Part shown: one piece after another, positions 1 through 64,000 of the stretch
How positions within the stretch are numbered: the first letter of the stretch is position 1
How the letters are laid out: the number at the start of each line of letters is the position of its first letter
NCBI GenBank assembly: GCA_963798915.1
Contig: CAWCVB010000005.1
Coordinates: 217,291 to 281,290, forward strand
Source of the DNA: an uncultured Gemmatimonadales bacterium
GTDB lineage: Bacteria > Gemmatimonadota > Gemmatimonadetes > Gemmatimonadales > GWC2-71-9
Direction: 5' to 3'
DNA: 64,000 nucleotides
Made by a program: the position numbers and the translations under genes
Notes under the pieces: model-generated
Databases searched by the model: none
Seen by the model: only the letters and a program-made list of their open reading frames with translations
Told to the model about the DNA's origin: nothing

Positions 1-11
1 GCCTTGCAGGG

Positions 12-29
12 CGTTGCGGAAAAATGACA
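12..29. promoter_or_regulatory. Candidate enhancer-binding-protein site CGTTGC-N6-ATGACA
   Basis: Resembles the imperfect palindromes at 3734-3751 and 3780-3797 upstream of the sigma-54 regulator. Confidence 0.35.
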
Positions 30-52
30 AGCCCGCACGACTCCTGCGGTAC

Positions 53-68
53 AGGAACCGCCGTTGCT
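53..68 (+). promoter_or_regulatory. Candidate sigma-54 (-24/-12) promoter
   Basis: aGGaaccgccgTTGCt has GG-N10-GC spacing with TTGC, about 60 nt upstream of the ATG at 128. Confidence 0.45.
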
Positions 69-127
69 GCCTCATTGGGTAGCGTCATGCGGATCGCCCC
101 CTCGCCCTTCGCCCTGCACGAGGAGCC

Positions 128-1060
128 ATGGCCCGACGTGAGCCTGCCGAAGTGCTGCCGCTGGTGCTCATCGCCAACGATCAGGAATGGTCGGCGCGCT
201 CGCTGGAGAGCATCCTCGCGCCCAACGGTTACGCCGTGGCTCGCGCCCATACGGGACGTCAGGCCATGGACCGGGCCCGCCAGGAATTGCCGGACCTTAT
301 TATCCTCGACGCGCAAATGCCTGACATGCATGGCTTCGATGTCTGCCGCATGCTGCGCGACGACCCGCGATTTGGCCCCAGCACCCCGATACTGATCACT
401 ACGGCCGGCCCATCGGGGCGAGCCCAGCGGCTGGAGGCATACCGGGCCGGTGCGTGGGAGTTCCTGGGTCAGCCGGTGGATGGCGAGGCCTTGCTGCTCA
501 AGCTGCGGACCTTCATCCAGGCCAAGGTGGCCACCGATGCGCTACGGGATGAATCCCTGCTCGATAGCGCCTCGGGGTTCTACAACATGCGGGGTTTGGC
601 GCGCCGGGCACGCGAAATCGGCTCCGAGGCGCAGCGACGTCACCAGCCCCTCGCTGCGGTCGTCTTTGCCTCCGACTCGGACCTGGGTGGGGAACTCTCC
701 GACGAAGACGAAGAACACCTGGCCGAGCATGTCGGTCAGGTGTTTCGGCAGGCAGGCCGCGTCTCCGATGCGATTGGCCGTCTCGGAGCCAACGAATTCG
801 GCGTGATCGCGCCGGCCACGTCTCCCGAGGCGGCGTTGAAGATGGTCAATCGCCTCGGTAGCTCATTCGACGGCACGTCAGTCGAGCTTGGAGGCACGCC
901 GCGTCAGCTCCGGCTGCAGGCCGGTTATAGCGCAGTGGAGGATTTCGCCTCGTCCGAAGCCGATGCCGTCGAGCTGCTGCTGCGCGCCACGACCGCGCTC
1001 CGTGATCTGCGGAAGCAGGGAAGCTCCGAGCGGGTGCGGGCTTTCCAGAACCAGAACTGA
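128..1060 (+). CDS. Response regulator: atypical REC plus degenerate GGDEF domain (probable c-di-GMP effector)
   Basis: REC motif LIILDAQMP; LLDSASGFYNMRG (the DxLTGLxNRR equivalent); RVSD-AIGRL-GANEF; GAGGAG RBS before the ATG. Confidence 0.85.
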   Translation: MARREPAEVLPLVLIANDQEWSARSLESILAPNGYAVARAHTGRQAMDRARQELPDLIILDAQMPDMHGFDVCRMLRDDPRFGPSTPILITTAGPSGRAQRLEAYRAGAWEFLGQPVDGEALLLKLRTFIQAKVATDALRDESLLDSASGFYNMRGLARRAREIGSEAQRRHQPLAAVVFASDSDLGGELSDEDEEHLAEHVGQVFRQAGRVSDAIGRLGANEFGVIAPATSPEAALKMVNRLGSSFDGTSVELGGTPRQLRLQAGYSAVEDFASSEADAVELLLRATTALRDLRKQGSSERVRAFQNQN

Positions 1061-1096
1061 GCACGCCGACTCTCCCGGACGGATCCACGAGATGCC

Positions 1097-1130
1097 AAAG
1101 GCACGAAGGAAACTCCTTCGTGCCTTTTTG
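1097..1130. terminator. Intrinsic terminator between convergent genes, possibly bidirectional
   Basis: Stem-loop AAAGGCACGAAGGA-AAC-TCCTTCGTGCCTTT followed by a T-tract. Confidence 0.85.
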
Positions 1131-1160
1131 CGCATCTGGCTTTGGCCTGTGCGGCTCGGA

Positions 1161-3542
1161 TCAGCCGGCTGACGCGATCTGCGCCGGCTCCTCGTCTGCA
1201 GTGTACCCATAGACATAGCGATAGTACTTGTACGCGGTCTCCGCGGTGTTCACGCTGTTGAGCACCGCACCCAGCAGGCGGATGGGAAGGCGATCCATCA
1301 ACCGCAGCTGGCTTTCGGCCATCTCGCGCTCGGTCTCACCCGAGCGGAGCACCAGCAGCATGTTGCCGGTGGCGGTACCGAGCACGAACGGATCGATGCC
1401 GGCCCCAAGCGGCGGGCTGTCGATGATGATCACGTTGAAGCGACCCTTGAGCGCGGCCATCGCGTCACGCATGGCGCCCGAGCCCAGGAGCTCCGGCCCG
1501 TGGTGATGGCGCGTTCCACAGGCGACGACCGAGAGATTCTGGTGTGATGTGGCCCGCAGCACGTCGTCGAGCGCCGCCTGTCCGGACAGATGATCCAGCA
1601 GGCCCGGCCGGCGATCAAGGTTGAACATGCGGTGCAATTCGCCCCGCCGGATGTCGCCGTCAATCAACAGGGTGCGATAGCCAGCCTCCGCAAACGAGAG
1701 CGCCAGGTTCGAGGAGACCAGCGATTTTCCATCGCCAGGGCTGGGGCTCGAGACCGTGAGCATGACCGGCCCTGCCGCCCCATAGGCGTGGGCAATGTTC
1801 ATGCGAATGGTTCGGAACGCCTCCACCACCTGCGCCAGTTCTTCGGGCGATTGCTCGCCCCGCAGTTGCTTCATGGCAGGGACGGCGCCCAGAATGCTGA
1901 GCCCCAGCTCCCGGGTGACCTGCTCCGGATAGCGGAAACGCTTGTCCAGACGATCGAGCAGCACGGCGAGACCCAGGGCCACACCAAGGCTGATGGCAAA
2001 CGCTGCCAGCACCAGGACGACCGCGCTGTTGCTGGAGGGGCGCTGCGGCGGCACCGCGGGATCGAGCACCTGCACGTCCGGGGTCGAACTCGCCTCGTCC
2101 AGGCGTGCCTGCTGGTATTGCAGCTTGATGTTGGCGAACATCTGCGAAAGGATGTCTCGTTCGCGAGTCAGCTGCTGTTCCGTGATCATGCGGCCGGGAA
2201 TCTGGCGGATTTCGGCGCCCGCCTCGTTCACCTGGCTCGACAGCGCCATCGCCTGCGCCTTCAACGCGTTCGACAATGCATTGATGTAAGTGGGCACAAC
2301 CTGCCGCCGCAGCGTGTCCACCCTGGCCTGGGCCTCCTGCACATTGGGCGACTGGGGTGTGTAGCGAAAATTGAGCGCCTCCAGTTCCTGCTCAGCCGCA
2401 CCCAGCGACTTGAGCGACTGGTTCAAATCGGGCGCGTTGAGCACCGACGGAATGGTTTGCAGCTCGTCGGTGATCTTCTCCCCGTTGCGCGCCTTCTGCA
2501 TGGCTTCATTGAGGCGCTGCTGGTCGCGATGGATCTGGTCCAGGAGCACCCGTTTCTGGAAATAGTCGGTCATCACCGTGTTCTGGGTGATACCGGTGGC
2601 AGGGGAGACCGCCGTGCCCTCGCTCGGCTTGGTGATCGTCGCCGCCTTGTAGCTTTCCAGCCGGCCATCCGCTTCCTTGAGCTGGTCGCCCACGGCGCTG
2701 AGCTGCTCCTCGAGCGACTTGGCCTGCGCGGTGATCTGCCTGTTCTTGAGGTCGCCCGCCACCTTCACGAATTGGGTATCGACGAGGTTCAAGGTCCGGG
2801 TGAGCCGGGCCGGATCATTGCCCGAGAGGCTGACGCGGAGGAAGCTGCCCTCCTGGGCCAGGTTGGAGACCAGGTCCATGGCCAGCGCCTTGGACGCGTC
2901 GCGAGGTGTGACCAGTGAAAACTGGATCTTGCGGCCCCTGCCCAGAAGGGCAGGTGATGGCGTCCAGCGCATGCCCAGCTTCTGGCCGATCGGCTGACCC
3001 GCCCGCCCGGTTTCCAGCGTTATGCCCGCCTTGTCGCGCAACGCGTAGTTCTTGCCGTTGGGACTCAGCTCCAGCACATACTCGCCCGGCCGCCAGGGCC
3101 ACTGGCCCTCGAAACTCTTGAACAGGGTGGTGTCGTCCACGCTCTTGGGCTCGAGATACAGCTTTTCCTTCACGACCACGGTGTCGAGCACCACGTTGGT
3201 CGTGAGCAGTTCCACCCAGTTCTGGCCCTCAATAATGCCCTTCTCCTTGCCTTGGCTCCGGGCCTGCCCCTCGGCGCTCCGGATCCAGATGGTGGAGGTG
3301 ACGTTATAGACGGGCTTGATGAAGTGGGTGGCGAGGAGGCCGATTCCGGTGCCAGCCACGACGATTGCAACGATGAGCCAGCGGAAGCGACGGATAGCGG
3401 AGAAGACGCGGCCAATGGAGAGCCCGCTACCCGAGTCGGGGTCGGCCAGGGCTGACGCCGGGTCGTAGGCGGCAGGCGGGGCGGGCTGCTGGTATTGGGT
3501 CAGCCCCTCGTTGGAGCCGGGAGGAAGCATGTTGCCAGCCAT
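1161..3542 (-). CDS. wzc: Wzc/GumC-family polysaccharide co-polymerase and tyrosine autokinase (BY-kinase)
   Basis: Two TM segments flank a coiled-coil periplasmic region; Walker A SSPSPGDGKS; LLIDGDIRR; IIIDSPP; C-terminal Tyr cluster YKYYRYVYGY. Start set at ATG 3542 (GGAG RBS). Confidence 0.92.
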   Translation of the reverse strand: MAGNMLPPGSNEGLTQYQQPAPPAAYDPASALADPDSGSGLSIGRVFSAIRRFRWLIVAIVVAGTGIGLLATHFIKPVYNVTSTIWIRSAEGQARSQGKEKGIIEGQNWVELLTTNVVLDTVVVKEKLYLEPKSVDDTTLFKSFEGQWPWRPGEYVLELSPNGKNYALRDKAGITLETGRAGQPIGQKLGMRWTPSPALLGRGRKIQFSLVTPRDASKALAMDLVSNLAQEGSFLRVSLSGNDPARLTRTLNLVDTQFVKVAGDLKNRQITAQAKSLEEQLSAVGDQLKEADGRLESYKAATITKPSEGTAVSPATGITQNTVMTDYFQKRVLLDQIHRDQQRLNEAMQKARNGEKITDELQTIPSVLNAPDLNQSLKSLGAAEQELEALNFRYTPQSPNVQEAQARVDTLRRQVVPTYINALSNALKAQAMALSSQVNEAGAEIRQIPGRMITEQQLTRERDILSQMFANIKLQYQQARLDEASSTPDVQVLDPAVPPQRPSSNSAVVLVLAAFAISLGVALGLAVLLDRLDKRFRYPEQVTRELGLSILGAVPAMKQLRGEQSPEELAQVVEAFRTIRMNIAHAYGAAGPVMLTVSSPSPGDGKSLVSSNLALSFAEAGYRTLLIDGDIRRGELHRMFNLDRRPGLLDHLSGQAALDDVLRATSHQNLSVVACGTRHHHGPELLGSGAMRDAMAALKGRFNVIIIDSPPLGAGIDPFVLGTATGNMLLVLRSGETEREMAESQLRLMDRLPIRLLGAVLNSVNTAETAYKYYRYVYGYTADEEPAQIASAG

Positions 3543-3612
3543 AGTTGCAAGACTCCACGGTGACCGGGGGGCAGCCGGGCCCGGTTGGCCCTGCCGCGAC
3601 ACCCCTCCCCCA

Positions 3613-3629
3613 CGCAAACTGAATACCGC
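3613..3629 (-). promoter_or_regulatory. Candidate sigma-54 promoter for wzc
   Basis: Minus strand cGGtattcagtTTGCg has GG-N10-GC spacing, about 70 nt upstream of the wzc start and about 105-170 nt from the palindromic sites. Confidence 0.4.
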
Positions 3630-3733
3630 GGGATGGCTTTGGGCAACCCGTTGCGGTAGCGCGGTACCGCGTGGACTTAGGTTTGCATGGCTGATGCGCC
3701 GGGTAGGCGACTCACTGCCGGACCCAGCTTGAC

Positions 3734-3797
3734 TGTTGCAATAAAGCTACAAGAGTGGCAGCTTGACGCAACAATAAACCGTTGCATAGTTGTGACA
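3734..3797. promoter_or_regulatory. Three tandem imperfect palindromes (TGTTGC-N6-GCAACA type), candidate activator binding sites
   Basis: TGTTGCaataaaGCTACA (3734), TGGCAGcttgacGCAACA (3756), CGTTGCatagttGTGACA (3780), spaced 22 and 24 bp apart in an AT-rich intergenic island. Confidence 0.5.
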
Positions 3798-3872
3798 CAT
3801 CCGTTGGCTTGGTTCCATCGCCTGTGGTGAGAATGTGACTCCTGAGCCGCGGAGTCCGCCGAGGAGAGTCCC

Positions 3873-5399
3873 ATGAGCAGTTCGCTGGCGTTCAGCACGC
3901 CGCCGTCCGACAACTCCAGCGCCGCTGATCCGGCGCGCGATCCGCTGTCGATCCCGCCGGAAGTGAAGGCAAGCATCCGGGTCCTGGTGGTGGACGACGA
4001 GCGCACCCTACGCGAGAGCTGCGCAAGCGTGCTGCAGATGGACGGCTTCAACGTGACCGTCATCGGCCGGGGCGAGGAGGCGCTGGACACCGTCCGGCGG
4101 CGCAAGTTCGACATCATCCTGGTTGACTTGTACATGTCCCAGGTCTCGGGCCTCGAAATCCTGCGGGCCGCCATGGAAGCGCACCGGGATACCATCGTCG
4201 TCGTAATGACGGGCAATCCGAGCGTGACCAGCAGCATCGAAGCGCTCCGTGCCGGCGCCTGGGACTACCTGCCCAAGCCGTTCTCGGCCACCCACCTGCA
4301 AGTGCTCGTCGGGCGGGCTTCGCACGCGGTCATGGTGGGCCGGGAAGCCCAGGACCTGCGACTCCAACTGCAGCAGCAGCACGGGCACAGCGACAAGATC
4401 GCGCTCATCGGCATCTCGCCGTCCTTCCGGAAGGCGGTCGAGCTGGCCCGGAAGGTCGCAGCCACCGATGCGTCGGTGCTCATCAGTGGCGAGAGCGGCA
4501 CGGGCAAGGAAGTCATTGCCCAGTTCATCCAGCAGAACAGTCGCAGGGCCAGTCGTCCGCTGGTCCCGATCAACTGCGCGGCGCTTCCCGAGCCACTGCT
4601 CGAAAGCGAGATGTTCGGCCATCGCAAGGGCGCGTTCACGGGCGCGGACCGGGACAAGCCCGGTCTGCTCGAGACCGCGAACGGCGGGACGCTCTTCCTC
4701 GACGAATTGACGGAAATGACTTTGGCGCTCCAGGCCAAGCTGCTGCGCGTGATTCAGGATGGCGTGGTGCGCCGGGTGGGATCCGAGACCCAGGATGCCG
4801 TGGTGGACGTACGTTTCATCTCCGCCACCAATCGCGATCCGCAGGAGGCGGTGGACCAGGGCATTCTTCGCAGCGACCTGTTTTACCGGTTGCGTGTGGT
4901 GCCGATCAAGCTGCCCCCGCTGCGGAAACGCCTCGAGGATATCCCGCTGCTCGCCAACCATTTCCTCACGATCTTCTGGCAGCGCCATCGGCAGATGGGC
5001 GATCGCATGCCGAAGCTCAGCGAGGAAAGCATCGCCTTCCTGCGTTCGCGACAGTGGCGCGGCAACGTCCGCGAGCTGCAGAACGTGATCGAGCACGTGG
5101 CCGTGCTGGCCGAACCCGACCAGCTCATCCAGCCCAGCGAAATCCCGATCTACGACGATCCGGGCGACTGGCCCTCGGAGTCGGCCGGCTCCTCGGCCAC
5201 GCTGCTGAATGAGGCCTATCATCCCGCCAAGGAAAAGGTGATTGCCCAGTTCGAACGGGAGTATCTTACCAGGCTGGTGGGGCGCGCCGGCGGCAACATG
5301 TCCAAGGCGGCACGCTTGGCCAGCATCGATCGTACGACGCTGTACCGGTTGATGGACAAGCACGACTTTCAACGATCCGAGACCACATCGGAAGAGTGA
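3873..5399 (+). CDS. Sigma-54-dependent two-component response regulator (NtrC/AtoC family)
   Basis: REC (VVDDE, LVDLYM, YLPKP); AAA+ GESGTGKE, ESEMFGH-KGAFTGA, LFLDE, WRGNVRELQN; Fis-type HTH GNMSKAARLASIDRTTLYR. Confidence 0.95.
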   Translation: MSSSLAFSTPPSDNSSAADPARDPLSIPPEVKASIRVLVVDDERTLRESCASVLQMDGFNVTVIGRGEEALDTVRRRKFDIILVDLYMSQVSGLEILRAAMEAHRDTIVVVMTGNPSVTSSIEALRAGAWDYLPKPFSATHLQVLVGRASHAVMVGREAQDLRLQLQQQHGHSDKIALIGISPSFRKAVELARKVAATDASVLISGESGTGKEVIAQFIQQNSRRASRPLVPINCAALPEPLLESEMFGHRKGAFTGADRDKPGLLETANGGTLFLDELTEMTLALQAKLLRVIQDGVVRRVGSETQDAVVDVRFISATNRDPQEAVDQGILRSDLFYRLRVVPIKLPPLRKRLEDIPLLANHFLTIFWQRHRQMGDRMPKLSEESIAFLRSRQWRGNVRELQNVIEHVAVLAEPDQLIQPSEIPIYDDPGDWPSESAGSSATLLNEAYHPAKEKVIAQFEREYLTRLVGRAGGNMSKAARLASIDRTTLYRLMDKHDFQRSETTSEE

Positions 5400-6571
5400 G
5401 CGTGGATATCGCGCATCCGACCAGCGGTGAACGGCGGCGAAGCGCCGCACCGCACCCCACAGAAGCTGCAGCGCCAGTGTGGGATGGGGATGGCACCCTC
5501 GACGGTACCATCGCGCCATCGCTCTGGGCAGCGTTGCGGCGTGCGGTGGAGCGCGTGGGCCGCGACTGGGAGCAGGTCGTCGAGCACGCAGTCTCGCCCG
5601 ATGAGGCCGCCCGGCACCTTGCCGTAGTCACGACGGCGATCCGCGCCGCGGTCGGCGGCCAAGTGCCCAACCTGCAAAGCGTCGGGCGCTCGCAGCTGGC
5701 CCGACGGCAACTGCGCCTCGTGCGGGAAGCCTTCATCCGGGAAGCCGCCACTTCATCGCCCAGTCCGGAAGTTCCACAGCTGCTTCGGCTGATGGACGCG
5801 ATGGAGCGGGTCGGTTCGGCGCTGGAGCCCGACTGGGCACAGCACCTCTCGGACCGGCTGTCGGGCCCCGATGGCCTCGAACTGGTGGTCGAGGTCGCCC
5901 ACGACATCCGCTCGCCATTGACCTCCATCCTCTTTCTGGCCGAGACGCTGCAACGTGGCCGCAGCGGACCAGTCAACGAGGTGCAGGAACGACAGCTCGG
6001 GCTGATCTACAGCGCCGCCTTTGGCCTTTCCTCCATGGCAAGCGACGTGATCGAACTGGCCCGTGGCGGCGACCGGCTGGTGGACCTCGACCCGATCCCG
6101 TTCTCGGTGGTCGATATCCTGGACTCGGTCCGTGATATCGTGCTGCCCATTGCAGAGGAGAAGGGGCTGGAAGTCCGGCTGGCCGGGCCGCGCCAGGATT
6201 TTCGGGTTGGCCATCCCGTGGCATTGAGCCGGGTTTTGCTCAACCTGACGACCAACGCCCTCAAGTTCACCAACGAAGGCCGGGTCGAGGTGACCGGACG
6301 TGACCTCGACGGTGACGCAGTGCAGTTTGTCGTCCATGACACGGGCCGCGGCATCCCGCCCCAGCGCATGGCCACCCTGTTCGAGCCATTCCGCCGACGC
6401 CAGCGCGAAGGCGAGTACGCCTTCTCGGGCTCCGGCTTGGGTCTCAGCATCTGCCGCAAATTGGTGGAGGCCATGGGCGCCGAGCTCGAGGTGGAAACCG
6501 AGCAGGAACGGGGCACCAGCTTTCGCTTCACCCTGCCGCTTCCAGTCGCGGGGCAGGGCCTGGTCGGCTGA
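5396..6571 (+). CDS. Cytoplasmic histidine kinase (HisKA + HATPase_c)
   Basis: H-box AHDIRSPL, N-box NLTTNALKF, G1 DTGRGI, G2 GSGLGLSI; no TM segments; GTGA overlap with the regulator. Confidence 0.9.
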   Translation: MSVDIAHPTSGERRRSAAPHPTEAAAPVWDGDGTLDGTIAPSLWAALRRAVERVGRDWEQVVEHAVSPDEAARHLAVVTTAIRAAVGGQVPNLQSVGRSQLARRQLRLVREAFIREAATSSPSPEVPQLLRLMDAMERVGSALEPDWAQHLSDRLSGPDGLELVVEVAHDIRSPLTSILFLAETLQRGRSGPVNEVQERQLGLIYSAAFGLSSMASDVIELARGGDRLVDLDPIPFSVVDILDSVRDIVLPIAEEKGLEVRLAGPRQDFRVGHPVALSRVLLNLTTNALKFTNEGRVEVTGRDLDGDAVQFVVHDTGRGIPPQRMATLFEPFRRRQREGEYAFSGSGLGLSICRKLVEAMGAELEVETEQERGTSFRFTLPLPVAGQGLVG

Positions 6572-6818
6572 TACGCCCTGTCCATTCAGACGGCCTCCCT
6601 CTACATTTCTGCGGCTCTCCGACAATCGGGGGGCGCTGCTCTCCCATGCATGTTCTGCGGCGGGCCGATCGCGACGGGGCGCTCTGGTGTGTCCCCACGC
6701 GTGCGACCGCTCGCCGCTGACCGCTCCGGAGACGGCCACGAATCACGCGCCGGCGACCGGACCCATTCCCGTTGAAGGGGATGAGGCTCGAGCCAGCCGG
6801 CCCTGACCTGCGACCGTC

Positions 6819-8429
6819 GTGAATTACTCACACTTGCGTCCCGGCCGTTCGGCCGAACTCGCGCCACATGCTCCGCATGCGGCCCTCCTCATCGACTTCG
6901 ACAACGTCACCCTGGGCATTCGCTCCGACCTGACCAAGGAGCTGAAGAACCTCCTCAACAGCGATATCATCAAGGGCAAGGTGGCGGTGCAGCGTGCCTA
7001 TGCCGACTGGCGCCGGTACCCGCAGTACATCGTCCCGCTGTCCGAATCCTCGATCGACCTGATTTTTGCCCCTGCCTTTGGCACCACCAAGAAGAACGCC
7101 ACCGACATCCGCCTGGCCATCGACGCGGTCGAGCTGGTCTTCACCCGGCCGGAGATCGGCACGTTCATCGTGATGTCGGGCGACAGCGACTTTTCGGCGA
7201 TGGTGATCAAGCTCAAGGAGTACGGCAAGTACGTTGTCGGCGTGGGCATCCGCGAGTCGGCCAGCGACCTGCTGATCCAGAACTGCGACGAGTACTTCTC
7301 CTACACTGACCTCGCCGGGCTGACCAAGGAAGGCGAGACGCCCTCGATCCAGCACGATCCATGGGAGCTCGTTTCCGACGCCGTGGCGCGCATGTCCCAA
7401 CAGGGCGACGTGATGCGCAGCGATCGCCTGAAGCAGGTCATGCAGCAGATCGATCCCAACTTCGACGAAAGCAACGCCGGGTTCAATCGCTTCAGCAAGT
7501 TTGTCACCGAAGCCGCCAACCGCGGCCTGCTCCAGCTCACCAAGCTGGAAAACGGTCAGTACGAGATCAGTCTGGGCGGCACTGCAGCCCCCAAGGCGAG
7601 TCGGACCGCCAGCCGGGGAGCGGCGGCGGCCTCTCGCCCGGCCGAGCCGGCGCGCGAGGAACGCACCGGCTCGCGTCGGCGTGGCCGTCGTGGCCGGGGC
7701 CGTGAGCGCGAGGCCGCACCCGCGGCTGACGTCGGTGCCCCGCCTGCGGCCCCGCGCACTGGGGGCGGCCTCACGCTGGCACGGGCGTTCGAGTTGATGA
7801 CCGAAGCCCTCGGCGAGTTCCGCGGACCAATCGGTCACGAGCAGTTGCGCTCCAGAATGGCGGCCATGTTTGGCAAGGAAGACGAGTTGCTCGATGCCGA
7901 GCGTTTCCCGCGGCTGCTGCGACAGGCCAACGATGCCGAGATCGCCGATGTCCGATCCGCCGGAGATGACGATTTCGAGATCAGCCTGCACCGGCGCCCA
8001 TCGTACCGGTCGGCGGAGCCGGCAGCGAGCGCCCCAGTTGCCGAGGGCGCTGCGCCTGAGGCCGCGGTGACGGAGCCGGCGGCGCCGGCCGCTCGGCGGG
8101 GTGTACGGTTCCGCCGCGGATCCCGAGCGCCAAGTCGTCCGGCGGAAGTCCCGCTGATCGGCGTCGTGAAGGTGGTGGAGGAACCCGCCGCGCCCGCCGA
8201 GCCGGCCAAGTCCGCGACTGCGGCCGGGCCGGCCAAGCCCCGACGGACCCGCAAGCGTTCGACGTCTGCCAAGGCCGGCAAGTCAACCAAGGCCAGCAAG
8301 GCCGCCAAAGCGGAGCCGCCAGCGAAAGGCGAAGAAACCAAGCCAGCGCCACGCAAGCGAACCCGATCGCGGGCAAAGAAGGCCACCACGCCCAAGGCCG
8401 GCGCCGGCAGCGACGGAGCGGCCCAATGA
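6819..8429 (+). CDS. NYN (LabA/DUF88) domain protein with OST-HTH/LOTUS domain(s) and a basic low-complexity tail
   Basis: LIDFDNV, KNATDIRLAIDA, SGDSDF, ACDEF-like NCDEY; LOTUS-like PNFDESNAGFNRFSKF; Ala/Pro/Lys/Arg-rich C-terminus. Confidence 0.9.
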   Translation: MNYSHLRPGRSAELAPHAPHAALLIDFDNVTLGIRSDLTKELKNLLNSDIIKGKVAVQRAYADWRRYPQYIVPLSESSIDLIFAPAFGTTKKNATDIRLAIDAVELVFTRPEIGTFIVMSGDSDFSAMVIKLKEYGKYVVGVGIRESASDLLIQNCDEYFSYTDLAGLTKEGETPSIQHDPWELVSDAVARMSQQGDVMRSDRLKQVMQQIDPNFDESNAGFNRFSKFVTEAANRGLLQLTKLENGQYEISLGGTAAPKASRTASRGAAAASRPAEPAREERTGSRRRGRRGRGREREAAPAADVGAPPAAPRTGGGLTLARAFELMTEALGEFRGPIGHEQLRSRMAAMFGKEDELLDAERFPRLLRQANDAEIADVRSAGDDDFEISLHRRPSYRSAEPAASAPVAEGAAPEAAVTEPAAPAARRGVRFRRGSRAPSRPAEVPLIGVVKVVEEPAAPAEPAKSATAAGPAKPRRTRKRSTSAKAGKSTKASKAAKAEPPAKGEETKPAPRKRTRSRAKKATTPKAGAGSDGAAQ

Positions 8430-9049
8430 GACGACGACGGGCAGCCACGCTGCCCGTTGCTTTTTTCCGGCGCTCGGCGGACGTCGTAGCACGCGAGCTG
8501 GTCGGTGCCGTGCTGGTATCGCGCACGCTCGACGATGTCGCGGTCGCGCGGATCGTCGAGACGGAAGCCTACCTCGGTGTTGCCGATCCTGCCTCGCATG
8601 CATGGAATGGACGCCGCAACCAGCAGAATGCATCAATCTACGGTCCGCCAGGCACGTGGTACGTTTACCGTTCCTACGGGATTCACTGGTGCGCCAACCT
8701 GGTCTGTCTGGATGAGGGCGTCGCGGAGGCCGTGCTCCTGCGCGCGGCCGAGCCGCTCGAGGGACTCGACGTCATGCGGAAACGCCGCGGTGGCGTCGCC
8801 GACCGGCTGCTGGCGTCAGGGCCTGGGCGGTTGGCCATGGCGCTGGGCATGACCCGCGCGATGGATGGCGTGGCCATGGCCGCATCGGGCGTGACCATTC
8901 ACCAAGGGGTGCGTGCACCGGACATAGAAACAACGGCGCGCGTGGGGATCACGCGCGCCGTTGATTGGCCATTGCGGTTCGTGGAACGAAACTCGCCGTG
9001 GGCGTCGGATCCCCGCGCTAGAGTTCCTCGCGTGAGGCGCCGAGGCTGA
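8426..9049 (+). CDS. mpg: DNA-3-methyladenine glycosylase (MPG/AAG family)
   Basis: RIVETEAYLG..DPASH, YVYRSYGIHWCAN, AVLLRA, GPGRL, RVGI. Confidence 0.93.
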   Translation: MRRRRAATLPVAFFRRSADVVARELVGAVLVSRTLDDVAVARIVETEAYLGVADPASHAWNGRRNQQNASIYGPPGTWYVYRSYGIHWCANLVCLDEGVAEAVLLRAAEPLEGLDVMRKRRGGVADRLLASGPGRLAMALGMTRAMDGVAMAASGVTIHQGVRAPDIETTARVGITRAVDWPLRFVERNSPWASDPRARVPRVRRRG

Positions 9050-9659
9050 AGCGCACGCCGCCGACGATCGAGTGCACCGTGCCGTTGATCAGGCGCCCGG
9101 AGCCGCCCTCGTTGCCCTTGAAGGCGGGGATGGTCTGGATCTGGTACTGACCGAAGGCGCTGACGCCGCTCACGCGGAATTGCAGGCCGGCCAGCAGGGT
9201 GCCGAACCCGGTGCTGCCAAGATCGGACGCAACCGGATCGTCAAAGCCGCCGGACTTGGGGCTCTGCACGTTCATGATGCCGCCGCCCACGCCAAAATAC
9301 GGAGTGGCCGCACCGTGAACCGGAAAGGCCATGAGTGCGAAAGTGTAGCGCCGGACATCAGAGAAGGTGACGTTCTGCGTGCTGCCACCCGCCGTGGTAT
9401 AGCTGCTGACCTGGTTGTCCTTGAAGGCCTCATCCACGGCGATGTAGAGGCCGCCTCGCCGGGCCTTGATCAGCATGTGCCCACCCACCATCGGAATCCC
9501 GCCGCGCGTCTGGTTGGGCGTGCGATACACAAAGGCGCCCGCCTGGCCGCCGACATACCAGCGGAAATTGTCGTTCGCCAGGTCCTGGGCAGCGGCCTCG
9601 CCGGCCACGACGGTCACCAGGAGCGCGAACAGAGAAATGCTGCGGCAAAGCCGGCTCAT
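9018..9659 (-). CDS. Exported outer-membrane beta-barrel-like protein
   Basis: Signal peptide ending AAA-Q; alternating beta-strand pattern (PYFGVGGG, GGVRFSL). Start set at MSRLCR. Confidence 0.65.
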   Translation of the reverse strand: MSRLCRSISLFALLVTVVAGEAAAQDLANDNFRWYVGGQAGAFVYRTPNQTRGGIPMVGGHMLIKARRGGLYIAVDEAFKDNQVSSYTTAGGSTQNVTFSDVRRYTFALMAFPVHGAATPYFGVGGGIMNVQSPKSGGFDDPVASDLGSTGFGTLLAGLQFRVSGVSAFGQYQIQTIPAFKGNEGGSGRLINGTVHSIVGGVRFSLGASREEL

Positions 9660-9845
9660 TGCGCCTGTCTCCCTCGGATGTGCCGCCCGTGCCATGGAAT
9701 AGCGCATGGGCCGTTGGAAATCGCGAGGCCTGCGGAAGGCCGCCCCGCTGTGAACTATCTCGTTTCCAGATAACACTTTGGGAACTGAGGGGCGACGGCA
9801 TTGCCCCGCGTTCAAGGGGGGAGTAGCAAGGAGGGGGCCAGCAGT

Positions 9846-11060
9846 TCAGATCAGGCCAAGGCGACCGCCGATCTTCCGGAAGGCGTCAAGTGCCTGGTCC
9901 AGGTCCTCCCGGCTGTGGGCGGCAGATATCTGGCAGCGGACCCGCGCCTGACCTTGAGGGACCACCGGATATCCGAAGCCGGTAACGAACACACCCTCGT
10001 CCAGCAGCATGCTGCTCATGCGGATGGCTGCGGAGGTCTCGCCCAGGATGACCGGGATGATCGGGGTCTCGCCCGGCAGGGGCTTGAAGCCGAGCGCCTG
10101 AAGCTGGCCTCGAAAGTAGGCCGCGTTGTCCCGCAGCGCGCCGACCCGCTCGGGATGCGACTCCAGGAACCGCACGCTTTCCAGTGCGCTGCCGGCGACG
10201 GTGCAGGGCAGCGCATTGGAGAAAAGCTGGGGCCGGGCCCGCTGCGTGAGGAAGTCACAGACGCCCGCGGAGGCGGCGACAAAACCGCCGGCACCACCAC
10301 CGAGCGCTTTCCCCAATGTGGAGGTGATGATGTCCACCTCGCCATGCATACCGAAATGCTCGGCCGTGCCCCGGCCGGTGGCGCCCAGCACACCGGTGGC
10401 GTGCGAGTCATCCACCACCAGCACGGCGTCATGCGCTCGACAGATCTCCAGCAGGTCGGGCAGCGGCGCGATGGCTCCCTCCATGGAAAACACGCCATCA
10501 GTGAACACCATGCGGGTGCGCCGGTCGCTGGCAGCGCGGAGCAATTCCCTGAGATGGTCGAGGTCCCCGTGGCGGTACACGGCCGACTGGCACTTGCTGA
10601 TCGCCTTGGCCAGACGAATGCCATCAATGATGGAAGCGTGGTTGAGCTGGTCGCTGATGACGATGTCGTCTTCGCCGAGGACTGACGCGGGCAGCGCCTC
10701 GTTGGCATTCCAGCAGCTGACGAAACTGAGGCTGGATTCGGTTCCCACCAGCGTCGCCAGCGCGGCCTCGAGGTCGCGATGGATGTCGAACGTGCCGCAG
10801 ATGAACCGGACCGATGCGGTCCCGGCGCCGTACCGGTCGAGCGCCTGCTTCCCGGCGGCGACCACCGCCGGCTCGTTGCTCAATCCCAGGTAGTTGTTTG
10901 ACGAGAGGATGATCACCTCACCCCGGCCCTCCATCGTCACGCGGGGGCCCTGCGGACTGGTGAGGTAATTGAGCTGCTTGTAGACGCCGTCGGCCCGGAA
11001 CTGTGCCAGTTCGGCCGCGAGTCGGGACGGCAGGGATGCACTCGAATGTTGGGTGGCCAT
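9846..11060 (-). CDS. kbl: Glycine C-acetyltransferase (2-amino-3-ketobutyrate CoA ligase)
   Basis: NNYLGL, SVRFICGT (Kbl-typical), NHASIIDG, TDGVFSM, DDSHA, TLGKALGG; close to tdh. Confidence 0.9.
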   Translation of the reverse strand: MATQHSSASLPSRLAAELAQFRADGVYKQLNYLTSPQGPRVTMEGRGEVIILSSNNYLGLSNEPAVVAAGKQALDRYGAGTASVRFICGTFDIHRDLEAALATLVGTESSLSFVSCWNANEALPASVLGEDDIVISDQLNHASIIDGIRLAKAISKCQSAVYRHGDLDHLRELLRAASDRRTRMVFTDGVFSMEGAIAPLPDLLEICRAHDAVLVVDDSHATGVLGATGRGTAEHFGMHGEVDIITSTLGKALGGGAGGFVAASAGVCDFLTQRARPQLFSNALPCTVAGSALESVRFLESHPERVGALRDNAAYFRGQLQALGFKPLPGETPIIPVILGETSAAIRMSSMLLDEGVFVTGFGYPVVPQGQARVRCQISAAHSREDLDQALDAFRKIGGRLGLI

Positions 11061-11077
11061 GAGGAAGTCCGATTCTG

Positions 11078-12745
11078 TCAGCGCGGGACCCGGTCGATCC
11101 GGAGAAGATCGATGACCGACAATCCGTCCTGCGCGTTGATGGTGTGCAGGCCAATGAAGCGCGCGTCCCAGCCAGCGGTGATCGCCTGCACCGGACGCTC
11201 GCGATAGGTGGTCGGGGACAGCTCCTCGACTTCATGCATGGTGAGGCCGGAGCCGTAGCGCGGGGCGCAATATTGCGCCGGCCGGAACAGTCGTCCACCC
11301 CGTTCGAAGAGCCGGCCCGCCATGCGGGCGCGCCGGACGTCGGCCACCACGGGATTCTCGGGGTGGGGCGTGAATGGCCCGAAGGGACTGGCGGCGACGA
11401 AGAGGTGCAGTTCTTCGTCGAAGCTGATGCCGGCCTCGGCGATGCTGGTGAAGAGATACCAGCATCCATCGGCATGATGATGAAGGGTGGCATCCACCCC
11501 GTTGAACGGCTCGATGAGCACACGGTCGAGTTCCCACTCATGCGGAAACGCCGTTGCCCGGTAAAGCTCCAGCCGCTGCGCCGCCTGTGATTCCGGCAGC
11601 ATGAACCACGTCTGGTCAAACCGAAAGACGAACGGGTAGGACAAGTGGTAGGGCCGCTCGAGCACCACGCGCGGCTCGCCAAGCGGGCCCTTGGCACCCA
11701 TGCGCCATGCGACGATGCGGCCGATCGGCTTCCTGAACACCAGCTCCTCGAAGAACATCCAGGTCTCAGCGCCGTCGTGAACCACGAAGGGGTCAGCCCA
11801 GAAACGGTCGGCTGGTGGCCGAATCTCACGATACTGGTACATCGCCTCGTGAGGAACTGCTCCCTGCCGACCGGCAGCGTAATGCCATGCCAGCGACCAG
11901 GTCGACTGGCGCCCGAACCACTGGCTTCGCTGGCGAAGATAGCGCCACGCCAGTCGGGCGCCAGCGCGCAGGATCTCGGGGTTGCCGGGACGCCGGTAGA
12001 GCCGGTGCTGATAGGCCTGCCAATCTTCCGCAGCGCCGCTTGCCTGCCGAGGTGATCGTCCATCGGCCAGGCGCTCGACCGACCGGATCAGCATCCGGCT
12101 GGAACGGGGATACAGCGCGGCCACGTTCCGTGAAAGCCCGAACCGCTCGGTCCGACCGACTCCACGCGCCAGGACCTCGCCGCCATCGAGCTCGGCGCTC
12201 AGGCGCTGCAGCGTCACGCCGGTCACCTCCCGGTCCTCCAGCACCTCCCAGATGCCCGGCGGCCCGCCGCGATTGGTGCGGTTGTCGCCGTGGTGGAAGG
12301 ACCAGACGCCGTGCCTCGCCACGTCCAGCACCGATCCTTTGAGTATACGGAACCCGGCCCGGATGAGTATATCGAGGTCTTCCCGCCGGATCGAAGCAAC
12401 GTCGGTATCGGTCAGCGTATCGGTGAAGCGACCGAGAAGTGGGGTGACTTCCATCTGGCGCGCTGCCGGAGCGACCTCGGCCAGCGGCACCGGTGCAGGG
12501 CCAGGCAGGGTGCGGCGCGCGTCCAGCCGCTCAGCGAGGGCAAAGGCAAGCAGGCGTCGGTTGGACCACCACCGGCCGACACGACTTCTCTCCGGTGCTG
12601 CCTCAGGCACAACGCGCCGCACCACCAGCGTGACTTCGGCGATCGCACGCTGGCGCAGTTCGATGAGTGCGGCAGCGAGCCAGGCCGGCACATCGTCGCC
12701 GTCGGTCAGGAGGCCGAGGCGCAACTTGCCCGCGGGCAAGCTCAT
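11078..12745 (-). CDS. Fusion: formyltransferase-like N-domain plus GH32/43-like beta-propeller (GINT1 N-terminal-like)
   Basis: WSFHHGDNRTNRGGPPG..TGVTLQ..LDGG resembles the formyltransferase fold; WADPF..FFEE, HLSYPF, PES, DAT, RMAG, HT are propeller motifs. Confidence 0.7.
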   Translation of the reverse strand: MSLPAGKLRLGLLTDGDDVPAWLAAALIELRQRAIAEVTLVVRRVVPEAAPERSRVGRWWSNRRLLAFALAERLDARRTLPGPAPVPLAEVAPAARQMEVTPLLGRFTDTLTDTDVASIRREDLDILIRAGFRILKGSVLDVARHGVWSFHHGDNRTNRGGPPGIWEVLEDREVTGVTLQRLSAELDGGEVLARGVGRTERFGLSRNVAALYPRSSRMLIRSVERLADGRSPRQASGAAEDWQAYQHRLYRRPGNPEILRAGARLAWRYLRQRSQWFGRQSTWSLAWHYAAGRQGAVPHEAMYQYREIRPPADRFWADPFVVHDGAETWMFFEELVFRKPIGRIVAWRMGAKGPLGEPRVVLERPYHLSYPFVFRFDQTWFMLPESQAAQRLELYRATAFPHEWELDRVLIEPFNGVDATLHHHADGCWYLFTSIAEAGISFDEELHLFVAASPFGPFTPHPENPVVADVRRARMAGRLFERGGRLFRPAQYCAPRYGSGLTMHEVEELSPTTYRERPVQAITAGWDARFIGLHTINAQDGLSVIDLLRIDRVPR

Positions 12746-13785
12746 GCTCCGATCTCCAGAATGACCTTGCCCGCCTCACCATCCTTGATCACCTGAATGG
12801 CATCGGCCATGCGATCCAGCGGAAAACGATGCGTGATCACTGGCCGCGGGTCCAGCTGGCCGGAGCTCAGGAACCGCCGCATGACATCCCACGTCTCGTA
12901 CATGCGCCGGCCGGTCACGCCGTAGAGCGTCAGCCCCTTGAAGATGACGTCGCGCGCGAAATCCACTTCGGTAGTGCGGCTGGGCGTGCCCAGCAGGTTG
13001 ATCCGGCCTCCCAGGCGTGCGGCCGCAAATGCCGTGGCGTGCCCGGCGGGATGGCCGCTCAGTTCACAGACCAGGTCGGCTCCATCATCGCCGGTCAGTT
13101 GGTGAACTCGTGCGGGCACGTCCTCCACCCGGGCGTCGAAGGTGACATGTGCGCCCATGGCGCGGGCCAGCTCGAGGCGCGTGGGGTTGAGGTCGCTTGC
13201 CATGACGAGCGAGGCGCCAGCCGCGCGCGCCACGCCGACGGCGAAGCAACCGATCGGCCCGCAGCCAATGACCAGGACACGCCCGCCCGTCGCCATTCCG
13301 CCCTGCAACACCGTGTGCACCGCGTTCCCGGTCGGGTCCATGATTGCGCCCACCTCGGGCGGGATGCCGTCAAGCTTCATGACGTTCGACGCCGGCATCA
13401 CGATGAATTCCGCAAACGCACCGTCACGATCGACGCCGATGATGGACGTACGGCGGCACAGATGGCTTTCGCCGAGGCGGCACTGCAGGCAGTGACCGCA
13501 GACCACATGGCCCTCGGCCGTTACCAGGTCGCCGACGGCGAGCAGTCCCGCCGCCTGGGCCTCGCGGCCGAGCTGGGCAACTTCGCCGGCAAATTCGTGC
13601 CCCACGACCACGGGCGGGCGTAGCCGCCCGGCGGCCCAGGCATCCCATTCCCAGATGTGAAGGTCGGTACCGCAGACGCCGGCAAAGTGGACGCGAATCA
13701 GCACGTCGCTCGGTCCGCACTGCGGGACCGGGACATCGCGAAGTTCCATTCCGGGGCCGGGACCAGTCTTGACCAGTGCGCGCAT
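12742..13785 (-). CDS. tdh: L-threonine 3-dehydrogenase (Zn-dependent MDR)
   Basis: CGTDLHI..WDAWA, GHEFAG, AEGH..CGHCLQC..C, GCGPIG, GVTGRRMYETW. Start at MRALVK. Confidence 0.92.
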   Translation of the reverse strand: MRALVKTGPGPGMELRDVPVPQCGPSDVLIRVHFAGVCGTDLHIWEWDAWAAGRLRPPVVVGHEFAGEVAQLGREAQAAGLLAVGDLVTAEGHVVCGHCLQCRLGESHLCRRTSIIGVDRDGAFAEFIVMPASNVMKLDGIPPEVGAIMDPTGNAVHTVLQGGMATGGRVLVIGCGPIGCFAVGVARAAGASLVMASDLNPTRLELARAMGAHVTFDARVEDVPARVHQLTGDDGADLVCELSGHPAGHATAFAAARLGGRINLLGTPSRTTEVDFARDVIFKGLTLYGVTGRRMYETWDVMRRFLSSGQLDPRPVITHRFPLDRMADAIQVIKDGEAGKVILEIGA

Positions 13786-13844
13786 TGCAGCTTTCAGCGA
13801 GACGGTGAAAGGGCCGGAAAAATAGGCTGAATTCTCCGGACCGG

Positions 13845-15386
13845 CTATTGCGGAGGCTTGCGGCCCTCCGTCGTGGATGCGCTCCGGGTGAAGACGGCAA
13901 ATCCGTCGGCCAGCTTGATCAACCGGTAGTGGGGAGTGAGGGCGGTGGCAACAGACGGCAAGTCCGACAAGGGCTCGAAGCATCCAAGGCTGGTGCCAGC
14001 CACGGTGTCAGACGCCGGCAAGACGATCATACTCGGCATGGAGGACTGCAGCGCGCGTCCCAGTTCAGCGAGCTGGGCACGGGCGTATGCCTGAGGGGCT
14101 CCGGCCGCGAAGGCGGCCGTGACTGAGAACCGGCTCACGGAGGGACGATCGGCGAGAAAATAGACTGCCGGGTGGCGATAGACAAAAATCGAGTCTCCGG
14201 GAGCAGTGACTTCCCTGACCAGCCCGATGAGCCGCTGCTGACCCGCCGCGCTCGTGGACAGAAAAAGAAAGTGCTCCTGCAGGTCGAGGACGGCGCCAGG
14301 TCCGGGCACGTACCGCGCCCACTGGACCGCCTGCGCCAGTGGCGTCCGCACGAAGATGATGGCCAGTGTCGTGCCGATGGCCAGCGCAAGACTGCGCCCG
14401 GCTGCACCACCCAGCCACCCCTGCCAGCAGGTAACAGCGACCAGCAGTGCCACCGGCGCTGTGAGCACGTGGGCGCGGTACGTATAGAAGGGCCGCTGCA
14501 GATGGATGACGAACATCGCCATCACGATCCAGCAGACCAGGATGGCGGTGGCACGCCGGTGCGATGGCCAGAGCAGCACTGCGCCCGCGCTGGCGCACGC
14601 CAGCAGCAGCAACCAGACCGGATCGGAAAGGACGCCCTGCACGAGCATGCTGATGAAGCCCGGAACGAGCCCGGGACCATTCTTCGCCAGGTTGAACTCA
14701 ACGTATGCCCGCCAGAGTGGCCGGAGGGCGCCGCGCGCCTGGAACCAGGCCAGGAAGGCGAGGACCGGGAGGACAGTTCCGGCGGCGATGACGCCGAACC
14801 GGCCGGTCAGTGGCCCGCGTTCGCCCTCCCACGGCAGCGCGGCCACGGCCGGAATCATCACAAAGCCGAGGTAGACCGGCTTGAGCATGGTGAGCAGTCC
14901 AACGGCGAGCGCCGCCCCGAAGAGGGCCGCCTTGCCCGGTGGGCGTGAGCCAAGCAGCGGCACGGCAGCGAGCAGCAGCAGAACCGCGCCGAACCCGTCG
15001 GGCTGCGCCGTGGAGTTGAATCCAGTGCTTGCATAGGCGAGCAACCAGATGAAGGTGGTGAGCCAGGCCACCGGCCGACTGGTCCAGCGCGCGGCAAGAG
15101 TGTAGAGGGCCCATGCCGAGGCGCCGAGTGCCAGGAGGTCGAGAAGGCGAATGCCCCACATGTTCCGGCCAAAGAGCACCTCGGCAAGCATGGCCGGCAG
15201 CAGCGCCACGGGTCCCTTCACATCCCACGCATCCCGATAGGGCATGCCGCCGTGCAGCGTGACGTCGCCCATCCAGGCGTACACACCGTGGTCGCTCTGG
15301 AATGGCCACCAGAGCGAGGCCACGGCCCAGGCCAGCACGACCGTGCCAAGCGCCGCGATGGCGAGTCTCGGGATGGCGCGCCTCAC
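13845..15386 (-). CDS. Membrane glycosyltransferase, GT-C fold (PMT/ArnT-like)
   Basis: Many TM helices; first loop DHGVY..G.MPYRDAWDVKGP; MLKP motif; C-terminal periplasmic domain. Confidence 0.75.
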   Translation of the reverse strand: MRRAIPRLAIAALGTVVLAWAVASLWWPFQSDHGVYAWMGDVTLHGGMPYRDAWDVKGPVALLPAMLAEVLFGRNMWGIRLLDLLALGASAWALYTLAARWTSRPVAWLTTFIWLLAYASTGFNSTAQPDGFGAVLLLLAAVPLLGSRPPGKAALFGAALAVGLLTMLKPVYLGFVMIPAVAALPWEGERGPLTGRFGVIAAGTVLPVLAFLAWFQARGALRPLWRAYVEFNLAKNGPGLVPGFISMLVQGVLSDPVWLLLLACASAGAVLLWPSHRRATAILVCWIVMAMFVIHLQRPFYTYRAHVLTAPVALLVAVTCWQGWLGGAAGRSLALAIGTTLAIIFVRTPLAQAVQWARYVPGPGAVLDLQEHFLFLSTSAAGQQRLIGLVREVTAPGDSIFVYRHPAVYFLADRPSVSRFSVTAAFAAGAPQAYARAQLAELGRALQSSMPSMIVLPASDTVAGTSLGCFEPLSDLPSVATALTPHYRLIKLADGFAVFTRSASTTEGRKPPQ

Positions 15387-18313
15387 GCGGGCGTGACGCT
15401 CACTGCACTGATCTTGAACTCTGCGATCTTGGCGTACGGATCGAGGGCCGGGTTGGTGAGGAGATTGGCCGCAGCCTCCCGGAAGTGGAATGGCATGAAG
15501 ATCTGCCCGGGCGCCTGTCGGTCCGAGACTCGGCTGCCGATGAGCATCGAGCCGCGCCGGCTGGTAACCCGCACGGTGTCGCCATCGTTGATGCCGAGCC
15601 TGGCCGCGTCACCGGGGTTCAGTTCCACGACCGGCACCGGCTCGCGCGAGTCCAGCCCGCGCGAGCGGCGCGTCATCGTGCCGGTGTGCCAATGGAACAT
15701 CTGCCGCCCGGTATTCATGATGAACGGATACTCCGCGTCGGGAAGCTCAGCGGGCGGCAGGAATTCCGTCGGCACGAAGATGCCCCTGCCGTCGGGTGTG
15801 GGGAACCGTTCCGCAAAGAGGTAGGCCGTGCCGGGATGGCCCGCCTCGGGCACGGGATATTGAATCCCGGAGCCTCGAACTGCATCGTACGTCACGCCAC
15901 GCCACGACGGCGTGACCTGGGCAATTTCCCGCATGACTTCCTCAGGCGAGGTCCACGGCGTCGCCAGCCCCAGGCGATCAGTCAGTTCGATGATGATGTC
16001 GAGGTCGCGCCGGGCGTCACCGGGCGGGTCCAGCGCCGACTCTGAAAGCTGGATCCGCCGCTCGGTGTTCACGAATGTGCCTTGCTTCTCCGCAAACGAG
16101 GACCCTGGCAGGACCACGTCGGCCCAGCGTGCCGTCTCGGTCAGGAAGAGGTCCTGGACCGCCACGAACTCGAGCCCGCGCACCCAGTCCTCGGCGTGGG
16201 AAATATCCGGGTCCGAGATCACCGGATTCTCCCCCATGATGAACAGGCCGCGCACACCGCTATCCGGCTTGGTCATCTCGGTGACCATGAGCCCGTTCTT
16301 CAGCGACAGGCTCTCGGCCGGCACCCCCCACGCGCGGGCGTAGTCAGCGCGGTTGGCCGGTTCGGTCACGCTGCGGTAGTCGGTATAGGCAAAGGGAATG
16401 GCTCCGACATCGCTGGCGCCCTGCACGTTGTTCTGGCCCCGGATGGGCATCATCGGCGCGCCCCACCGGCCGATCATGCCGCAGGCCTGCAGCAGATTGA
16501 GGAGGCTTGCGACGATGTCGGTACCGGTGGAATGCTGGGTCAGTCCCATGGCCCAGAGCGTGGCGGTCCGCGGGCCGCGGGCGTACATCTCCGCGGCAGC
16601 GGCGATGGTCGCCGCCGGAATGCCGGTGATGCGCGCGCCCACGTCCAGCGTGTACGGCGCCACGGCCTCACGGACAGCTTCGAAGCCCGACGTGCGGGCC
16701 GCGATGAAGGCGCGGTCCTCCAGGCCCGATTGCACGACGTGGTTCAGCATCGTGTTGAACAGCGCGACATCACTGCCGGGCTGCATCTGCAGGTGGATAT
16801 CGGCCATGGCCGCGAGCTCCACCTTGCGGACATCCGCCACGATGAGGCGGGCGCCCCGGCGCACCGCCCGCTTGATCAGGGCACCAAAGACCGGATGCGA
16901 CTCGGTGGTATTGGCGCCTGCAATGAAGATCACGTCCGATGCTTCCTCGATCTCCCGCATCGAGCCGGACGCGGCCGAGGTGCTGAGCGCGCGGCTCATG
17001 GCGCTCACCGACGTCGAGTGACAGAGCCGGGTGCAGTGATCCAGGTTGTTGGTGCGGAGCGCCCCCCGCACCATCCTCATGTAGGCGTAGTTCTCCTCAT
17101 TGGTGCACTTGGCACTCGAGAGCGCCGCCAGGCAATCGGGGCCGTGGGTATCACGCAGCCGGGTGAGTTCCTGTGCCGCCAGGCTCAAGGCCTCGTCCCA
17201 CGTAGCCGGACGGAAGCGCGAGTACCAGTCAGCCGGCGTGGCCACGCGATCACGGACATCGTCCGCGCCGCGCCGGCGGAATCCGGTGCGCGGCCCTTTG
17301 CCCTGGGACCGCTGCGGTGGCCGCGGCTTGGCGCCCTGAGCCATGTCCTCGATCAACTGCCAGGGTCCCTCCCGGCGGCGCGGCTGCTCCCCTGTCCAGG
17401 TCCAGGTGCCATCCGGCAACCGTTCCCATCCAAGCCGGATCAGCGGCGCCGTGAGACGGTCGCGATGCTGGGTGAAATCGTAGCCGAAGCGTCCCTTCAC
17501 GCAGGTCGAGCCCTGGTTGGGCGTGTTCTCCTCGATCCACGGCGAGGTGACCCGCATCAGGGCATTGTCCTTCACGTGCAGGTCCAGCTGGCAGCCGACC
17601 GCACAGTAGGGGCAGACCGAACGGACCACCTTGTCAGGCGAGCGCAGCGCCCGCTCGCCGAACTGCTCCCGCGGAATGAATTCGAAGATGGCGTCGGTGG
17701 GGCAGACCCGGACGCATTCACCGCACCACGTGCAGCTGGCGTGATCGGGGTCGCCATCGCCACCCACGATGATCTGCGCGCCGGATCCGCGGTCGGCTAC
17801 GTCGAGGACACCAACCTCCTGGATGTCGGCGCAGGCACGCACGCAACGGGTGCACAGGATACAGTGCGACATGTCATGGCGGATCATGGCGTCGCCCGGG
17901 CGCTCATCGCCGGTGCGGAGCGGCAGCTCATGCGCCGCCGGCGCCCTTACCCGCGCACCATATTGGACGACGTACCGCTCGAATTCATTGTGCGGGTGGT
18001 CCCGGCCGCCGTTCAGCAGGTGCTCGCCGGGATAGCGTTCGAGCAGCAGCTCGAGCACCCCGCGGCGCGCGTCGGCCACCGGGGCCGACTCGGTCGACAC
18101 CACCATGCCATCGGCGGCCTTGATGGCGCAGGAAGGCACCAGCTTGGTCTGTCCCTCGACGGCGACCAGGCACACGCGACAGTTGCCGACCACGGGAAGT
18201 TTGGGGTACCAGCACAGGGTGGGAATCGCGATGCCCGAGGCCCGGGCGGCGGCGAGGATGGTTGCGCCCTCCGGGCAGGTGACTGGCGCGCCGTTGATGG
18301 TCAGGGTGGGCAT
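15383..18313 (-). CDS. fdhF: Formate dehydrogenase alpha subunit (FdhF/FdsA-like molybdopterin oxidoreductase, Cys-type)
   Basis: N-terminal 2Fe-2S (C..GNCRVC..C), two CxxCxxC ferredoxin motifs, CPYCAVGC, active site CTRLCH, RGQNNVQG, molybdopterin-binding C-terminus AKIAEFK. Confidence 0.88.
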   Translation of the reverse strand: MPTLTINGAPVTCPEGATILAAARASGIAIPTLCWYPKLPVVGNCRVCLVAVEGQTKLVPSCAIKAADGMVVSTESAPVADARRGVLELLLERYPGEHLLNGGRDHPHNEFERYVVQYGARVRAPAAHELPLRTGDERPGDAMIRHDMSHCILCTRCVRACADIQEVGVLDVADRGSGAQIIVGGDGDPDHASCTWCGECVRVCPTDAIFEFIPREQFGERALRSPDKVVRSVCPYCAVGCQLDLHVKDNALMRVTSPWIEENTPNQGSTCVKGRFGYDFTQHRDRLTAPLIRLGWERLPDGTWTWTGEQPRRREGPWQLIEDMAQGAKPRPPQRSQGKGPRTGFRRRGADDVRDRVATPADWYSRFRPATWDEALSLAAQELTRLRDTHGPDCLAALSSAKCTNEENYAYMRMVRGALRTNNLDHCTRLCHSTSVSAMSRALSTSAASGSMREIEEASDVIFIAGANTTESHPVFGALIKRAVRRGARLIVADVRKVELAAMADIHLQMQPGSDVALFNTMLNHVVQSGLEDRAFIAARTSGFEAVREAVAPYTLDVGARITGIPAATIAAAAEMYARGPRTATLWAMGLTQHSTGTDIVASLLNLLQACGMIGRWGAPMMPIRGQNNVQGASDVGAIPFAYTDYRSVTEPANRADYARAWGVPAESLSLKNGLMVTEMTKPDSGVRGLFIMGENPVISDPDISHAEDWVRGLEFVAVQDLFLTETARWADVVLPGSSFAEKQGTFVNTERRIQLSESALDPPGDARRDLDIIIELTDRLGLATPWTSPEEVMREIAQVTPSWRGVTYDAVRGSGIQYPVPEAGHPGTAYLFAERFPTPDGRGIFVPTEFLPPAELPDAEYPFIMNTGRQMFHWHTGTMTRRSRGLDSREPVPVVELNPGDAARLGINDGDTVRVTSRRGSMLIGSRVSDRQAPGQIFMPFHFREAAANLLTNPALDPYAKIAEFKISAVSVTPA

Positions 18314-18318
18314 GAGCG

Positions 18319-19176
18319 TCAGGCCTCCGCGCCGGCCTCGACACCGTGCGGCGTGCCGGGCTTGGTGAGTACGACCCCGATGCTGGGCCGGGCGGCGCCT
18401 CGCCGTCGGCTGCGGGCGAACTCGTCACGCTGCCAGCCGTCGTACCAGGCCATCACCGCCTCCGGGGCCATCCCGCCCAGCCCGGGCTGCAGCAGGTGGA
18501 CGCCGCCGGCGCACGTGATTTCCTGAATTTGCCGGATGAAGACCGCGCGATCGGCCGGTTCGACCTCGCCGAGCGATGAGGCATCGAGCACCACCAGGTC
18601 AAGTTCCGACGGGAAGGCCGGCATCCAGCATCCTGGCTGCACGAAATAACATTCAGCCGTTCCGGCCAGCGCTTCGCCCGCCAGTCCCGATTCAACCTTG
18701 TCCACGCTGCCAAGATCGGCGGCAATGAACGTCACCAGCGCGTCATGCGCCGCCAGCAGATACGCCGCCGGCGCCGCGCCTGCACCTGCCACCAGCACCA
18801 CGTCCTCTGGCTCGATTCTTGGCAGCAGCGCCGCCAGGGCGCAATCCGGCTCGAGGCCCCAGTGGGTCGGCTCGCGCTGCGCGCGCCGCCGCTGGGCATG
18901 CTGCTGTTTCCACTTGTTGAAGGTGGGAAGCCGGAGCCGCTTGATGATGAGCCGGTCCACGGCTTCCTGCATCAGCACTTCGGTGAGCAGAAACTGGCCG
19001 GAGAAGGCATCCTGCATCTCGCTCGCCGCCTCGCCTCCGATCTCAAGCAGGCGGGAGCGTCCAAGCGAATTCTTGTAGGTCTCGATGCGCTGCAGCACAT
19101 ATTCGTGATAATGCTGCTTCAACGACGGCGGCGGACGCCGTGGCCGGGTACGCCGGGTTTCGGTGCCCCTCAGCAT
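18319..19176 (-). CDS. Hypothetical protein; C-terminal half resembles a degenerate SAM-methyltransferase fold
   Basis: Tightly packed ORF in the operon; VLVAGAGA, ELDLVV and GGVHLL patterns. Confidence 0.6.
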   Translation of the reverse strand: MLRGTETRRTRPRRPPPSLKQHYHEYVLQRIETYKNSLGRSRLLEIGGEAASEMQDAFSGQFLLTEVLMQEAVDRLIIKRLRLPTFNKWKQQHAQRRRAQREPTHWGLEPDCALAALLPRIEPEDVVLVAGAGAAPAAYLLAAHDALVTFIAADLGSVDKVESGLAGEALAGTAECYFVQPGCWMPAFPSELDLVVLDASSLGEVEPADRAVFIRQIQEITCAGGVHLLQPGLGGMAPEAVMAWYDGWQRDEFARSRRRGAARPSIGVVLTKPGTPHGVEAGAEA

Positions 19177-20042
19177 GGTTCCACGTGGACGACGACTTCC
19201 TGGAACTGCAGCGACTGGCGCAACTGTACCTCCACGGCATCTGCGATGCCATGTGCGCTGGCGACATCGGAGTGGCCGTCCACGGCTATCGTGAGCTCCG
19301 CAAACAAGGTGGCGGCCGCTCCACGCGACCGGATGGAATAGGCAGCCCGGACGCCGGGCACCTGCTCGGCCTCGCGCTTGATGGTCTGGGCATCGTAGGC
19401 GCGTTCATCCACCAGCGTCGGCAGTGTGCGCCGCACAATGTGATATCCGGCCCGGGCCACCATCACAGCCACCAGAATGGCCAGCGCCGGGTCGGCCCAC
19501 CTCAGCCCCAGCCGGCTCATGAGAAGGCCGCCGAGCACCGCTACGGTGATCAGGACATCGATGCGGGTGTGCACCGCGTCCGCCAGGAGCAATTCGCTGC
19601 TCAGCCGCCGGCCGGCGCGACTCTCCGCAACCGTGACGACGACATTGAGGACCAGGGTGACGCCCATCAGCGCCAAGCTGCCCATCGCAACGGTCGGCGG
19701 TTCCGACCCCTCGACCAGCCGTGCCACAGCCCCACGCAGCAACTCGAAGATGGACACCGACAGAAAAACCACGATCAGCAGCGCGCCGACGGTTTCGAAC
19801 TTGGCGTGGCCGTAGGGATGCTCGGCGTCGGGTCCCTTGGCCGCCACCGCCATGATCACAAGGCCCAGCCCATTGTTCACCGCGTCGAGCGATGCCTGGA
19901 TCAGGTCGCCCACGACTGCGAGCGATCCGGTAGCCACGGCGACAAACGCCTTGATGACCACGACGACCAGGTTCGCACCCAGGATCACGAGCAGCACGCG
20001 ACGAATCTGCTGCTCGCGATCCGGGGTCACGGTGCGTGGCAT
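19170..20042 (-). CDS. Cation diffusion facilitator family transporter
   Basis: GSLAVVGD..SLD, PDAEHPYGHAKFE, ADAVHTRID, C-terminal VVVHVEP. Confidence 0.93.
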   Translation of the reverse strand: MPRTVTPDREQQIRRVLLVILGANLVVVVIKAFVAVATGSLAVVGDLIQASLDAVNNGLGLVIMAVAAKGPDAEHPYGHAKFETVGALLIVVFLSVSIFELLRGAVARLVEGSEPPTVAMGSLALMGVTLVLNVVVTVAESRAGRRLSSELLLADAVHTRIDVLITVAVLGGLLMSRLGLRWADPALAILVAVMVARAGYHIVRRTLPTLVDERAYDAQTIKREAEQVPGVRAAYSIRSRGAAATLFAELTIAVDGHSDVASAHGIADAVEVQLRQSLQFQEVVVHVEPC

Positions 20043-20143
20043 GGGTCTAAAGGTGGACCCTTCGAGGAACCGCTGTCAATGCGGTTCCCCCGGACGGGCG
20101 GCCAGAGCATTTTGCAGCATCCTCCAGACAGCGAGCTGCCTCT

Positions 20144-20800
20144 GTGCGACGACTGACGCCCGGGTTTGCCTTCCTGCTGGCCGCGCTCGCGTTCGGCCTC
20201 TGGGCCCTGCCGCACCTTCCGGCCCGGGTCGCCTCCCACTGGAGTCTGGCCGGCGAGCCGGATGGGACGATGAGCAGGGCGATTGCGGCGGTCTTCCTCC
20301 CGCTCGTCGGCGCAGTGCTCGGATTGGCCTTCGCGCTGCTGCCACGCACCGATCCGCGGCGTGAAGGACTGCTGCACGGCGGAGTCTGGTGGACCCTGGG
20401 CAACGCTGTCATGATCCTGCTCGCCATCCTGCATGTCGCCCTGCTCGGCTACAACCTCGGATGGCCGGTCTCGATGCCTGGCGTGGCGCTGGGCGGGGCC
20501 GGCCTGCTGTTCATTCTAGTCGGGTTTCTCATGCCGCAGATGCGACCCAACTGGTTCATGGGTATTCGGACGCCCTGGACGCTTACGAGCGATACCGTGT
20601 GGCGGCGGACCCACGCGCTGGCCGGCCGCGTTTTCGCCGCGGCCGGGGCAGTGCTCGTGGTGCTTGCCTTCCTGCAGCCGGATCATGTTGCCGCCATGCT
20701 GGGGATCGTCATCGCAGTTGCCGTGCTGGTGCCGGTCATTGCATCCTATCTCCTCTGGCGCCATGAGCGCGTGCATGCCGTATCGGGAACATCCGAGTGA
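20144..20800 (+). CDS. SdpI/YhfL family membrane protein with DUF1648
   Basis: LP.RVASHW..GEPDG; PNWFMGIRTPWTL.SD.VW.RTH. Confidence 0.88.
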   Translation: MRRLTPGFAFLLAALAFGLWALPHLPARVASHWSLAGEPDGTMSRAIAAVFLPLVGAVLGLAFALLPRTDPRREGLLHGGVWWTLGNAVMILLAILHVALLGYNLGWPVSMPGVALGGAGLLFILVGFLMPQMRPNWFMGIRTPWTLTSDTVWRRTHALAGRVFAAAGAVLVVLAFLQPDHVAAMLGIVIAVAVLVPVIASYLLWRHERVHAVSGTSE

Positions 20801-21804
20801 GGCATCGCTGGCTTCTCCCGGTCATTGCCCTGGCCCTGCTTCCGTCGACCAGCCTGGCCCAGAGTGACCCGCCTCTGCCTGCGGGTCTCGTCGAGCGGCC
20901 CGTCACCATTGGCGAGCGCGGACTGCCGGGTATCGTGACGTTTCCAAGCGGGGCGGCCCGCCTGCCCGGTGTGGTACTGGTGCATGGCTCGGGCGCGCAT
21001 GACCGTGATGAGACCATCGGGCCCAACAAGCCCTTTCGCGACCTGGCGTGGGGCCTGGCCGCGCGCGGCATCGCCGTGCTGCGCTACGACAAGCGGAGTG
21101 CCGTGGCGCCCTTGTCGTTCCTGGGCACGCCATTCACGGTGCGGGAGGAAGTGCTTGATGACGCGGCGGCAGCTATCGCGCTGCTCCGGACAAGCCCGGA
21201 GGTCGATTCCACGCGGGTAGTCGTCCTGGGCCACAGCCTGGGTGGGACACTCGCGCCACGAGTGGCGCAGCTTGCGCCGGGCACTGCCGGCATCGTCATC
21301 ATGGCGGGCGCCACGGCGCCGCTTACCGACATGATCATCCGGCAACTGCACTATCTGGCGGCTCAGTCCGGCGCTGATTCCGTCACCGCCTCACGGCGGT
21401 TTGCCGGCATCGAAGGCCTGGTCGGCCGCATCCGGGCGCTGGCGCCGGCAGACTCCCTCTCCACGGTACTTCTGCTGGGTGCCCCGGCCAGCTACTGGCT
21501 GGACCTCCAACGGGTAAATCCGGTGGCGGTCGCGGACTCGCTCGGATTGCCGATGCTCATCCTGCATGGTGGTCGGGATTACCAGGTCACGAGTGCCGAG
21601 GCCGCAGGCTGGCGCGACGCTCTGGGCGGGAGGCCGAGCGTGACGTTCCGCGAATATCCTCAACTCAATCACCTGTTCATGACCGGAAGCGGGCCATCGT
21701 CACCGGCGGAGTACGGCGTGCCCGGGCACGTCTCCAGCGACGTGATCAATGACATTGCCGGCTGGCTGCAAGCACTCACGCCGCGGCCAGCACCGCGCCC
21801 TTGA
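20797..21804 (+). CDS. Exported alpha/beta hydrolase (serine aminopeptidase S33-like)
   Basis: Signal peptide; VHGSG.HDRDE, RYDKR, GHSLGG, DYQV, LNHLF. Confidence 0.88.
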   Translation: MRHRWLLPVIALALLPSTSLAQSDPPLPAGLVERPVTIGERGLPGIVTFPSGAARLPGVVLVHGSGAHDRDETIGPNKPFRDLAWGLAARGIAVLRYDKRSAVAPLSFLGTPFTVREEVLDDAAAAIALLRTSPEVDSTRVVVLGHSLGGTLAPRVAQLAPGTAGIVIMAGATAPLTDMIIRQLHYLAAQSGADSVTASRRFAGIEGLVGRIRALAPADSLSTVLLLGAPASYWLDLQRVNPVAVADSLGLPMLILHGGRDYQVTSAEAAGWRDALGGRPSVTFREYPQLNHLFMTGSGPSSPAEYGVPGHVSSDVINDIAGWLQALTPRPAPRP

Positions 21805-22934
21805 GGTAGCCTGTCTCGGGTATGGTCAGGACTTCAGGGTGGTCGATGCCCTGTCCCAGCACCTCCCTGAGGATCATGCGCCGGCCTGAGTCGCCCGCGG
21901 CCATGGTGAGCATGTCGAGAAACTGCTGTCGGCCGACGTGAAATGAGCATGACGCCGTGACGAGCATGCCGCCTGGCGCGAGCAGCCGCATTGCCCGGAG
22001 GTTGATTTCGCGATAGCCGCGCAGGGCCTCGGGCACGGCGCGGCGCGACTTGGCGAAGGCGGGCGGATCGAGCGTGATCAGGTCAAACCGCTCACCGGCG
22101 CGTTCCATGCTCCGGAGCGACTCGAACGCATCGGCTACGCGCCACTCGATGTTGTGCATGTCATTGAGTTCAGCATTCACCACACCGCGCTCGAGTGCGG
22201 CACTGCTGCTGTCCAGCGCAAGCACATGCCGGGCTCGTCGCGCGAGGTGCAGCGCAAACGATCCATGGTAGCTGAAGCAGTCGAGCGCCCGTCCGCCGCG
22301 CGGCGTGAGGGCGCCGGCCAGCAGCCGGGCCGGTCGCTGGTCGAGAAATGCCCCCGTTTTCTGGCCGGTCCAGGGCGCGGCCAGGTAGCGGACCTCGTCC
22401 TCGCGGACTTCGACGAATTCGGGCACCTGGCCGGCGGCCAGCTCCACCTGTTGGTCGAGGCCCTCCTTGCGCCGTACCGGCACGTCATGGCGCAGCAGAA
22501 CGCCTGCGGGTGTCAGCACCTGGTCGATCGCCTCGAGAATCAGGTGCCGCTGCGTCTCGATCCCGGCGGAGAGCAGTTGCACGACGACCCACCGGTCGTA
22601 GCGGTCCACCACCAGCGAGGGAAGCCCGTCACCTTCGCCGTGGACGATGCGAAAGGCCGATGCGTCGATCCCGGCGCGGCGCTCGAATGCCGCAGTGAGC
22701 CGCTCGCGCCACCATGCCGCGTCGATGCGGCGGTCGCTGCGTTCGAGCAGCCGCAACTGAATCTCGGAGCGGGGCGAGATAGAGCGCCTGCCCCAGGTAG
22801 CGTCCCCGCTGATCTGAGACCGGCACGACGCCGGCCTCGGCTGGCGCCTCGATGACGTCACTGCGGAAGATCCAGGGATGGCCGCGGACCCAGCGTTCCG
22901 CGCCACGTGCACTCACCGTCGCGAGCGGAGTCAT
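21776..22934 (-). pseudogene. rlmI: RlmI-like class I SAM rRNA methyltransferase (PUA + MTase), split by one +1 frameshift near 22778 (probably a sequencing error)
   Basis: N-part GHPWIFRSDV (ORF 22629..22934) joins C-part HGEGDGLP, QKTGAFLDQR, DPPAF, SCS, PET.YLK; total length is 3n+1. Confidence 0.85.
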
Positions 22935-22970
22935 CTGGCTCGCCGTCCACGGTCCTGTTTGATTGCTGAC

Positions 22971-23597
22971 ATGCCTGCAAATCTAGCGGCCACGGTGCGG
23001 CTGATGCTGGTGACCGACGATCGTTTTCTGCCGGAAGCCCGCCTGATGCGTGCCGTGGAAGCCGCGGTGCTGGGCGGAGTCACGTCAGTCCAGCTTCGGC
23101 TGAAGACGGTAGGTTCCCGCCAGCTTCTGCACATGGCGCGGGCGATGGTCTTTCACCTGCCGGTGCCCGTGATCATCAACGACCGGCCCGATGTGGCGCG
23201 GGCGGCGCGAGCCGCCGGCATCCATCTCGGCCCGGATGACCTGTCGGTGGAGCATGCCCGCCGGGCGTGGCCTGATGTGCCCATTGTCGGCGCGTCGGTC
23301 GGCTCGGCCGCTGAGATGGAGGCCGGTGCTGCGGCGGATTATTGGGGCGTGGGTCCATGGCGCACCACGAGCACCAAGCCGGATGCCGGCCAGGCGTTGG
23401 GCGACGAAGGATTGCGGTCTCTGGTTGCGAGGGCGGGCGTCAGGCCCTGCATCGCGATCGGTGGCGTAACCCCCGGAGACGTGGCCGCCATCATGGCGGC
23501 GGGCGCTTCGGGTGTGGCGGTGGTGTCGGGCATCCTGGCCGCCGCCGACGTCACCGCGGCCGCCCGCACCTATGCCGCCGAACTCAGCCGTGCGTAA
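22971..23597 (+). CDS. thiE: Thiamine phosphate synthase
   Basis: VQLRLK, IINDRPD, GIHLGPDD, GAS, T.TKP, AIGG, GVAVVS. Confidence 0.9.
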   Translation: MPANLAATVRLMLVTDDRFLPEARLMRAVEAAVLGGVTSVQLRLKTVGSRQLLHMARAMVFHLPVPVIINDRPDVARAARAAGIHLGPDDLSVEHARRAWPDVPIVGASVGSAAEMEAGAAADYWGVGPWRTTSTKPDAGQALGDEGLRSLVARAGVRPCIAIGGVTPGDVAAIMAAGASGVAVVSGILAAADVTAAARTYAAELSRA

Positions 23598-23602
23598 GGC
23601 GC

Positions 23603-24637
23603 CTATCGGCTCGAAGGGTTGGGGAGCGCGGGACGCGAGTCTCGCTCGGCGGCAGCTTCAGCGGCAGAGGAATTTCGTACCAGCCTGATGGCGCGCAGAT
23701 GCTCCTGATAGGTGCGGGAAAAGACGTGGTGGCCATCGGGCCGGGCCACGAAATACAGATATGGCACGTCCGCCGGGTATAGTGCGGCCTCGATGCTGCG
23801 GACGCTCGGCGAATTGACCGGTCCGGGCGGGAGCCCCGGGTACAAGTAGGTGTTGTAGGGTGAGGGAGTCCGGTAATCCTTGGTGAACAGCCGCTTCTTG
23901 CGCTCACCGGTGGCCAACTGGATGGCATACTGGACTGTCGGATCCGCCTGCAGCGCCATCCCGATACGCAGGCGGTTGTGGTACACGCCAGCAATGGTCT
24001 CCCGCTCCTCGTCCACGCGGGCTTCCCCTTCGACAATCGATGCCAGCGTGACGACCTGCAGCTTCGACAGCTGCACGGTGTCAAGCCGTGCAGTCCATTC
24101 CTGTTTCCAGGCGTCCTGGAACTGGCTCACCATCAGCGAGATCAGCTCCTGAGCGCTCGAGGACGACGCCAGCAGGTATGTGTCCGGGTGCAGGAACCCC
24201 TCCAGGCTCGGTGCGCGGATGCCGATCGAATCGGCCAGGGCGCTGTCATGCGCGGCCCGGACCACTGAATCGGCCGGAATGTCGAGCTCGCGCTCGGCAA
24301 GCTCCGCGACGTCGGCAATGGTGAGGCCCTCCGGCACCGTCAGCCGGACGGAGGCCGTGCGACCTTCGGCCAGCATCGAGAGCAGCGCGCCGGCTGACAT
24401 GCCGCGGCTTGCCGTGTAGCGGCCGGCATGCATCCGGCGATCAACGCGGGACAGGCGCGCGCGCACCTTGAGCAGGAATCGATTGCCGACCAGCCCGTGT
24501 GCGTCGAGGGTGTCGAGCACCTGGGCGAAGCTGGCGTGTTCCGGCACGGTAAAATGTTCCGCCTTGCCAGGCGGCCCCGGCGCGGCACAGGCAGACACCA
24601 GGGGCAGAGCAAGCAGGGCCAGCCGAGTCGGCTTCAC
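23603..24637 (-). CDS. mltG: Endolytic transglycosylase MltG
   Basis: TVPEG, LEGFL.PDTY, LASIVEGE, LQADPT, SPYNTY..GLPPGP, YLYFV. Confidence 0.95.
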   Translation of the reverse strand: MKPTRLALLALPLVSACAAPGPPGKAEHFTVPEHASFAQVLDTLDAHGLVGNRFLLKVRARLSRVDRRMHAGRYTASRGMSAGALLSMLAEGRTASVRLTVPEGLTIADVAELAERELDIPADSVVRAAHDSALADSIGIRAPSLEGFLHPDTYLLASSSSAQELISLMVSQFQDAWKQEWTARLDTVQLSKLQVVTLASIVEGEARVDEERETIAGVYHNRLRIGMALQADPTVQYAIQLATGERKKRLFTKDYRTPSPYNTYLYPGLPPGPVNSPSVRSIEAALYPADVPYLYFVARPDGHHVFSRTYQEHLRAIRLVRNSSAAEAAAERDSRPALPNPSSR

Positions 24638-25077
24638 GGGGCCTTCCTGCGGCGAATGTCGAGAAACTGCTGCAGCAGGATGGCCGCAGCCATGGCGTCC
24701 ACGTCGGCCTTCCGGCCGCGCGTGGAACCTTGGAGCTCGCGGATAGTGCCAAGCGCCCGTGCGGTCGAAAATCGTTCATCCAGGAAGACGACCGGCAGTG
24801 CGGCCCGCTCGCCAGCCAGGTTGCCCATCTCGCGGGCGGCCTGAGCGGCAAGGCCTTCGTCCCCGTCCGACGTGAGGGGGAGTCCGACCACGAGCCCAAC
24901 GGGCTGTTCACGCTGGACCAGCGCGAGAAACGGGGGCATGGGAAACCGCTTGCCGGGGCGCCGTGAGAGGGTCTCAAGCGGACTGGCGATCAACTGGGTC
25001 TCGTCACTGAGCGCCAGCCCGATGCGCACCGCGCCCCAGTCAAGGGCGAGGATGCGGCCGGTGCACGGGATGGGCAT
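24634..25077 (-). CDS. ruvX: Holliday junction resolvase-like / pre-16S rRNA nuclease RuvX (YqgF)
   Basis: LALDWG..RIGLALSD, VVGLP, DERFST, VDAMAA..LLQ. Confidence 0.93.
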   Translation of the reverse strand: MPIPCTGRILALDWGAVRIGLALSDETQLIASPLETLSRRPGKRFPMPPFLALVQREQPVGLVVGLPLTSDGDEGLAAQAAREMGNLAGERAALPVVFLDERFSTARALGTIRELQGSTRGRKADVDAMAAAILLQQFLDIRRRKAP

Positions 25078-25116
25078 GATGTGATGAACCAATAGCCGCG
25101 GGTCTGAGACCTGCAG

Positions 25117-26364
25117 CTACTGTTGCATGCTCGCGAAGAATTCCTTGTTGCTCTTGGTGCGCTTCATCCGCTCAAGCAGGAACTCAATGGCTTCCACCGG
25201 CGGCATGTCCGCCAGGAAGTTGCGCAGCAGGTACACCCGGTTGAGCTCGTCCTTGTCCATGAGCAGCTCTTCCTTTCGGGTGCCGCTCTTCTGGATGTCG
25301 ATGGCGGGCCAGATGCGCCGGTCAGCCAGGCGCCGATCGAGCACCAGTTCCATGTTGCCGGTGCCCTTGAACTCCTCGAAAATCACCTCGTCCATCCGGC
25401 TGCCGGTGTCGACCAGGGCGGTCGCGAGGATGGTGAGGGAGCCGCCCTTGTCGATGTTGCGCGCGGCGCCGAAGAAACGCTTGGGCTTCTGCAACGCGTT
25501 GGCGTCGACACCACCGGAGAGAATCTTGCCGGAGTGGGGAACCACCACGTTGTGCGCCCTCGCCAGACGGGTGATGGAATCGAGCAGGATCACGACGTCA
25601 CGGCCGTGCTCAACCAGCCGCTTGGCCTTTTCGATTACCATGTCGGCGACCTGGACGTGGCGATCCGGCGGCTCGTCGAAGGTTGAGGAGATGACCTCGG
25701 CCTTGACGTTCTCCTCCATGTCGGTCACTTCCTCCGGACGCTCATCGATGAGGAGCACGATGAGCGCGATTTCCGGATGATTTTCCGAAATGGCATTGGC
25801 GAGTTTCTGGAGGAGAATGGTCTTGCCGGCCTTGGGGGGCGCGACGATCAGGCCGCGCTGGCCCATGCCGATCGGGGACAGGAGGTCCACCACCCGCATC
25901 GAGAGGTCGCCCGTCGCGCGCTCGAGCCGAATGCGGCGATCGGGATAGCGGGGCTTCAGGTTGTCGAAGGCAATCCGGTGCTTGGTTTTTTCCGGCTCCT
26001 CGAAGTTGACCTTCTCGACCTTGAGCAGGGCGAGGTAGCGTTCCCCTTCCTTGGGCGGCCGCACCTGGCCCATGACGGTGTCGCCAGTGCGGAGGTCGAA
26101 GCGCTTGATCTGGCTCGGACTGACATAGATGTCATCCGGACCGTAGAGGTAGTTCCAGTCCTGGCTGCGGAGGAAGCCGTAACCCTCGGGCAGGATTTCG
26201 AGCACACCCTCGCCCCGGATCACCGTGTCCCGATCCAGCAGCGACTGCTCGATCTTGAAGATGAGATCCTGCTTGCGGAGGCCTGAGTAGTTGGTGATGT
26301 TGAGTTCTTCGGCCAGGGCATGCAGCTCAGCGACCGACTTCTGCTTCAGTTCAGCGATATCCAC
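25117..26364 (-). CDS. rho: Transcription termination factor Rho
   Basis: [54 protein letters not shown]; 415 aa with no N-terminal insertion. Confidence 0.99.
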
Positions 26365-26531
26365 GGAAGGGACTCCGGCGAGGAGCGCCAGGCGGCAAGG
26401 CGCCGGGCAGATAGGAATGACAGGAGAAATTGCTCAGATATATGCGGATCGTCGATCCGGGGAAGCCCGGCGTGCTTGATCAGACTGGCTTGGGGAAAAA
26501 TGGCCGCGCAGGGTCTGGACTACAATGCTTA

Positions 26532-26560
26532 AACGTACGGTACGCCGTCCACGCCGTCAA
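26532..26560 (-). promoter_or_regulatory. Candidate sigma-70 promoter for rho
   Basis: TTGACG-17 nt-TACGTT on the minus strand, giving a leader of about 160 nt. Confidence 0.55.
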
Positions 26561-26568
26561 GAGGGTCG

Positions 26569-27726
26569 TTGAACGCCCCCGGCTTTGACGACCTGAGCCG
26601 GAACCTTGAGGCATGGCGGGTGGTCCGGCTTGGCGGGCGCGAATACGTCGATGCCGTCGTCGCACCAGGCCACCGTGGACCCTCGCCGGCCCTCGCGGCG
26701 GCACTCAAGCGCTGGCCGGGCGCCCACTACTGGACCGACCGTGGCCACGCCGGCCTGGTCCTCGTGCGGCCCATTGCCGGCGAGCGGGCCGAGCGCTGGT
26801 GGCTGCACCTGGTCCTGGGTCTGATTACGATCGTCTGCGCGCTGGGCGCAGGAGCTACGCTGGCTGGTGCCTGGGCGCCGACGGCCGAGATCAGCCGATA
26901 CGGTGCGCTGGGCGGCGCCGTCCTGAGCGGATTCCATTTCTTCGGCTATGTGCTCCAGGGCGGGTGGCGGGAGATCCTTCCGGGCGCGAGCTTTGCCTTT
27001 CCCCTGCTTTCCATTCTGCTGGTCCACGAGCTTGGCCACTACTTTACCGCCCGCAGGTACGGCATTGACACATCGCCGCCCTTCTTTCTGCCGGTCCCAC
27101 CCTCGCTCTCACCCATAGGCAGCCTGGGCGCCTTCATCCGCATGCGCTCGCCGGTTCTCGACCGGCGCCAGCTGCTGGACGTGGGTGCCGCCGGTCCACT
27201 GGCGGGCTTTGTGGTAACGCTGGTGGTCCTATGGGTCGGCTATGCGCATAGCGCAGGCCTGTCGCTTGGTCCTGAGACGGCTGGTGAATTCGTCACCTAT
27301 GCTGGGCGCGAGATCTATCTCGGCAATTCCATTCTGACCATGGCGCTGCACCGGCACTTTTTCCCTGACGCGGCCGCCGTGGCCCTCAGCCCCATGGCGT
27401 TCGCCGGCTGGGTGGGCGCCTTCGTGACGGCACTCAACCTGGTCCCGCTGAGCCAGCTCGACGGCGGGCATGTACTCTACGCCATGTTCGGCCGGCGCCA
27501 GACCACGATCGGGGCTGCCGCTCTCATCGCTCTGCTGCTGCTGGGTCGCTCCTCACCAAGCTGGTGGATCTGGGCCATCCTTGCCCTGCTCATTGGCGGT
27601 GGACGCTGGACCCACCCATCCGTACTCGCCCCTGAACGGCCGGTGCCGCCGGGCCGGCGCTGGATCGGCTGGGCCTGCGTCGTGGTCTTCATCCTGACAT
27701 TCGTTCCGGTGCCATTTACCCTGTAG
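26569..27726 (+). CDS. Site-2 protease (peptidase M50)
   Basis: HELGH, GSLGAFI, AGPLAG, NLVPLSQLDGGH. Confidence 0.92.
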   Translation: MNAPGFDDLSRNLEAWRVVRLGGREYVDAVVAPGHRGPSPALAAALKRWPGAHYWTDRGHAGLVLVRPIAGERAERWWLHLVLGLITIVCALGAGATLAGAWAPTAEISRYGALGGAVLSGFHFFGYVLQGGWREILPGASFAFPLLSILLVHELGHYFTARRYGIDTSPPFFLPVPPSLSPIGSLGAFIRMRSPVLDRRQLLDVGAAGPLAGFVVTLVVLWVGYAHSAGLSLGPETAGEFVTYAGREIYLGNSILTMALHRHFFPDAAAVALSPMAFAGWVGAFVTALNLVPLSQLDGGHVLYAMFGRRQTTIGAAALIALLLLGRSSPSWWIWAILALLIGGGRWTHPSVLAPERPVPPGRRWIGWACVVVFILTFVPVPFTL

Positions 27727-27851
27727 GCCCAGCTTCTTCGCAGACCTGTATTGCGCATCCCCTTGTGGAATATCATCTTTGGACCATCCCCGGCCGTGAT
27801 GCTGCCAGCGGTTGGACCGGATGTCCCAGGCCGGATCCACGAGGAGATGCG

Positions 27852-28136
27852 ATGAGCCTGCTCAACGCCCGCTCGTCATCCCGCGACCCAAGCGATGTCC
27901 GCCAGTACGATTTGGACCAGCTGCGCCTGGATGGGCGGCAGGTGGCAATGGCGTTGATGGTTCGCCGAAGTGAGGACGGCACCTGGCGCGGTCGCCTCCA
28001 GTTCACCGATGCTGATTCCGGCGAGGAGCGTACGACCGCAGAAATCTTCTGCGGTCCACTCGAGGATGATCTGTGGCACTCACTGCAAGGCCTTCGCGAG
28101 CATCATATCCGGGATCTTTACCGATCGCTGGCCTGA
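27852..28136 (+). CDS. Small hypothetical protein (94 aa)
   Basis: GAGGAG RBS; protein-like sequence; abuts the next ORF with zero gap. Confidence 0.6.
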   Translation: MSLLNARSSSRDPSDVRQYDLDQLRLDGRQVAMALMVRRSEDGTWRGRLQFTDADSGEERTTAEIFCGPLEDDLWHSLQGLREHHIRDLYRSLA

Positions 28137-28358
28137 ATGGATGAACGCGATAACCTCTCCCGCCTGCGGCACGATCTTGCCAATCCACTCGCCGCGCTCC
28201 TGGCCGAGACTCAGCTGCTCCTGCTGAACGAGTCCGCCCTGGACGAGGAAACCCGCACCAGCCTGCGAGAGATCGAGAAGGCCGCCATTCGCATGCGCGC
28301 CATCCTCCGCGACTCGGTCACGCGCCCCGGCCAGCAGGACGCTACCGGCACGGCGTAG
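28137..28358 (+). CDS. Stand-alone HisKA (dimerisation/phosphoacceptor) mini-protein
   Basis: LRHDLANPLAALL H-box followed by a second helix; no HATPase domain. Confidence 0.75.
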   Translation: MDERDNLSRLRHDLANPLAALLAETQLLLLNESALDEETRTSLREIEKAAIRMRAILRDSVTRPGQQDATGTA

Positions 28359-28359
28359 G

Positions 28360-30135
28360 TCAGCGCTCCACCTCCGTCTGGTGACGACGCCAGGCTGCAC
28401 CACTCATCAGGTATCCGGCCAGAAACAGGATGCTCGCCCCGGTGACCAGCAGGCGGCCGGTCCAGGGTGCCGAGCTGGCGGAGACCAGCCCTTCAATCAG
28501 TCCGGCAACCAGCAGACATGCGACGGACATGCCGAGCATGCGAATGGCACGGCGCCCTGCCAGTACCAGGGCATCGGCGCGCGTCAGCTCGCCGGGGGCC
28601 ACCAGGGTCCGACCCAGCATGAATCCGGCACCGCCGGCAATCCAGATGGCGCTCAGTTCCAGGACGCCATGCCCGATGATGAACTCGGCGAGATAGGCAC
28701 CAAGCCCGACATTCACGAAATGCCCGAAGGACGCGCCCAGCTGGAGCCCATTCAGCGCCAGCAGGACCAGCGCACCGGCCCCGAGAAAAATTCCGCCCGC
28801 AAAGCAGTAGAGTGCCACCCGTACATTGTTAGTGATGATCGCCGAGGCCATGGCCGGACGGAGTCGCGCGGCAATCTCCACGTAGCGACCCCCGGTGCCC
28901 TTGGAGCGCAGGCCCGCCTCGGCGCGATCCAGCATGACGTCTGGCAGCACCTCTTCTGCCAGCTCGGGCTTGTCGCGAAGCATCCGGTAGCCGATCGTGG
29001 CCGGGACGCTGAACATGAGGCAGGCAAGAACCACCTCGCGCCACGCCCCGAGCACCGCTGCCGGACATTCCCGTGCGATGACGGCCCACGCCCGACTCAG
29101 GGCGCGACCCTCGTTCTGATAGAGTGCGTTGTGACCGGCAGCAGCGAGCCGCTCCACGCGCCCCACAATGAGCGGGTCCGCGCCATAGGTCCGAAGCCGG
29201 GCCAGGTCGGCCGCGACTTCACGGTACCGTGCGGCGAAGTCGGGAAGCTCCGCGGCAGCGAGGTCGTCGAGGCCACGGCGCTGGACTCGCGTGGCCAGGG
29301 CATCAAACTCATTCCAGCGGGCCGACTGCCGCGCGATCAGCTGCCATGCCGGTCCGCCGCCTCGAGCAGCCAACCCGCTGCTCCGCCGCGCGCGTTCGGC
29401 CTCCAGCAAGAGGGCGAGTCGGCCGGGGAGATCGACGTCCGGCGTCGTGCCGCTGAGGGGCTTGGCGAGGCGATGGCCCAGCTCCGCCGCCAGCCGAGCC
29501 CGTGCCGGCGGCGCCAGCGCATCAGCTCGGTCCACAAATGCCTCGAGCAACGCAAATTCCTGATCACTCAGCTCAGGTGCCTCGACGACCCGGTCTCCCG
29601 TGTCCCTGGGCCTTGGCGCCTCGACACGCTCGGCGGGCCGGTCGCGAACGACGATGGTGCCGCCGACGATGTCGCCCAGCCGGCGTCCTCTCGGATGAAG
29701 CGCGACCAGCAGCGCCCCTCCGAGATAGGGTGGCGGAAGGAAATCGGCGATGCGCAGCAGATTGCGCACCACGGCGCCCGTCCGGCTTACCGCATGTCCC
29801 GACTCGCTCACGACGCGCAGGCCGAGCCATCGCTTGCCCGGCGTCTGGCCCTGACGGAAAGCTTCAAAGAAGATGAAATAGCCGTACCAGATCGCGAAGC
29901 CGGCCCCGATCAGAACCGCCCCGGCGACAGGCCCGAACCAGGTTCCGGCGAGTCCCGACGCCATGGCGACGACGATCAGCGCGAGGATGAGTGCAATGAC
30001 GATGAGCTGGTCGATGAACGCCGCCGCCGCGCGCGAGCCCACACCGGCAATTTCGTAATCGAGCGCCACCAGTTCGGGTGTCTCGATCAGCAGGTGCTGC
30101 CGCAGATCCGGTCGCACGGGCGGGGTGGGTATCAT
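28360..30135 (-). CDS. RDD domain plus stage II sporulation protein M (DUF95) fusion membrane protein
   Basis: IETPE..AG.GSRAAA..ID, GQTPGKR, RRLGD..GT; YR...ADLA; NN.RVA; HGVLELSAI..AGGAG; AGLIEG. Confidence 0.9.
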   Translation of the reverse strand: MIPTPPVRPDLRQHLLIETPELVALDYEIAGVGSRAAAAFIDQLIVIALILALIVVAMASGLAGTWFGPVAGAVLIGAGFAIWYGYFIFFEAFRQGQTPGKRWLGLRVVSESGHAVSRTGAVVRNLLRIADFLPPPYLGGALLVALHPRGRRLGDIVGGTIVVRDRPAERVEAPRPRDTGDRVVEAPELSDQEFALLEAFVDRADALAPPARARLAAELGHRLAKPLSGTTPDVDLPGRLALLLEAERARRSSGLAARGGGPAWQLIARQSARWNEFDALATRVQRRGLDDLAAAELPDFAARYREVAADLARLRTYGADPLIVGRVERLAAAGHNALYQNEGRALSRAWAVIARECPAAVLGAWREVVLACLMFSVPATIGYRMLRDKPELAEEVLPDVMLDRAEAGLRSKGTGGRYVEIAARLRPAMASAIITNNVRVALYCFAGGIFLGAGALVLLALNGLQLGASFGHFVNVGLGAYLAEFIIGHGVLELSAIWIAGGAGFMLGRTLVAPGELTRADALVLAGRRAIRMLGMSVACLLVAGLIEGLVSASSAPWTGRLLVTGASILFLAGYLMSGAAWRRHQTEVER

Positions 30136-30233
30136 GCCTCAACGTAGCGCTGCGGAGGACTCGCGCGGAAGGCGGCGCACCTGCATCTTTACCTGCCCGC
30201 GATCGAATCCCACTTCTCAAGCCCGGAATGCAC

Positions 30234-31082
30234 ATGACGGCTCCGGCCCTGCGGCCGCTCAACTTCGGTGAAATCATCGATCAGGCGGTGAACCTCTTTC
30301 GCCGGCTGTTCGCACCGCTGGTACTGGTGCAGATCAGCTGCACCGGCATCCTGGTGCCGATCCAGCTCTACCTGGTCTCCAGCGGCCAGCAGATCTCGGG
30401 GCTCTATTTCCTGGCCCTCCTGCTCAACGTCGTGCTCTCGGCGCTCGCGAGTGCGGCAGTGGCGCTGATCATTTCCGAGAATTATCTCGGGCGCACACTG
30501 GGCCCGCTGCAGGCGGTTCGGCTGGCGGTGCCGAAGATCGGGCCTGTCATCCTGCTCTCCCTGTCGGTCGGACTGGTGCTGATCATCTCGGCGCTGCCGG
30601 CGTTCCTGGCGTTCGGCGCCGGATTTGCCCTGCTGGTGCCCGCCGGCAGCGTCGCGACCAACCTGCCGCTCGCCGGGGGCCTCTTCCTCGGCGGGCTCCT
30701 CCTGCTCGCCCTGCCGTTCGCGGTCTTTGCGGGGCTCGCTGTGGCCACCCCGGCCCTGGTCATCGAGAACCTGACCACGAGCGGCGCCCTGCGCCGATCC
30801 TGGTCGCTGAGCCGCGGGTTTCGGCTGCGAACGATGGGCCTGCTGCTGGTCACCAGCATTCTCCTCATGATTCCGCTGGTCGGCGTGAGCATGCTGGGCG
30901 GCCTCCTGCTCCGTGATGGCGCCTCGGCCGGTGCGTCGCCACTCACGACGGTGCTCACGCTCGCCGTCACGTTCGTGCTCACGCCGCTGATCTACTGTGT
31001 GCTGACGCTGCTCTACTATGACCTCCGCGTACGCAAGGAAGCCTTTGACCTGCAGGTCCTCGCGGAATCGCTGGCGGCTTGA
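30234..31082 (+). CDS. Integral membrane protein typical of MoxR clusters
   Basis: LRPL.FGEIID, AL.RSW.L, LLYYDLRVRKEAFDL. Confidence 0.8.
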   Translation: MTAPALRPLNFGEIIDQAVNLFRRLFAPLVLVQISCTGILVPIQLYLVSSGQQISGLYFLALLLNVVLSALASAAVALIISENYLGRTLGPLQAVRLAVPKIGPVILLSLSVGLVLIISALPAFLAFGAGFALLVPAGSVATNLPLAGGLFLGGLLLLALPFAVFAGLAVATPALVIENLTTSGALRRSWSLSRGFRLRTMGLLLVTSILLMIPLVGVSMLGGLLLRDGASAGASPLTTVLTLAVTFVLTPLIYCVLTLLYYDLRVRKEAFDLQVLAESLAA

Positions 31083-31696
31083 GCGGGCGCTCCATGCCGC
31101 CTGACTCGCTGCGCGCGGTATTGGATTCGGTTTTCACCTCGCCGGCATACGACTGGCGTCCGCCGAACACTGCTGTGACCTGGATTCAGCAGCGGTGGCG
31201 GGCCGTGGTGGAGTGGCTCACCACGATGCGCGACCTCAATCCGCGAGTGTATCACGCGGTGGTGCTGCTGCTGGTCGCGACACTCGTGGCGATCATCCTG
31301 CATGCAGCCTGGATCCTGTACCGCACTGCACGAAGGGCTGAGGAAGGGGTCGCCGGCATGCCGGATGCGGCGCTACCGGCCGCACGGGACGCGGCATGGT
31401 TCCGGGCCGAGGCGGACCGGTTGGCCGGTGAGGGCCGCCTGGCCGACGCGATGCAGGCGGCATTTGTCGCACTGGCCCTGCACCTCGATGCCATCGGCTT
31501 GCTGCAGTACCAGGCCTCCAGGACTCCGGCCGAGTGCGCCCGTGAGGCCCGGCTCGCTGGGGCCGATCAGGTGCGATTGCAGCGGCTGGTGGGTGAGCTG
31601 TACCGCGCGGCCTTCGGCGGGGCACCGGTTGCCGCCGCCGATTACCGGGCCTGGCATGCCGAGGTGGAAGGGGTCTGGCATGCGCCCGCGCACTAG
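31079..31696 (+). CDS. DUF4129 domain protein
   Basis: One TM, then A..LA.EGR..AM, SRTPAE, LY..FGG; sits within the MoxR cluster. Confidence 0.75.
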   Translation: MSGRSMPPDSLRAVLDSVFTSPAYDWRPPNTAVTWIQQRWRAVVEWLTTMRDLNPRVYHAVVLLLVATLVAIILHAAWILYRTARRAEEGVAGMPDAALPAARDAAWFRAEADRLAGEGRLADAMQAAFVALALHLDAIGLLQYQASRTPAECAREARLAGADQVRLQRLVGELYRAAFGGAPVAAADYRAWHAEVEGVWHAPAH

Positions 31697-32849
31697 TCTC
31701 ATCATCGCCGCCACGGCGCTGGCGATGGTCGGCTTTGTTGCCGCCTCGCTGGGTCAGCGGCAGGCACGACCCGGGGATGCCGATCCTCGTCGATCCACCT
31801 TGCTGGTCGGTCCTCAGGGCGCCCGCGCGTGGGCCGACGCACTACAACTGCTCGGCGTCAGGGTCGCGCGGCACCGGCGAAGAACAACGGAGTTACCGGC
31901 GCCTCTCCCCGGCGACCTGTACGCGATCCTCGACCCGGCCGCGCGATTGAGTCCGCTCGATGGCCTGCGCCTCGAGGCCTGGCGCACCGCGGGCGGCTCG
32001 GTCCTCGCCGCGGGACGCGGCAGCGCCGCCTACCTCGCGTGTTTCCGGCTTCGCCCGGCGGTCCGTTTTGGCGACCATGCGGTGATAGATGGCGATACAC
32101 TGGCCATCAACGCTGTGCTCGAAGCAGGTCGCCAGGACTCGACGGCGGTCGGCGAGAGAGCGGCGTCCTCCTGCGCCGTCGGGGCCTACCGGACCGATAC
32201 GCTCCTGCGCTCGACGACCATGGAGCCGGTTGCCGTTCGGATCACGACCGACTCGGGCGGCGCGGCCCTGCTGGTGGCCGATGGCGGCCTGTTTGCCAAC
32301 CGGGCGCTCAAGGAATCGACCGCTGGCGAGTTCACGCTCGGCCTGGTCTACGGCTCCTACGGCCACGTGCTGGTTGACGAGTACCACCAGGGGTTCGGCC
32401 CCGGTGGGGGCATCCTCCCTGCGGCGCGTCGCTGGCTTTTCTCGGCGCCTGCGGGCTGGGCCATCATCCAGCTGGGACTCGTCGGACTGCTGGTCCTGCT
32501 GACCAGTGCGGTTCGGTTCGGCCCGGCGCGCCAGGTCATCGTTCGACGCCGGCGGTCGGCGCTCGAGCACGTGCGCGCGCTGGCTACGGCGCTGGCCGCG
32601 GCCGGCGGGCATGATGTGGCCGTTTCGCTGGTGGTGCGTGGGTTGCGCCGCCGGCTGACCAGGGCAGGCGACCCGATGCGTGCGAGCATAACCGAATGGC
32701 TGGCCGCATTGCCGGCGCGAACCCACTCTCCCGCCGGGCGCGCCGCCGCCGAGCGCCTGTTGACTCTTACCAGCGGTCCCGCGGACGTGAAGAGCGTCCG
32801 TCAGGCCGCGATTGCCGTGGAGGATGTGTGGCAGGATCTGACTCCCTGA
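31680..32849 (+). CDS. DUF4350 domain membrane protein
   Basis: N-terminal TM, RST...PQGARA, DEYHQG, second TM then RFGP..R..EHV.ALA. Confidence 0.75.
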   Translation: MRPRTSLIIAATALAMVGFVAASLGQRQARPGDADPRRSTLLVGPQGARAWADALQLLGVRVARHRRRTTELPAPLPGDLYAILDPAARLSPLDGLRLEAWRTAGGSVLAAGRGSAAYLACFRLRPAVRFGDHAVIDGDTLAINAVLEAGRQDSTAVGERAASSCAVGAYRTDTLLRSTTMEPVAVRITTDSGGAALLVADGGLFANRALKESTAGEFTLGLVYGSYGHVLVDEYHQGFGPGGGILPAARRWLFSAPAGWAIIQLGLVGLLVLLTSAVRFGPARQVIVRRRRSALEHVRALATALAAAGGHDVAVSLVVRGLRRRLTRAGDPMRASITEWLAALPARTHSPAGRAAAERLLTLTSGPADVKSVRQAAIAVEDVWQDLTP

Positions 32850-33811
32850 CGCCCGATGCGGTCGTTGCCGCCCATGCAGAGACGGGCGCGCGGCTGCTCG
32901 CGTCGGTTGGCAGCGTGGTGCTGGGACAGGACCGCGCCATTCGCGATGCGCTGGGCGCACTGATCGCGCGGGGCCACGTCCTGCTCGAGGGCGTTCCCGG
33001 CACGGCAAAGACGTTGCTCGTGCGGGCGCTGTCCGAGAGTCTCAGTCTCGGCTTTCGCCGCATTCAGTTTACGCCCGACCTCATGCCGTCCGACATCACC
33101 GGCGTGAGTGTGCTGGGCGCCGACGGCCAGTTCACCTTCCGCCCCGGTCCACTCTTCGGTGACCTTATCCTGGGAGATGAAATCAACCGGGCGCCGGCCA
33201 AGACCCAGGCCGCACTGCTGGAGGCCATGCAGGAGCGGCGGGTCACGGTGGACGGCATCTCGCATGAGCTGAGCCGCGAGTTCACGGTGTTTGCCACCCA
33301 GAACCCGGTCGAGTTCGAAGGCACCTACCCCTTGCCGGAGGCGGAGCTCGATCGGTTTCTGGTCAAGGTCGAGCTCGGGTATCCAACGGCCACGGTCGAG
33401 CAGGACATCCTGCATCGAGTGCTCGGCGGCTTCGAGGCCGACCGACCGTCCAGCTACGGTGTGGTTCCGGTGCTTGATCGCGCGGGCCTGGCGCAACTGC
33501 ACGCCGCCTGCGCCCGCGTGCGGGTGGAGGCGTCGCTGGTCGCCTACATTACGGAACTGGTCCGCGCCACGCGCGACGTCCCGTCGCTCACGCTCGGCGC
33601 CTCGCCGCGCGCCAGTGTCGCCCTCCTCCGAATGGCCCAGGCATCCGCGCTGCTCGATGGACGCCCCTATGCCACGCCGGACGACGTCAAGGCGGCGGCA
33701 CCGGCGGTGCTGCGCCATCGGGTGGTGGTGGCGCCGGAGCTGGAGCTGGAAGGCGTCCATCCCGATGCGGCGCTCGCATCTGTGATCGAGCGGGTGGAAG
33801 CGCCGAGGTAG
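32828..33811 (+). CDS. moxR: MoxR family AAA+ ATPase
   Basis: LLEGVPGTAKT, RIQFTPDLMPSDITG, DEINRAPAKTQAALLEAM, ATQNP.E.EGTYPLPEA.LDRF; start codon uncertain. Confidence 0.95.
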   Translation: MAGSDSLTPDAVVAAHAETGARLLASVGSVVLGQDRAIRDALGALIARGHVLLEGVPGTAKTLLVRALSESLSLGFRRIQFTPDLMPSDITGVSVLGADGQFTFRPGPLFGDLILGDEINRAPAKTQAALLEAMQERRVTVDGISHELSREFTVFATQNPVEFEGTYPLPEAELDRFLVKVELGYPTATVEQDILHRVLGGFEADRPSSYGVVPVLDRAGLAQLHAACARVRVEASLVAYITELVRATRDVPSLTLGASPRASVALLRMAQASALLDGRPYATPDDVKAAAPAVLRHRVVVAPELELEGVHPDAALASVIERVEAPR

Positions 33812-33833
33812 GTCGACAGTCGCCGGCCCTCGT

Positions 33834-33903
33834 TATGACCGGTGATCCACGACCCTCGACTCTTGACCCGCGACTTACGACTTAGGATTTACGACTTCCG
33901 ACC
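33834..33903 (+). repeat. Degenerate heptamer tandem repeat, 10 units (NNNGAYY, core TACGACT)
   Basis: GA(C/T) recurs exactly every 7 nt from 33837 to 33900: tatgacc ggtgatc cacgacc ctcgact cttgacc cgcgact tacgact taggatt tacgact tccgacc. Confidence 0.8.
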
Positions 33904-33917
33904 CCGAAGGAGCGACG

Positions 33918-35849
33918 ATGCGTCCCGTAGCGGCACTATCCATTCTCTCGCTGATCGCGCTTCCGCTCGTGGCGCAGACGCCCGAGCGTTCGATCCGGCG
34001 TACGATTCCGATCACGCGCAGTTTCCAGCACGCGCTGGCCGCCGGATCGCGGGATTCATCCGGCTCGCCCGCGGCGCATTACTGGCAGTTGAAGACCGAT
34101 TACGTCATCAGTGCCAAGCTGGACCCGGCTACCTCGACGGTTTCGGGGACCGAGCGCATCACCCTGACGAATGCCTCTCCGGACACCCTCAAGTCGGTGG
34201 CGCTGCGGCTCTACCAGAACCTGTTTGCGCCCAATGTGGCGCGATCCTCGCCCGTGGCGGCGTTGACCGACGGCATGACGCTCACGTCGCTGACGGCCAA
34301 TGGCACGGCGATCGAGATTGGCGATCGCTGGCAGAACGAGACGGTCGTTCAGTTCAAGCTTGCGCAGCCGATTCTGCCCGGCGCCACCGGCACGCTCGAC
34401 GCCGCCTGGTCGTTCCAGGTGCCCAAGGTGCCCGAGGGCGTGCGCGGTGACCGCATGGGAAGCTGGGGCACCCGGCTCTTCCAGGTGGCGCAATGGTACC
34501 CCCAGGTGGCCATGTACGACGACCTGCGAGGATGGGACCTGGATCCCTATCTCGGCGACGCCGAGTTCTACAACAATTTCGGGTCGTTCGACGTGAAGCT
34601 CGACGTGCCAGCCGGCTGGCTCATCGGCGCCACCGGAGTCCTGCGAAACGCGAGTGAAGTGCTGACCCCCGCCACGCAGCAGCGGCTGGCCCGCGCCACG
34701 GCGAGCGACAGCCAGATGGTGGTTGTGGCGGCGGCGGACCGCGGGGCAGGCAAGGCGACGGCCGCCGGCGACCGCCTGGTCTGGCATTTCACAGCCGACA
34801 GCGTCGCCGACTTTGCATGGGCCACCTCGGCCGAATTCGTCTGGGACGCCATGCGGGCGGTGATCCCGGGAAAGGGGCCAATCCCCATCAGCCTGCTGTA
34901 CCTGCCTGAGCACGACCGCTATCAGCGTACTGGGGCCTTCGCTCGCCACGCGCTCGAGTATTACTCGTCCCTCTGGATGCCCTACGCCTTCCCGACCTTT
35001 ACGCAGGTGGACGGACCCGAGGGCGGCATGGAGTACCCGGCGCTGACGTTCTCCGGTGCCGGCTTTGGCGTGACAGACCACGAGATCGGTCATCAGTGGT
35101 GGCCCATGATGGTTGGCGTGAACGAAACGTGGTATGGCTGGATGGATGAGGGTTTCAACCAGTATATGAACCAGCTCTCCGGCGCGGCGTTCCGCGATAC
35201 GGTTCCCCGCCTCGACGGAGCTGGCCGCGCGTACGGCCGGATTGCCGGGGACGAATCCGAACCGCCGATGATGTGGGACGCGAACTATGACGGCCCGCGC
35301 TATTCGTTCGTGACCTACGGCAAGGCGCCCCTCATGCTGTCCATGCTGGGCGGCATCGTCGGCGATTCGGCGGTGCAGCGGGCCATGAGTGGCTATGCCA
35401 AGGCCTGGCGATTCAAGCATCCGTCGCCCTGGGACTACATGTTCTATCTGGACCAGGCCCTCGATCGCGACCTCGGCTGGTTCTGGTACTACTGGCTCTT
35501 CAGCACGGCCACCGTTGACAACGCGATTTCCAACGTGAAGGCCTCGGGCCGGCAGCTCACGGTGACCGTCCAGCAGAGTGGCGACATGCCATCGCCGGTG
35601 GTGCTCGAGTTCGTCTTCAAGGGGGCCGCGCCGTCGGTGGCCGGCGTCAAGGGCGCCCGGGCCTCCGGCAACACCGTCAGGGTGACGTACCCGGCGGATG
35701 TCTGGTTCAACGGCAGCAGGACCTTTGATGCGGTACTGCCATTCGATCAGACCAGGATCGAAACGATTACCGTGGATCCTGACGGGCGCTTTCCCGATGC
35801 CAGCACGAGCGACAACGTCTGGCCACGTGTGGCCTCTCCGGGCGGCTGA
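33918..35849 (+). CDS. Exported M1 family zinc metallopeptidase
   Basis: Signal peptide; GGMEYP, HEIGHQWW..WMDEG, YGKA; AAGGAG RBS. Confidence 0.92.
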   Translation: MRPVAALSILSLIALPLVAQTPERSIRRTIPITRSFQHALAAGSRDSSGSPAAHYWQLKTDYVISAKLDPATSTVSGTERITLTNASPDTLKSVALRLYQNLFAPNVARSSPVAALTDGMTLTSLTANGTAIEIGDRWQNETVVQFKLAQPILPGATGTLDAAWSFQVPKVPEGVRGDRMGSWGTRLFQVAQWYPQVAMYDDLRGWDLDPYLGDAEFYNNFGSFDVKLDVPAGWLIGATGVLRNASEVLTPATQQRLARATASDSQMVVVAAADRGAGKATAAGDRLVWHFTADSVADFAWATSAEFVWDAMRAVIPGKGPIPISLLYLPEHDRYQRTGAFARHALEYYSSLWMPYAFPTFTQVDGPEGGMEYPALTFSGAGFGVTDHEIGHQWWPMMVGVNETWYGWMDEGFNQYMNQLSGAAFRDTVPRLDGAGRAYGRIAGDESEPPMMWDANYDGPRYSFVTYGKAPLMLSMLGGIVGDSAVQRAMSGYAKAWRFKHPSPWDYMFYLDQALDRDLGWFWYYWLFSTATVDNAISNVKASGRQLTVTVQQSGDMPSPVVLEFVFKGAAPSVAGVKGARASGNTVRVTYPADVWFNGSRTFDAVLPFDQTRIETITVDPDGRFPDASTSDNVWPRVASPGG

Positions 35850-35857
35850 CCCGGCAC

Positions 35858-37168
35858 ATGATCCTTCCGTCCCGCCGCTGGCTGACAGGCGCCGCCGCCC
35901 TCGCGCTTGTGGGACTCGCCGGGTATGCCTGGCCACCCGCGCTGGGCGCGCTGCTAGCGCTCGATATCGTCTGGCTGCTCCTGCTTGTCTGGGACGGTTG
36001 GCGTGCCGGCAATCGTCCACTCACGGTCGAACGCGACGCGCCGCCGGCCTTTTCGGTGGGGAGGACTCTGCCAGTCTGGTATCGGTGGTCATCTCCGCTG
36101 CGCTACCCGCAAGTGCTTCAGGTACGCGAGCAGATGCCCGCGCCGCTCGGCGGAGCCGACTTGCCCATGCGCGAGATTCGGCTCATGCCGGGCGAGACGA
36201 AGGAACGCGTGGACATCCTGCCGAGGGCGCGTGGCCACGGCGTCGGCGGCGTCCTGTCACTCAGGCGGCGCGGCCCCCTCGGCCTGGGCTGGCGCCAGGA
36301 ACGGAAACAGTTGTCCTGGGAGGCGACGGTCTTTCCGGCGCTGTCGGGTGTGGTGTCGCGCGGCCTGCCGGCGCAGGCCATCCGGCGCCGGGAGGCCGGG
36401 CTTCGCAGTGTGCGGCGACCAGGCGAGGGCCGCATGTTCGAGGGCCTGCGCGAATGGGTGCCGGGCGACGACACCAGGATCATTGACTGGAAGGCGACCG
36501 CGCGCCGGCGCAAGCCTATCGCCCGAGTGTATGAGGATGAGCGTCGCCAGCGCGTCCTCCTCATGCTTGATGCCGGGCGCCTGCTGGCTGCCGAGTCGGA
36601 CGGGGTCTCCCGGCTGGAGCAGGCGGTGCAGGCGGCGCTTCGCCTGGGCTTTGCGGCGGTGGACCATGATGACGACATCGGCCTGCTGGTATTCGCCGAT
36701 ACGGTGCAGGCGTATGTTGCGCCGGCTCGGGGCCGCCGTGCCTTGCGTGCGGTGCTCGACGCACTCGCATCAGCCAAGGGACGGCTGGTAGAGAGCAATT
36801 ACCCGCTCGCGTTCCGCTACCTGGCGGCGCGCAACCGGAAGCGGGCGCTCACCGTGCTGTTCACGGACGTGATCGACCGGACGGCGAGCCGGACGCTCGT
36901 GGCGCAGGCCGGGACGCTCCGCCCGCGCCACCTGCCGGTAGCGGTCATGCTCAGGGACCCGGCGCTTGAACGCCTGGCATCCTGCCGGCCCGTATCCGAC
37001 GCCCAGGCCTATGAACGTGCAGCGGCGGAGGAACTGCTGCTCGCGCGGGAACGGGCACTTGAGTCAATTCGAAGCGAAGGCGTCGTGGTCCTGGATGTTC
37101 CGCCCGAATCGGCGGGCGAGGCGGTAGTGCAGCGGTATCACGCCTTGAAGCGGCGGGGTGCATTGTAG
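35858..37168 (+). CDS. DUF58 (vWA-like) MoxR partner protein
   Basis: FEGLREWVPGDD.R.IDWKATAR, LDAGRL, LFTD. Confidence 0.92.
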   Translation: MILPSRRWLTGAAALALVGLAGYAWPPALGALLALDIVWLLLLVWDGWRAGNRPLTVERDAPPAFSVGRTLPVWYRWSSPLRYPQVLQVREQMPAPLGGADLPMREIRLMPGETKERVDILPRARGHGVGGVLSLRRRGPLGLGWRQERKQLSWEATVFPALSGVVSRGLPAQAIRRREAGLRSVRRPGEGRMFEGLREWVPGDDTRIIDWKATARRRKPIARVYEDERRQRVLLMLDAGRLLAAESDGVSRLEQAVQAALRLGFAAVDHDDDIGLLVFADTVQAYVAPARGRRALRAVLDALASAKGRLVESNYPLAFRYLAARNRKRALTVLFTDVIDRTASRTLVAQAGTLRPRHLPVAVMLRDPALERLASCRPVSDAQAYERAAAEELLLARERALESIRSEGVVVLDVPPESAGEAVVQRYHALKRRGAL

Positions 37169-37212
37169 GGGGTGCGCTGTAGAGGTGGCCCGCGGGACGC
37201 CCCTACAGCGCA
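37164..37212. repeat. GTAG-flanked REP-like palindrome or terminator between convergent genes
   Basis: TGCGCTGTAG...CTACAGCGCA perfect 10-bp arms, extending imperfectly; alternative pairing TGTAGGGG/CCCCTACA. Confidence 0.5.
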
Positions 37213-38258
37213 GGCACCAGTGGCGCCACCTCGGTGTAAACGGAGTCGAAGGCGAGCACCACCCTGGCATCGAGCTGCGAGCCCGACACCCGGCGCAGCT
37301 CGGCCAGGGCGTCGTCCGCGTCATAGGGAGCGCGGTAGGGACGCTGGGTCGTCATGGCATCGAAACTGTCGGCTACGGCAATGATGCGGGCCTCGATCGG
37401 TATGGCGTCGCCGCCCAGCCCGTCCGGAAAGCCCGCGCCGTCAACCCGTTCATGATGCGAGCGCACGCATCGGAGGACGGCGGGCGACTCGTGCGCAAGC
37501 GGCGCCAGCATCTGCTCGCCCAGCGCCGGATGCTCACGGATCTGACCCACCTCGTCTGGAGTCAGCGTGCCTGGCTTGAGCAGGAGCGACTCGCGCGTGC
37601 CAATCTTGCCGATATCATGGAGCTCACCACCAAGGCGAATGTGCTGCAGGTCGGCCCCATCGAAGCCCAGTTTGCGCGCGGTGGCCACAGCGTAACGGCT
37701 GACGCGAATCGAATGGCCGCGGGTGTAAGCATCCTTGGCTTCCAGGGCGCGGGCGAGCATCTGGACGCCCTGCAGGAAAATTTCCTGGATCCGATGGGAC
37801 TGGGTGTGGATGCGCTGCTCGAGGTATTCCTGGTAGTAGCGGTTCTGCAGGAACAGGGCGCGCTTTTCCAGGGCGCGCACGACCCGCGCCCGCAGTTCCC
37901 GGATCGATACCGGTTTGAGCAGGAAGTCGGCCGCGCCATAATGGAGACACTCGACGGCGGTGGCGCTGTCCGTGGCGCGGCTCAGGAGAATGACGGCGGT
38001 ATCAGGAGCGCAGCCGCGAACCTGGGTGAGGAGCTCGAACCCGTCCAGGTCCGGCATCCGGATATCGGCGATTACGAGCGGAAGCTCGGCATCGCGCTCG
38101 ATGCAGTCGAGTGCGTCCCGGCCGGTGGCGGCCTCCTGGCACGTGAAACCTTGTGCCGTCAGGAGGCACACCAGTGCCTGGCGTACCTCTGGATCGGGAT
38201 CTGCCACGAGGCAGCGCGCCGAACCGTCCGGGAGCGGTCCGGAAAACGATATGCTCAT
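37203..38258 (-). CDS. Response regulator REC plus HD-GYP cyclic-di-GMP phosphodiesterase
   Basis: ADIRMP, FLLKP; KDAYTRGHS.RV, LHDIGK, HHERVDGAGFP, AVADSFDAMT.RPYR. Confidence 0.92.
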   Translation of the reverse strand: MSISFSGPLPDGSARCLVADPDPEVRQALVCLLTAQGFTCQEAATGRDALDCIERDAELPLVIADIRMPDLDGFELLTQVRGCAPDTAVILLSRATDSATAVECLHYGAADFLLKPVSIRELRARVVRALEKRALFLQNRYYQEYLEQRIHTQSHRIQEIFLQGVQMLARALEAKDAYTRGHSIRVSRYAVATARKLGFDGADLQHIRLGGELHDIGKIGTRESLLLKPGTLTPDEVGQIREHPALGEQMLAPLAHESPAVLRCVRSHHERVDGAGFPDGLGGDAIPIEARIIAVADSFDAMTTQRPYRAPYDADDALAELRRVSGSQLDARVVLAFDSVYTEVAPLVPAL

Positions 38259-38315
38259 CTGGATTTCCCTGGCAAACGGAACCCACGAGGGCCGCAAGCC
38301 ATGTTAGGAACACGT

Positions 38316-38344
38316 ACTCTAGAGGGTTCCCAGCCGATTGTAAA
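38316..38344 (-). promoter_or_regulatory. Candidate sigma-70 promoter for the HD-GYP gene
   Basis: TTTACA-17 nt-TAGAGT on the minus strand. Confidence 0.5.
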
Positions 38345-38377
38345 CACTCGCTGCCTCAGGTCGGGGCCATTTCGCGC

Positions 38378-40980
38378 GTGACTCCACTCGTTTTTCACCT
38401 GCTGCCGCACACCCATTGGGACCGCGAGTGGTACGAGACCCGCGCCGGTTTCCTGGCGCGGCTCGTGCCCATGTTGGACCAGGCACTGGATCAGCTTGCC
38501 ATCGCCCCCGCCGTGACCTTTCTGCTGGACGGCCAGACCGTACTCCTGCGCGACTACCTGGCAGTCCGGCCAGGAGCCGGACCGAGCGTCGCCCGGATGG
38601 CCGAGCGCGGCCAGCTGCAGGTTGGTCCATGGTACATCCTCGCCGACGAGCTCATCCCCTCGGGAGAGTCGCTGGTCAGGAACCTGCTCCTTGGCCGGAG
38701 CGACGCAGCGGAGCTCGGCGGCGCGCTCGCGACACTCTACTCGCCGGATGCCTTCGGGCATCCCGGCACGCTGCCCATGCTGGCGCGCGAGTTTGGCCTT
38801 GGCGGTCTGGTGCTCTGGCGGGGCCGCGCCGGGCAGCACGATCTGTTCCGCTGGCAGGCTCCAGACGGGACCACGCTGCCAGTGTATCACCTTCCGCCCG
38901 AGGGCTATGAAGTGGCAGCCGGGCTGCCGGCCGATCCCGCTCGGCTCCGGGTGGTGTGGCCCGCGCTGCGGGCTCGGCTGGTCGCATCGAGCTACCTCGC
39001 GGCACGTCGCGCTCTTCATGGGTGCCGATCATCACGGCCTGCGCAACGACATCGAGGCCGTTGCCAGCTCGCTTCGGGTCTTGGAGCCCGCCGCAGAGGT
39101 GCGAATCTCCCGCCTGGATGACTTCTTGACGGTGGCGGCGGCCGAGGCTGAGATCAACGGAATCGCCGTGGAGAGCGGCGAGCTCCGGGCGGGATACGGC
39201 CACACCTGGTCGCTGCAGGGGGTGCATGGAACCCGTCTGCCACTGAAGCGGCTCAACAGTGCGACGGAATTGCTGCTGGAGCGGCTCGCCGAGCCGCTGG
39301 CATCGCTCGCGGCCATGGTCGCCGGCCGGCGCCGGGCGGGATCGGCCGCGCAACTGGCTGCTGCCTGGCGTTCGGTGCTGGAGTCACAGTTCCATGACAC
39401 CATCTGCGGGACCGTGAATGACGCCACGGCGAATGAAGCCGCAATGAGACTGGCGAATGCAGGCACACTGGGCCGCGCAGTACTGCGCACTAGCCTCGAG
39501 ACGCTCGGCGCTATTTCCGATGTCGCGGTCGCGATCCAACCTGACGCCGGCACCTTGGTCAGCTGGAACCCGCGGGTAACTGGTATCGGCGGTATCGGCA
39601 TCGTCGATATCACCCGCTTCCGAACCGACTTGCTGGTTGGTCCGCCCGACGGGCGGACCCCGCGGAAGGTGGAGCGGCACAGTGCCTTCTCGCTGCAGCT
39701 GCGGGATGGCACTCCGCTGGAAATGCAGGTGCTCGGCAGGCGGCTGGCGATCGAACGGATCGATTCCGCTGCACGGTATCCCGATGCCGACGTGGTTGAT
39801 CTGGTGCGCGTGGCCGTGGCCATGCCGCCGCAGCCCGGCCTCAGTCTCACGCAGGGCGGCATTCACTCGGCGGCGAGCCGCTCCAATCCGCGGTATCCCG
39901 TCACGGGCCGTGGACTGACGCTCGAGAATCACTGTCTCCGGGTTGCGGCCAATGAAGACGGCTCGCTCGATCTTTCCAGTCGGAACGGCGGCACGTTGTC
40001 CTCCAGCTTGAGCTGGGAGATCCAGGCAGACGCCGGGGATTGCTACACGGTGGGCCTGCGGGGTTCAGTCCGGCGCATCCACTGGCCCATGCAGTGGCGC
40101 CTCCTGGCCAGCGGCCCGCTGGTCGCCGCGCTGGAGGGGCGCGCCGAGGCGGATGAGCTCACGGTGCGGCTGCTGGTGGAGCTGCGGCGCGATGAGCCAT
40201 TCGTCCGCTGGCGCGGCGACCTCTGGAACGACGGGTGCGACCGCCGGCTCCGGCTCCAGGTTCCGGTCGGAGGCGCGCGCCAGGCGGTGGCCGGGTCGAC
40301 GTTTGGATTTGAGCGCCGTCCCGTTCCGATGGCTTCGCCAACTTGGCCCGGCGAGCAGTTCGTTTCGACCGCGCCAGCGCACCGTTTCGTGGCGGCTGCC
40401 GGTGGAATGGGAGGTGCAGCGCTCCTGGTGCCCGGATTCATGGAATACGAACTGAGTGACGACGGCAGCCTCCGGTTTACGGTGTTGCGCTCGGTGGGCG
40501 AACTTTCACGGGACGACCTGCCGGAGCGACCGGGCCATGCTGCCTGGCCCACCTCAGTGCCCGGCGCCCAGTGTCCCGCGGCGTCCTCCTGTCACCTGGC
40601 ACTCCTGCCATGCACCAGGGCGGAGGCCGAGGATCCCGTGCATCTGTTTGACGCGTGGGAGGCCGCCTTCCTGGGTCCGCAGTTGCGCTGGTTCCGGGGC
40701 CGCCAGGGATCCCCGTCGGCCGACGCTTCCATCGAGCTTGAGGGAGCAGGCCTGGTGGTCAGCGCCGTCAAGCCGGCCCAGGATGGTGATGGCGTCCATC
40801 TTGCGCGCCCTGAATCTCACCGATACAGCGGTGGAGGGATGCTGGCGCATACGTCCCGCCCCATCGCAGGCATGGCTGGTCCGGGCGGACGAGTCGCCGG
40901 TCGGTCCGCTCGCGATCGCCGGTGAGACGGTGCGCTTCCGGGCCGCCGCTCGTTCGCTCGTTTCCATCAGGTCGCAATGA
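38378..40980 (+). pseudogene. GH38 alpha-mannosidase-like glycoside hydrolase with two +1 frameshifts (near 38987 and 40797; probably sequencing errors)
   Basis: HTHWDREWY, LDGQT, GPWY..DE..SGESLVRNL, PDAFGH in frame 1; MGADH, QFHD.ICG, LRSVG in frame 2; VILRALN.. in frame 3; total length is 3n+2. Confidence 0.85.
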
Positions 40981-42074
40981 CACTACCAGCGGCAAGGCTT
41001 CGGTCCCTCGACGTGTTCCGGGGTCTGGCCATCGCCGGCATGATCCTGGTCAATAATCCGGGGAGCTGGAGCTACGTCTATCCACCGTTGGACCATGCGC
41101 CCTGGAATGGCTGGACGCCCACCGATCTGGTCTTTCCATTCTTTCTTTTTGCCGTCGGCGTGGCCATGACCTACTCGTTCCGTCGCCGGGCAGGCGAGGG
41201 TGCCACTCGAGCGGCACTCTTCCGGCGAATCGTCTGGCGTTCGCTGCTTCTGTTCGTGATCGGCCTGCTGCTCAACCTGATCCCGGGTTTCGATTTGCAT
41301 ACGCTGCGGATAATGGGAGTGCTGCAGCGCATTGCCGTTGTCTATTTCATCAGCGCAACACTGTTCCTGGTGTGCTCGCGCCGGGTCCTGGCGCTTGTTG
41401 GCGGTGCCCTGCTGATCGGCTATTGGCTGGCCATGACGCTGGTCCCGGTTCCCGGGTTCGGTGCCGGGGTGTTAGAGCCGGTGGGCAACCTGGCCCAGTT
41501 CATCGACAGTCACATTCTCGCCGGTCACATGTGGAAGCCAGAGTGGGATCCGGAAGGCCTGCTGAGCACGCTGCCCGCTGTAGTCACGAGCTTGCTGGGT
41601 GTCTACACCGGCCTCACCCTCCAGCGGGCCGAACTTCCGGCCGAGCGCACCAGCCGGGTGGCTGTGGCAGGATTCGTCGCGCTGTTGGCTGGCTGGATCT
41701 GGAACAGCTGGTTTCCCATCAACAAGAACCTCTGGACCAGCTCATACGTGCTGTTCACAGGCGGACTGGCCATGCTGACGCTGGCCACACTTTACTGGTG
41801 GATCGACGTGCGGCAGTACCGCCGCTGGAGCACGCCGCTCCGCGTGTATGGCGTGAACGCGCTGCTGGCCTTCGTGCTCTCGGGCCTGGTCGCCCGGTTG
41901 TTGAACGTATGGAACATTGATCACGAGCCTGCCCGAGGCTGGATGTATCGGCACCTCTTTGCCCAGTGGGCGGGCTCGATGAACGGTTCACTGTTCTTCG
42001 CGATGGCCTACGTGGTCTTCTGGTATGCCGTCCTGCTGGTGCTCGACAAGCGGGGATGGAACGTCCGATTGTGA
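40977..42074 (+). CDS. Heparan-alpha-glucosaminide N-acetyltransferase-like membrane protein (HGSNAT/NagX)
   Basis: RL.SLDVFRG..MILVNNPG, HA.W.G.T.TDLVFPFFLF, GVLQRI, DPEG.LST, PINKNLWTSSY. Confidence 0.9.
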   Translation: MTLPAARLRSLDVFRGLAIAGMILVNNPGSWSYVYPPLDHAPWNGWTPTDLVFPFFLFAVGVAMTYSFRRRAGEGATRAALFRRIVWRSLLLFVIGLLLNLIPGFDLHTLRIMGVLQRIAVVYFISATLFLVCSRRVLALVGGALLIGYWLAMTLVPVPGFGAGVLEPVGNLAQFIDSHILAGHMWKPEWDPEGLLSTLPAVVTSLLGVYTGLTLQRAELPAERTSRVAVAGFVALLAGWIWNSWFPINKNLWTSSYVLFTGGLAMLTLATLYWWIDVRQYRRWSTPLRVYGVNALLAFVLSGLVARLLNVWNIDHEPARGWMYRHLFAQWAGSMNGSLFFAMAYVVFWYAVLLVLDKRGWNVRL

Positions 42075-42097
42075 CCAGCCTCGCCAGGCTGGCGGCG

Positions 42098-42943
42098 TCA
42101 GCCGCGGCGCGTCGGGTCGAGCGCATCCTGCAGTGCGTCACCCAGCAGGGTGGACGCCAGGACCACCAGCACGAGCGCCACGCCGGGCGCGAGTGCCACC
42201 CACGGCGCATTCACGAGCGTGTCACGCCCGGAGGCGATCATCGTGCCCCACGATGAGGCGGGAGGTTGGACGCCGACGCCAAGGAAGGAGAGCCCCGCCT
42301 CGAGCATGATGGCGTTGCCAAATCCGAGTGCTGCCGCGACCAGCGCCGGAGTGAGCACGTTGGGGATCACGTGCCGCATGAGCAGGCGGAGCCGGTTCCC
42401 ACCCAGCGCTCTCGCGCTATCAATAAACGGCCGGGCCATGATCGAACGCGCCTCGCCAAAGACCAGTCGTGCGACGCTCATCCACCCGGTGACGCCCAGG
42501 ACAATCACTACCAGCGCGGCACTCGGCTGCCAGAGCGCGGCAAGCAGGAGGAGGAGCACCACGCGGGGCAGGGCCAGGGCGAAGTCCGTGGCGGCGAGCA
42601 GGCCGGTGCGCACTACGCCGCGGGAGGCGCCGGCGATGGCGCCGATCGAGACGCCGAGCAGCGAAGAAATGAGTACGGCCAGCGCCCCGACCGTGAGCGA
42701 CAGGCGAGCACCATAGAGCAGGCGAGCCCAGACATCCCGGCCCAGCCGGTCGGTGCCAAGCAAATGATAGATGCCTCGAAAGTCGGTGGAGCCCGGCCCC
42801 AGAAACCGGGTGGCGACCACGTCAGTCGTGGTATCGGGCCCGATGCTGGTGACCATAGGCGCCGCCACGGCCAGCGTGATAATGGCGCCCAGGATCAGTG
42901 CGCCTGCGAAAGCGCGGCCGTCCCGTCTCCTGCGGCCCATCAT
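42098..42943 (-). CDS. Peptide/nickel ABC transporter permease (DppC/OppC)
   Basis: LLGTDRLGRDV..RL.YGAR.SL; EAA-loop FIDSARALG; EAGLSFLG.G..PP.SWG. Confidence 0.92.
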   Translation of the reverse strand: MMGRRRRDGRAFAGALILGAIITLAVAAPMVTSIGPDTTTDVVATRFLGPGSTDFRGIYHLLGTDRLGRDVWARLLYGARLSLTVGALAVLISSLLGVSIGAIAGASRGVVRTGLLAATDFALALPRVVLLLLLAALWQPSAALVVIVLGVTGWMSVARLVFGEARSIMARPFIDSARALGGNRLRLLMRHVIPNVLTPALVAAALGFGNAIMLEAGLSFLGVGVQPPASSWGTMIASGRDTLVNAPWVALAPGVALVLVVLASTLLGDALQDALDPTRRG

Positions 42944-43911
42944 CGGGCGTGTCCCCGAAGCCGCGGATCGGTCCATGCCGCGAGCCACTCGGCCAGCAGA
43001 TTGCCCACGACGACCAGTGTTGCGATGATCGCCGTGGAGGCCATGACGACCGGATAGTCGCGCGCCTGGACAGCGCCCACCAGGACCCGGCCCACTCCGG
43101 GCCATGCGAAGATAGCTTCGACGAACACCGCGCCGGAGAACAGGGCCGGCAGCGAAAGGCCGAGCAGCGTCACCACCGGGACGAGCGCGTTCCGAAGCAC
43201 ATGATGGAAGCGGATGCGACGCCTCGAGATGCCCTTTGCAGCGGCGACCGTGACGAACGCTTCGCCCTGAATGTCGAGCATCGCGGCGCGGACAAATCGC
43301 GCGGTGCCCGCGAGCCCGATCAGGGTGAGGGTGCAGAGTGGCAAGAGCAGGTGCCGGAGTGCGTCGAGAATCCGGGCTCCCGGCGCCAGGAAATCTGCAT
43401 CGAGTCCGGTGGCCCCGAAGGCGGGCAGCCAGCGCAGCGCGTAGGCGAACAGCATGATGAGCATGAGCCCGAGCCAGTAGCTGGGCATCGCGAACAGGGT
43501 GACCGTCAAGATGGAGAGGCCGGTGTCCACGGACGAGCGGTTGTGCGCCGCCTGCACCGCGCCGATGGCGATGCCGAGCAGGTAGCTCAAGAGCAGCGAC
43601 AGTCCGGCCAGCTCCACGGTGCGCGGCCATGCGCGGCCGATCATCCGGCGGACCGGCTCGCCCGTCGCGATGGAGCGGCCCCAGTCGCCGCGCACGAACG
43701 CCGCGGCCCAGCGGCCCAGCTGCGCCGGAAGCGGCTGGTCCAGTCCCAGCGCCCGACGCTGCGCTGCAACCTGTCCCGGAGCCGCGTCGGGTCCGAGAAG
43801 TCGCCGCACCGGGTCGCCCGGAGCCGCGTGGAGCAGGATAAACGTCAGCACCAGGACCCCGCCAATCACGGCGGCACCACGAGCCAGGCGGACCAGCATG
43901 GATGCCAGCAT
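42940..43911 (-). CDS. Peptide/nickel ABC transporter permease (DppB/OppB)
   Basis: APGDP, GLDQP, GDWGRS, AKG, RNAL.P, E.IFAWPG.G, RDYP. Confidence 0.92.
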   Translation of the reverse strand: MLASMLVRLARGAAVIGGVLVLTFILLHAAPGDPVRRLLGPDAAPGQVAAQRRALGLDQPLPAQLGRWAAAFVRGDWGRSIATGEPVRRMIGRAWPRTVELAGLSLLLSYLLGIAIGAVQAAHNRSSVDTGLSILTVTLFAMPSYWLGLMLIMLFAYALRWLPAFGATGLDADFLAPGARILDALRHLLLPLCTLTLIGLAGTARFVRAAMLDIQGEAFVTVAAAKGISRRRIRFHHVLRNALVPVVTLLGLSLPALFSGAVFVEAIFAWPGVGRVLVGAVQARDYPVVMASTAIIATLVVVGNLLAEWLAAWTDPRLRGHAR

Positions 43912-43927
43912 GGGCCTATTCTACCGC
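43912..43927. promoter_or_regulatory. Overlapping bidirectional -10 elements driving two leaderless genes
   Basis: TATTCT (+, 43917-22) lies 5 nt before ATG 43928; TAGAAT (-, 43923-18) lies 6 nt before ATG 43911; no room for an RBS. Confidence 0.55.
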
Positions 43928-45361
43928 ATGATGGAAGCACGAAACAGGCGGAAGGCCTGGGTGGTAATTTTGGCCCTCGCCGGGTGCACCCCGTCCGCGT
44001 CCCGGCGCGGCGCCACCGTGATGTTCGCATCCGGGGCCGACCTGCAGAGTATCAATCCCCTGCTCACGCCGCATCCGCTGGCGCACCAGGTGCAGCGCTA
44101 TGTGCTCTTCACCACCCTCGTCCGGCGCGACTCCCTCATGCAGATGCGGCCCTACCTCGCGCGCGCCTGGCACTGGTCAGCCGGCCGGCGAGAGCTCACG
44201 TTCACCCTGCATTCCGATGTCCGCTGGCATGACGGCGCGCCGACCACTGCCCGCGATGCTGCATGGACACTGGAGGCCGCCTGCGACAGCGTCACGGGAT
44301 TCCCGCGCTACCAGGAGCTCCGGAACCTCAAGGCGGTTCGCGCGACCAACGACAGCACGCTCGTGCTCACCTTCGGCGATGCGCAGTCCGCCATACCTGA
44401 CGTGCTGAGCGACCTGGCGATCCTGCCGGTACATCTGCTGGGCCGGGTGCCGCACGCCGCGCTTCGATCTGCCCAGTTCAACGAGCACCCGGTGGGCAAC
44501 GGGCCTTTTCGCTTTGTCTCCCACGAGGCCAATCGTCGCTGGGTGTTTCGCCGGAATGCGGACTTCCCGGCGTCACTCGGCGGCCCGCCGAAGCTCGATC
44601 GGTTCATCGTGGTTGTCGTGGATGAGCCCGCGACCAAGTTGGCGGCACTCACATCAGGCGAGCTCGATTTCGCCGGCATTCAGCCGGCGCATGCCTCCTT
44701 CGTCCGGCGAAATCCTGACCTGGCGGTCGTCACCTACCCGCTGCTCTTCACCTATGGGATCGTGCTGAATACCCGGCATGCGCCGTTCGACGACCTGCAC
44801 GTGCGCCAGCGGCTCTCGAACGCACTCGATCGCACGGAGATCGTGAATGGCTACCTGTTCGGCTTCGGGACGCCTGCGTGGGGACCGGTCCCGCCAGGCT
44901 TGCCGGGTGCGTTGGCACCGCCCGCTGAGGCAGAGGGCAGCGCGGTTCCTGCCGCGGCGGGCAGGATATCGTTCGAGCTGCTGACGGTCGGGTCTGGTGA
45001 AGCGGCCCTGGAGCAGCTGGTACAGGCACAGCTGGCGAGGGCCGGATTCGACGTTCATATCCGCCAGATGGAGCTGTCCGCCTTTCTCGATCGAGTCCAT
45101 GGCGCTGATCATGAGTTCGATGCCGCAGTCCTCGGCGTCGCCGGCGATCCTGGGCTCGGCTACCTTGCCCCGTTGCTCGAATTGAGCGGACTCGCCTCGA
45201 GCGGCGGCGCTGAGCAGCAGCAGCGTACATTTGCTCAGGAGATTCCCGTCGCGTTTCTCTATCACGCACGAGGCCTGCAGGGTATGAACCGCCGGGTACA
45301 TCACGTGACCATGGATCTCCGCGGCGAGCTGCCGACTGTGGCGCAGTGGACGGCCCAGTGA
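43928..45361 (+). CDS. ABC transporter substrate-binding lipoprotein, family 5 (peptide/oligosaccharide)
   Basis: Lipobox LAGC; PYLA..W, F.L...VRWHDG.P.TA.D, PVGNGPF. Confidence 0.9.
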   Translation: MMEARNRRKAWVVILALAGCTPSASRRGATVMFASGADLQSINPLLTPHPLAHQVQRYVLFTTLVRRDSLMQMRPYLARAWHWSAGRRELTFTLHSDVRWHDGAPTTARDAAWTLEAACDSVTGFPRYQELRNLKAVRATNDSTLVLTFGDAQSAIPDVLSDLAILPVHLLGRVPHAALRSAQFNEHPVGNGPFRFVSHEANRRWVFRRNADFPASLGGPPKLDRFIVVVVDEPATKLAALTSGELDFAGIQPAHASFVRRNPDLAVVTYPLLFTYGIVLNTRHAPFDDLHVRQRLSNALDRTEIVNGYLFGFGTPAWGPVPPGLPGALAPPAEAEGSAVPAAAGRISFELLTVGSGEAALEQLVQAQLARAGFDVHIRQMELSAFLDRVHGADHEFDAAVLGVAGDPGLGYLAPLLELSGLASSGGAEQQQRTFAQEIPVAFLYHARGLQGMNRRVHHVTMDLRGELPTVAQWTAQ

Positions 45362-46341
45362 CGGTGCGCCGCGCGCACGCGGCGGCACCCGTGCGTCTGG
45401 ACCTCGCCGGTGCGTGGACTGACGTGCCCCCGTTCTCGGAGCGAGAAGGCGGGGCCATCGTCGCCGTGGCCATCGACCTCAAGGTGCATGTCAATGTCCT
45501 TCCCGGCGGCCACATCGTGCAGCTGATTGCGGAGGACCTGGGCGTGCACGAGCAGATGGGCGATGCTCCCTCCAGCGTGCCCGTCCTTTCTCATGCGGTG
45601 CGGCGCCTGCCGGTCGGCGGCGCCACCATCATCTCGCGAAGCGATGCGCCCCCCGGCTCGGGGCTGGGCACCAGCGGCGCGCTCGGGGTCGCCGCCATCG
45701 CTGCGCTGCACCATGCACGGGGCGATGAGATCTCACCCGCTCGCGCAGCGCAGGAAGCATGGGAAGTCGAAACCAGGGACGCAGCGATTCCTGGCGGACG
45801 CCAGGACCAGTGGATGGCCGCTCTCGGCGGTTTTCGCTATCTCGAATTCTGCGATCCGGACATCCGGACCGAGCCGCTCGCGCTCGACGCGGCCTTCGTG
45901 ACGGAGCTGCAAGAGGCGATGGTGCTCTGCTACACGGGCGTGTCCCGAGTTTCCGGCAGCACCATCGCCCGGGTGATGGCAAGATATGAGGCGGGCGATG
46001 CCGAGGTGACCGATGCGTTGCGCGGCCTGCGGCAGCTGGCTGACGAAATGACCGCTGCGCTGCGCGCCGGCTCCATCGGGGAAGTCGCTGCCATCCTGAA
46101 CCGCAACTGGCAGTTGCAGCAGCGGCTCGACCCGGCGATGTGTACACAGGAGATGGCCACGCTCGAGCGTGCGGCTGCAGCCCATGGTGCACTGGGTGGA
46201 AAGGCAGCCGGCTCGGGCGCCGGTGGATGCATGTTCTTCGTGGCGCCCGGCTGCCGCGATGCCGTGGAGGCCGCGGCACGCGATGCCGGTGCGACAATTC
46301 TCAAAGTGCAGTGGGCACGGGAGGGTGTCACCACGTGGTAA
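45358..46341 (+). CDS. GHMP-family sugar kinase (HddA/fucokinase-like)
   Basis: APVRLDLAGAWTD, PPGSGLGTSG, GGRQDQ, GGK..GSGAGG. Confidence 0.88.
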   Translation: MTVRRAHAAAPVRLDLAGAWTDVPPFSEREGGAIVAVAIDLKVHVNVLPGGHIVQLIAEDLGVHEQMGDAPSSVPVLSHAVRRLPVGGATIISRSDAPPGSGLGTSGALGVAAIAALHHARGDEISPARAAQEAWEVETRDAAIPGGRQDQWMAALGGFRYLEFCDPDIRTEPLALDAAFVTELQEAMVLCYTGVSRVSGSTIARVMARYEAGDAEVTDALRGLRQLADEMTAALRAGSIGEVAAILNRNWQLQQRLDPAMCTQEMATLERAAAAHGALGGKAAGSGAGGCMFFVAPGCRDAVEAAARDAGATILKVQWAREGVTTW

Positions 46342-49049
46342 CGGCGGAAGATCTCGACGTGCGTCGGGCCCGGGTCAATGAGTCTGCCGACCTGCTGGCA
46401 TTGGAAAAGCGGATCGCCCAGGCGTCGGAACGGCTCCTGGCCACGATGCCGGTGGTGCCGGGCGAAAAGGCGCTGCTGTCGCGCGGTGGCGGACACTGTC
46501 CGGCTGACGGTACGCCGCTGGGTTTCGATCCCTGGTGCCCCGAACGGTGGACCTGCGCCGAATGTGGCGCGACGGCCGAGGGCGAACGGCACCGGCGCCA
46601 CTGGGCGCGCTACCAGCATCTCTGGCTCGCGGAACAGTCCGCCTCGCTCGCCGCTCTGTCGGCCCTCGGGGGGCATTCGCAGGCCGCCGATCGGGCAGCC
46701 GCCATCCTGCGAGCCTATGGCGACTACGCCGGGTATCCCAACGTTGACAACGTGCTAGGCCCGGCTCGCCTGTTCTTCTCCACCTATCTCGAATCGGTCT
46801 GGCTGAGCAACTGGCTTGCCGCCGCCGTGATGCTGCGGGAGGCCGGCCAGCTTCCCGCGGATCTGCCCGCGATCGTGGACGAGGTGGCCGATGAGGCCGC
46901 ATCCATCATCGGCGAGTTCAACGAGGGGTTCTCCAACCGACAAGTCTGGCATTCGGCGGCGCTCAGCGCCGTCGCCGTGTGGTTCGAGGATGCCGAGCTG
47001 GCGGAGCGTGCCATCGAAGGCGACAATGGCCTCCTCTCCCTCATGGCGCACGGTCTGGGCGGGGACGGGATGTGGCATGAGGGCGAGAACTATCACCTCT
47101 TCGCCCTGCAGGGCATGCTGACCGGCATTCGTTGGGCCAGGCTTTGCGGCATGGACCTCGTCGCTGATCCGTCGCTGGCGGCACATCTCGCGGCGGCCCT
47201 CCGCGCGCCGCTGATCACGGCGCTGCCTGATGCGACCTTCCCGGCGCGAAAGGATTCGCGATTCGGTGTGTCGCTCGCCCAGCCCATGTACCTGGAACTC
47301 TGGGAAGTCGGTCTGGGAATGCTCACCGGACGTGAGGGAGCGGATCTCGGGGGCATGGCCGACTGGCTTCGCGAGCGATACCGTGATCCGGCGCCGCCAG
47401 CCCGCCTGTTCGACTCGTGGTTGTATGAAGCCGGCCAGCCACTCCCACCGATGCGGGACCGGACCTCGCTCTCATGGAACGTCCTGCTGGAGGGCGTGCC
47501 TGAGCTGCCCGAGGAGGAGACCTGGACACCGCCCAGCACTCTCATGCAGTCGCAGGGGCTCGCCATCCTGCGTGACCCTCGGCGGTACGTGAGCCTTGAA
47601 GCTGGAGTGTGGAGCGGTGGGCATGGGCATCCCGACCGGCTCCATCTTTCGTACTTTGCCGATGGCGTCAACTGGCTCCCGGATCAGGGCGCAGGCAGCT
47701 ATCAGGATCCCGATCTCTTCTGGTATCGCTCGACCCTGGCGCACAACGCGCCGCTGCTGGATGGGCGATCACAACATGGTGGCGATGCGCATTGTGACGC
47801 ATTCGAGGTCGGGCCGTGGTCCTGGGTCCAGGCCAGTTGGGACGATGTCACGCGGACAATCGTGCTGGGACCCGACTACCTGCTCGATGTGGTGCACCTT
47901 GCCAGCGCGCAGCGCCGGCGACTCGAGCTCCCCTGGCATTTCGCCGGGACGCTCACCAGTACGCCTTCGGAACTCGCGACCGACGTGTCACTGGGCGACT
48001 TTGTTCGGGACGTGCGCCATATCGCGCCTGACGCGGAACGACAGGGCTGGTCGCTCGCCTGGATCGAGCGTGACCAGCACCTGATTGCCAGCATGGCTGG
48101 CGAGGGGGATCTCTACTCGGCCGACGGTCCGGGCCTGCCGGGCGGTCCCGGCCGGCGGTTCGTGTTGCGCCGCGCCAGCGGGATCGATCTCCGTTTCGTG
48201 ACGGTCGTGTGCGCAGAAGGTGAGGCACCGCACCTATCACTGGAAGGGGCGACCATCATCGTGGAGCGCGGCGGCGAGCGGCACGTGCACGCCGCACTCA
48301 GTGACGGATGGGAGGTGCAGCTCGGCACCAGTCGGGTCCGGTTGGGCGGCCGCCTGCTCAGACAACCACCTTTCGAACCGTTGTTGACGCGAATCCGCAA
48401 CGAGCCCGCCCGCGGCACCGCCCTCCTGGTGCCGGAGCCGCCGGAGCTCGACGGCACGCTCCAGGGCTTCGACACCACCGCACCGCTCATGCTGGACCAC
48501 GATGACCAGTACCGCCGAAGCGAGTCGCCCTACCTGGGCCCCGAGGACTTCAGCGCCGAGGCCTCGGTCAATTGGGACCAGGATGCCCTGTACGTCGCCG
48601 CGGAGATCCACAAGGATGCGCTCCAGTTCCGCCCTGGCGACTCGACGCCGCTCGACTTTGACAACGAAGTGGAGGATATCAACTCGGATGGATTGCAGCT
48701 CTATCTTCGGGCTCCTGACGGTGAACTCTGGGGGGCGCTCGTGGTGCCGGAGGAAGGCGGCGGCCTCCGCGTTCGCGGCGTCGGCGAGACATTGGTCACG
48801 CCGGGCTCCGTGACCGGCGCCTGGCAGCGAGTCAAGGGGGGTTATCGCGTCACCCTCGCCCTCGCACCGACGTTCTGGGGCGACCTTGCCCTCGCCAACG
48901 AGGTCCGCTTCGACCTTGCGATCAACGAAATGCGCCCGGGCCGACAGCGTCGCGCGGGACAATTGATCTGGAGCGGCGGCGGCGGCTGGGTCTACCTGCT
49001 TGGTGACCGGCAGGACGTTGCACGGCTCGGTGTGCTCGACCTGGCATGA
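46335..49049 (+). CDS. Heparinase II/III-domain polysaccharide lyase-like protein with C-terminal CBM9-like domain
   Basis: N..W, DG.WHEGENYH, GHGHPDRL, WY.STLAHN...DG; C-terminal WD..ALY, D.LQLY, FDLAINE; no signal peptide. Confidence 0.78.
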   Translation: MVTAEDLDVRRARVNESADLLALEKRIAQASERLLATMPVVPGEKALLSRGGGHCPADGTPLGFDPWCPERWTCAECGATAEGERHRRHWARYQHLWLAEQSASLAALSALGGHSQAADRAAAILRAYGDYAGYPNVDNVLGPARLFFSTYLESVWLSNWLAAAVMLREAGQLPADLPAIVDEVADEAASIIGEFNEGFSNRQVWHSAALSAVAVWFEDAELAERAIEGDNGLLSLMAHGLGGDGMWHEGENYHLFALQGMLTGIRWARLCGMDLVADPSLAAHLAAALRAPLITALPDATFPARKDSRFGVSLAQPMYLELWEVGLGMLTGREGADLGGMADWLRERYRDPAPPARLFDSWLYEAGQPLPPMRDRTSLSWNVLLEGVPELPEEETWTPPSTLMQSQGLAILRDPRRYVSLEAGVWSGGHGHPDRLHLSYFADGVNWLPDQGAGSYQDPDLFWYRSTLAHNAPLLDGRSQHGGDAHCDAFEVGPWSWVQASWDDVTRTIVLGPDYLLDVVHLASAQRRRLELPWHFAGTLTSTPSELATDVSLGDFVRDVRHIAPDAERQGWSLAWIERDQHLIASMAGEGDLYSADGPGLPGGPGRRFVLRRASGIDLRFVTVVCAEGEAPHLSLEGATIIVERGGERHVHAALSDGWEVQLGTSRVRLGGRLLRQPPFEPLLTRIRNEPARGTALLVPEPPELDGTLQGFDTTAPLMLDHDDQYRRSESPYLGPEDFSAEASVNWDQDALYVAAEIHKDALQFRPGDSTPLDFDNEVEDINSDGLQLYLRAPDGELWGALVVPEEGGGLRVRGVGETLVTPGSVTGAWQRVKGGYRVTLALAPTFWGDLALANEVRFDLAINEMRPGRQRRAGQLIWSGGGGWVYLLGDRQDVARLGVLDLA

Positions 49050-50212
49050 ACGATCACCTGCCCGGGTTCACGTCGACGGGAAGCAAGCGGCCTGAATCGC
49101 TGTATGGCTCGGCCCATCCTGCGGGCGTTCCGCTGCGCATGCGTTCGGCGGCGGGATGCCGGGTGTCAGGCGAGGATGGTCGTGAGTATCTCGATTTCAT
49201 CATGGGATTAGGGGCCGTGGCCCTGGGCTACGCGCACCCCGCTGTCACCACGGCCATCCAGCGAGCGGCCGCCGAAGGCGTGGTGGGTCCACTCTCGCCG
49301 GTGCTCGAGGAGCAGGTTGCTGCGCATCTGGGGCGGATCATGCCGTGGGCTGAGCAGGTGCGGTTTCTGAAGACCGGGGCCGAGGCAGTTGCCGCCGCGA
49401 TTCGGCTGGCCCGGAGCTTCAGCGGGCGCTCGCGGGTGTTGGGCTGCGGCTACCATGGATGGCTTGACGGTACCCAGGTGGCGGGCACGCAAGGCGTGCC
49501 GCCGGAGATCACCTCATGCTTTTCCGTGCTGCCCTTCAACGACCCGGACGCGGCGGCGCGTGAGGTACGGCTCGCGGGCGACGCCCTGGCCGCCGTCATT
49601 GTCGAGCCGGTCATCGAAGAGCCTCCCTCGGTCGAGTGGCTGGCTACCCTCCGCCGTGAAACGCGACAGGTGGGCGCGCTGCTCATCTTCGATGAGATCA
49701 AGACGGTCGGGCGTGTCGCGCTGGATGGGGCCGCGGGGCGCTGGGGTGGCGAGCCGGATCTGGTGGTGCTCGGCAAGGCCATCGCGAACGGAATGCCGCT
49801 GGCCGCGGTTGCCGGTCGGCGGGACGTGATGGCCGAGGCGACGCGCACCTGGATCAGTTCGACCCTTGCGACCGAGTTTGTCTCGCTCGCAGCGGCCGAA
49901 GCCACGTTGCTCGAGCTGGAACGCCAGTCTGTGCCCGCTCACCTCCAGCGCGTCGGCACGCTGCTGCTGGATGGACTGCACCGGCTGGCTGACCGATATC
50001 CTGCTGCCCTGCGCCGGGCGGTCGGGCTGCCGGAAATGTGCTTCCTGGAGTTCGTGACCGGGGACCACGGCCGGGACATTGTGGCCGGCTGCGCCCGCCA
50101 GGGCGTACTCTTCAAGCGTTCAGCTTACAACTTCGTGTCCCTCGCACACGACGAGCGCGCCGTTGCCGGCGCGCTCGACATATTGGACTCCGTGGTGCAG
50201 GGCGTCTGCTAA
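49046..50212 (+). CDS. Class III PLP aminotransferase (GSA-aminomutase-like)
   Basis: YLDF.MG.G...LGYAHP, KTGAEA, YHGW, IFDEIKT, GKAIANGMP, SST. Confidence 0.88.
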   Translation: MNDHLPGFTSTGSKRPESLYGSAHPAGVPLRMRSAAGCRVSGEDGREYLDFIMGLGAVALGYAHPAVTTAIQRAAAEGVVGPLSPVLEEQVAAHLGRIMPWAEQVRFLKTGAEAVAAAIRLARSFSGRSRVLGCGYHGWLDGTQVAGTQGVPPEITSCFSVLPFNDPDAAAREVRLAGDALAAVIVEPVIEEPPSVEWLATLRRETRQVGALLIFDEIKTVGRVALDGAAGRWGGEPDLVVLGKAIANGMPLAAVAGRRDVMAEATRTWISSTLATEFVSLAAAEATLLELERQSVPAHLQRVGTLLLDGLHRLADRYPAALRRAVGLPEMCFLEFVTGDHGRDIVAGCARQGVLFKRSAYNFVSLAHDERAVAGALDILDSVVQGVC

Positions 50213-50709
50213 CGGGATCCGGGCGATGGCTGGCCACCACCGGCGCGTCCCCGGCGTTCCTGCCTCTGCCGCTCGGTTTCGCCCTTCTCCCACGCGTCAT
50301 ACTTGGTCTTCTGCTCGGGCGTGAGCAGGGCGGACACGCCCTCATCGAACGTCTGGGCCGCCTGTTGCAAGGAGGCCATCTGAGCCCGCGAGCCCTGCAT
50401 CATTTCTCTCGCCTGGTCCCGGTTGCCGGCCTGCATGGCTTCCCTGGCCTTGGCTCGCGTACTGGCGAGGCTGTCGCGCATGGCCTTGGTGGCCTGCAGG
50501 TGGCTGGCGCGAAGCTTGGTGTACTTGGCCGATTGATCGGCATTGAGGCCGAGCGCTTTGGTGAGCACGTCGGCGGTGGGGGGAGCTGCCGTGACATAGG
50601 GACTCATGCCGGCCATCCGGCCCATGCCAGGCCCGGTGCCGGCTTGGGCCGCAAGGGCGGCCGGTGCGAGCAGGGCCAGGAATGCGAACTGCAGGGAACG
50701 CGTCTTCAT
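50209..50709 (-). CDS. Spy/CpxP-like periplasmic helical protein (LTxxQ)
   Basis: Signal peptide; LGLNADQ and LLTPEQK motifs; GGAGG RBS. Confidence 0.75.
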   Translation of the reverse strand: MKTRSLQFAFLALLAPAALAAQAGTGPGMGRMAGMSPYVTAAPPTADVLTKALGLNADQSAKYTKLRASHLQATKAMRDSLASTRAKAREAMQAGNRDQAREMMQGSRAQMASLQQAAQTFDEGVSALLTPEQKTKYDAWEKGETERQRQERRGRAGGGQPSPGSR

Positions 50710-50822
50710 GCTGATGCCTCCAAGGGGTTCGTGCGGGCTCACTGTCGGGCCCGGTTGAGATACGCGCGAGGGCTGGACGGCGTTGACTCGACAGCGGCAC
50801 CCGGCCGCGTCATCTTCCGCCT

Positions 50823-51623
50823 GTGCTGATCGACGTCCACGTCCACTTCCTCCACGCTCGTTCGCCCCGGGCCGACTGGCGCGAACGCAACGCAAGCCGC
50901 CTGCGGGCTGCTGAACGCATCGGGATCACCTGGCAGGTCTCGTCTGTGCTGGGGTCCTGGGGCGCTCGCTCGCCCATCTACTTCCCGTCGCCCGCGGACG
51001 TCACCCTCGCCAACGAGATCCAGCGTGAGATTGTGTCCCAGTATCCGGACCGGGTGCGGGGCTATGCCGTGGTCAATCCCAACTTTACGGAGCATGCGCT
51101 CCAGGAAATTGAGCGGGGGAGGCATGGTGGCATGATCGGGGTCAAGCTTGCCGCCAGCCGGCGCGCCGATGACGACCTGCTGGATCCGGTCTGCGTTGCG
51201 GCTGAGGACCACGGCTTTCCCGTGCTGCAACATGTGTGGCAGCACCGGCGCCAGGATTTTCCGGGTCAGGAGGCGTCGGACGCGGTGGAACTGTGTGCGC
51301 TTGCACGGCGGCATCCGCGCGTCGCCTTTATCCTGGCGCATATTGGCGGCGGCGGCGACTGGCTCCATTCGCTTCGAGCCGTGCGGAGAGCCGAGAACGT
51401 ATTCGTAGATCTTTCGGGCAGTGGGGTCGATGGCGGCATGCTGGAGCAGTGTATTCACGCAGTCGGCGTCGGGCGGCTGCTGTGGGGTACCGATCTCACC
51501 ATCGGGACAGGCCTGGCCAAGCTGCGATATCTGGAGCGGCAACTCGACGCAGCAGCGCTGGACCAGGTGCGCTGGCGCAACGCCGCATCCATCTTCCCGG
51601 CTGGCAGCTTTCCGGAGCGCTAA
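50823..51623 (+). CDS. Amidohydrolase (amidohydro_2 TIM barrel)
   Basis: IDVHVH, GVKL, LQH, LAHIGGG, LWGTD. Confidence 0.9.
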   Translation: MLIDVHVHFLHARSPRADWRERNASRLRAAERIGITWQVSSVLGSWGARSPIYFPSPADVTLANEIQREIVSQYPDRVRGYAVVNPNFTEHALQEIERGRHGGMIGVKLAASRRADDDLLDPVCVAAEDHGFPVLQHVWQHRRQDFPGQEASDAVELCALARRHPRVAFILAHIGGGGDWLHSLRAVRRAENVFVDLSGSGVDGGMLEQCIHAVGVGRLLWGTDLTIGTGLAKLRYLERQLDAAALDQVRWRNAASIFPAGSFPER

Positions 51624-52402
51624 TGCGAATCGACGTCAACGCTTCGCTTGGTTCCTACCCTTGGCGCCGGGTTCCGGGCACCTCCGCCGAGGCACTCAGC
51701 ACGAGCATGGATCGCACCGGTATCGACGAGGCCTGGGTGTTCCACCTCCCCGGTCTGACCTGGCGGGATCCGATGGAGGGCAACGCCTGGCTGCTCGATG
51801 CGTGCCGTCAGAACGCTCGCTTCGCGCCGGTGCCAGCCGTCCATGCGGGCTTGCCCGGGTGGGCCGATCACCTCAAGCAGCTCGCATCAGACGGCGTGCA
51901 GGCCGTGCGTGCCGATCCCACCTGCTATGGACTCGCGCCAGCCGGAACGGAAATGCGCGCGCTGGTTCGCGAATGCGCGAGACTCGACGTGGTGCTGATG
52001 CTCGCGGTCCGCTTCGAGGACGGCCGCCAGCGCCACCCGCTCGATCACGCGGGAGAATTGCCGGCCGCGGCGGTGCGTTCCCTGATCCGGGAGGACGATA
52101 GCGCCCGTCTGGTGGTGACCCACGCCGACCGGAGCTACATCGAGGAAGTGCATTTCGGCTCCACGCCGGACCAGTCACGGCGCATCTGGTGGGACATCTC
52201 CTGGATCTGGGGACCGCCGGAGGATCACCTCGAGATTCTGCTGGAGACGGTTGGCGCCACTCGCTTCCTCTTCGGCACCGGACAGCCGCTGCGGCTGCCT
52301 GAGACGCCCATCGCGCGGCTGGACCTGCTCGACATCGCCATGGCCGACCGGGCTCTGATCGAATCGGGGAATGCGCTGTCGCTGCTGGGCCGTGGCAGGT
52401 GA
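51623..52402 (+). CDS. Amidohydrolase-fold paralog lacking the HxH metal motif
   Basis: IDVNAS replaces HxH; ED.RQRH; LFGTG; SGNA; TAATG coupling to the upstream gene. Confidence 0.75.
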   Translation: MRIDVNASLGSYPWRRVPGTSAEALSTSMDRTGIDEAWVFHLPGLTWRDPMEGNAWLLDACRQNARFAPVPAVHAGLPGWADHLKQLASDGVQAVRADPTCYGLAPAGTEMRALVRECARLDVVLMLAVRFEDGRQRHPLDHAGELPAAAVRSLIREDDSARLVVTHADRSYIEEVHFGSTPDQSRRIWWDISWIWGPPEDHLEILLETVGATRFLFGTGQPLRLPETPIARLDLLDIAMADRALIESGNALSLLGRGR

Positions 52403-53280
52403 GTGCGCTGCAGGAGCGGCTGCGCGACGGGGTTGTGGCCGCGGTTCCCGTCCCCTGCCAGGGCCGCGAGATCGACCAGCGTGCCCAACGCCGATATGCG
52501 GAAAGCATGGCGGCGGAGCCATTGGCCGGCGTCGCGGTCTGGGCCCATACCGGCCGTGGACGGCACCTGTCCGCTGAGCAGCGCCGCTGCGTGCTCGAGA
52601 CGTGGCGGGAAGTGCTGGCGGGGAAGATCATTGTCGCCGGGGCCTATGATACCGGCACGGCCATCGATGCCCGCCGGCGCGGCGCCGATGCGCTGCTGAT
52701 CCATCCCAGCGCCGACGACACGATCCGCTACCACGAGCGGCTCAGCCGTGAGCTGCCCGGCATCGTGTTCTGGCTGTACGAGGCCGCAGGCGGCGTGCCG
52801 TACGACGACGCGACGTTGCACCGACTCCTCGAGCTTCCGCAGATCATCGGGATCAAGATCGCGACGCTCGACTCGGTCATGACCTACCAGCATCTCGTCT
52901 CGCTGGCCCGTCAGCACCCCGACCGTCTGATCCTCACTGGTGAGGATCGCTTCCTGGGCTACTCCGTCATGATGGGCGCCGACGGTGCGTTGATCGGCAT
53001 GGCCTCGGCGGTTCCAGCCCTGGCCACGTCGCTGTTCCACGCCCGAAACCAGGAGGATCCGGCCCGCTTCCTCGCCTTGACCCGGGCGGCGGACGCCTTC
53101 GGCATGGCCACCTTCGCCGAGCCGATGGAGGGCTACATCCGCCGGATGCTCTGGGCCGCCGCCACCGAGGGGCGGCTGCCCCTGGCCGCGTGCGATGACC
53201 CGTGGGGGCCGACGCTACCCGAGACCGAGATCGCTGCTGTGGCGCTGGCGGTGCGGGATGCGCAGTCGGCTCTCCGCTGA
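52399..53280 (+). CDS. Dihydrodipicolinate synthase/NAL-family aldolase or dehydratase
   Basis: AVPVP, HTG, GADALL.HP, LY, IGIK (Schiff-base Lys), TGED, GADGALIG. Confidence 0.85.
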   Translation: MSALQERLRDGVVAAVPVPCQGREIDQRAQRRYAESMAAEPLAGVAVWAHTGRGRHLSAEQRRCVLETWREVLAGKIIVAGAYDTGTAIDARRRGADALLIHPSADDTIRYHERLSRELPGIVFWLYEAAGGVPYDDATLHRLLELPQIIGIKIATLDSVMTYQHLVSLARQHPDRLILTGEDRFLGYSVMMGADGALIGMASAVPALATSLFHARNQEDPARFLALTRAADAFGMATFAEPMEGYIRRMLWAAATEGRLPLAACDDPWGPTLPETEIAAVALAVRDAQSALR

Positions 53281-54403
53281 TTTTGACCGGTTCGGCCGGG
53301 AGCTGCCGCGCGAATGGGCGTCGCATGTGCGCGAGCACCACCGGATCGACTTGAGTGCCTCCTATCTGGGCGAGGCGCTTCCGCATCCGCTGGGCAAGGC
53401 CTCGGGGCAGTTGTCCCTGAATTCCCGCCAGCTGGAGCAGGACCAGGAAGCCGGCCTTGCGTTCATCGTGCTGAAGACCGTGATCGGTGAGCGTCCCGAT
53501 GGAACGCGCCGCATGCAGGCGTGGGCCACCGGTGAGACGCGCATGACGGTCGAGCAGCGGGTCGAACCCGATGGCCGGAAGGGCTGGACGGTGACGTGGA
53601 AGGGACGAGGATGGTCCGGCTCGCTCGACAGCTACGCTGCCCTGCTGCGGGAAGGGCGAGGAATGACGCATGCGGGCGGACCACTGATCGTGCCATCCGT
53701 CAAGCTTCATCTTCCTGCCAGGGGTGAAGCATTCGACAGGGGGGAGTATCGTCACACGCTGGCAGTGCTGCAGCATGCCTGGGGAGAAGGTCCGCTGCTG
53801 CTGGAGAAAGACTTCTCGCCCACACTTGCAGGCGATTCCCGTTCGGAGGAACAGCAGACTGTCCTCCGCTGGGTCAGGGAGGTGCCCGGTATTTTCCGGG
53901 CAGCGGCCGCCGGCCCGGTGCGACTCTCGCTCAAGCTGATGAATGCCCGGTTCGGCGATGCGTTCCAGGTGCAGATGATGCAAGCGGCACGGGAAGCTGC
54001 GGGTGTGACGGTGTTCAATCGCCTCTGGAGCGAGGAACGGCAGGTCGCCTACGGCGGCTGGGCCCTTTCGGATCGCAATCTTCGGGTGCTGGACCTGGCG
54101 GGCCCCGGAGGGCCAACGCGTTGCGGCACCGGGAACATCTGTTCAGGGCGGCAAGTGGCCGCTTACGCGCGCCGGGGCTGCCAGTCAGTACAGTTGCACA
54201 CCTTCTTTCAGCTCCCGCTGTCGGCCTATCCGGCACGAGCCGGCAGCCGGACGCAGCGCGCGGTTCACGCGCTGGTCTTCCATCCGGAAACTGGCTTGAT
54301 CGCCGCGCTGCTCGACGCGGAGGAGGCGGGACTGCTGGCGCGTCGGGATGGGCTGCTGCACTTCAGTGACTTTTGTGGTCCGACCGGCAGCCATGAAGAT
54401 TGA
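53258..54403 (+). CDS. Dihydroorotate/dihydropyrimidine dehydrogenase-like FMN TIM-barrel protein
   Basis: YLG..L.HP.GKASG, IVLKTV, LKL, VFN, GTGNI.SG, SVQL follow the DHODH/PreA fold order; distant match. Confidence 0.55.
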   Translation: MRSRLSADFDRFGRELPREWASHVREHHRIDLSASYLGEALPHPLGKASGQLSLNSRQLEQDQEAGLAFIVLKTVIGERPDGTRRMQAWATGETRMTVEQRVEPDGRKGWTVTWKGRGWSGSLDSYAALLREGRGMTHAGGPLIVPSVKLHLPARGEAFDRGEYRHTLAVLQHAWGEGPLLLEKDFSPTLAGDSRSEEQQTVLRWVREVPGIFRAAAAGPVRLSLKLMNARFGDAFQVQMMQAAREAAGVTVFNRLWSEERQVAYGGWALSDRNLRVLDLAGPGGPTRCGTGNICSGRQVAAYARRGCQSVQLHTFFQLPLSAYPARAGSRTQRAVHALVFHPETGLIAALLDAEEAGLLARRDGLLHFSDFCGPTGSHED

Positions 54404-55523
54404 CCGCGTCGAGCTGTATCAGCTGACACTACCGCTCGCCGAACCATTTGTCATCTCGGGTGGCAGCATGCTGCAGCGCGAATCGCTCCTGGTCCGACTC
54501 TGTTCGCCGACGGGCGCTGAAGGCTGGGGAGAGTGCCCGCCGTTCGCCCTGCCGTTCTACTCCGAGGAGACGCTCGGCTCCGCCCAGGTCATGCTCGAGC
54601 GGATCCTGCTCGGTCGGGTCGAAGGACAGGAATTCGCCACGCCAGCCGCGGTGCACGACGCGCTCGTCCTCAACGTGCGAGGCAACCCGTTTGCGAGAGC
54701 GGCGATCGAGACGGCGGCATGGGATCTCGTTGCCGACGAGCATCGGTCCAGCCTGGTGCAGCTGCTCGGCCAGGCACTCGACGCCACGCCGAAGAGTGCC
54801 GTGCCGTGCGGGGTGGCGCTCGGTATTCCGGCATCGGGCGAGCTGGATGCGCTGCGGATGCAGGTCCTGGAGGCGCTCGACACCGGGTATCGCCGGGTGA
54901 AGATCAAGATCAGGCCCGGATGGGACACCACCCCCGTGCGCGCGGTGGCGGCACTCCTGGCTGGAACCGGCGTACCACTCACGGTGGATGCGAACGGCGC
55001 CTACCCATGGCCGGCCGGTCTCGACAGCTTGCGTGCACTCGACGAATTCGGGCTCCTGTATATCGAACAGCCACTTGCCCCCGACGAGTTGCTCGGCCAC
55101 GCGGAGCTCGGCCGGGCGCTGACCACGCCGATCTGTGTGGACGAAACACTGACGAGCGTTCGCGTGGCGCGCCAACTGGTCGAACTGGGCGGCCCCAGCA
55201 TCTGGAACATCAAGGTGCACCGGGTCGGAGGCCTCACGGAGGCTGGCCGGATCTGGCAGGTGGGCCGGCAGCACGGCATCAGTCTGTGGGCCGGCACCAT
55301 GCCCGAGTCCGGGATAGGCAGCCAGGCCCCGCTGGCGCTGGCGGCACTTCCGGGCTTTGACCTGCCATCCGATCTCGAGCCGAGTGCGCGCTGGTTCGGG
55401 CGCAACCAGGACGTCATCAAGCTGGTGATGAGCGGCGACGGCCTGATGACGGTTCCGCGGACCTCCATCGGCCGCCTGATCGACCGGAAACGGCTTGGGG
55501 CTGCAACCCGTCGGCTGCGCTGA
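54393..55523 (+). CDS. o-succinylbenzoate synthase / N-acylamino acid racemase (enolase superfamily)
   Basis: GWGE...P.YSEET, RVKIKI, VDAN, IEQP, DE, NIK.RVGG, WAG.M.ESGIG, PSD. Confidence 0.88.
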   Translation: MKIDRVELYQLTLPLAEPFVISGGSMLQRESLLVRLCSPTGAEGWGECPPFALPFYSEETLGSAQVMLERILLGRVEGQEFATPAAVHDALVLNVRGNPFARAAIETAAWDLVADEHRSSLVQLLGQALDATPKSAVPCGVALGIPASGELDALRMQVLEALDTGYRRVKIKIRPGWDTTPVRAVAALLAGTGVPLTVDANGAYPWPAGLDSLRALDEFGLLYIEQPLAPDELLGHAELGRALTTPICVDETLTSVRVARQLVELGGPSIWNIKVHRVGGLTEAGRIWQVGRQHGISLWAGTMPESGIGSQAPLALAALPGFDLPSDLEPSARWFGRNQDVIKLVMSGDGLMTVPRTSIGRLIDRKRLGAATRRLR

Positions 55524-55626
55524 ATAGCGCTTCACGGGGTCCGAATCTCCGAACTGTTGCATTGTGCACCATTGGTGCGGCGCCTCTGGTTCCGCTCTCC
55601 AACGATTGCAGGTACTCTCCCCAGTA

Positions 55627-56904
55627 ATGAGCTCAGCACTCCTGCTTGTCGTGCTGGTCGCGGTGGCGTACGTCGCGGCCAAAGTGGCGTTCCAGTGGAT
55701 CGGGCGGCACTTCCTCATCGTGTCGGGGGCCGAATATCTCCTGCTCGGCATTCTGCTCGGACCCCAGGTCTCTGGCCTCCTGACGCCACAGGCGCTGCGC
55801 ACCTTCATCCCCTTCATGACCCTGGCGCTGGGCTGGATGGGCGCCATGGTCGGCATGCGCCTGTACCTGCCGGGCATGGTGCGCCTGCGCGGGGTTTTTT
55901 ACCGACTCGCCTTTGTGCAGTCGGTGAGCACGCTCGTGATCGTGAGTGGTGCGAGCCTCCTTGTGCTGCAGCGCCTCTTTGGCGTCACCTCCGGCTACGC
56001 CCTCATGCCGGCGCTGGTGCTTGGCGCCATCGCGACCAGTTCGGCCTCCGATGCCGTCCAGCTGATCGTGCAGCGGCTGGGCCGCCGGAGCGTCGTGGTG
56101 CGCCAGATCGAGGTGGCGGTGGGCATGGATTCGCTGGTGGCGATTGCGACGGTCGCGGCCGTCTTCTGCCTCAATCATGTCGGCACCCCGCAGCTGACGC
56201 GTGCACCGACCGCAGTCGAATGGTTCGTGATTTCGTGCGGCGTGGGCGTGGCCGGTGGCGCGCTGTTCCACCTCTTCCTTGGGGAGGAGCGCGATCCGGA
56301 CCGTCTGTTCATCTCGCTGGCAGGGGCGATCATCTTCGTGACTGGTGCGGCGAGCTTTCTCCAGCTCTCGCCGTTGCTGCCCGGGCTGCTCATGGGCGCC
56401 ATCCTGGCGAACACGTCGCGGAACCGGCAGCAGATCGAGGCCGTGCTCCACAGTGTGGAGCGGCCGCTCTATTTCGTGCTGCTGCTTTGCGGCGGCGCCC
56501 TGTGGAGTCCGGGCGGCGGTGCCTGGTTCCTGCCGGTGCTGGTCTTCCTCGTCGCGCGCATGATGAGCAAGGTGTACGTGGCCCGGCTGGCTGCCAGCTT
56601 GAACGACATGACCGGGGTGCTGGGGCCGAACTGGGGGCGGGCCCTGATCGGACAGGGCGGTCTCGCGCTGGCCATTGCCTTCAACTACCTCATCGAAAGC
56701 AACTCGTTCTTTCCCAACATCATCTTCACCGCGGCCGTGGCCAGCGTGCTGCTGACTGATCTTGCCTCCGCCCGGCTGATGCAGAAGGTGGTTGCCACCA
56801 GCCCCTACGAAACCCGCGCCTCGGGCGAGCAGGCTGGTCCGGACGCCGGTCCGTCTGCCGCGCCGGAAGTGCCCGAGCCCGCGGCGGTGGGCGGGGAAGG
56901 CTGA
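55627..56904 (+). CDS. Cation:proton antiporter (CPA) family protein, paralog 1
   Basis: About 12 TM; YLLLGILLGP, LSPLL..L.MG...AN, ERP.Y, QGGLALA. Confidence 0.75.
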   Translation: MSSALLLVVLVAVAYVAAKVAFQWIGRHFLIVSGAEYLLLGILLGPQVSGLLTPQALRTFIPFMTLALGWMGAMVGMRLYLPGMVRLRGVFYRLAFVQSVSTLVIVSGASLLVLQRLFGVTSGYALMPALVLGAIATSSASDAVQLIVQRLGRRSVVVRQIEVAVGMDSLVAIATVAAVFCLNHVGTPQLTRAPTAVEWFVISCGVGVAGGALFHLFLGEERDPDRLFISLAGAIIFVTGAASFLQLSPLLPGLLMGAILANTSRNRQQIEAVLHSVERPLYFVLLLCGGALWSPGGGAWFLPVLVFLVARMMSKVYVARLAASLNDMTGVLGPNWGRALIGQGGLALAIAFNYLIESNSFFPNIIFTAAVASVLLTDLASARLMQKVVATSPYETRASGEQAGPDAGPSAAPEVPEPAAVGGEG

Positions 56905-56905
56905 G

Positions 56906-58222
56906 ATGCGGCGAGTCATCATCCTGATCCTGCTGCTCGGCACCATGCAGCTCATCGCCCTGGCGGCGCCATTCGGCGGGGCTGGGCGTTCCATCCTGGT
57001 CTTCGGCTTCCTGATCCTCGCGGCGTATTCGGCGGGCGAACTGGCGGAGAATTTCCGGGTGCCGAAGATCGTGGGCTACATGGTGGCGGGAGCGGTGTTC
57101 GGGCCGTTCGCCGTCGGGGTGATCCGGCCTGGTGAAGTGCATGCGCTCAATCCGGTGGGCGACCTGGCGATCGCGCTCATCGCCTTCCTGGCGGGCGCGG
57201 AGCTGGAGTGGGGCGAATTGAAGCGGCGCGGCGCCACGCTCCTCAAGGTCACGGGCACCGAGCTGGCGGTGTCGTTTGTCGCCCTGGCCGTACTGCTGCT
57301 CGTCCTGCGGTCGTACGTGCCGTTCCTGGCCGGGACCAATTGGACCGCGACCATCGCCTTCACCATTATTTTCGTCGCGATCGCCATTGTGCATTCGCCG
57401 GCCGCGACGATGGCGCTGCTGACTGAGACCCGCGCCCGCGGCCAGGTCGCGCGGAGCACGCTCGGCATCGTGCTCCTGGCCGACGTGATCGTGGTCCTGC
57501 TCTTTTCCGGGGCGCTGGCCCTCGCGCGCGCCATGGTGCCGTCGGGCGCACGGGGCGTCGGGTCGATCGCGGCGACGCTCTGGGAGATCGGAGGCGCGTT
57601 TCCCATCGGGATAGCCATCGGGCTGGCGGTGGTGCTGTACCTCCGCGTGACCCAGGCCGAACTGTTCCTGTTTGCCATCATGGTGACTTTCTTTGGCCTC
57701 GAAGTCGCCAAGCTGCTCCACGCCGAGCCGCTGCTGACACTCCTCGTTGCCGGCTTCGTGACCCAGAATGTCTCCCGCCGCGGTCGCGGAACGATACTGC
57801 GTGAAGCCATGGAGCGTTCGGCGGCGCCGGTGTTCGTCATCTTCTTTGCACTGGCCGGCGCCAAGCTCGACATCGCCGAGGTCATGCGACTCTGGGCCAT
57901 TGTCCTGCCGATTGTCCTGGTGCGGGCAGGTGGGCTCTGGTTCGGATGCCGGCTCGGCGGCAAGTGGGCGGGCCTCGAGCCGCAGGAAACGCGGTACCTC
58001 TGGCTGGGTCTGGTGGCGCAGGCCGGCGTGGCAATCGGGCTGGTGGATGTGGCGAGCAGTGTCTACCCGGCGGCGGGCGGCGACATGCGAACCATTCTCC
58101 TGGCCGTGATCGCCGTGGATCAGACGATCGGACCGATCCTCTTCCGGCGTGCACTCATCAAGGCGGGAGAGGTCGGTCAGCGCCGATCCCGCGCCGACGC
58201 CGTCGAAGCCGCACCGGCCTGA
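56906..58222 (+). CDS. Cation:proton antiporter (CPA) family protein, paralog 2
   Basis: PKIVGYMVAG..FGP, IAF.AG.EL, SPA, LAD, FFALAG, QAGVAIGL, IGP. Confidence 0.85.
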   Translation: MRRVIILILLLGTMQLIALAAPFGGAGRSILVFGFLILAAYSAGELAENFRVPKIVGYMVAGAVFGPFAVGVIRPGEVHALNPVGDLAIALIAFLAGAELEWGELKRRGATLLKVTGTELAVSFVALAVLLLVLRSYVPFLAGTNWTATIAFTIIFVAIAIVHSPAATMALLTETRARGQVARSTLGIVLLADVIVVLLFSGALALARAMVPSGARGVGSIAATLWEIGGAFPIGIAIGLAVVLYLRVTQAELFLFAIMVTFFGLEVAKLLHAEPLLTLLVAGFVTQNVSRRGRGTILREAMERSAAPVFVIFFALAGAKLDIAEVMRLWAIVLPIVLVRAGGLWFGCRLGGKWAGLEPQETRYLWLGLVAQAGVAIGLVDVASSVYPAAGGDMRTILLAVIAVDQTIGPILFRRALIKAGEVGQRRSRADAVEAAPA

Positions 58223-58247
58223 TCCGGCCTCACCAGGCAACAACGAA

Positions 58248-58280
58248 CGGCGACCAGGACCGGAAGGGTCCTGGTCGCCG
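58248..58280. terminator. Strong hairpin terminator between convergent genes
   Basis: CGGCGACCAGGACC-GGAAG-GGTCCTGGTCGCCG, a perfect 14-bp stem, followed by TTCGTTGTT on the minus strand. Confidence 0.75.
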
Positions 58281-58301
58281 CGCGGCCGCATCTCAGGCCA
58301 A

Positions 58302-59250
58302 CTATGGATTGGTCAGGCTTGCGTCGGTAATCGTTGCGCTCCCATCCACCGTGGTGCCGGCCGCCGTGGTCACCCCGATTGGACCGGATGGATCCGTGGT
58401 GAACGTCAGACCGTCGGGTCCAGTGAAGCTGATGGTATAGTCGCCTGGCAACAGGAAATCGAACGTCGCCTCGTAGGTCCCGTCCGCGTCGGTGTCGGTC
58501 AGCGCCAGCGTCTGCGTTCCCCCGGCTGATGACGTGAGCACCGCGTTGAAGTCGGCCAGTGTCGGGACGGTCCCGTTGAGTTCCGGCAACGCAACGCCGT
58601 CCGCGAGGGTGAGCCGGGCTCGCGCCCGGGCCGCCTCTGTGAAGCTGGTGCCGGTTATGACCGGGTGCATGACCCACATGCCGGAATTGCCGGCTTGCAT
58701 GCCAAAGCTTTGCGAGACGTCGAAGTCGAGGAGCAGGGTCTCGCTTCCCCCGTCCAGCGTAAGGTCATCCTGCGGGATGTCCACCTTCAGTCCGCTTTCG
58801 GCGAGGCTGGGCATCTGCAGCTCGCCAGCGACGGTTGCGCCTGCTGGCAGCCCCTCGTAGTCGGGCGACGACGCATAGATGCTGGTACTGCCGTCGTCGT
58901 TTTCCGCTTCCACGTAGCCGCCCGTGATCACAAACCGCAGTTCGGAGTAGTCGCCGTTGGCAATGTCCTTCCCGTCAACCAGCGTCGCGGTCGAGTTGGC
59001 GAGGTCGATCAGGTTGGTCGTCACGGGTGTGTCGGTCAGCGTGACGTGTGATTGATCGCCACTCGCCAACGAGATACACCTCCGAGATGGTCACGACGGC
59101 CGCCTTCACGTCGCCTGGGGCATCCGTCAGGTTGACGGTCAGCGACGTCTTGCCCCCGTCGGGACCGGTATTGTCGTTGGAACAACCCACAACCGGCAGC
59201 GCGACGGCAGCGAGCAGCGTTGCCGCGCGGAATGTCTTACTGAGCAGCAT
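58302..59250 (-). pseudogene. DUF4382 lipoprotein with C-terminal carboxypeptidase-regulatory-like domain, one +1 frameshift near 59061 (probably a sequencing error)
   Basis: Lipobox VVGC; LTDAPGD..AVVTI.EV joins G.Y.ELRF, PS.A.SGLK, LDFDVSQSF, PVI; total length is 3n+1. Confidence 0.8.
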
Positions 59251-59584
59251 ACTGGACCTTTCTTTATCTGGAAACAGCCATGAGACAGCGACGCCTGGCA
59301 TTGCCAGGCGATCCATGTCTGGTCGTCTGAGACCTGCGTCCAGATTGCCACAGGGGCCCGTTTGCGGCTGTGCGCTGAGTCACGACTGGTCGGGCTTTGA
59401 CCATCCGGGGTCCAATGCCCGCTTCAGGCTGCACCGTTGGGTGACCGTTCGTCCCGGTCGGTCGCCGTGTCGATACCCGAGCGGAGGCGAGCCAACTCCG
59501 CTCGTCACAGTTCAATTGCGCACGTGCCGCGGGCTGGCCAGCTTCGCAGCGATACCACGGCACTCACCTGACGACGGCGGAACG

Positions 59585-60109
59585 ATGAGCATGACGTCCA
59601 CGCGCGCGCAGTCCCGCGACACGGCACGCATTGTGATCGCCGGGCTGTCAGTTGCGGCCCTTGATTTTCTCTATGTGACGGTCCGGTGGGTGCTCATTGC
59701 GCGCGCAATGACCGTACAGGAACTGGCGCAGTCCATTGCCAGGGGGCTGCTGGGCAAGGCGGCCTACCAAGGTGGACCGGCGAGCGCGGCATTGGGAATC
59801 GGACTTCACCTCGTGATCGCCTTCAGCTGGACGATCGCCTTTTATCTGCTCAGCCGGCGCATCCCCGCGCTGAGGCGCGCCGTCGCCACGACCAGCGGGC
59901 GCATCTGGACCGGGCTGCTCTGGGGGCCGGTCATCTGGCTCGCGATGGATTTCATTGTCCTGCCGCTGAGCCGCGCCCGCGCGACCCCGGTCTCCTCGCC
60001 GAATTTCTACATCAACCTGGTGCAGCACGCGATCATGATCGGGTTGCCGATGGCACTGATTCTGGGCCCGCCCTCGCCCCACGACTCCGCTTCGTCCGCT
60101 GCCACATAG
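59585..60109 (+). CDS. Hypothetical membrane protein (4 TM)
   Basis: Q.IA.GLLG..A..GG..A.LG..LH..IA; hydrophobic helices. Confidence 0.75.
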   Translation: MSMTSTRAQSRDTARIVIAGLSVAALDFLYVTVRWVLIARAMTVQELAQSIARGLLGKAAYQGGPASAALGIGLHLVIAFSWTIAFYLLSRRIPALRRAVATTSGRIWTGLLWGPVIWLAMDFIVLPLSRARATPVSSPNFYINLVQHAIMIGLPMALILGPPSPHDSASSAAT

Positions 60110-60160
60110 CGCCTGCCAAACCCGCGTCGGGGCAGCGCGTGAGACCCGGCGGTGCTCAGC

Positions 60161-60376
60161 TCACCAGAGACGGGGCCATCGTTCATCGTGACGCGCAAGT
60201 AACCAGCCGACCAGCACGCCAATGGCGATCATGATCGCGACCGCGACTACCGTGCGAATGGACAGGTGCAGCGACACCATCGGTGCCGCACCCGGGCCGG
60301 CCCACGCTTGGGCAGGCACAAGGAGGGCGACCAGCGAGGCAGCCACCGAAGCGAAGGGGGATCGCCGCAGGCGCAT
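60161..60376 (-). CDS. Small hypothetical membrane protein
   Basis: Signal-like N-terminus (AQAWA) plus one TM helix; downstream of DUF983 on the same strand. Confidence 0.4.
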   Translation of the reverse strand: MRLRRSPFASVAASLVALLVPAQAWAGPGAAPMVSLHLSIRTVVAVAIMIAIGVLVGWLLARHDERWPRLW

Positions 60377-60547
60377 GGGTTCAGCTCAAGTTGACGTTGT
60401 TCATCCGGCGCGCCACGCGCCATTGGTGGCCGTTCCGCCACACCCACACAGTGCGTTGCATGCTGCGTGCCCGAGCCTTTCACGCCTGGACGCGGCGCTC
60501 CCTGCAGGAAGTCGCACTCCTGCAACACCAATTGCGCTTCGTGCGCC

Positions 60548-60982
60548 CTAGCGTCGGTTGCCGGGCCCGCGCTGCCGCTCGTCTGCTTCGAAGTCCTGGG
60601 GCCGAAAGAGCAGGTCAAACCCGAGAAACAGTGTCTTGGCGCACGGATAGAACGCGACAGGCAGGAGGACCATCAGTGCGGCACCGCCCCATTGCAGTAC
60701 TCGCCACGGCGGCAGCGGCCAGGTCAAGGCGAGAACCGCAAGGAATATCCCTGCAAAGACCAGTTCCGACGCGACAATGTTGAACATGTACGCCCCAACG
60801 ATGTAGCCATGCTCGCCGCGCTCCAGGTGGAGCCCGCAGGCTGGACAGGCCTCCCTCATGTGAAACCAGGACGACCATAGCCCCCGCGCTCCGCAGTTGG
60901 GGCAACGAAGCCGCAGCGCGCGCCACAGATGGCGCGACGCCCGGCGCGCCAGGCCGTGGGCCCGTGGAGGGTTTTGTGGCAT
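60548..60982 (-). CDS. DUF983 domain protein
   Basis: RCPNCG..L..SWF...CPACG, two TM, P..K.L. Confidence 0.8.
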   Translation of the reverse strand: MPQNPPRAHGLARRASRHLWRALRLRCPNCGARGLWSSWFHMREACPACGLHLERGEHGYIVGAYMFNIVASELVFAGIFLAVLALTWPLPPWRVLQWGGAALMVLLPVAFYPCAKTLFLGFDLLFRPQDFEADERQRGPGNRR

Positions 60983-61187
60983 GCGCCGGAAAGGACTCAG
61001 GTCGGCGCCGGAGGGCAAGCAGCGCCTTGCTTTGGCGCTGCTGGCCGCGGTCTGGCCCAAGGGTTGCCGTTTCACGGCTGACGGCCCCAGATTCGGGATA
61101 GCCCGCATCAACGCGGCCGCCATCGTCGACCGCCGAGCTGCCATCGGGCAGCCTGCACGATACCCGCCCCCCCGTTTCGGGAGCCTG

Positions 61188-63746
61188 ATGCCCCAGCACG
61201 GCGCGCGCCTCTCGCTGAACGTCCGCTTGCCTCTCCTGATCGGCGGTTTGCTGCTGGTAGCGATCGTCATTTTTGCGGCGCTGAGTTACCGTGTGGCTTC
61301 CCGGAGCGCATTCGCTGCTGCCAATGAGCGGCTGCGCACGTCGGCTGATCAGTTGGCGGCCCGGGTCGCGCAGCAGATCGCGCAATCAAAGGAGGCGATC
61401 GGTCAGTCTGCCGGTCAAAGGGTCGTTCGTGCCTTCGCCAACGGCGAGGCCCTCGACTCGAACGCGGTTCGCGAGATCCTGCGGCCGTTTGCCCGCGATT
61501 CGGCGCGTGGCAATGCGGTCGAGATCCGGGACGACAGTGGGGCGCTCCGCCTGAGCGTGCGACCAACGACCGCTGACGATGACGCGGACGCCGGCCGGAT
61601 GGGACCCCGGCCGGACTCCGTCGCCCTGAGCGAGCTGGTGCGTAGTGGCACGCTGGTGCTGTACGAGCTCACCGCACCCATCGTCCGTCGAGCAGGCCCG
61701 CCCTGGCATCTCATCATCCGGCAGCGCATCGACGGGAGTGGTGGTGGCACCGCGATAGCCTCCATGCTGGGCAACGGGGCGGGGATTTTCATCGGCAATC
61801 GGCGGGGCAATCTCTGGGCTGACATGACCACCGTGGCCGATTCTGCCCTCCTGTCTGATTCGGTTCGCAACGGCGTCTATCGCCGCGCCGGGCAGTTGCG
61901 CCTCGGTGCCATCGCTCCCGCTGCCAACACGCCATGGCTCATGGCCGCCGATTTTTCCGTCGCGGCGGTCATGAGCGGCACGCGCTCGCTCCTGCGGGAG
62001 ATGGTGGGGATCGCCCTGGTCGTCCTGTTGGCAGGGACGGGCTTCGGCTGGATCATGAGCCGGCGGGTGACGCGGCCGCTGCGGCGGTTGACCCAGGAGG
62101 CCGAAGCGTTGGCGCAGCTCGAGGGCGCCGCACCGCTCGCCGCTGGACGAGGGGACGAGCTGACGCGTCTCTCCGATTCCTTTGACACCATGGTTACCCG
62201 CGTCACGGATGCGCAGGAGCGGCTGCGCCTTTCCGAAGAGCAGTACCGCATGCTCTTTGACCTGAATCCGAACCCCATGTGGGTCTACGATCGCGAGACA
62301 CTCGCGTTCATGGCCGTCAATGGCGCGGCCGTGGAGAAGTACGGATACAGCCACGATGAATTTGCGGCCATGACCATCCGCGACATCCGGCCGCCGGAAG
62401 ATGTTCCGGCGATGGAGAAGGCGGCCAGAACCGACGAGGCGCTGCGTCCGGACGTCAGCCAGTGGAGGCACCGGCTCAAGGACGGCAGCATCGTGGACGT
62501 GGAAATCCGCGGGCGGCCGCTCAGCTTCCTTGGCCGCCAGGCCGAGCTGGTGATGGCGTCGGATGTTTCCGAGCGGAACCGCCTCGAGTCGCGCCTGCGC
62601 CAGTCGCAGAAGATGGAGGCGGTCGGCCGACTGGCCGGCGGCATTGCCCATGACTTCAACAACATTCTCTCCGCCGTGCTGGGGTACTCCAACCTGGTCC
62701 TCGAAGACCTGCCGGCCGATGCACCACATCGCGAGGACATCGAGGAAATCAGTGAGGCGGGGCATCGCGGAGCCGCACTCACCCGACAACTGCTGATGTT
62801 CAGCCGCCCGCAAGTGGCTGAGCGGCAGGTGCTCGACATCAACAAGGCGGTTGGTGGCGTGCGGAAGATGCTGGAGCGCATCATTGGCGAGGACATCCGC
62901 ATCGAGACCCGACTGGCCGAGGATGTCGGGCGCGTGCGCATGGACCCGGGCCACCTCGAGCAGATCGTCATGAACCTGGCTGTCAATGCGAGGGACGCCA
63001 TGCCCGAGGGTGGACGGCTGACCATCGAGACCGCCGACGTCCAGCTCGATGAGATCCGTCATCGCAGCAACCGATTGCTGCCGGCCGGGCAATACGTGAT
63101 GCTGGCCGTCAGCGACCAGGGCATCGGCATTTCCAAGGAAGTGCAAACGCAGATATTCGAGCCCTTCTTTACCACGAAGCCACCCGGCGAAGGCACCGGT
63201 CTTGGCCTGTCCACCGTCTACGGTATCGTGCAGCAGAATGGCGGATCGGTCCTTGTCTACAGCGAGCCGGGCCAGGGCGCCACGTTCAAGGTCTACCTGC
63301 CTCGTGTGGACGAAGTGCCAATGGCGGCTTCGCCGGCGCCTCCACCACTGCCTCGCGATCACGCGGGTGAGACCATCCTCTTTGTCGAGGACGAGCCGTC
63401 GCTGCTGAAGGTCGGCTGCCAGATTCTGTCCCGTGCCGGCTACTCCGTCATCGGCATGCCGGGCGGTGAAGAGGCCATTGCCTATGCCGCCTCGCATAAG
63501 GGCGCGATGGACCTCATCGCCACCGACATGGTGATGCCCGGCATCAGCGGGCGTGAGCTCGCCTCCCGGCTGCGGGAGCGATGGCCCGGTGTCCGGGTGC
63601 TGTTCATGTCCGGCTACACCGACGACGCAGTCATGCAGCGCGGCATTACCGAGCCAGGAATGGCCTTTCTCCAGAAGCCATTCAGCGGTGAGGGGTTGAC
63701 GCGCAAGGTGCGCGATGTGCTGGACAATGGCCACCCTCCGGCCTGA
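61188..63746 (+). CDS. Hybrid sensor histidine kinase (periplasmic sensor-HAMP-PAS-HisKA-HATPase-REC)
   Basis: Two TM; HAMP DEL..L..SF..M; PAS NP.PMWVYD; QKMEAVGRLAGGIAHDFNN; NARDAM; FTTK..GTGLGL; REC TDMVMP, LQKP. Confidence 0.95.
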   Translation: MPQHGARLSLNVRLPLLIGGLLLVAIVIFAALSYRVASRSAFAAANERLRTSADQLAARVAQQIAQSKEAIGQSAGQRVVRAFANGEALDSNAVREILRPFARDSARGNAVEIRDDSGALRLSVRPTTADDDADAGRMGPRPDSVALSELVRSGTLVLYELTAPIVRRAGPPWHLIIRQRIDGSGGGTAIASMLGNGAGIFIGNRRGNLWADMTTVADSALLSDSVRNGVYRRAGQLRLGAIAPAANTPWLMAADFSVAAVMSGTRSLLREMVGIALVVLLAGTGFGWIMSRRVTRPLRRLTQEAEALAQLEGAAPLAAGRGDELTRLSDSFDTMVTRVTDAQERLRLSEEQYRMLFDLNPNPMWVYDRETLAFMAVNGAAVEKYGYSHDEFAAMTIRDIRPPEDVPAMEKAARTDEALRPDVSQWRHRLKDGSIVDVEIRGRPLSFLGRQAELVMASDVSERNRLESRLRQSQKMEAVGRLAGGIAHDFNNILSAVLGYSNLVLEDLPADAPHREDIEEISEAGHRGAALTRQLLMFSRPQVAERQVLDINKAVGGVRKMLERIIGEDIRIETRLAEDVGRVRMDPGHLEQIVMNLAVNARDAMPEGGRLTIETADVQLDEIRHRSNRLLPAGQYVMLAVSDQGIGISKEVQTQIFEPFFTTKPPGEGTGLGLSTVYGIVQQNGGSVLVYSEPGQGATFKVYLPRVDEVPMAASPAPPPLPRDHAGETILFVEDEPSLLKVGCQILSRAGYSVIGMPGGEEAIAYAASHKGAMDLIATDMVMPGISGRELASRLRERWPGVRVLFMSGYTDDAVMQRGITEPGMAFLQKPFSGEGLTRKVRDVLDNGHPPA

Positions 63747-63827
63747 CGGGCCGGTCCGCGGTTCCTCTTCATCTCACAACCAGGGTCTGCCCGTTCGGAG
63801 GAGTCTGTGTCGCATCGCCGTGCACCA

Positions 63828-64000
63828 GTGAACCGCCTTGACCTGCTGGTGCTGCTGATCCTGTTCTTACCCCCGGGTACGCTCACTGCGCAATCGTTGC
63901 CGGCGCCCAGCGCTGATCCCGCGGCAGCCTCAGTTGGTCGACGCCCGCTTCCCGGCGCACTCTTCGAATCATCGGAGTTCTCGGCGGCAGTCGGGCGCGG
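63828..64000 (+). CDS. Partial exported protein, probably a second M1 peptidase (runs off the window)
   Basis: GTG start, signal peptide ending TAQ, then FSAAVGR, which resembles FQHALAAG at the N-terminus of the M1 peptidase at 33918. Confidence 0.5.
   Translation, partial: MNRLDLLVLLILFLPPGTLTAQSLPAPSADPAAASVGRRPLPGALFESSEFSAAVGR

Follow-up and report, generated by a model that had tools for sequence, protein, structure and literature searches.

The genes described here make up a genuine cluster that many uncultured Gemmatimonadales from soil have kept together, and considering their co-conservation we hold it somewhat probable that they constitute one functionally linked catabolic unit of this order, transcribed as several units. 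The cluster most likely imports and dismantles a small sugar conjugate containing mannose and uronic acid, perhaps a glycopeptide. The original prediction had envisaged a single route encoded by one tightly coupled unit; the functional linkage is favored by the co-conservation, whereas the single coupled unit is not. We found no described pathway with this combination of enzymes in the literature, in agreement with the earlier statement that no characterized one was known.

Gene content and strand organization

The window (the whole stretch of 64,000 nucleotides that was analyzed) carries the following genes, among which Pfam and NCBIfam searches recovered all of the predicted enzyme families at about the expected positions:

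37203..38297, minus strand, response regulator of REC + HD_5/HD-GYP type (Pfam HD_5 7e-36, Response_reg 2e-23)
38378..40925, plus strand, GH38 alpha-mannosidase, MngB-like (PF01074 3e-23, PF09261 2e-11; NF007331 3e-44 and 6e-28)
40977..42074, plus strand, NagX/DUF5009-like (HGSNAT-like) polytopic membrane protein (NF046061 1.4e-56; PF16401)
42098..42943, minus strand, OppC/DppC-type ABC permease (BPD_transp_1 1e-24; NF045476 2.6e-68)
42940..43911, minus strand, OppB/DppB-type ABC permease (BPD_transp_1 1.5e-38; NF045470 1e-80)
43928..45361, plus strand, family-5 solute-binding lipoprotein (SBP_bac_5 2e-64; N-terminal lipobox LALAGC)
45346..46341, plus strand, GHMP sugar kinase of the HddA/WcbL/fucokinase branch (GHMP_kinases_N, GHMP_kinases_C; NF049969 8.5e-38)
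46335..49049, plus strand, cytoplasmic PL17-like (heparinase II/III-type) protein, 904 aa (PF07940 1.2e-9; PDB PL17 profile match 3e-26)
49046..50212, plus strand, class III PLP aminotransferase-fold enzyme, GSA-aminomutase-like, 388 aa (PF00202 3e-48)
50209..50709, minus strand, LTXXQ/Metal_resist small secreted protein (Pfam 3.5e-7; signal peptide seen)
50823..51623, plus strand, Amidohydrolase_2 protein 1 (PF04909 9e-22)
51623..52402, plus strand, Amidohydrolase_2 protein 2, a degenerate paralogue (PF04909 26.0 bits against 26.4)
52399..53280, plus strand, divergent DapA/NAL-family class I aldolase-type enzyme (PF00701 2e-11)
53258..54403, plus strand, DPD/DHODH-fold TIM-barrel protein (AF2 model pLDDT 81.3; Foldseek)
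54393..55523, plus strand, NSAR/OSBS-family enolase-superfamily enzyme (TIGR01928 238 bits, cut-off 200.65)

The short gene overlaps that had been noted are indeed present within two plus-strand runs. In the first, the binding-protein and kinase genes overlap by 16 nt, the kinase and lyase-like genes by GTGGTAA, and the lyase-like and aminotransferase genes by ATGA. In the second, the two amidohydrolase genes meet at TAATG, amidohydrolase 2 and the DapA-like gene share GTGA, and the overlaps of the DapA-like with the DHODH-like gene and of the latter with the enolase gene are 23 and 11 nt (all read from the sequence). The overlap claimed at the GH38 start does not stand: the plus-strand ORF 37158-38381, with its GTGA overlap, is spurious and without a family match, the true gene being the divergently oriented response regulator on the minus strand (37203-38297). 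This regulator is a neighbor whose membership in the locus is uncertain; the same REC + HD_5 domain pair adjoins GH38 in one other locus (L027).

Two further minus-strand features contradict the idea of one tightly coupled 17-kb unit. The permease genes, linked to each other by an ATGA overlap between the OppC-type start and the OppB-type stop codon, diverge from the binding-protein gene across a gap of 16 nt, and the enzyme run is broken by the LTXXQ gene, which lies after the aminotransferase gene and before that for amidohydrolase 1. From these strand and ORF corrections the region therefore comprises four or more transcription units, separated by genes on the opposite strand, which counts against reading it as one unit. 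The LTXXQ gene recurs only in two loci of each comparison set described below (L013 and L014; L048 and L060), and is an insertion outside the pathway. Genes for secreted or lipoprotein peptidases adjoin the locus.

The GH38 reading frame is interrupted in this genome: the sequence for the N-terminal domain is read in the frame of 38378, that for the middle domain in the frame of 38622, with a frameshift at ~38,975-38,990, where the window has one base more than three relatives that are single-frame there. We counted this against a functional catabolic unit.

Conservation across the Gemmatimonadota

Gene order was compared in 20 loci from relatives and in 80 further MAG loci, the counts for the latter including only loci with sufficient flank; presence and absence were scored in another 150 genomes of Gemmatimonadota, each with a completeness of 90% or more. 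Both kinds of comparison reveal co-conservation across genomes, as the original prediction would have it. In the first set the lyase-like gene has the aminotransferase gene behind it in 19/20 loci and both PF04909 genes in 18/20, and GH38 is found in each of the 14 loci whose sequence extends far enough. Among the 80 loci, the order binding protein – kinase – lyase – aminotransferase is nearly invariant (aminotransferase 70/70, kinase 76/77, binding protein 66/67), and the permeases are similarly kept (OppB-type 62/63, OppC-type 57/58). The remaining genes are retained as follows: amidohydrolase 1 in 51/61, amidohydrolase 2 in 50/61, the DapA-like gene in 46/59, the DHODH-like gene in 42/55 and the enolase gene in 41/54. 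GH38 is kept, despite this rearrangement, in 31 of the 32 fully flanked loci, 14 of which have it upstream and 17 behind the enolase; one locus lacks it.

With respect to presence and absence, 75 of the 150 genomes have both the lyase-like orthologue and amidohydrolase 1, 74 have neither and a single one (G108) has the amidohydrolase alone, although all of our evidence comes from one order, whose members are not independent and in which adjacent genes can be lost by a single deletion. GH38 (70 genomes) and the DHODH-like gene (34 genomes) occur exclusively among the 75 lyase-positive genomes. In some genomes the two halves of the locus lie 5-10 kb apart or on separate contigs, and still co-occur. 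The locus tolerates unrelated genes inside it, a further point against the one-unit reading: a SpoU methylase gene separates the lyase-like and aminotransferase genes in 23/80 MAG loci, and in 9-10/80 the aminotransferase gene is followed by a cassette of 8.7 kb with histidine kinase, sigma-54 regulator, PqqC-like and radical SAM genes.

For the predicted proteins, these comparisons establish a core common to three families of the order (GH38, two permeases, the binding protein, the PL17-like protein, the aminotransferase and the PF04909 pair), to which the HddA-like kinase also belongs in most lineages. The DapA-like, DPD/DHODH-fold and NSAR/OSBS-like enolase genes appear to be an accessory module confined, in the Gemmatimonadota sample, to genomes that bear the core; another lineage (L158) has the trio without it. 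The NagX-like gene had been listed with the others, as an HGSNAT-like acetyltransferase, but a place in the core is not supported: it is present in the closest relatives only (L013, L014 and L032 of the 20 loci; L048, L049 and L107 of the 80) and is a genus-level accessory. Its product reaches 192 of the 480 bits required for NF046061 and 23.5 of the 25 for PF16401.

The encoded proteins and a proposed route

The predicted family-5 importer is represented by its binding protein and two permeases, the latter encoded on the minus strand; no ABC ATPase gene occurs in the region. In the genome (84.8% complete) a single OppD/F-type pair was found, and it forms part of another opp operon, itself complete, that lies ~117 kb downstream on this contig. 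The same combination of a family-5 binding protein and two Opp-type permeases characterizes the Opp/Dpp importers, and the solved relatives of our binding protein include sugar- and opine-binding members (the Thermotoga mannoside-binding protein 4pfu; AgaA, 6hlx). The matches of our binding protein are all distant, however (best 8efz, 7e-27), and the locus differs in lacking ATPase genes of its own and in the divergent transcription of its binding-protein and permease genes. A TonB receptor is absent from most loci, one having been seen (L031).

The GHMP kinase carries a PPGSGLGTSGA motif and, from its PDB matches (3k85 7e-40, 4n3o 2e-32), is likely an anomeric kinase. The PL17-like protein, predicted as a cytoplasmic heparinase II/III-type lyase, does have the family signature and no signal peptide, but is a distant relative. 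PL17 lyases are its best solved relatives by profile, both the N-terminal and Hepar_II_III_C stretches matching Alg17c of Saccharophagus degradans (4nei/4ojz) and AlgL17 (9irq) at E 3e-26; the single-sequence match is just E 0.003. It keeps the residues aligned with Alg17c Asn201 and Tyr258 and the GHGH...D...AHN motifs. Its lyase activity is nevertheless putative, because an Arg replaces the catalytic His, His202 of Alg17c. The cytoplasmic location would suit a PL17-like exolytic enzyme acting on imported oligomers. Compared with PL17 oligoalginate lyases, the protein is ~170 aa longer, with an invariant N-terminal Cys motif (CPxDG...HRCPRCG) and a C-terminal CBM9-like domain, and its gene context is completely different.

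The aminotransferase resembles GSAM (3e-42) and a C-6' sugar aminotransferase (3.5e-34) and keeps PLP residues D216 and K244. The PF04909 proteins had been taken for deacylases, a view that our results do not support. Amidohydrolase 1, with an intact and invariant metal site (H6, H8, H137, H173, D224), folds nearest to decarboxylases and hydratases (AF2 pLDDT 89.7; top Foldseek matches gamma-resorcylate decarboxylase/ACMSD/LigW/LigJ, E 6e-14); amidohydrolase 2 (hhalign probability 96.5%, identity 18% to the former) has no HxH metal motif in the alignment. In the accessory module, the DapA-like protein (best PDB match 4xky, 1e-11) has an invariant Schiff-base Lys, K153 (GIKIATLD), and an equally invariant Y127. 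The DHODH-like protein has no Pfam match at E<=1; its model matches DPD/DHODH at 8e-14 with 14-17% identity, and its family is very small (316 relatives in 1.84 billion representatives). The enolase matches 3mwc (5e-78) and NAAAR structures (1e-66 to 1e-70) and keeps the catalytic set K170xK172, D199, E225, D250 and K274. Judged by these retained residues (PL17 Asn/Tyr, PLP, metal, Schiff base, enolase), the enzymes look functional.

None of the three housekeeping orthologies that might have explained these genes holds. With the HemL model, whose cut-off is 527.3 bits, the aminotransferase reaches 186.8; the DapA-like protein reaches 33.6 bits with the DapA model (cut-off 206), and a better DapA candidate is present elsewhere in the genome. 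The enolase is the sole TIGR01928 match over cut-off in the genome, where neither MenB nor MenD passes its cut-off and two MqnA/D-type genes occur; menaquinone is therefore made by the futalosine route, and a housekeeping MenC was rejected on that ground.

On these assignments, a small acidic glycoconjugate would be bound by the lipoprotein and imported by the two permeases with OppDF ATPases borrowed from elsewhere. In the cytoplasm, the PL17-like enzyme may act by beta-elimination on a uronic acid, freeing its 4-O-linked substituent, GH38 (which has no signal peptide) would cut an alpha-mannoside, and the GHMP kinase could add a phosphate to C1 of a manno-type sugar set free in this way. The unsaturated or keto-deoxy sugar acid, or amino-sugar acid, would then pass to the PLP enzyme and to the metal-dependent PF04909 enzyme with its degenerate partner, perhaps a hydratase, decarboxylase or hydrolase. 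Where present, the pyruvate-type Schiff-base lyase, the DPD/DHODH-fold enzyme and the OSBS/NSAR-type dehydratase or racemase might also act, and in some lineages a DAO-family flavoenzyme may supplement or replace these accessory enzymes. The locus has no gene for GH88/GH105, DEH reductase, KdgK or Eda, which we counted against the catabolic unit. A lead on the substrate comes from Gemmatimonas proteins, which carry O-mannose glycans with GlcA and alpha-1,4-GlcNAc that the enzyme set would fit. That the substrate might be a glycopeptide or N-acylated sugar acid, as first suggested, becomes more plausible with this published O-glycan and the peptidase neighbors.

Related systems and alternative readings

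The series of enzyme classes resembles the oxidative hexuronate pathway (Udh, Gli, Gci, KdgD, alpha-KGSA dehydrogenase), whose cycloisomerase is of the enolase superfamily and whose KdgD is of the DapA family. For Agrobacterium tumefaciens, PMC6353982 has an amidohydrolase-superfamily enzyme, a cycloisomerase and the dehydratase KdgD acting in series on a uronate-derived acid. Unlike that pathway, the locus has no Udh or KGSA dehydrogenase gene, its DapA-like protein scores 19.7 bits against the KdgD cut-off of 278, its enolase is NSAR/OSBS-type rather than Gci, and the PLP enzyme and DPD/DHODH-fold protein are extra. By its score and full catalytic set, the enolase does resemble the NSAR/OSBS family (Amycolatopsis 1sja, Thermus 2zc8, Deinococcus 1r0m). 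In Geobacillus the NSAR/OSBS partners are a succinyltransferase and a desuccinylase; the locus has neither, and only a subset of carriers has the enolase gene. Nan (sialic-acid-type) clusters share a NAL/DapA-family lyase and, in two contigs of 52-53% G+C (L130 and L131) where the DapA-like/DHODH-like pair stands with a GNAT, a NagB-family protein and a sodium:solute symporter, further such partners. We counted this apparent amino-sugar link for a catabolic reading, yet the DapA-like protein reaches just 1.6e-7 with the NanA model, NanK and NanE are absent, and Nan clusters have no counterpart of the DHODH-fold protein.

It is rather unlikely that two or more unrelated functions are juxtaposed here by inherited synteny and shared deletions, for example a glycan uptake and cleavage unit (GH38, permeases, binding protein, kinase, PL17-like protein) and an amino-acid or organic-acid unit (aminotransferase, PF04909 pair, DapA-like, DHODH-like, enolase). 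Such a division would accommodate the minus-strand gene between the halves in the window, the SpoU gene or large insertions there in many other loci, the lone trio in L158, the different context of the pair in L130 and L131, and the genome G108, where amidohydrolase 1 has no lyase-like companion. It fits poorly with the joint presence of both markers in 75 of the 76 genomes that have either, even where the halves are on different contigs, and with an aminotransferase gene that follows the lyase-like gene in every one of 70 loci, often with an ATGA-type overlap. Moreover, where GH38 lies behind the enolase (17/32 loci), the second half is enclosed within the first.

The linked catabolic unit that we prefer must also be weighed against salvage of the cell's own envelope or protein glycans, with periplasmic turnover products re-imported and their sugars re-activated by the anomeric kinase. 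HddA-type kinases usually supply nucleotide-sugar synthesis, the enzymes all appear cytoplasmic by their N-termini, most loci have no TonB receptor, and Man, GlcA, GlcNAc and Rha are constituents of Gemmatimonas O-glycans. We consider such recycling improbable: searches did not recover the locus from about half of the order's sampled genomes, which is unusual for a housekeeping function, it has no nucleotidyltransferase gene, and the adjoining peptidases suit scavenging equally. An ordinary oligo-alginate or oligo-uronide utilization locus, built around an exolytic PL17 lyase, is very improbable. Beyond the profile likeness to alginate lyases, the PL17-like protein has a weak NCBIfam oligoalginate lyase match (1e-5), but the poor single-sequence match and the substituted His speak against it. 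Its Cys motif and CBM9-like domain align with no PL17 chain among the matches listed, alginate breakdown has no use for GH38, the kinase, the aminotransferase or the PF04909 pair, and the usual downstream genes are absent from the locus. In the ESM Atlas clusters of this protein at a score of 0.99, Gemmatimonadota is the commonest phylum among the few members whose phylum is known.

Gene content and arrangement of the locus

The host assembly, in which the window occupies C5:217291-281290, comprises 3.3 Mb in 17 contigs (84.8% complete, 65-69% G+C), and the relatives of the proteins encoded in the window are named as proteins of Gemmatimonadales MAGs. Gene models set from codon-position G+C, Pfam and NCBIfam matches and junction sequences give the following order.

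Genes of the locus (minus strand where marked)
37203-38297, minus strand: REC + HD_5 (HD-GYP-type) response regulator, divergent from GH38
38378-40925: GH38, in two reading frames
40977-42074: NagX/DUF5009-like membrane protein
42098-42943 and 42940-43911, minus strand: two Opp-type permeases
43928-45361: family-5 binding lipoprotein (SBP)
45346-46341: HddA-like GHMP kinase
46335-49049: heparinase II/III-type (PL17-like) protein
49046-50212: class III aminotransferase-fold protein
50209-50709, minus strand: secreted LTXXQ/Metal_resist (Spy/CpxP-like) protein
50823-51623 and 51623-52402: PF04909 proteins, amidohydrolases 1 and 2
52399-53280: DapA-like protein
53258-54403: DHODH-like protein
54393-55523: NSAR/OSBS-type enolase

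The enzyme families named in the original prediction were borne out, and the junction sequences confirm, within two plus-strand runs, the short overlaps that it described. The enzyme run is interrupted by the minus-strand LTXXQ gene (50209-50709), an insertion shared with the closest relatives only; elsewhere in the genus a gap of about 170 nt is found at that point. Of the proposed ABC importer, the binding protein and the permeases are there, with the permeases on the opposite strand. The locus has no ATPase gene and so falls short of a complete Opp-type importer, which would need a pair of ATPases encoded beside the SBP and the two permeases. The sole OppD/F-type (oligo_HPY) pair found in the 84.8%-complete assembly, at C5:397866-399022 on the contig that also carries the window, lies inside a separate complete opp operon (C5:397866-403558, L033), whose ATPases the studied locus presumably borrows. 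That operon adjoins a PhzF-family gene, with an M55 D-aminopeptidase gene nearby.

The frame plot of GH38 switches near 38,900, and the translations join at "...LRARLVA" / "ATSRHVALFMGADHH". Relative to the single-frame copies in three relatives (L048, L049 and L051), the window has one extra base at ~38,975-38,990; the catalytic N-terminal and middle domains, intact in relatives, are thus both present in the window but in different frames. The extra base could be either a real pseudogene mutation or an assembly indel. The lyase-like (PL17-like) gene is likewise broken in two in L061, L089, L107 and L123, and because three of these four loci sit on contigs longer than 1 Mb, indel errors are plausible in assemblies of this sort.

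The NagX-like protein scores below the NagX equivalog cut-off (192.2 bits against 480; DUF5009, 23.5 against 25), and its gene, seen in none but the closest relatives, is a feature of the genus-level form of the locus only. The GHMP kinase is closest to heptose-7-phosphate 1-kinases and fucokinase. At the upstream edge, the REC + HD_5 domain pair also adjoins GH38 in another locus, L027; a plus-strand ORF antisense to the regulator gene (37158-38381), with no family match and an odd composition, was rejected as a gene, as was the plus-strand ORF at 50038-50829. On the 3' side of the enolase, 55624-58222 encodes a polytopic membrane protein without a Pfam match and then a Na+/H+ exchanger, an order repeated in the closer-relative loci that reach that far; other lineages have alternative complex III genes (cytochrome c7-like, molybdopterin/FeS, NrfD) at that place instead.

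Conservation of gene order and co-occurrence

A test of gene-neighbourhood conservation had been suggested along with the original prediction, and the neighbourhood is conserved: one layout recurs in 20 loci that represent three families of Gemmatimonadales, compared by tblastn with the window proteins, and in the best 80 MAG loci of a wider scan the core genes keep together. In the 20 loci the recurring layout is GH38, divergent permeases, SBP, (GHMP kinase), lyase-like gene, aminotransferase and two PF04909 genes. The aminotransferase lies 3' of the lyase-like gene in 19 of the 20, L021 being the exception, and GH38 is present in all 14 of the 20 that reach that far. The wider scan, with one genome per species, yielded at least 590 stretches encoding lyase-like relatives, of which the best 80 were analysed. 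All 80 come from Gemmatimonadales-, Gemmatimonadaceae-, Gemmatimonadota- or Gemmatimonadetes-type MAGs, with no cultured carrier and nothing from outside the phylum among these best 80 of at least 590.

Counting only those of the best 80 with enough flank, the core genes are nearly invariant: aminotransferase 70/70, GHMP kinase 76/77, SBP 66/67 and the two permeases, permB and permC, 62/63 and 57/58. The later genes follow in the same set of loci at 51/61 (amidohydrolase 1), 50/61 (amidohydrolase 2), 46/59 (DapA-like), 42/55 (DHODH-like) and 41/54 (enolase), and their misses mostly coincide with an insertion after the aminotransferase. In the genomes G087 (L040:7498-15015) and G065 (L038) an 8.7-kb cassette lies between the aminotransferase and amidohydrolase 1, and the later genes resume behind it. 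This cassette, found in 9-10 of the best 80 MAG loci, encodes a HAMP histidine kinase, a sigma-54 response regulator, a PqqC/TENA-like protein, a radical SAM/SPASM protein and an ABC-2 exporter, and looks like a small peptide-maturation unit. Another insertion, a SpoU-family methyltransferase gene between the lyase-like and aminotransferase genes, occurs in many lineages, at L022:11604-12389, L030:7434-8180 and L040:16399-17208 as well as in 23 of the best 80; the G017 and G087 copies share 59% identity, and that of G087 has no match in the genome of the window.

GH38 changes its place without leaving the locus. Of 32 loci with at least 9 kb on both sides, 14 have it upstream, 17 have it downstream of the enolase and one lacks it; inherited synteny by itself would hardly account for a gene that stays in the locus while switching ends. 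An empty site was sought in genomes lacking the cluster, but the flanking DUF58 and membrane-protein genes are not conserved there, and in regions of G130 and G067 no shared flanks turned up.

Co-localisation is matched by co-occurrence. In a set of 150 further Gemmatimonadota genomes, each at least 90% complete (the counts include the unpublished G082, positive for every marker), the lyase-like orthologue is present in 55 of 74 genomes of family f1, 18 of 31 of f2 and both of those of f3; it was found in no other family, the remaining matches being partial (E 8e-11 to 5e-4). Amidohydrolase 1 is shared by all 75 and is additionally present in G108; GH38 orthologues (70 genomes) and the DHODH-like gene (34 genomes) fall entirely inside the lyase-positive 75, counts to be read with the understanding that the genomes are kin, not independent, and that neighbouring genes can go in one loss. 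In f1 and f3 the kinase and lyase-like genes are neighbours, whereas f2 genomes have their best kinase matches, at 34-41% identity, elsewhere. Ten genera of f1 are without any marker.

Enzymes of the core and of the accessory module

Intact catalytic motifs accompany this conserved gene content. The PL17-like protein, which has no signal peptide, matches PF07940 (1.2e-9), and its relatives additionally carry PF05426. A single-sequence PDB search was marginal (E 0.003), whereas a profile of 18 orthologues matched PL17 alginate lyase chains at 3e-26, in two stretches, and heparinase III at 2e-5; homology to the PL17/heparinase II/III-like lyases extends across both the N-terminal toroid and the Hepar_II_III_C domain. 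N200 and Y252 are invariant and lie opposite Asn201 and Tyr258 of Alg17c, and the family has R201 opposite His202; we take the Alg17c residues to be its catalytic Asn-His pair and Tyr. The GHGH...D...AHN motifs are kept as well; with Arg in the place of His202, beta-eliminative cleavage of a uronate glycoside is a candidate activity. The family has two extra parts, a C-terminal CBM9-like domain and an invariant N-terminal Cys motif that may bind zinc. This motif, CPxDG...FDPWSP..HRCPRCG (C54, C73, C76; residues ~50-80), is unaligned to any PL17 chain among the matches listed. Atlas clusters of the same architecture are commonest in Gemmatimonadota, as judged from few members of known phylum.

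The two PF04909 proteins form an unequal pair. In amidohydrolase 1 the HxH/His/His/Asp ligands (H6, H8, H137, H173 and D224) are invariant in 17/17 sequences, and its model (pLDDT 89.7) has as its nearest folds gamma-resorcylate decarboxylase, ACMSD, LigW and LigJ; a single-sequence PDB search returned 3cjp only. Because these nearest folds are decarboxylases and hydratases, deacylation, which the original prediction listed among the activities of its families, is not the default reading. Amidohydrolase 2, without a match in the single-sequence PDB search, is a distant paralogue of amidohydrolase 1 (probability 96.5%) but lacks the metal ligands, reading D-V-N-A at the HxH position and scoring 26.0 bits against 26.4 for PF04909; it is possibly a partner of amidohydrolase 1.

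The accessory module consists of the DapA-like, DHODH-like and enolase genes. The DapA-like protein is very divergent (PF00701, 43.4 bits against 22.1), yet its Schiff-base lysine K153 and Y127, which presumably correspond to K161 and Y133 of DapA, are invariant in 6/6 sequences, as befits a class I aldolase of the DapA/NAL type. The DHODH-like protein has no Pfam match at E<=1, PF01180 included, and other profiles barely recognise it (NCBIfam PRK07565, 3e-4, 19.7 bits against 303; PDB profile, E 0.34). Its model (pLDDT 81.3) nevertheless retrieves with Foldseek the FMN domain of DPD and class 1 DHODH (E 8e-14, probability 1.00, TM 0.55-0.58). The loop at the catalytic Cys/Ser site reads DFSPTLAGD and does not conform to the Cys/Ser loop. 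A search of 1.84 billion representative proteins gives 316 relatives at E<=0.001, which makes this a tiny family; one relative comes from a Bacteroidota MAG by NCBI naming. The enolase is of full NSAR/OSBS type, with K170xK172 and K274 presumably covering the two catalytic lysines and D199, E225 and D250 the metal triad.

The aminotransferase-fold protein keeps the PLP Asp and Lys and is nearest to glutamate-1-semialdehyde aminomutases and, more distantly, to C-6' sugar aminotransferases. As HemL it fails, at 186.8 bits against the TIGR00713 cut-off of 527.3 and at 388 aa against 411-438 aa in the solved GSAM chains listed. The 84.8%-complete assembly has no HemL over that cut-off, the second-best protein being a paralogue at C2:680638-681522 on another contig (164.6 bits). 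Nor is the DapA-like protein a DapA (33.6 bits against 206.15 for TIGR00674), a better candidate lying at C14:184574-185401 on a third contig (164.2 bits); it also missed the KdgD model by a wide margin. The enolase scores 238 bits with TIGR01928, over the cut-off of that model, as a member of the OSBS/NSAR family to which MenC belongs, but the 84.8%-complete host genome has no MenB or MenD over cut-off (best 146.7 against 342.7 and 40.5 against 244.2) and does have two MqnA/D-type (VitK2_biosynth) genes over theirs; the enolase is therefore not a menaquinone OSBS. Since the HemL, DapA and KdgD models are missed so widely and the enolase is not MenC, these model scores and the men search dispose of the suggestion that the genes might be separate housekeeping orthologues (MenC, HemL, DapA). 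Reductive pyrimidine or hydantoin catabolism, with a DPD-like protein, an amidohydrolase and a class III aminotransferase, was also rejected, because the DPD-fold gene is absent in over half of the carriers (present in 34/75) and because amidohydrolase 1 resembles ACMSD-type enzymes, not dihydropyrimidinases.

Function and possible substrates

The cluster is real and conserved, and it is probably a glycan or glycoconjugate utilisation locus with several orphan enzyme families. We lean towards the view that its genes are functionally linked in one catabolic route, which would break down an imported acidic glycoconjugate containing mannose; the order of the steps and the substrate we infer from the enzyme set. 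About half of the genomes sampled from the Gemmatimonadales carry the locus; members of this order are abundant in soil and mostly uncultured, with little carbon metabolism assigned. The locus unites a divergent PL17-like protein with a DPD/DHODH-fold protein of a very rare family, a PF04909 pair of which one member is catalytic and the other degenerate, and an OSBS/NSAR enzyme that does not serve menaquinone synthesis, so that identification of the substrate would assign functions to several orphan families together.

Perhaps, instead, two unrelated units merely travel together. A trio of DapA-like, DHODH-like and enolase genes does stand without the core in L158, and on two metagenome contigs of 52-53% G+C from another lineage (L131:467-6352 and L130) a DapA-like/DHODH-like pair, 43-48% identical to that of the window, is followed by a GNAT gene, a NagB-family gene and a sodium:solute symporter, a setting that is amino-sugar-acid-like. 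The halves of the locus, for their part, are found together even where they lie 5-10 kb from each other or on separate contigs, and we regard such an accidental partnership as unlikely. That the locus simply serves the use of oligo-alginate would suit the match of the lyase-like profile to alginate lyases; set beside GH38, the kinase, the aminotransferase and the PF04909 pair it seems highly improbable.

A more specific, speculative and rather doubtful lead comes from the fit of the enzyme set to O-mannose-type glycopeptides, that is, to the Man/GlcA/Rha-core O-glycans of Bacteroidota and Gemmatimonas. In the cryo-EM model of the Gemmatimonas phototrophica photosystem, Thr108 of its cytochrome subunit and Ser331 of RC-M carry O-glycans, modelled as an alpha-Man with two substituents, alpha-1,2 GlcA (2,3-di-O-acetylated) and alpha-1,4 Rha; the GlcA in turn bears an alpha-GlcNAc at O4. 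These sugars were assigned by map fit (PMC8849296). The O-glycans of Bacteroidota are described as sharing a reducing-end trisaccharide of mannose, rhamnose and glucuronic acid (PMC12871550); no breakdown route for these glycans is named in the text consulted. Since a Gemmatimonas bears such a glycan on its own photosystem, the locus might conceivably recycle the cell's own glycans instead of providing nutrition; we consider this quite improbable.

On the O-glycopeptide reading, neighbouring secreted and lipoprotein peptidases would trim glycoproteins, and the Opp-type system would take up the glycopeptide stub. The new PL17-like lyase subfamily could then eliminate the alpha-1,4-GlcNAc, or another 4-O substituent, from GlcA, after which the metal-dependent PF04909 enzyme would replace GH88 in hydrating the unsaturated uronate. 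An MngB-like GH38 would release mannose from Ser/Thr or a small acidic aglycone, and the PLP, DapA-like, DPD-fold and NSAR-like enzymes would dismantle what is left, an amino-sugar acid or keto-deoxy acid. Removal of the O-acetyl groups by an esterase would also fit, as would action of the HGSNAT-like protein on GlcN/GlcNAc and of an anomeric kinase on a released sugar. If true, this would reveal turnover of bacterial protein O-glycans in soil.

Peptidase-type genes are found in or near the locus in several lineages: a secreted M1 in the window, a trypsin-like protease in L022, an S9 peptidase accompanied by a TonB receptor (L031) and, in L035, an M19 dipeptidase. At L034:4413-6656 and in 22 of the best 80 loci (an unsystematic count, with no background) permC adjoins the gene for a lipoprotein of ~740 aa with Ig-like repeats (CARDB in some copies) and the metzincin motif HExxHxxGxxH, here HEWGHNWGRQH. 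This lipoprotein is found in loci with GH38 at the far end, and a DUF6438 gene follows it in the annotated copies. A small carboxylesterase-type alpha/beta hydrolase is present in 19 of the best 80.

As for known systems, the original prediction named no characterised pathway with this combination, and we too found none in the literature searched, where nothing relevant on Gemmatimonadota lyase clusters turned up either. The nearest enzymology is PL17 oligo-uronide cleavage. The later steps come nearest to the oxidative hexuronate route of Agrobacterium, whose cycloisomerase belongs to the enolase superfamily and whose KdgD belongs to the DapA family. An amidohydrolase-superfamily isomerase, the cycloisomerase and the dehydratase KdgD are there described as acting in series (PMC6353982). 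Unlike that route, the locus encodes neither Udh nor the semialdehyde dehydrogenase, and the KdgD model finds no match in it over cut-off. In its logic the accessory module also resembles hydroxyproline catabolism, which employs an epimerase, a DAO-type dehydrogenase and a DapA-family deaminase. A DAO-family flavoenzyme gene occurs in 5 of the best 80 loci, in 3/5 between the DapA-like and DHODH-like genes, a position that it also has in the genomes G065 and G087, whereas L017 and L019 have it after amidohydrolase 2. A RidA gene is found in L019, L118 and L053.
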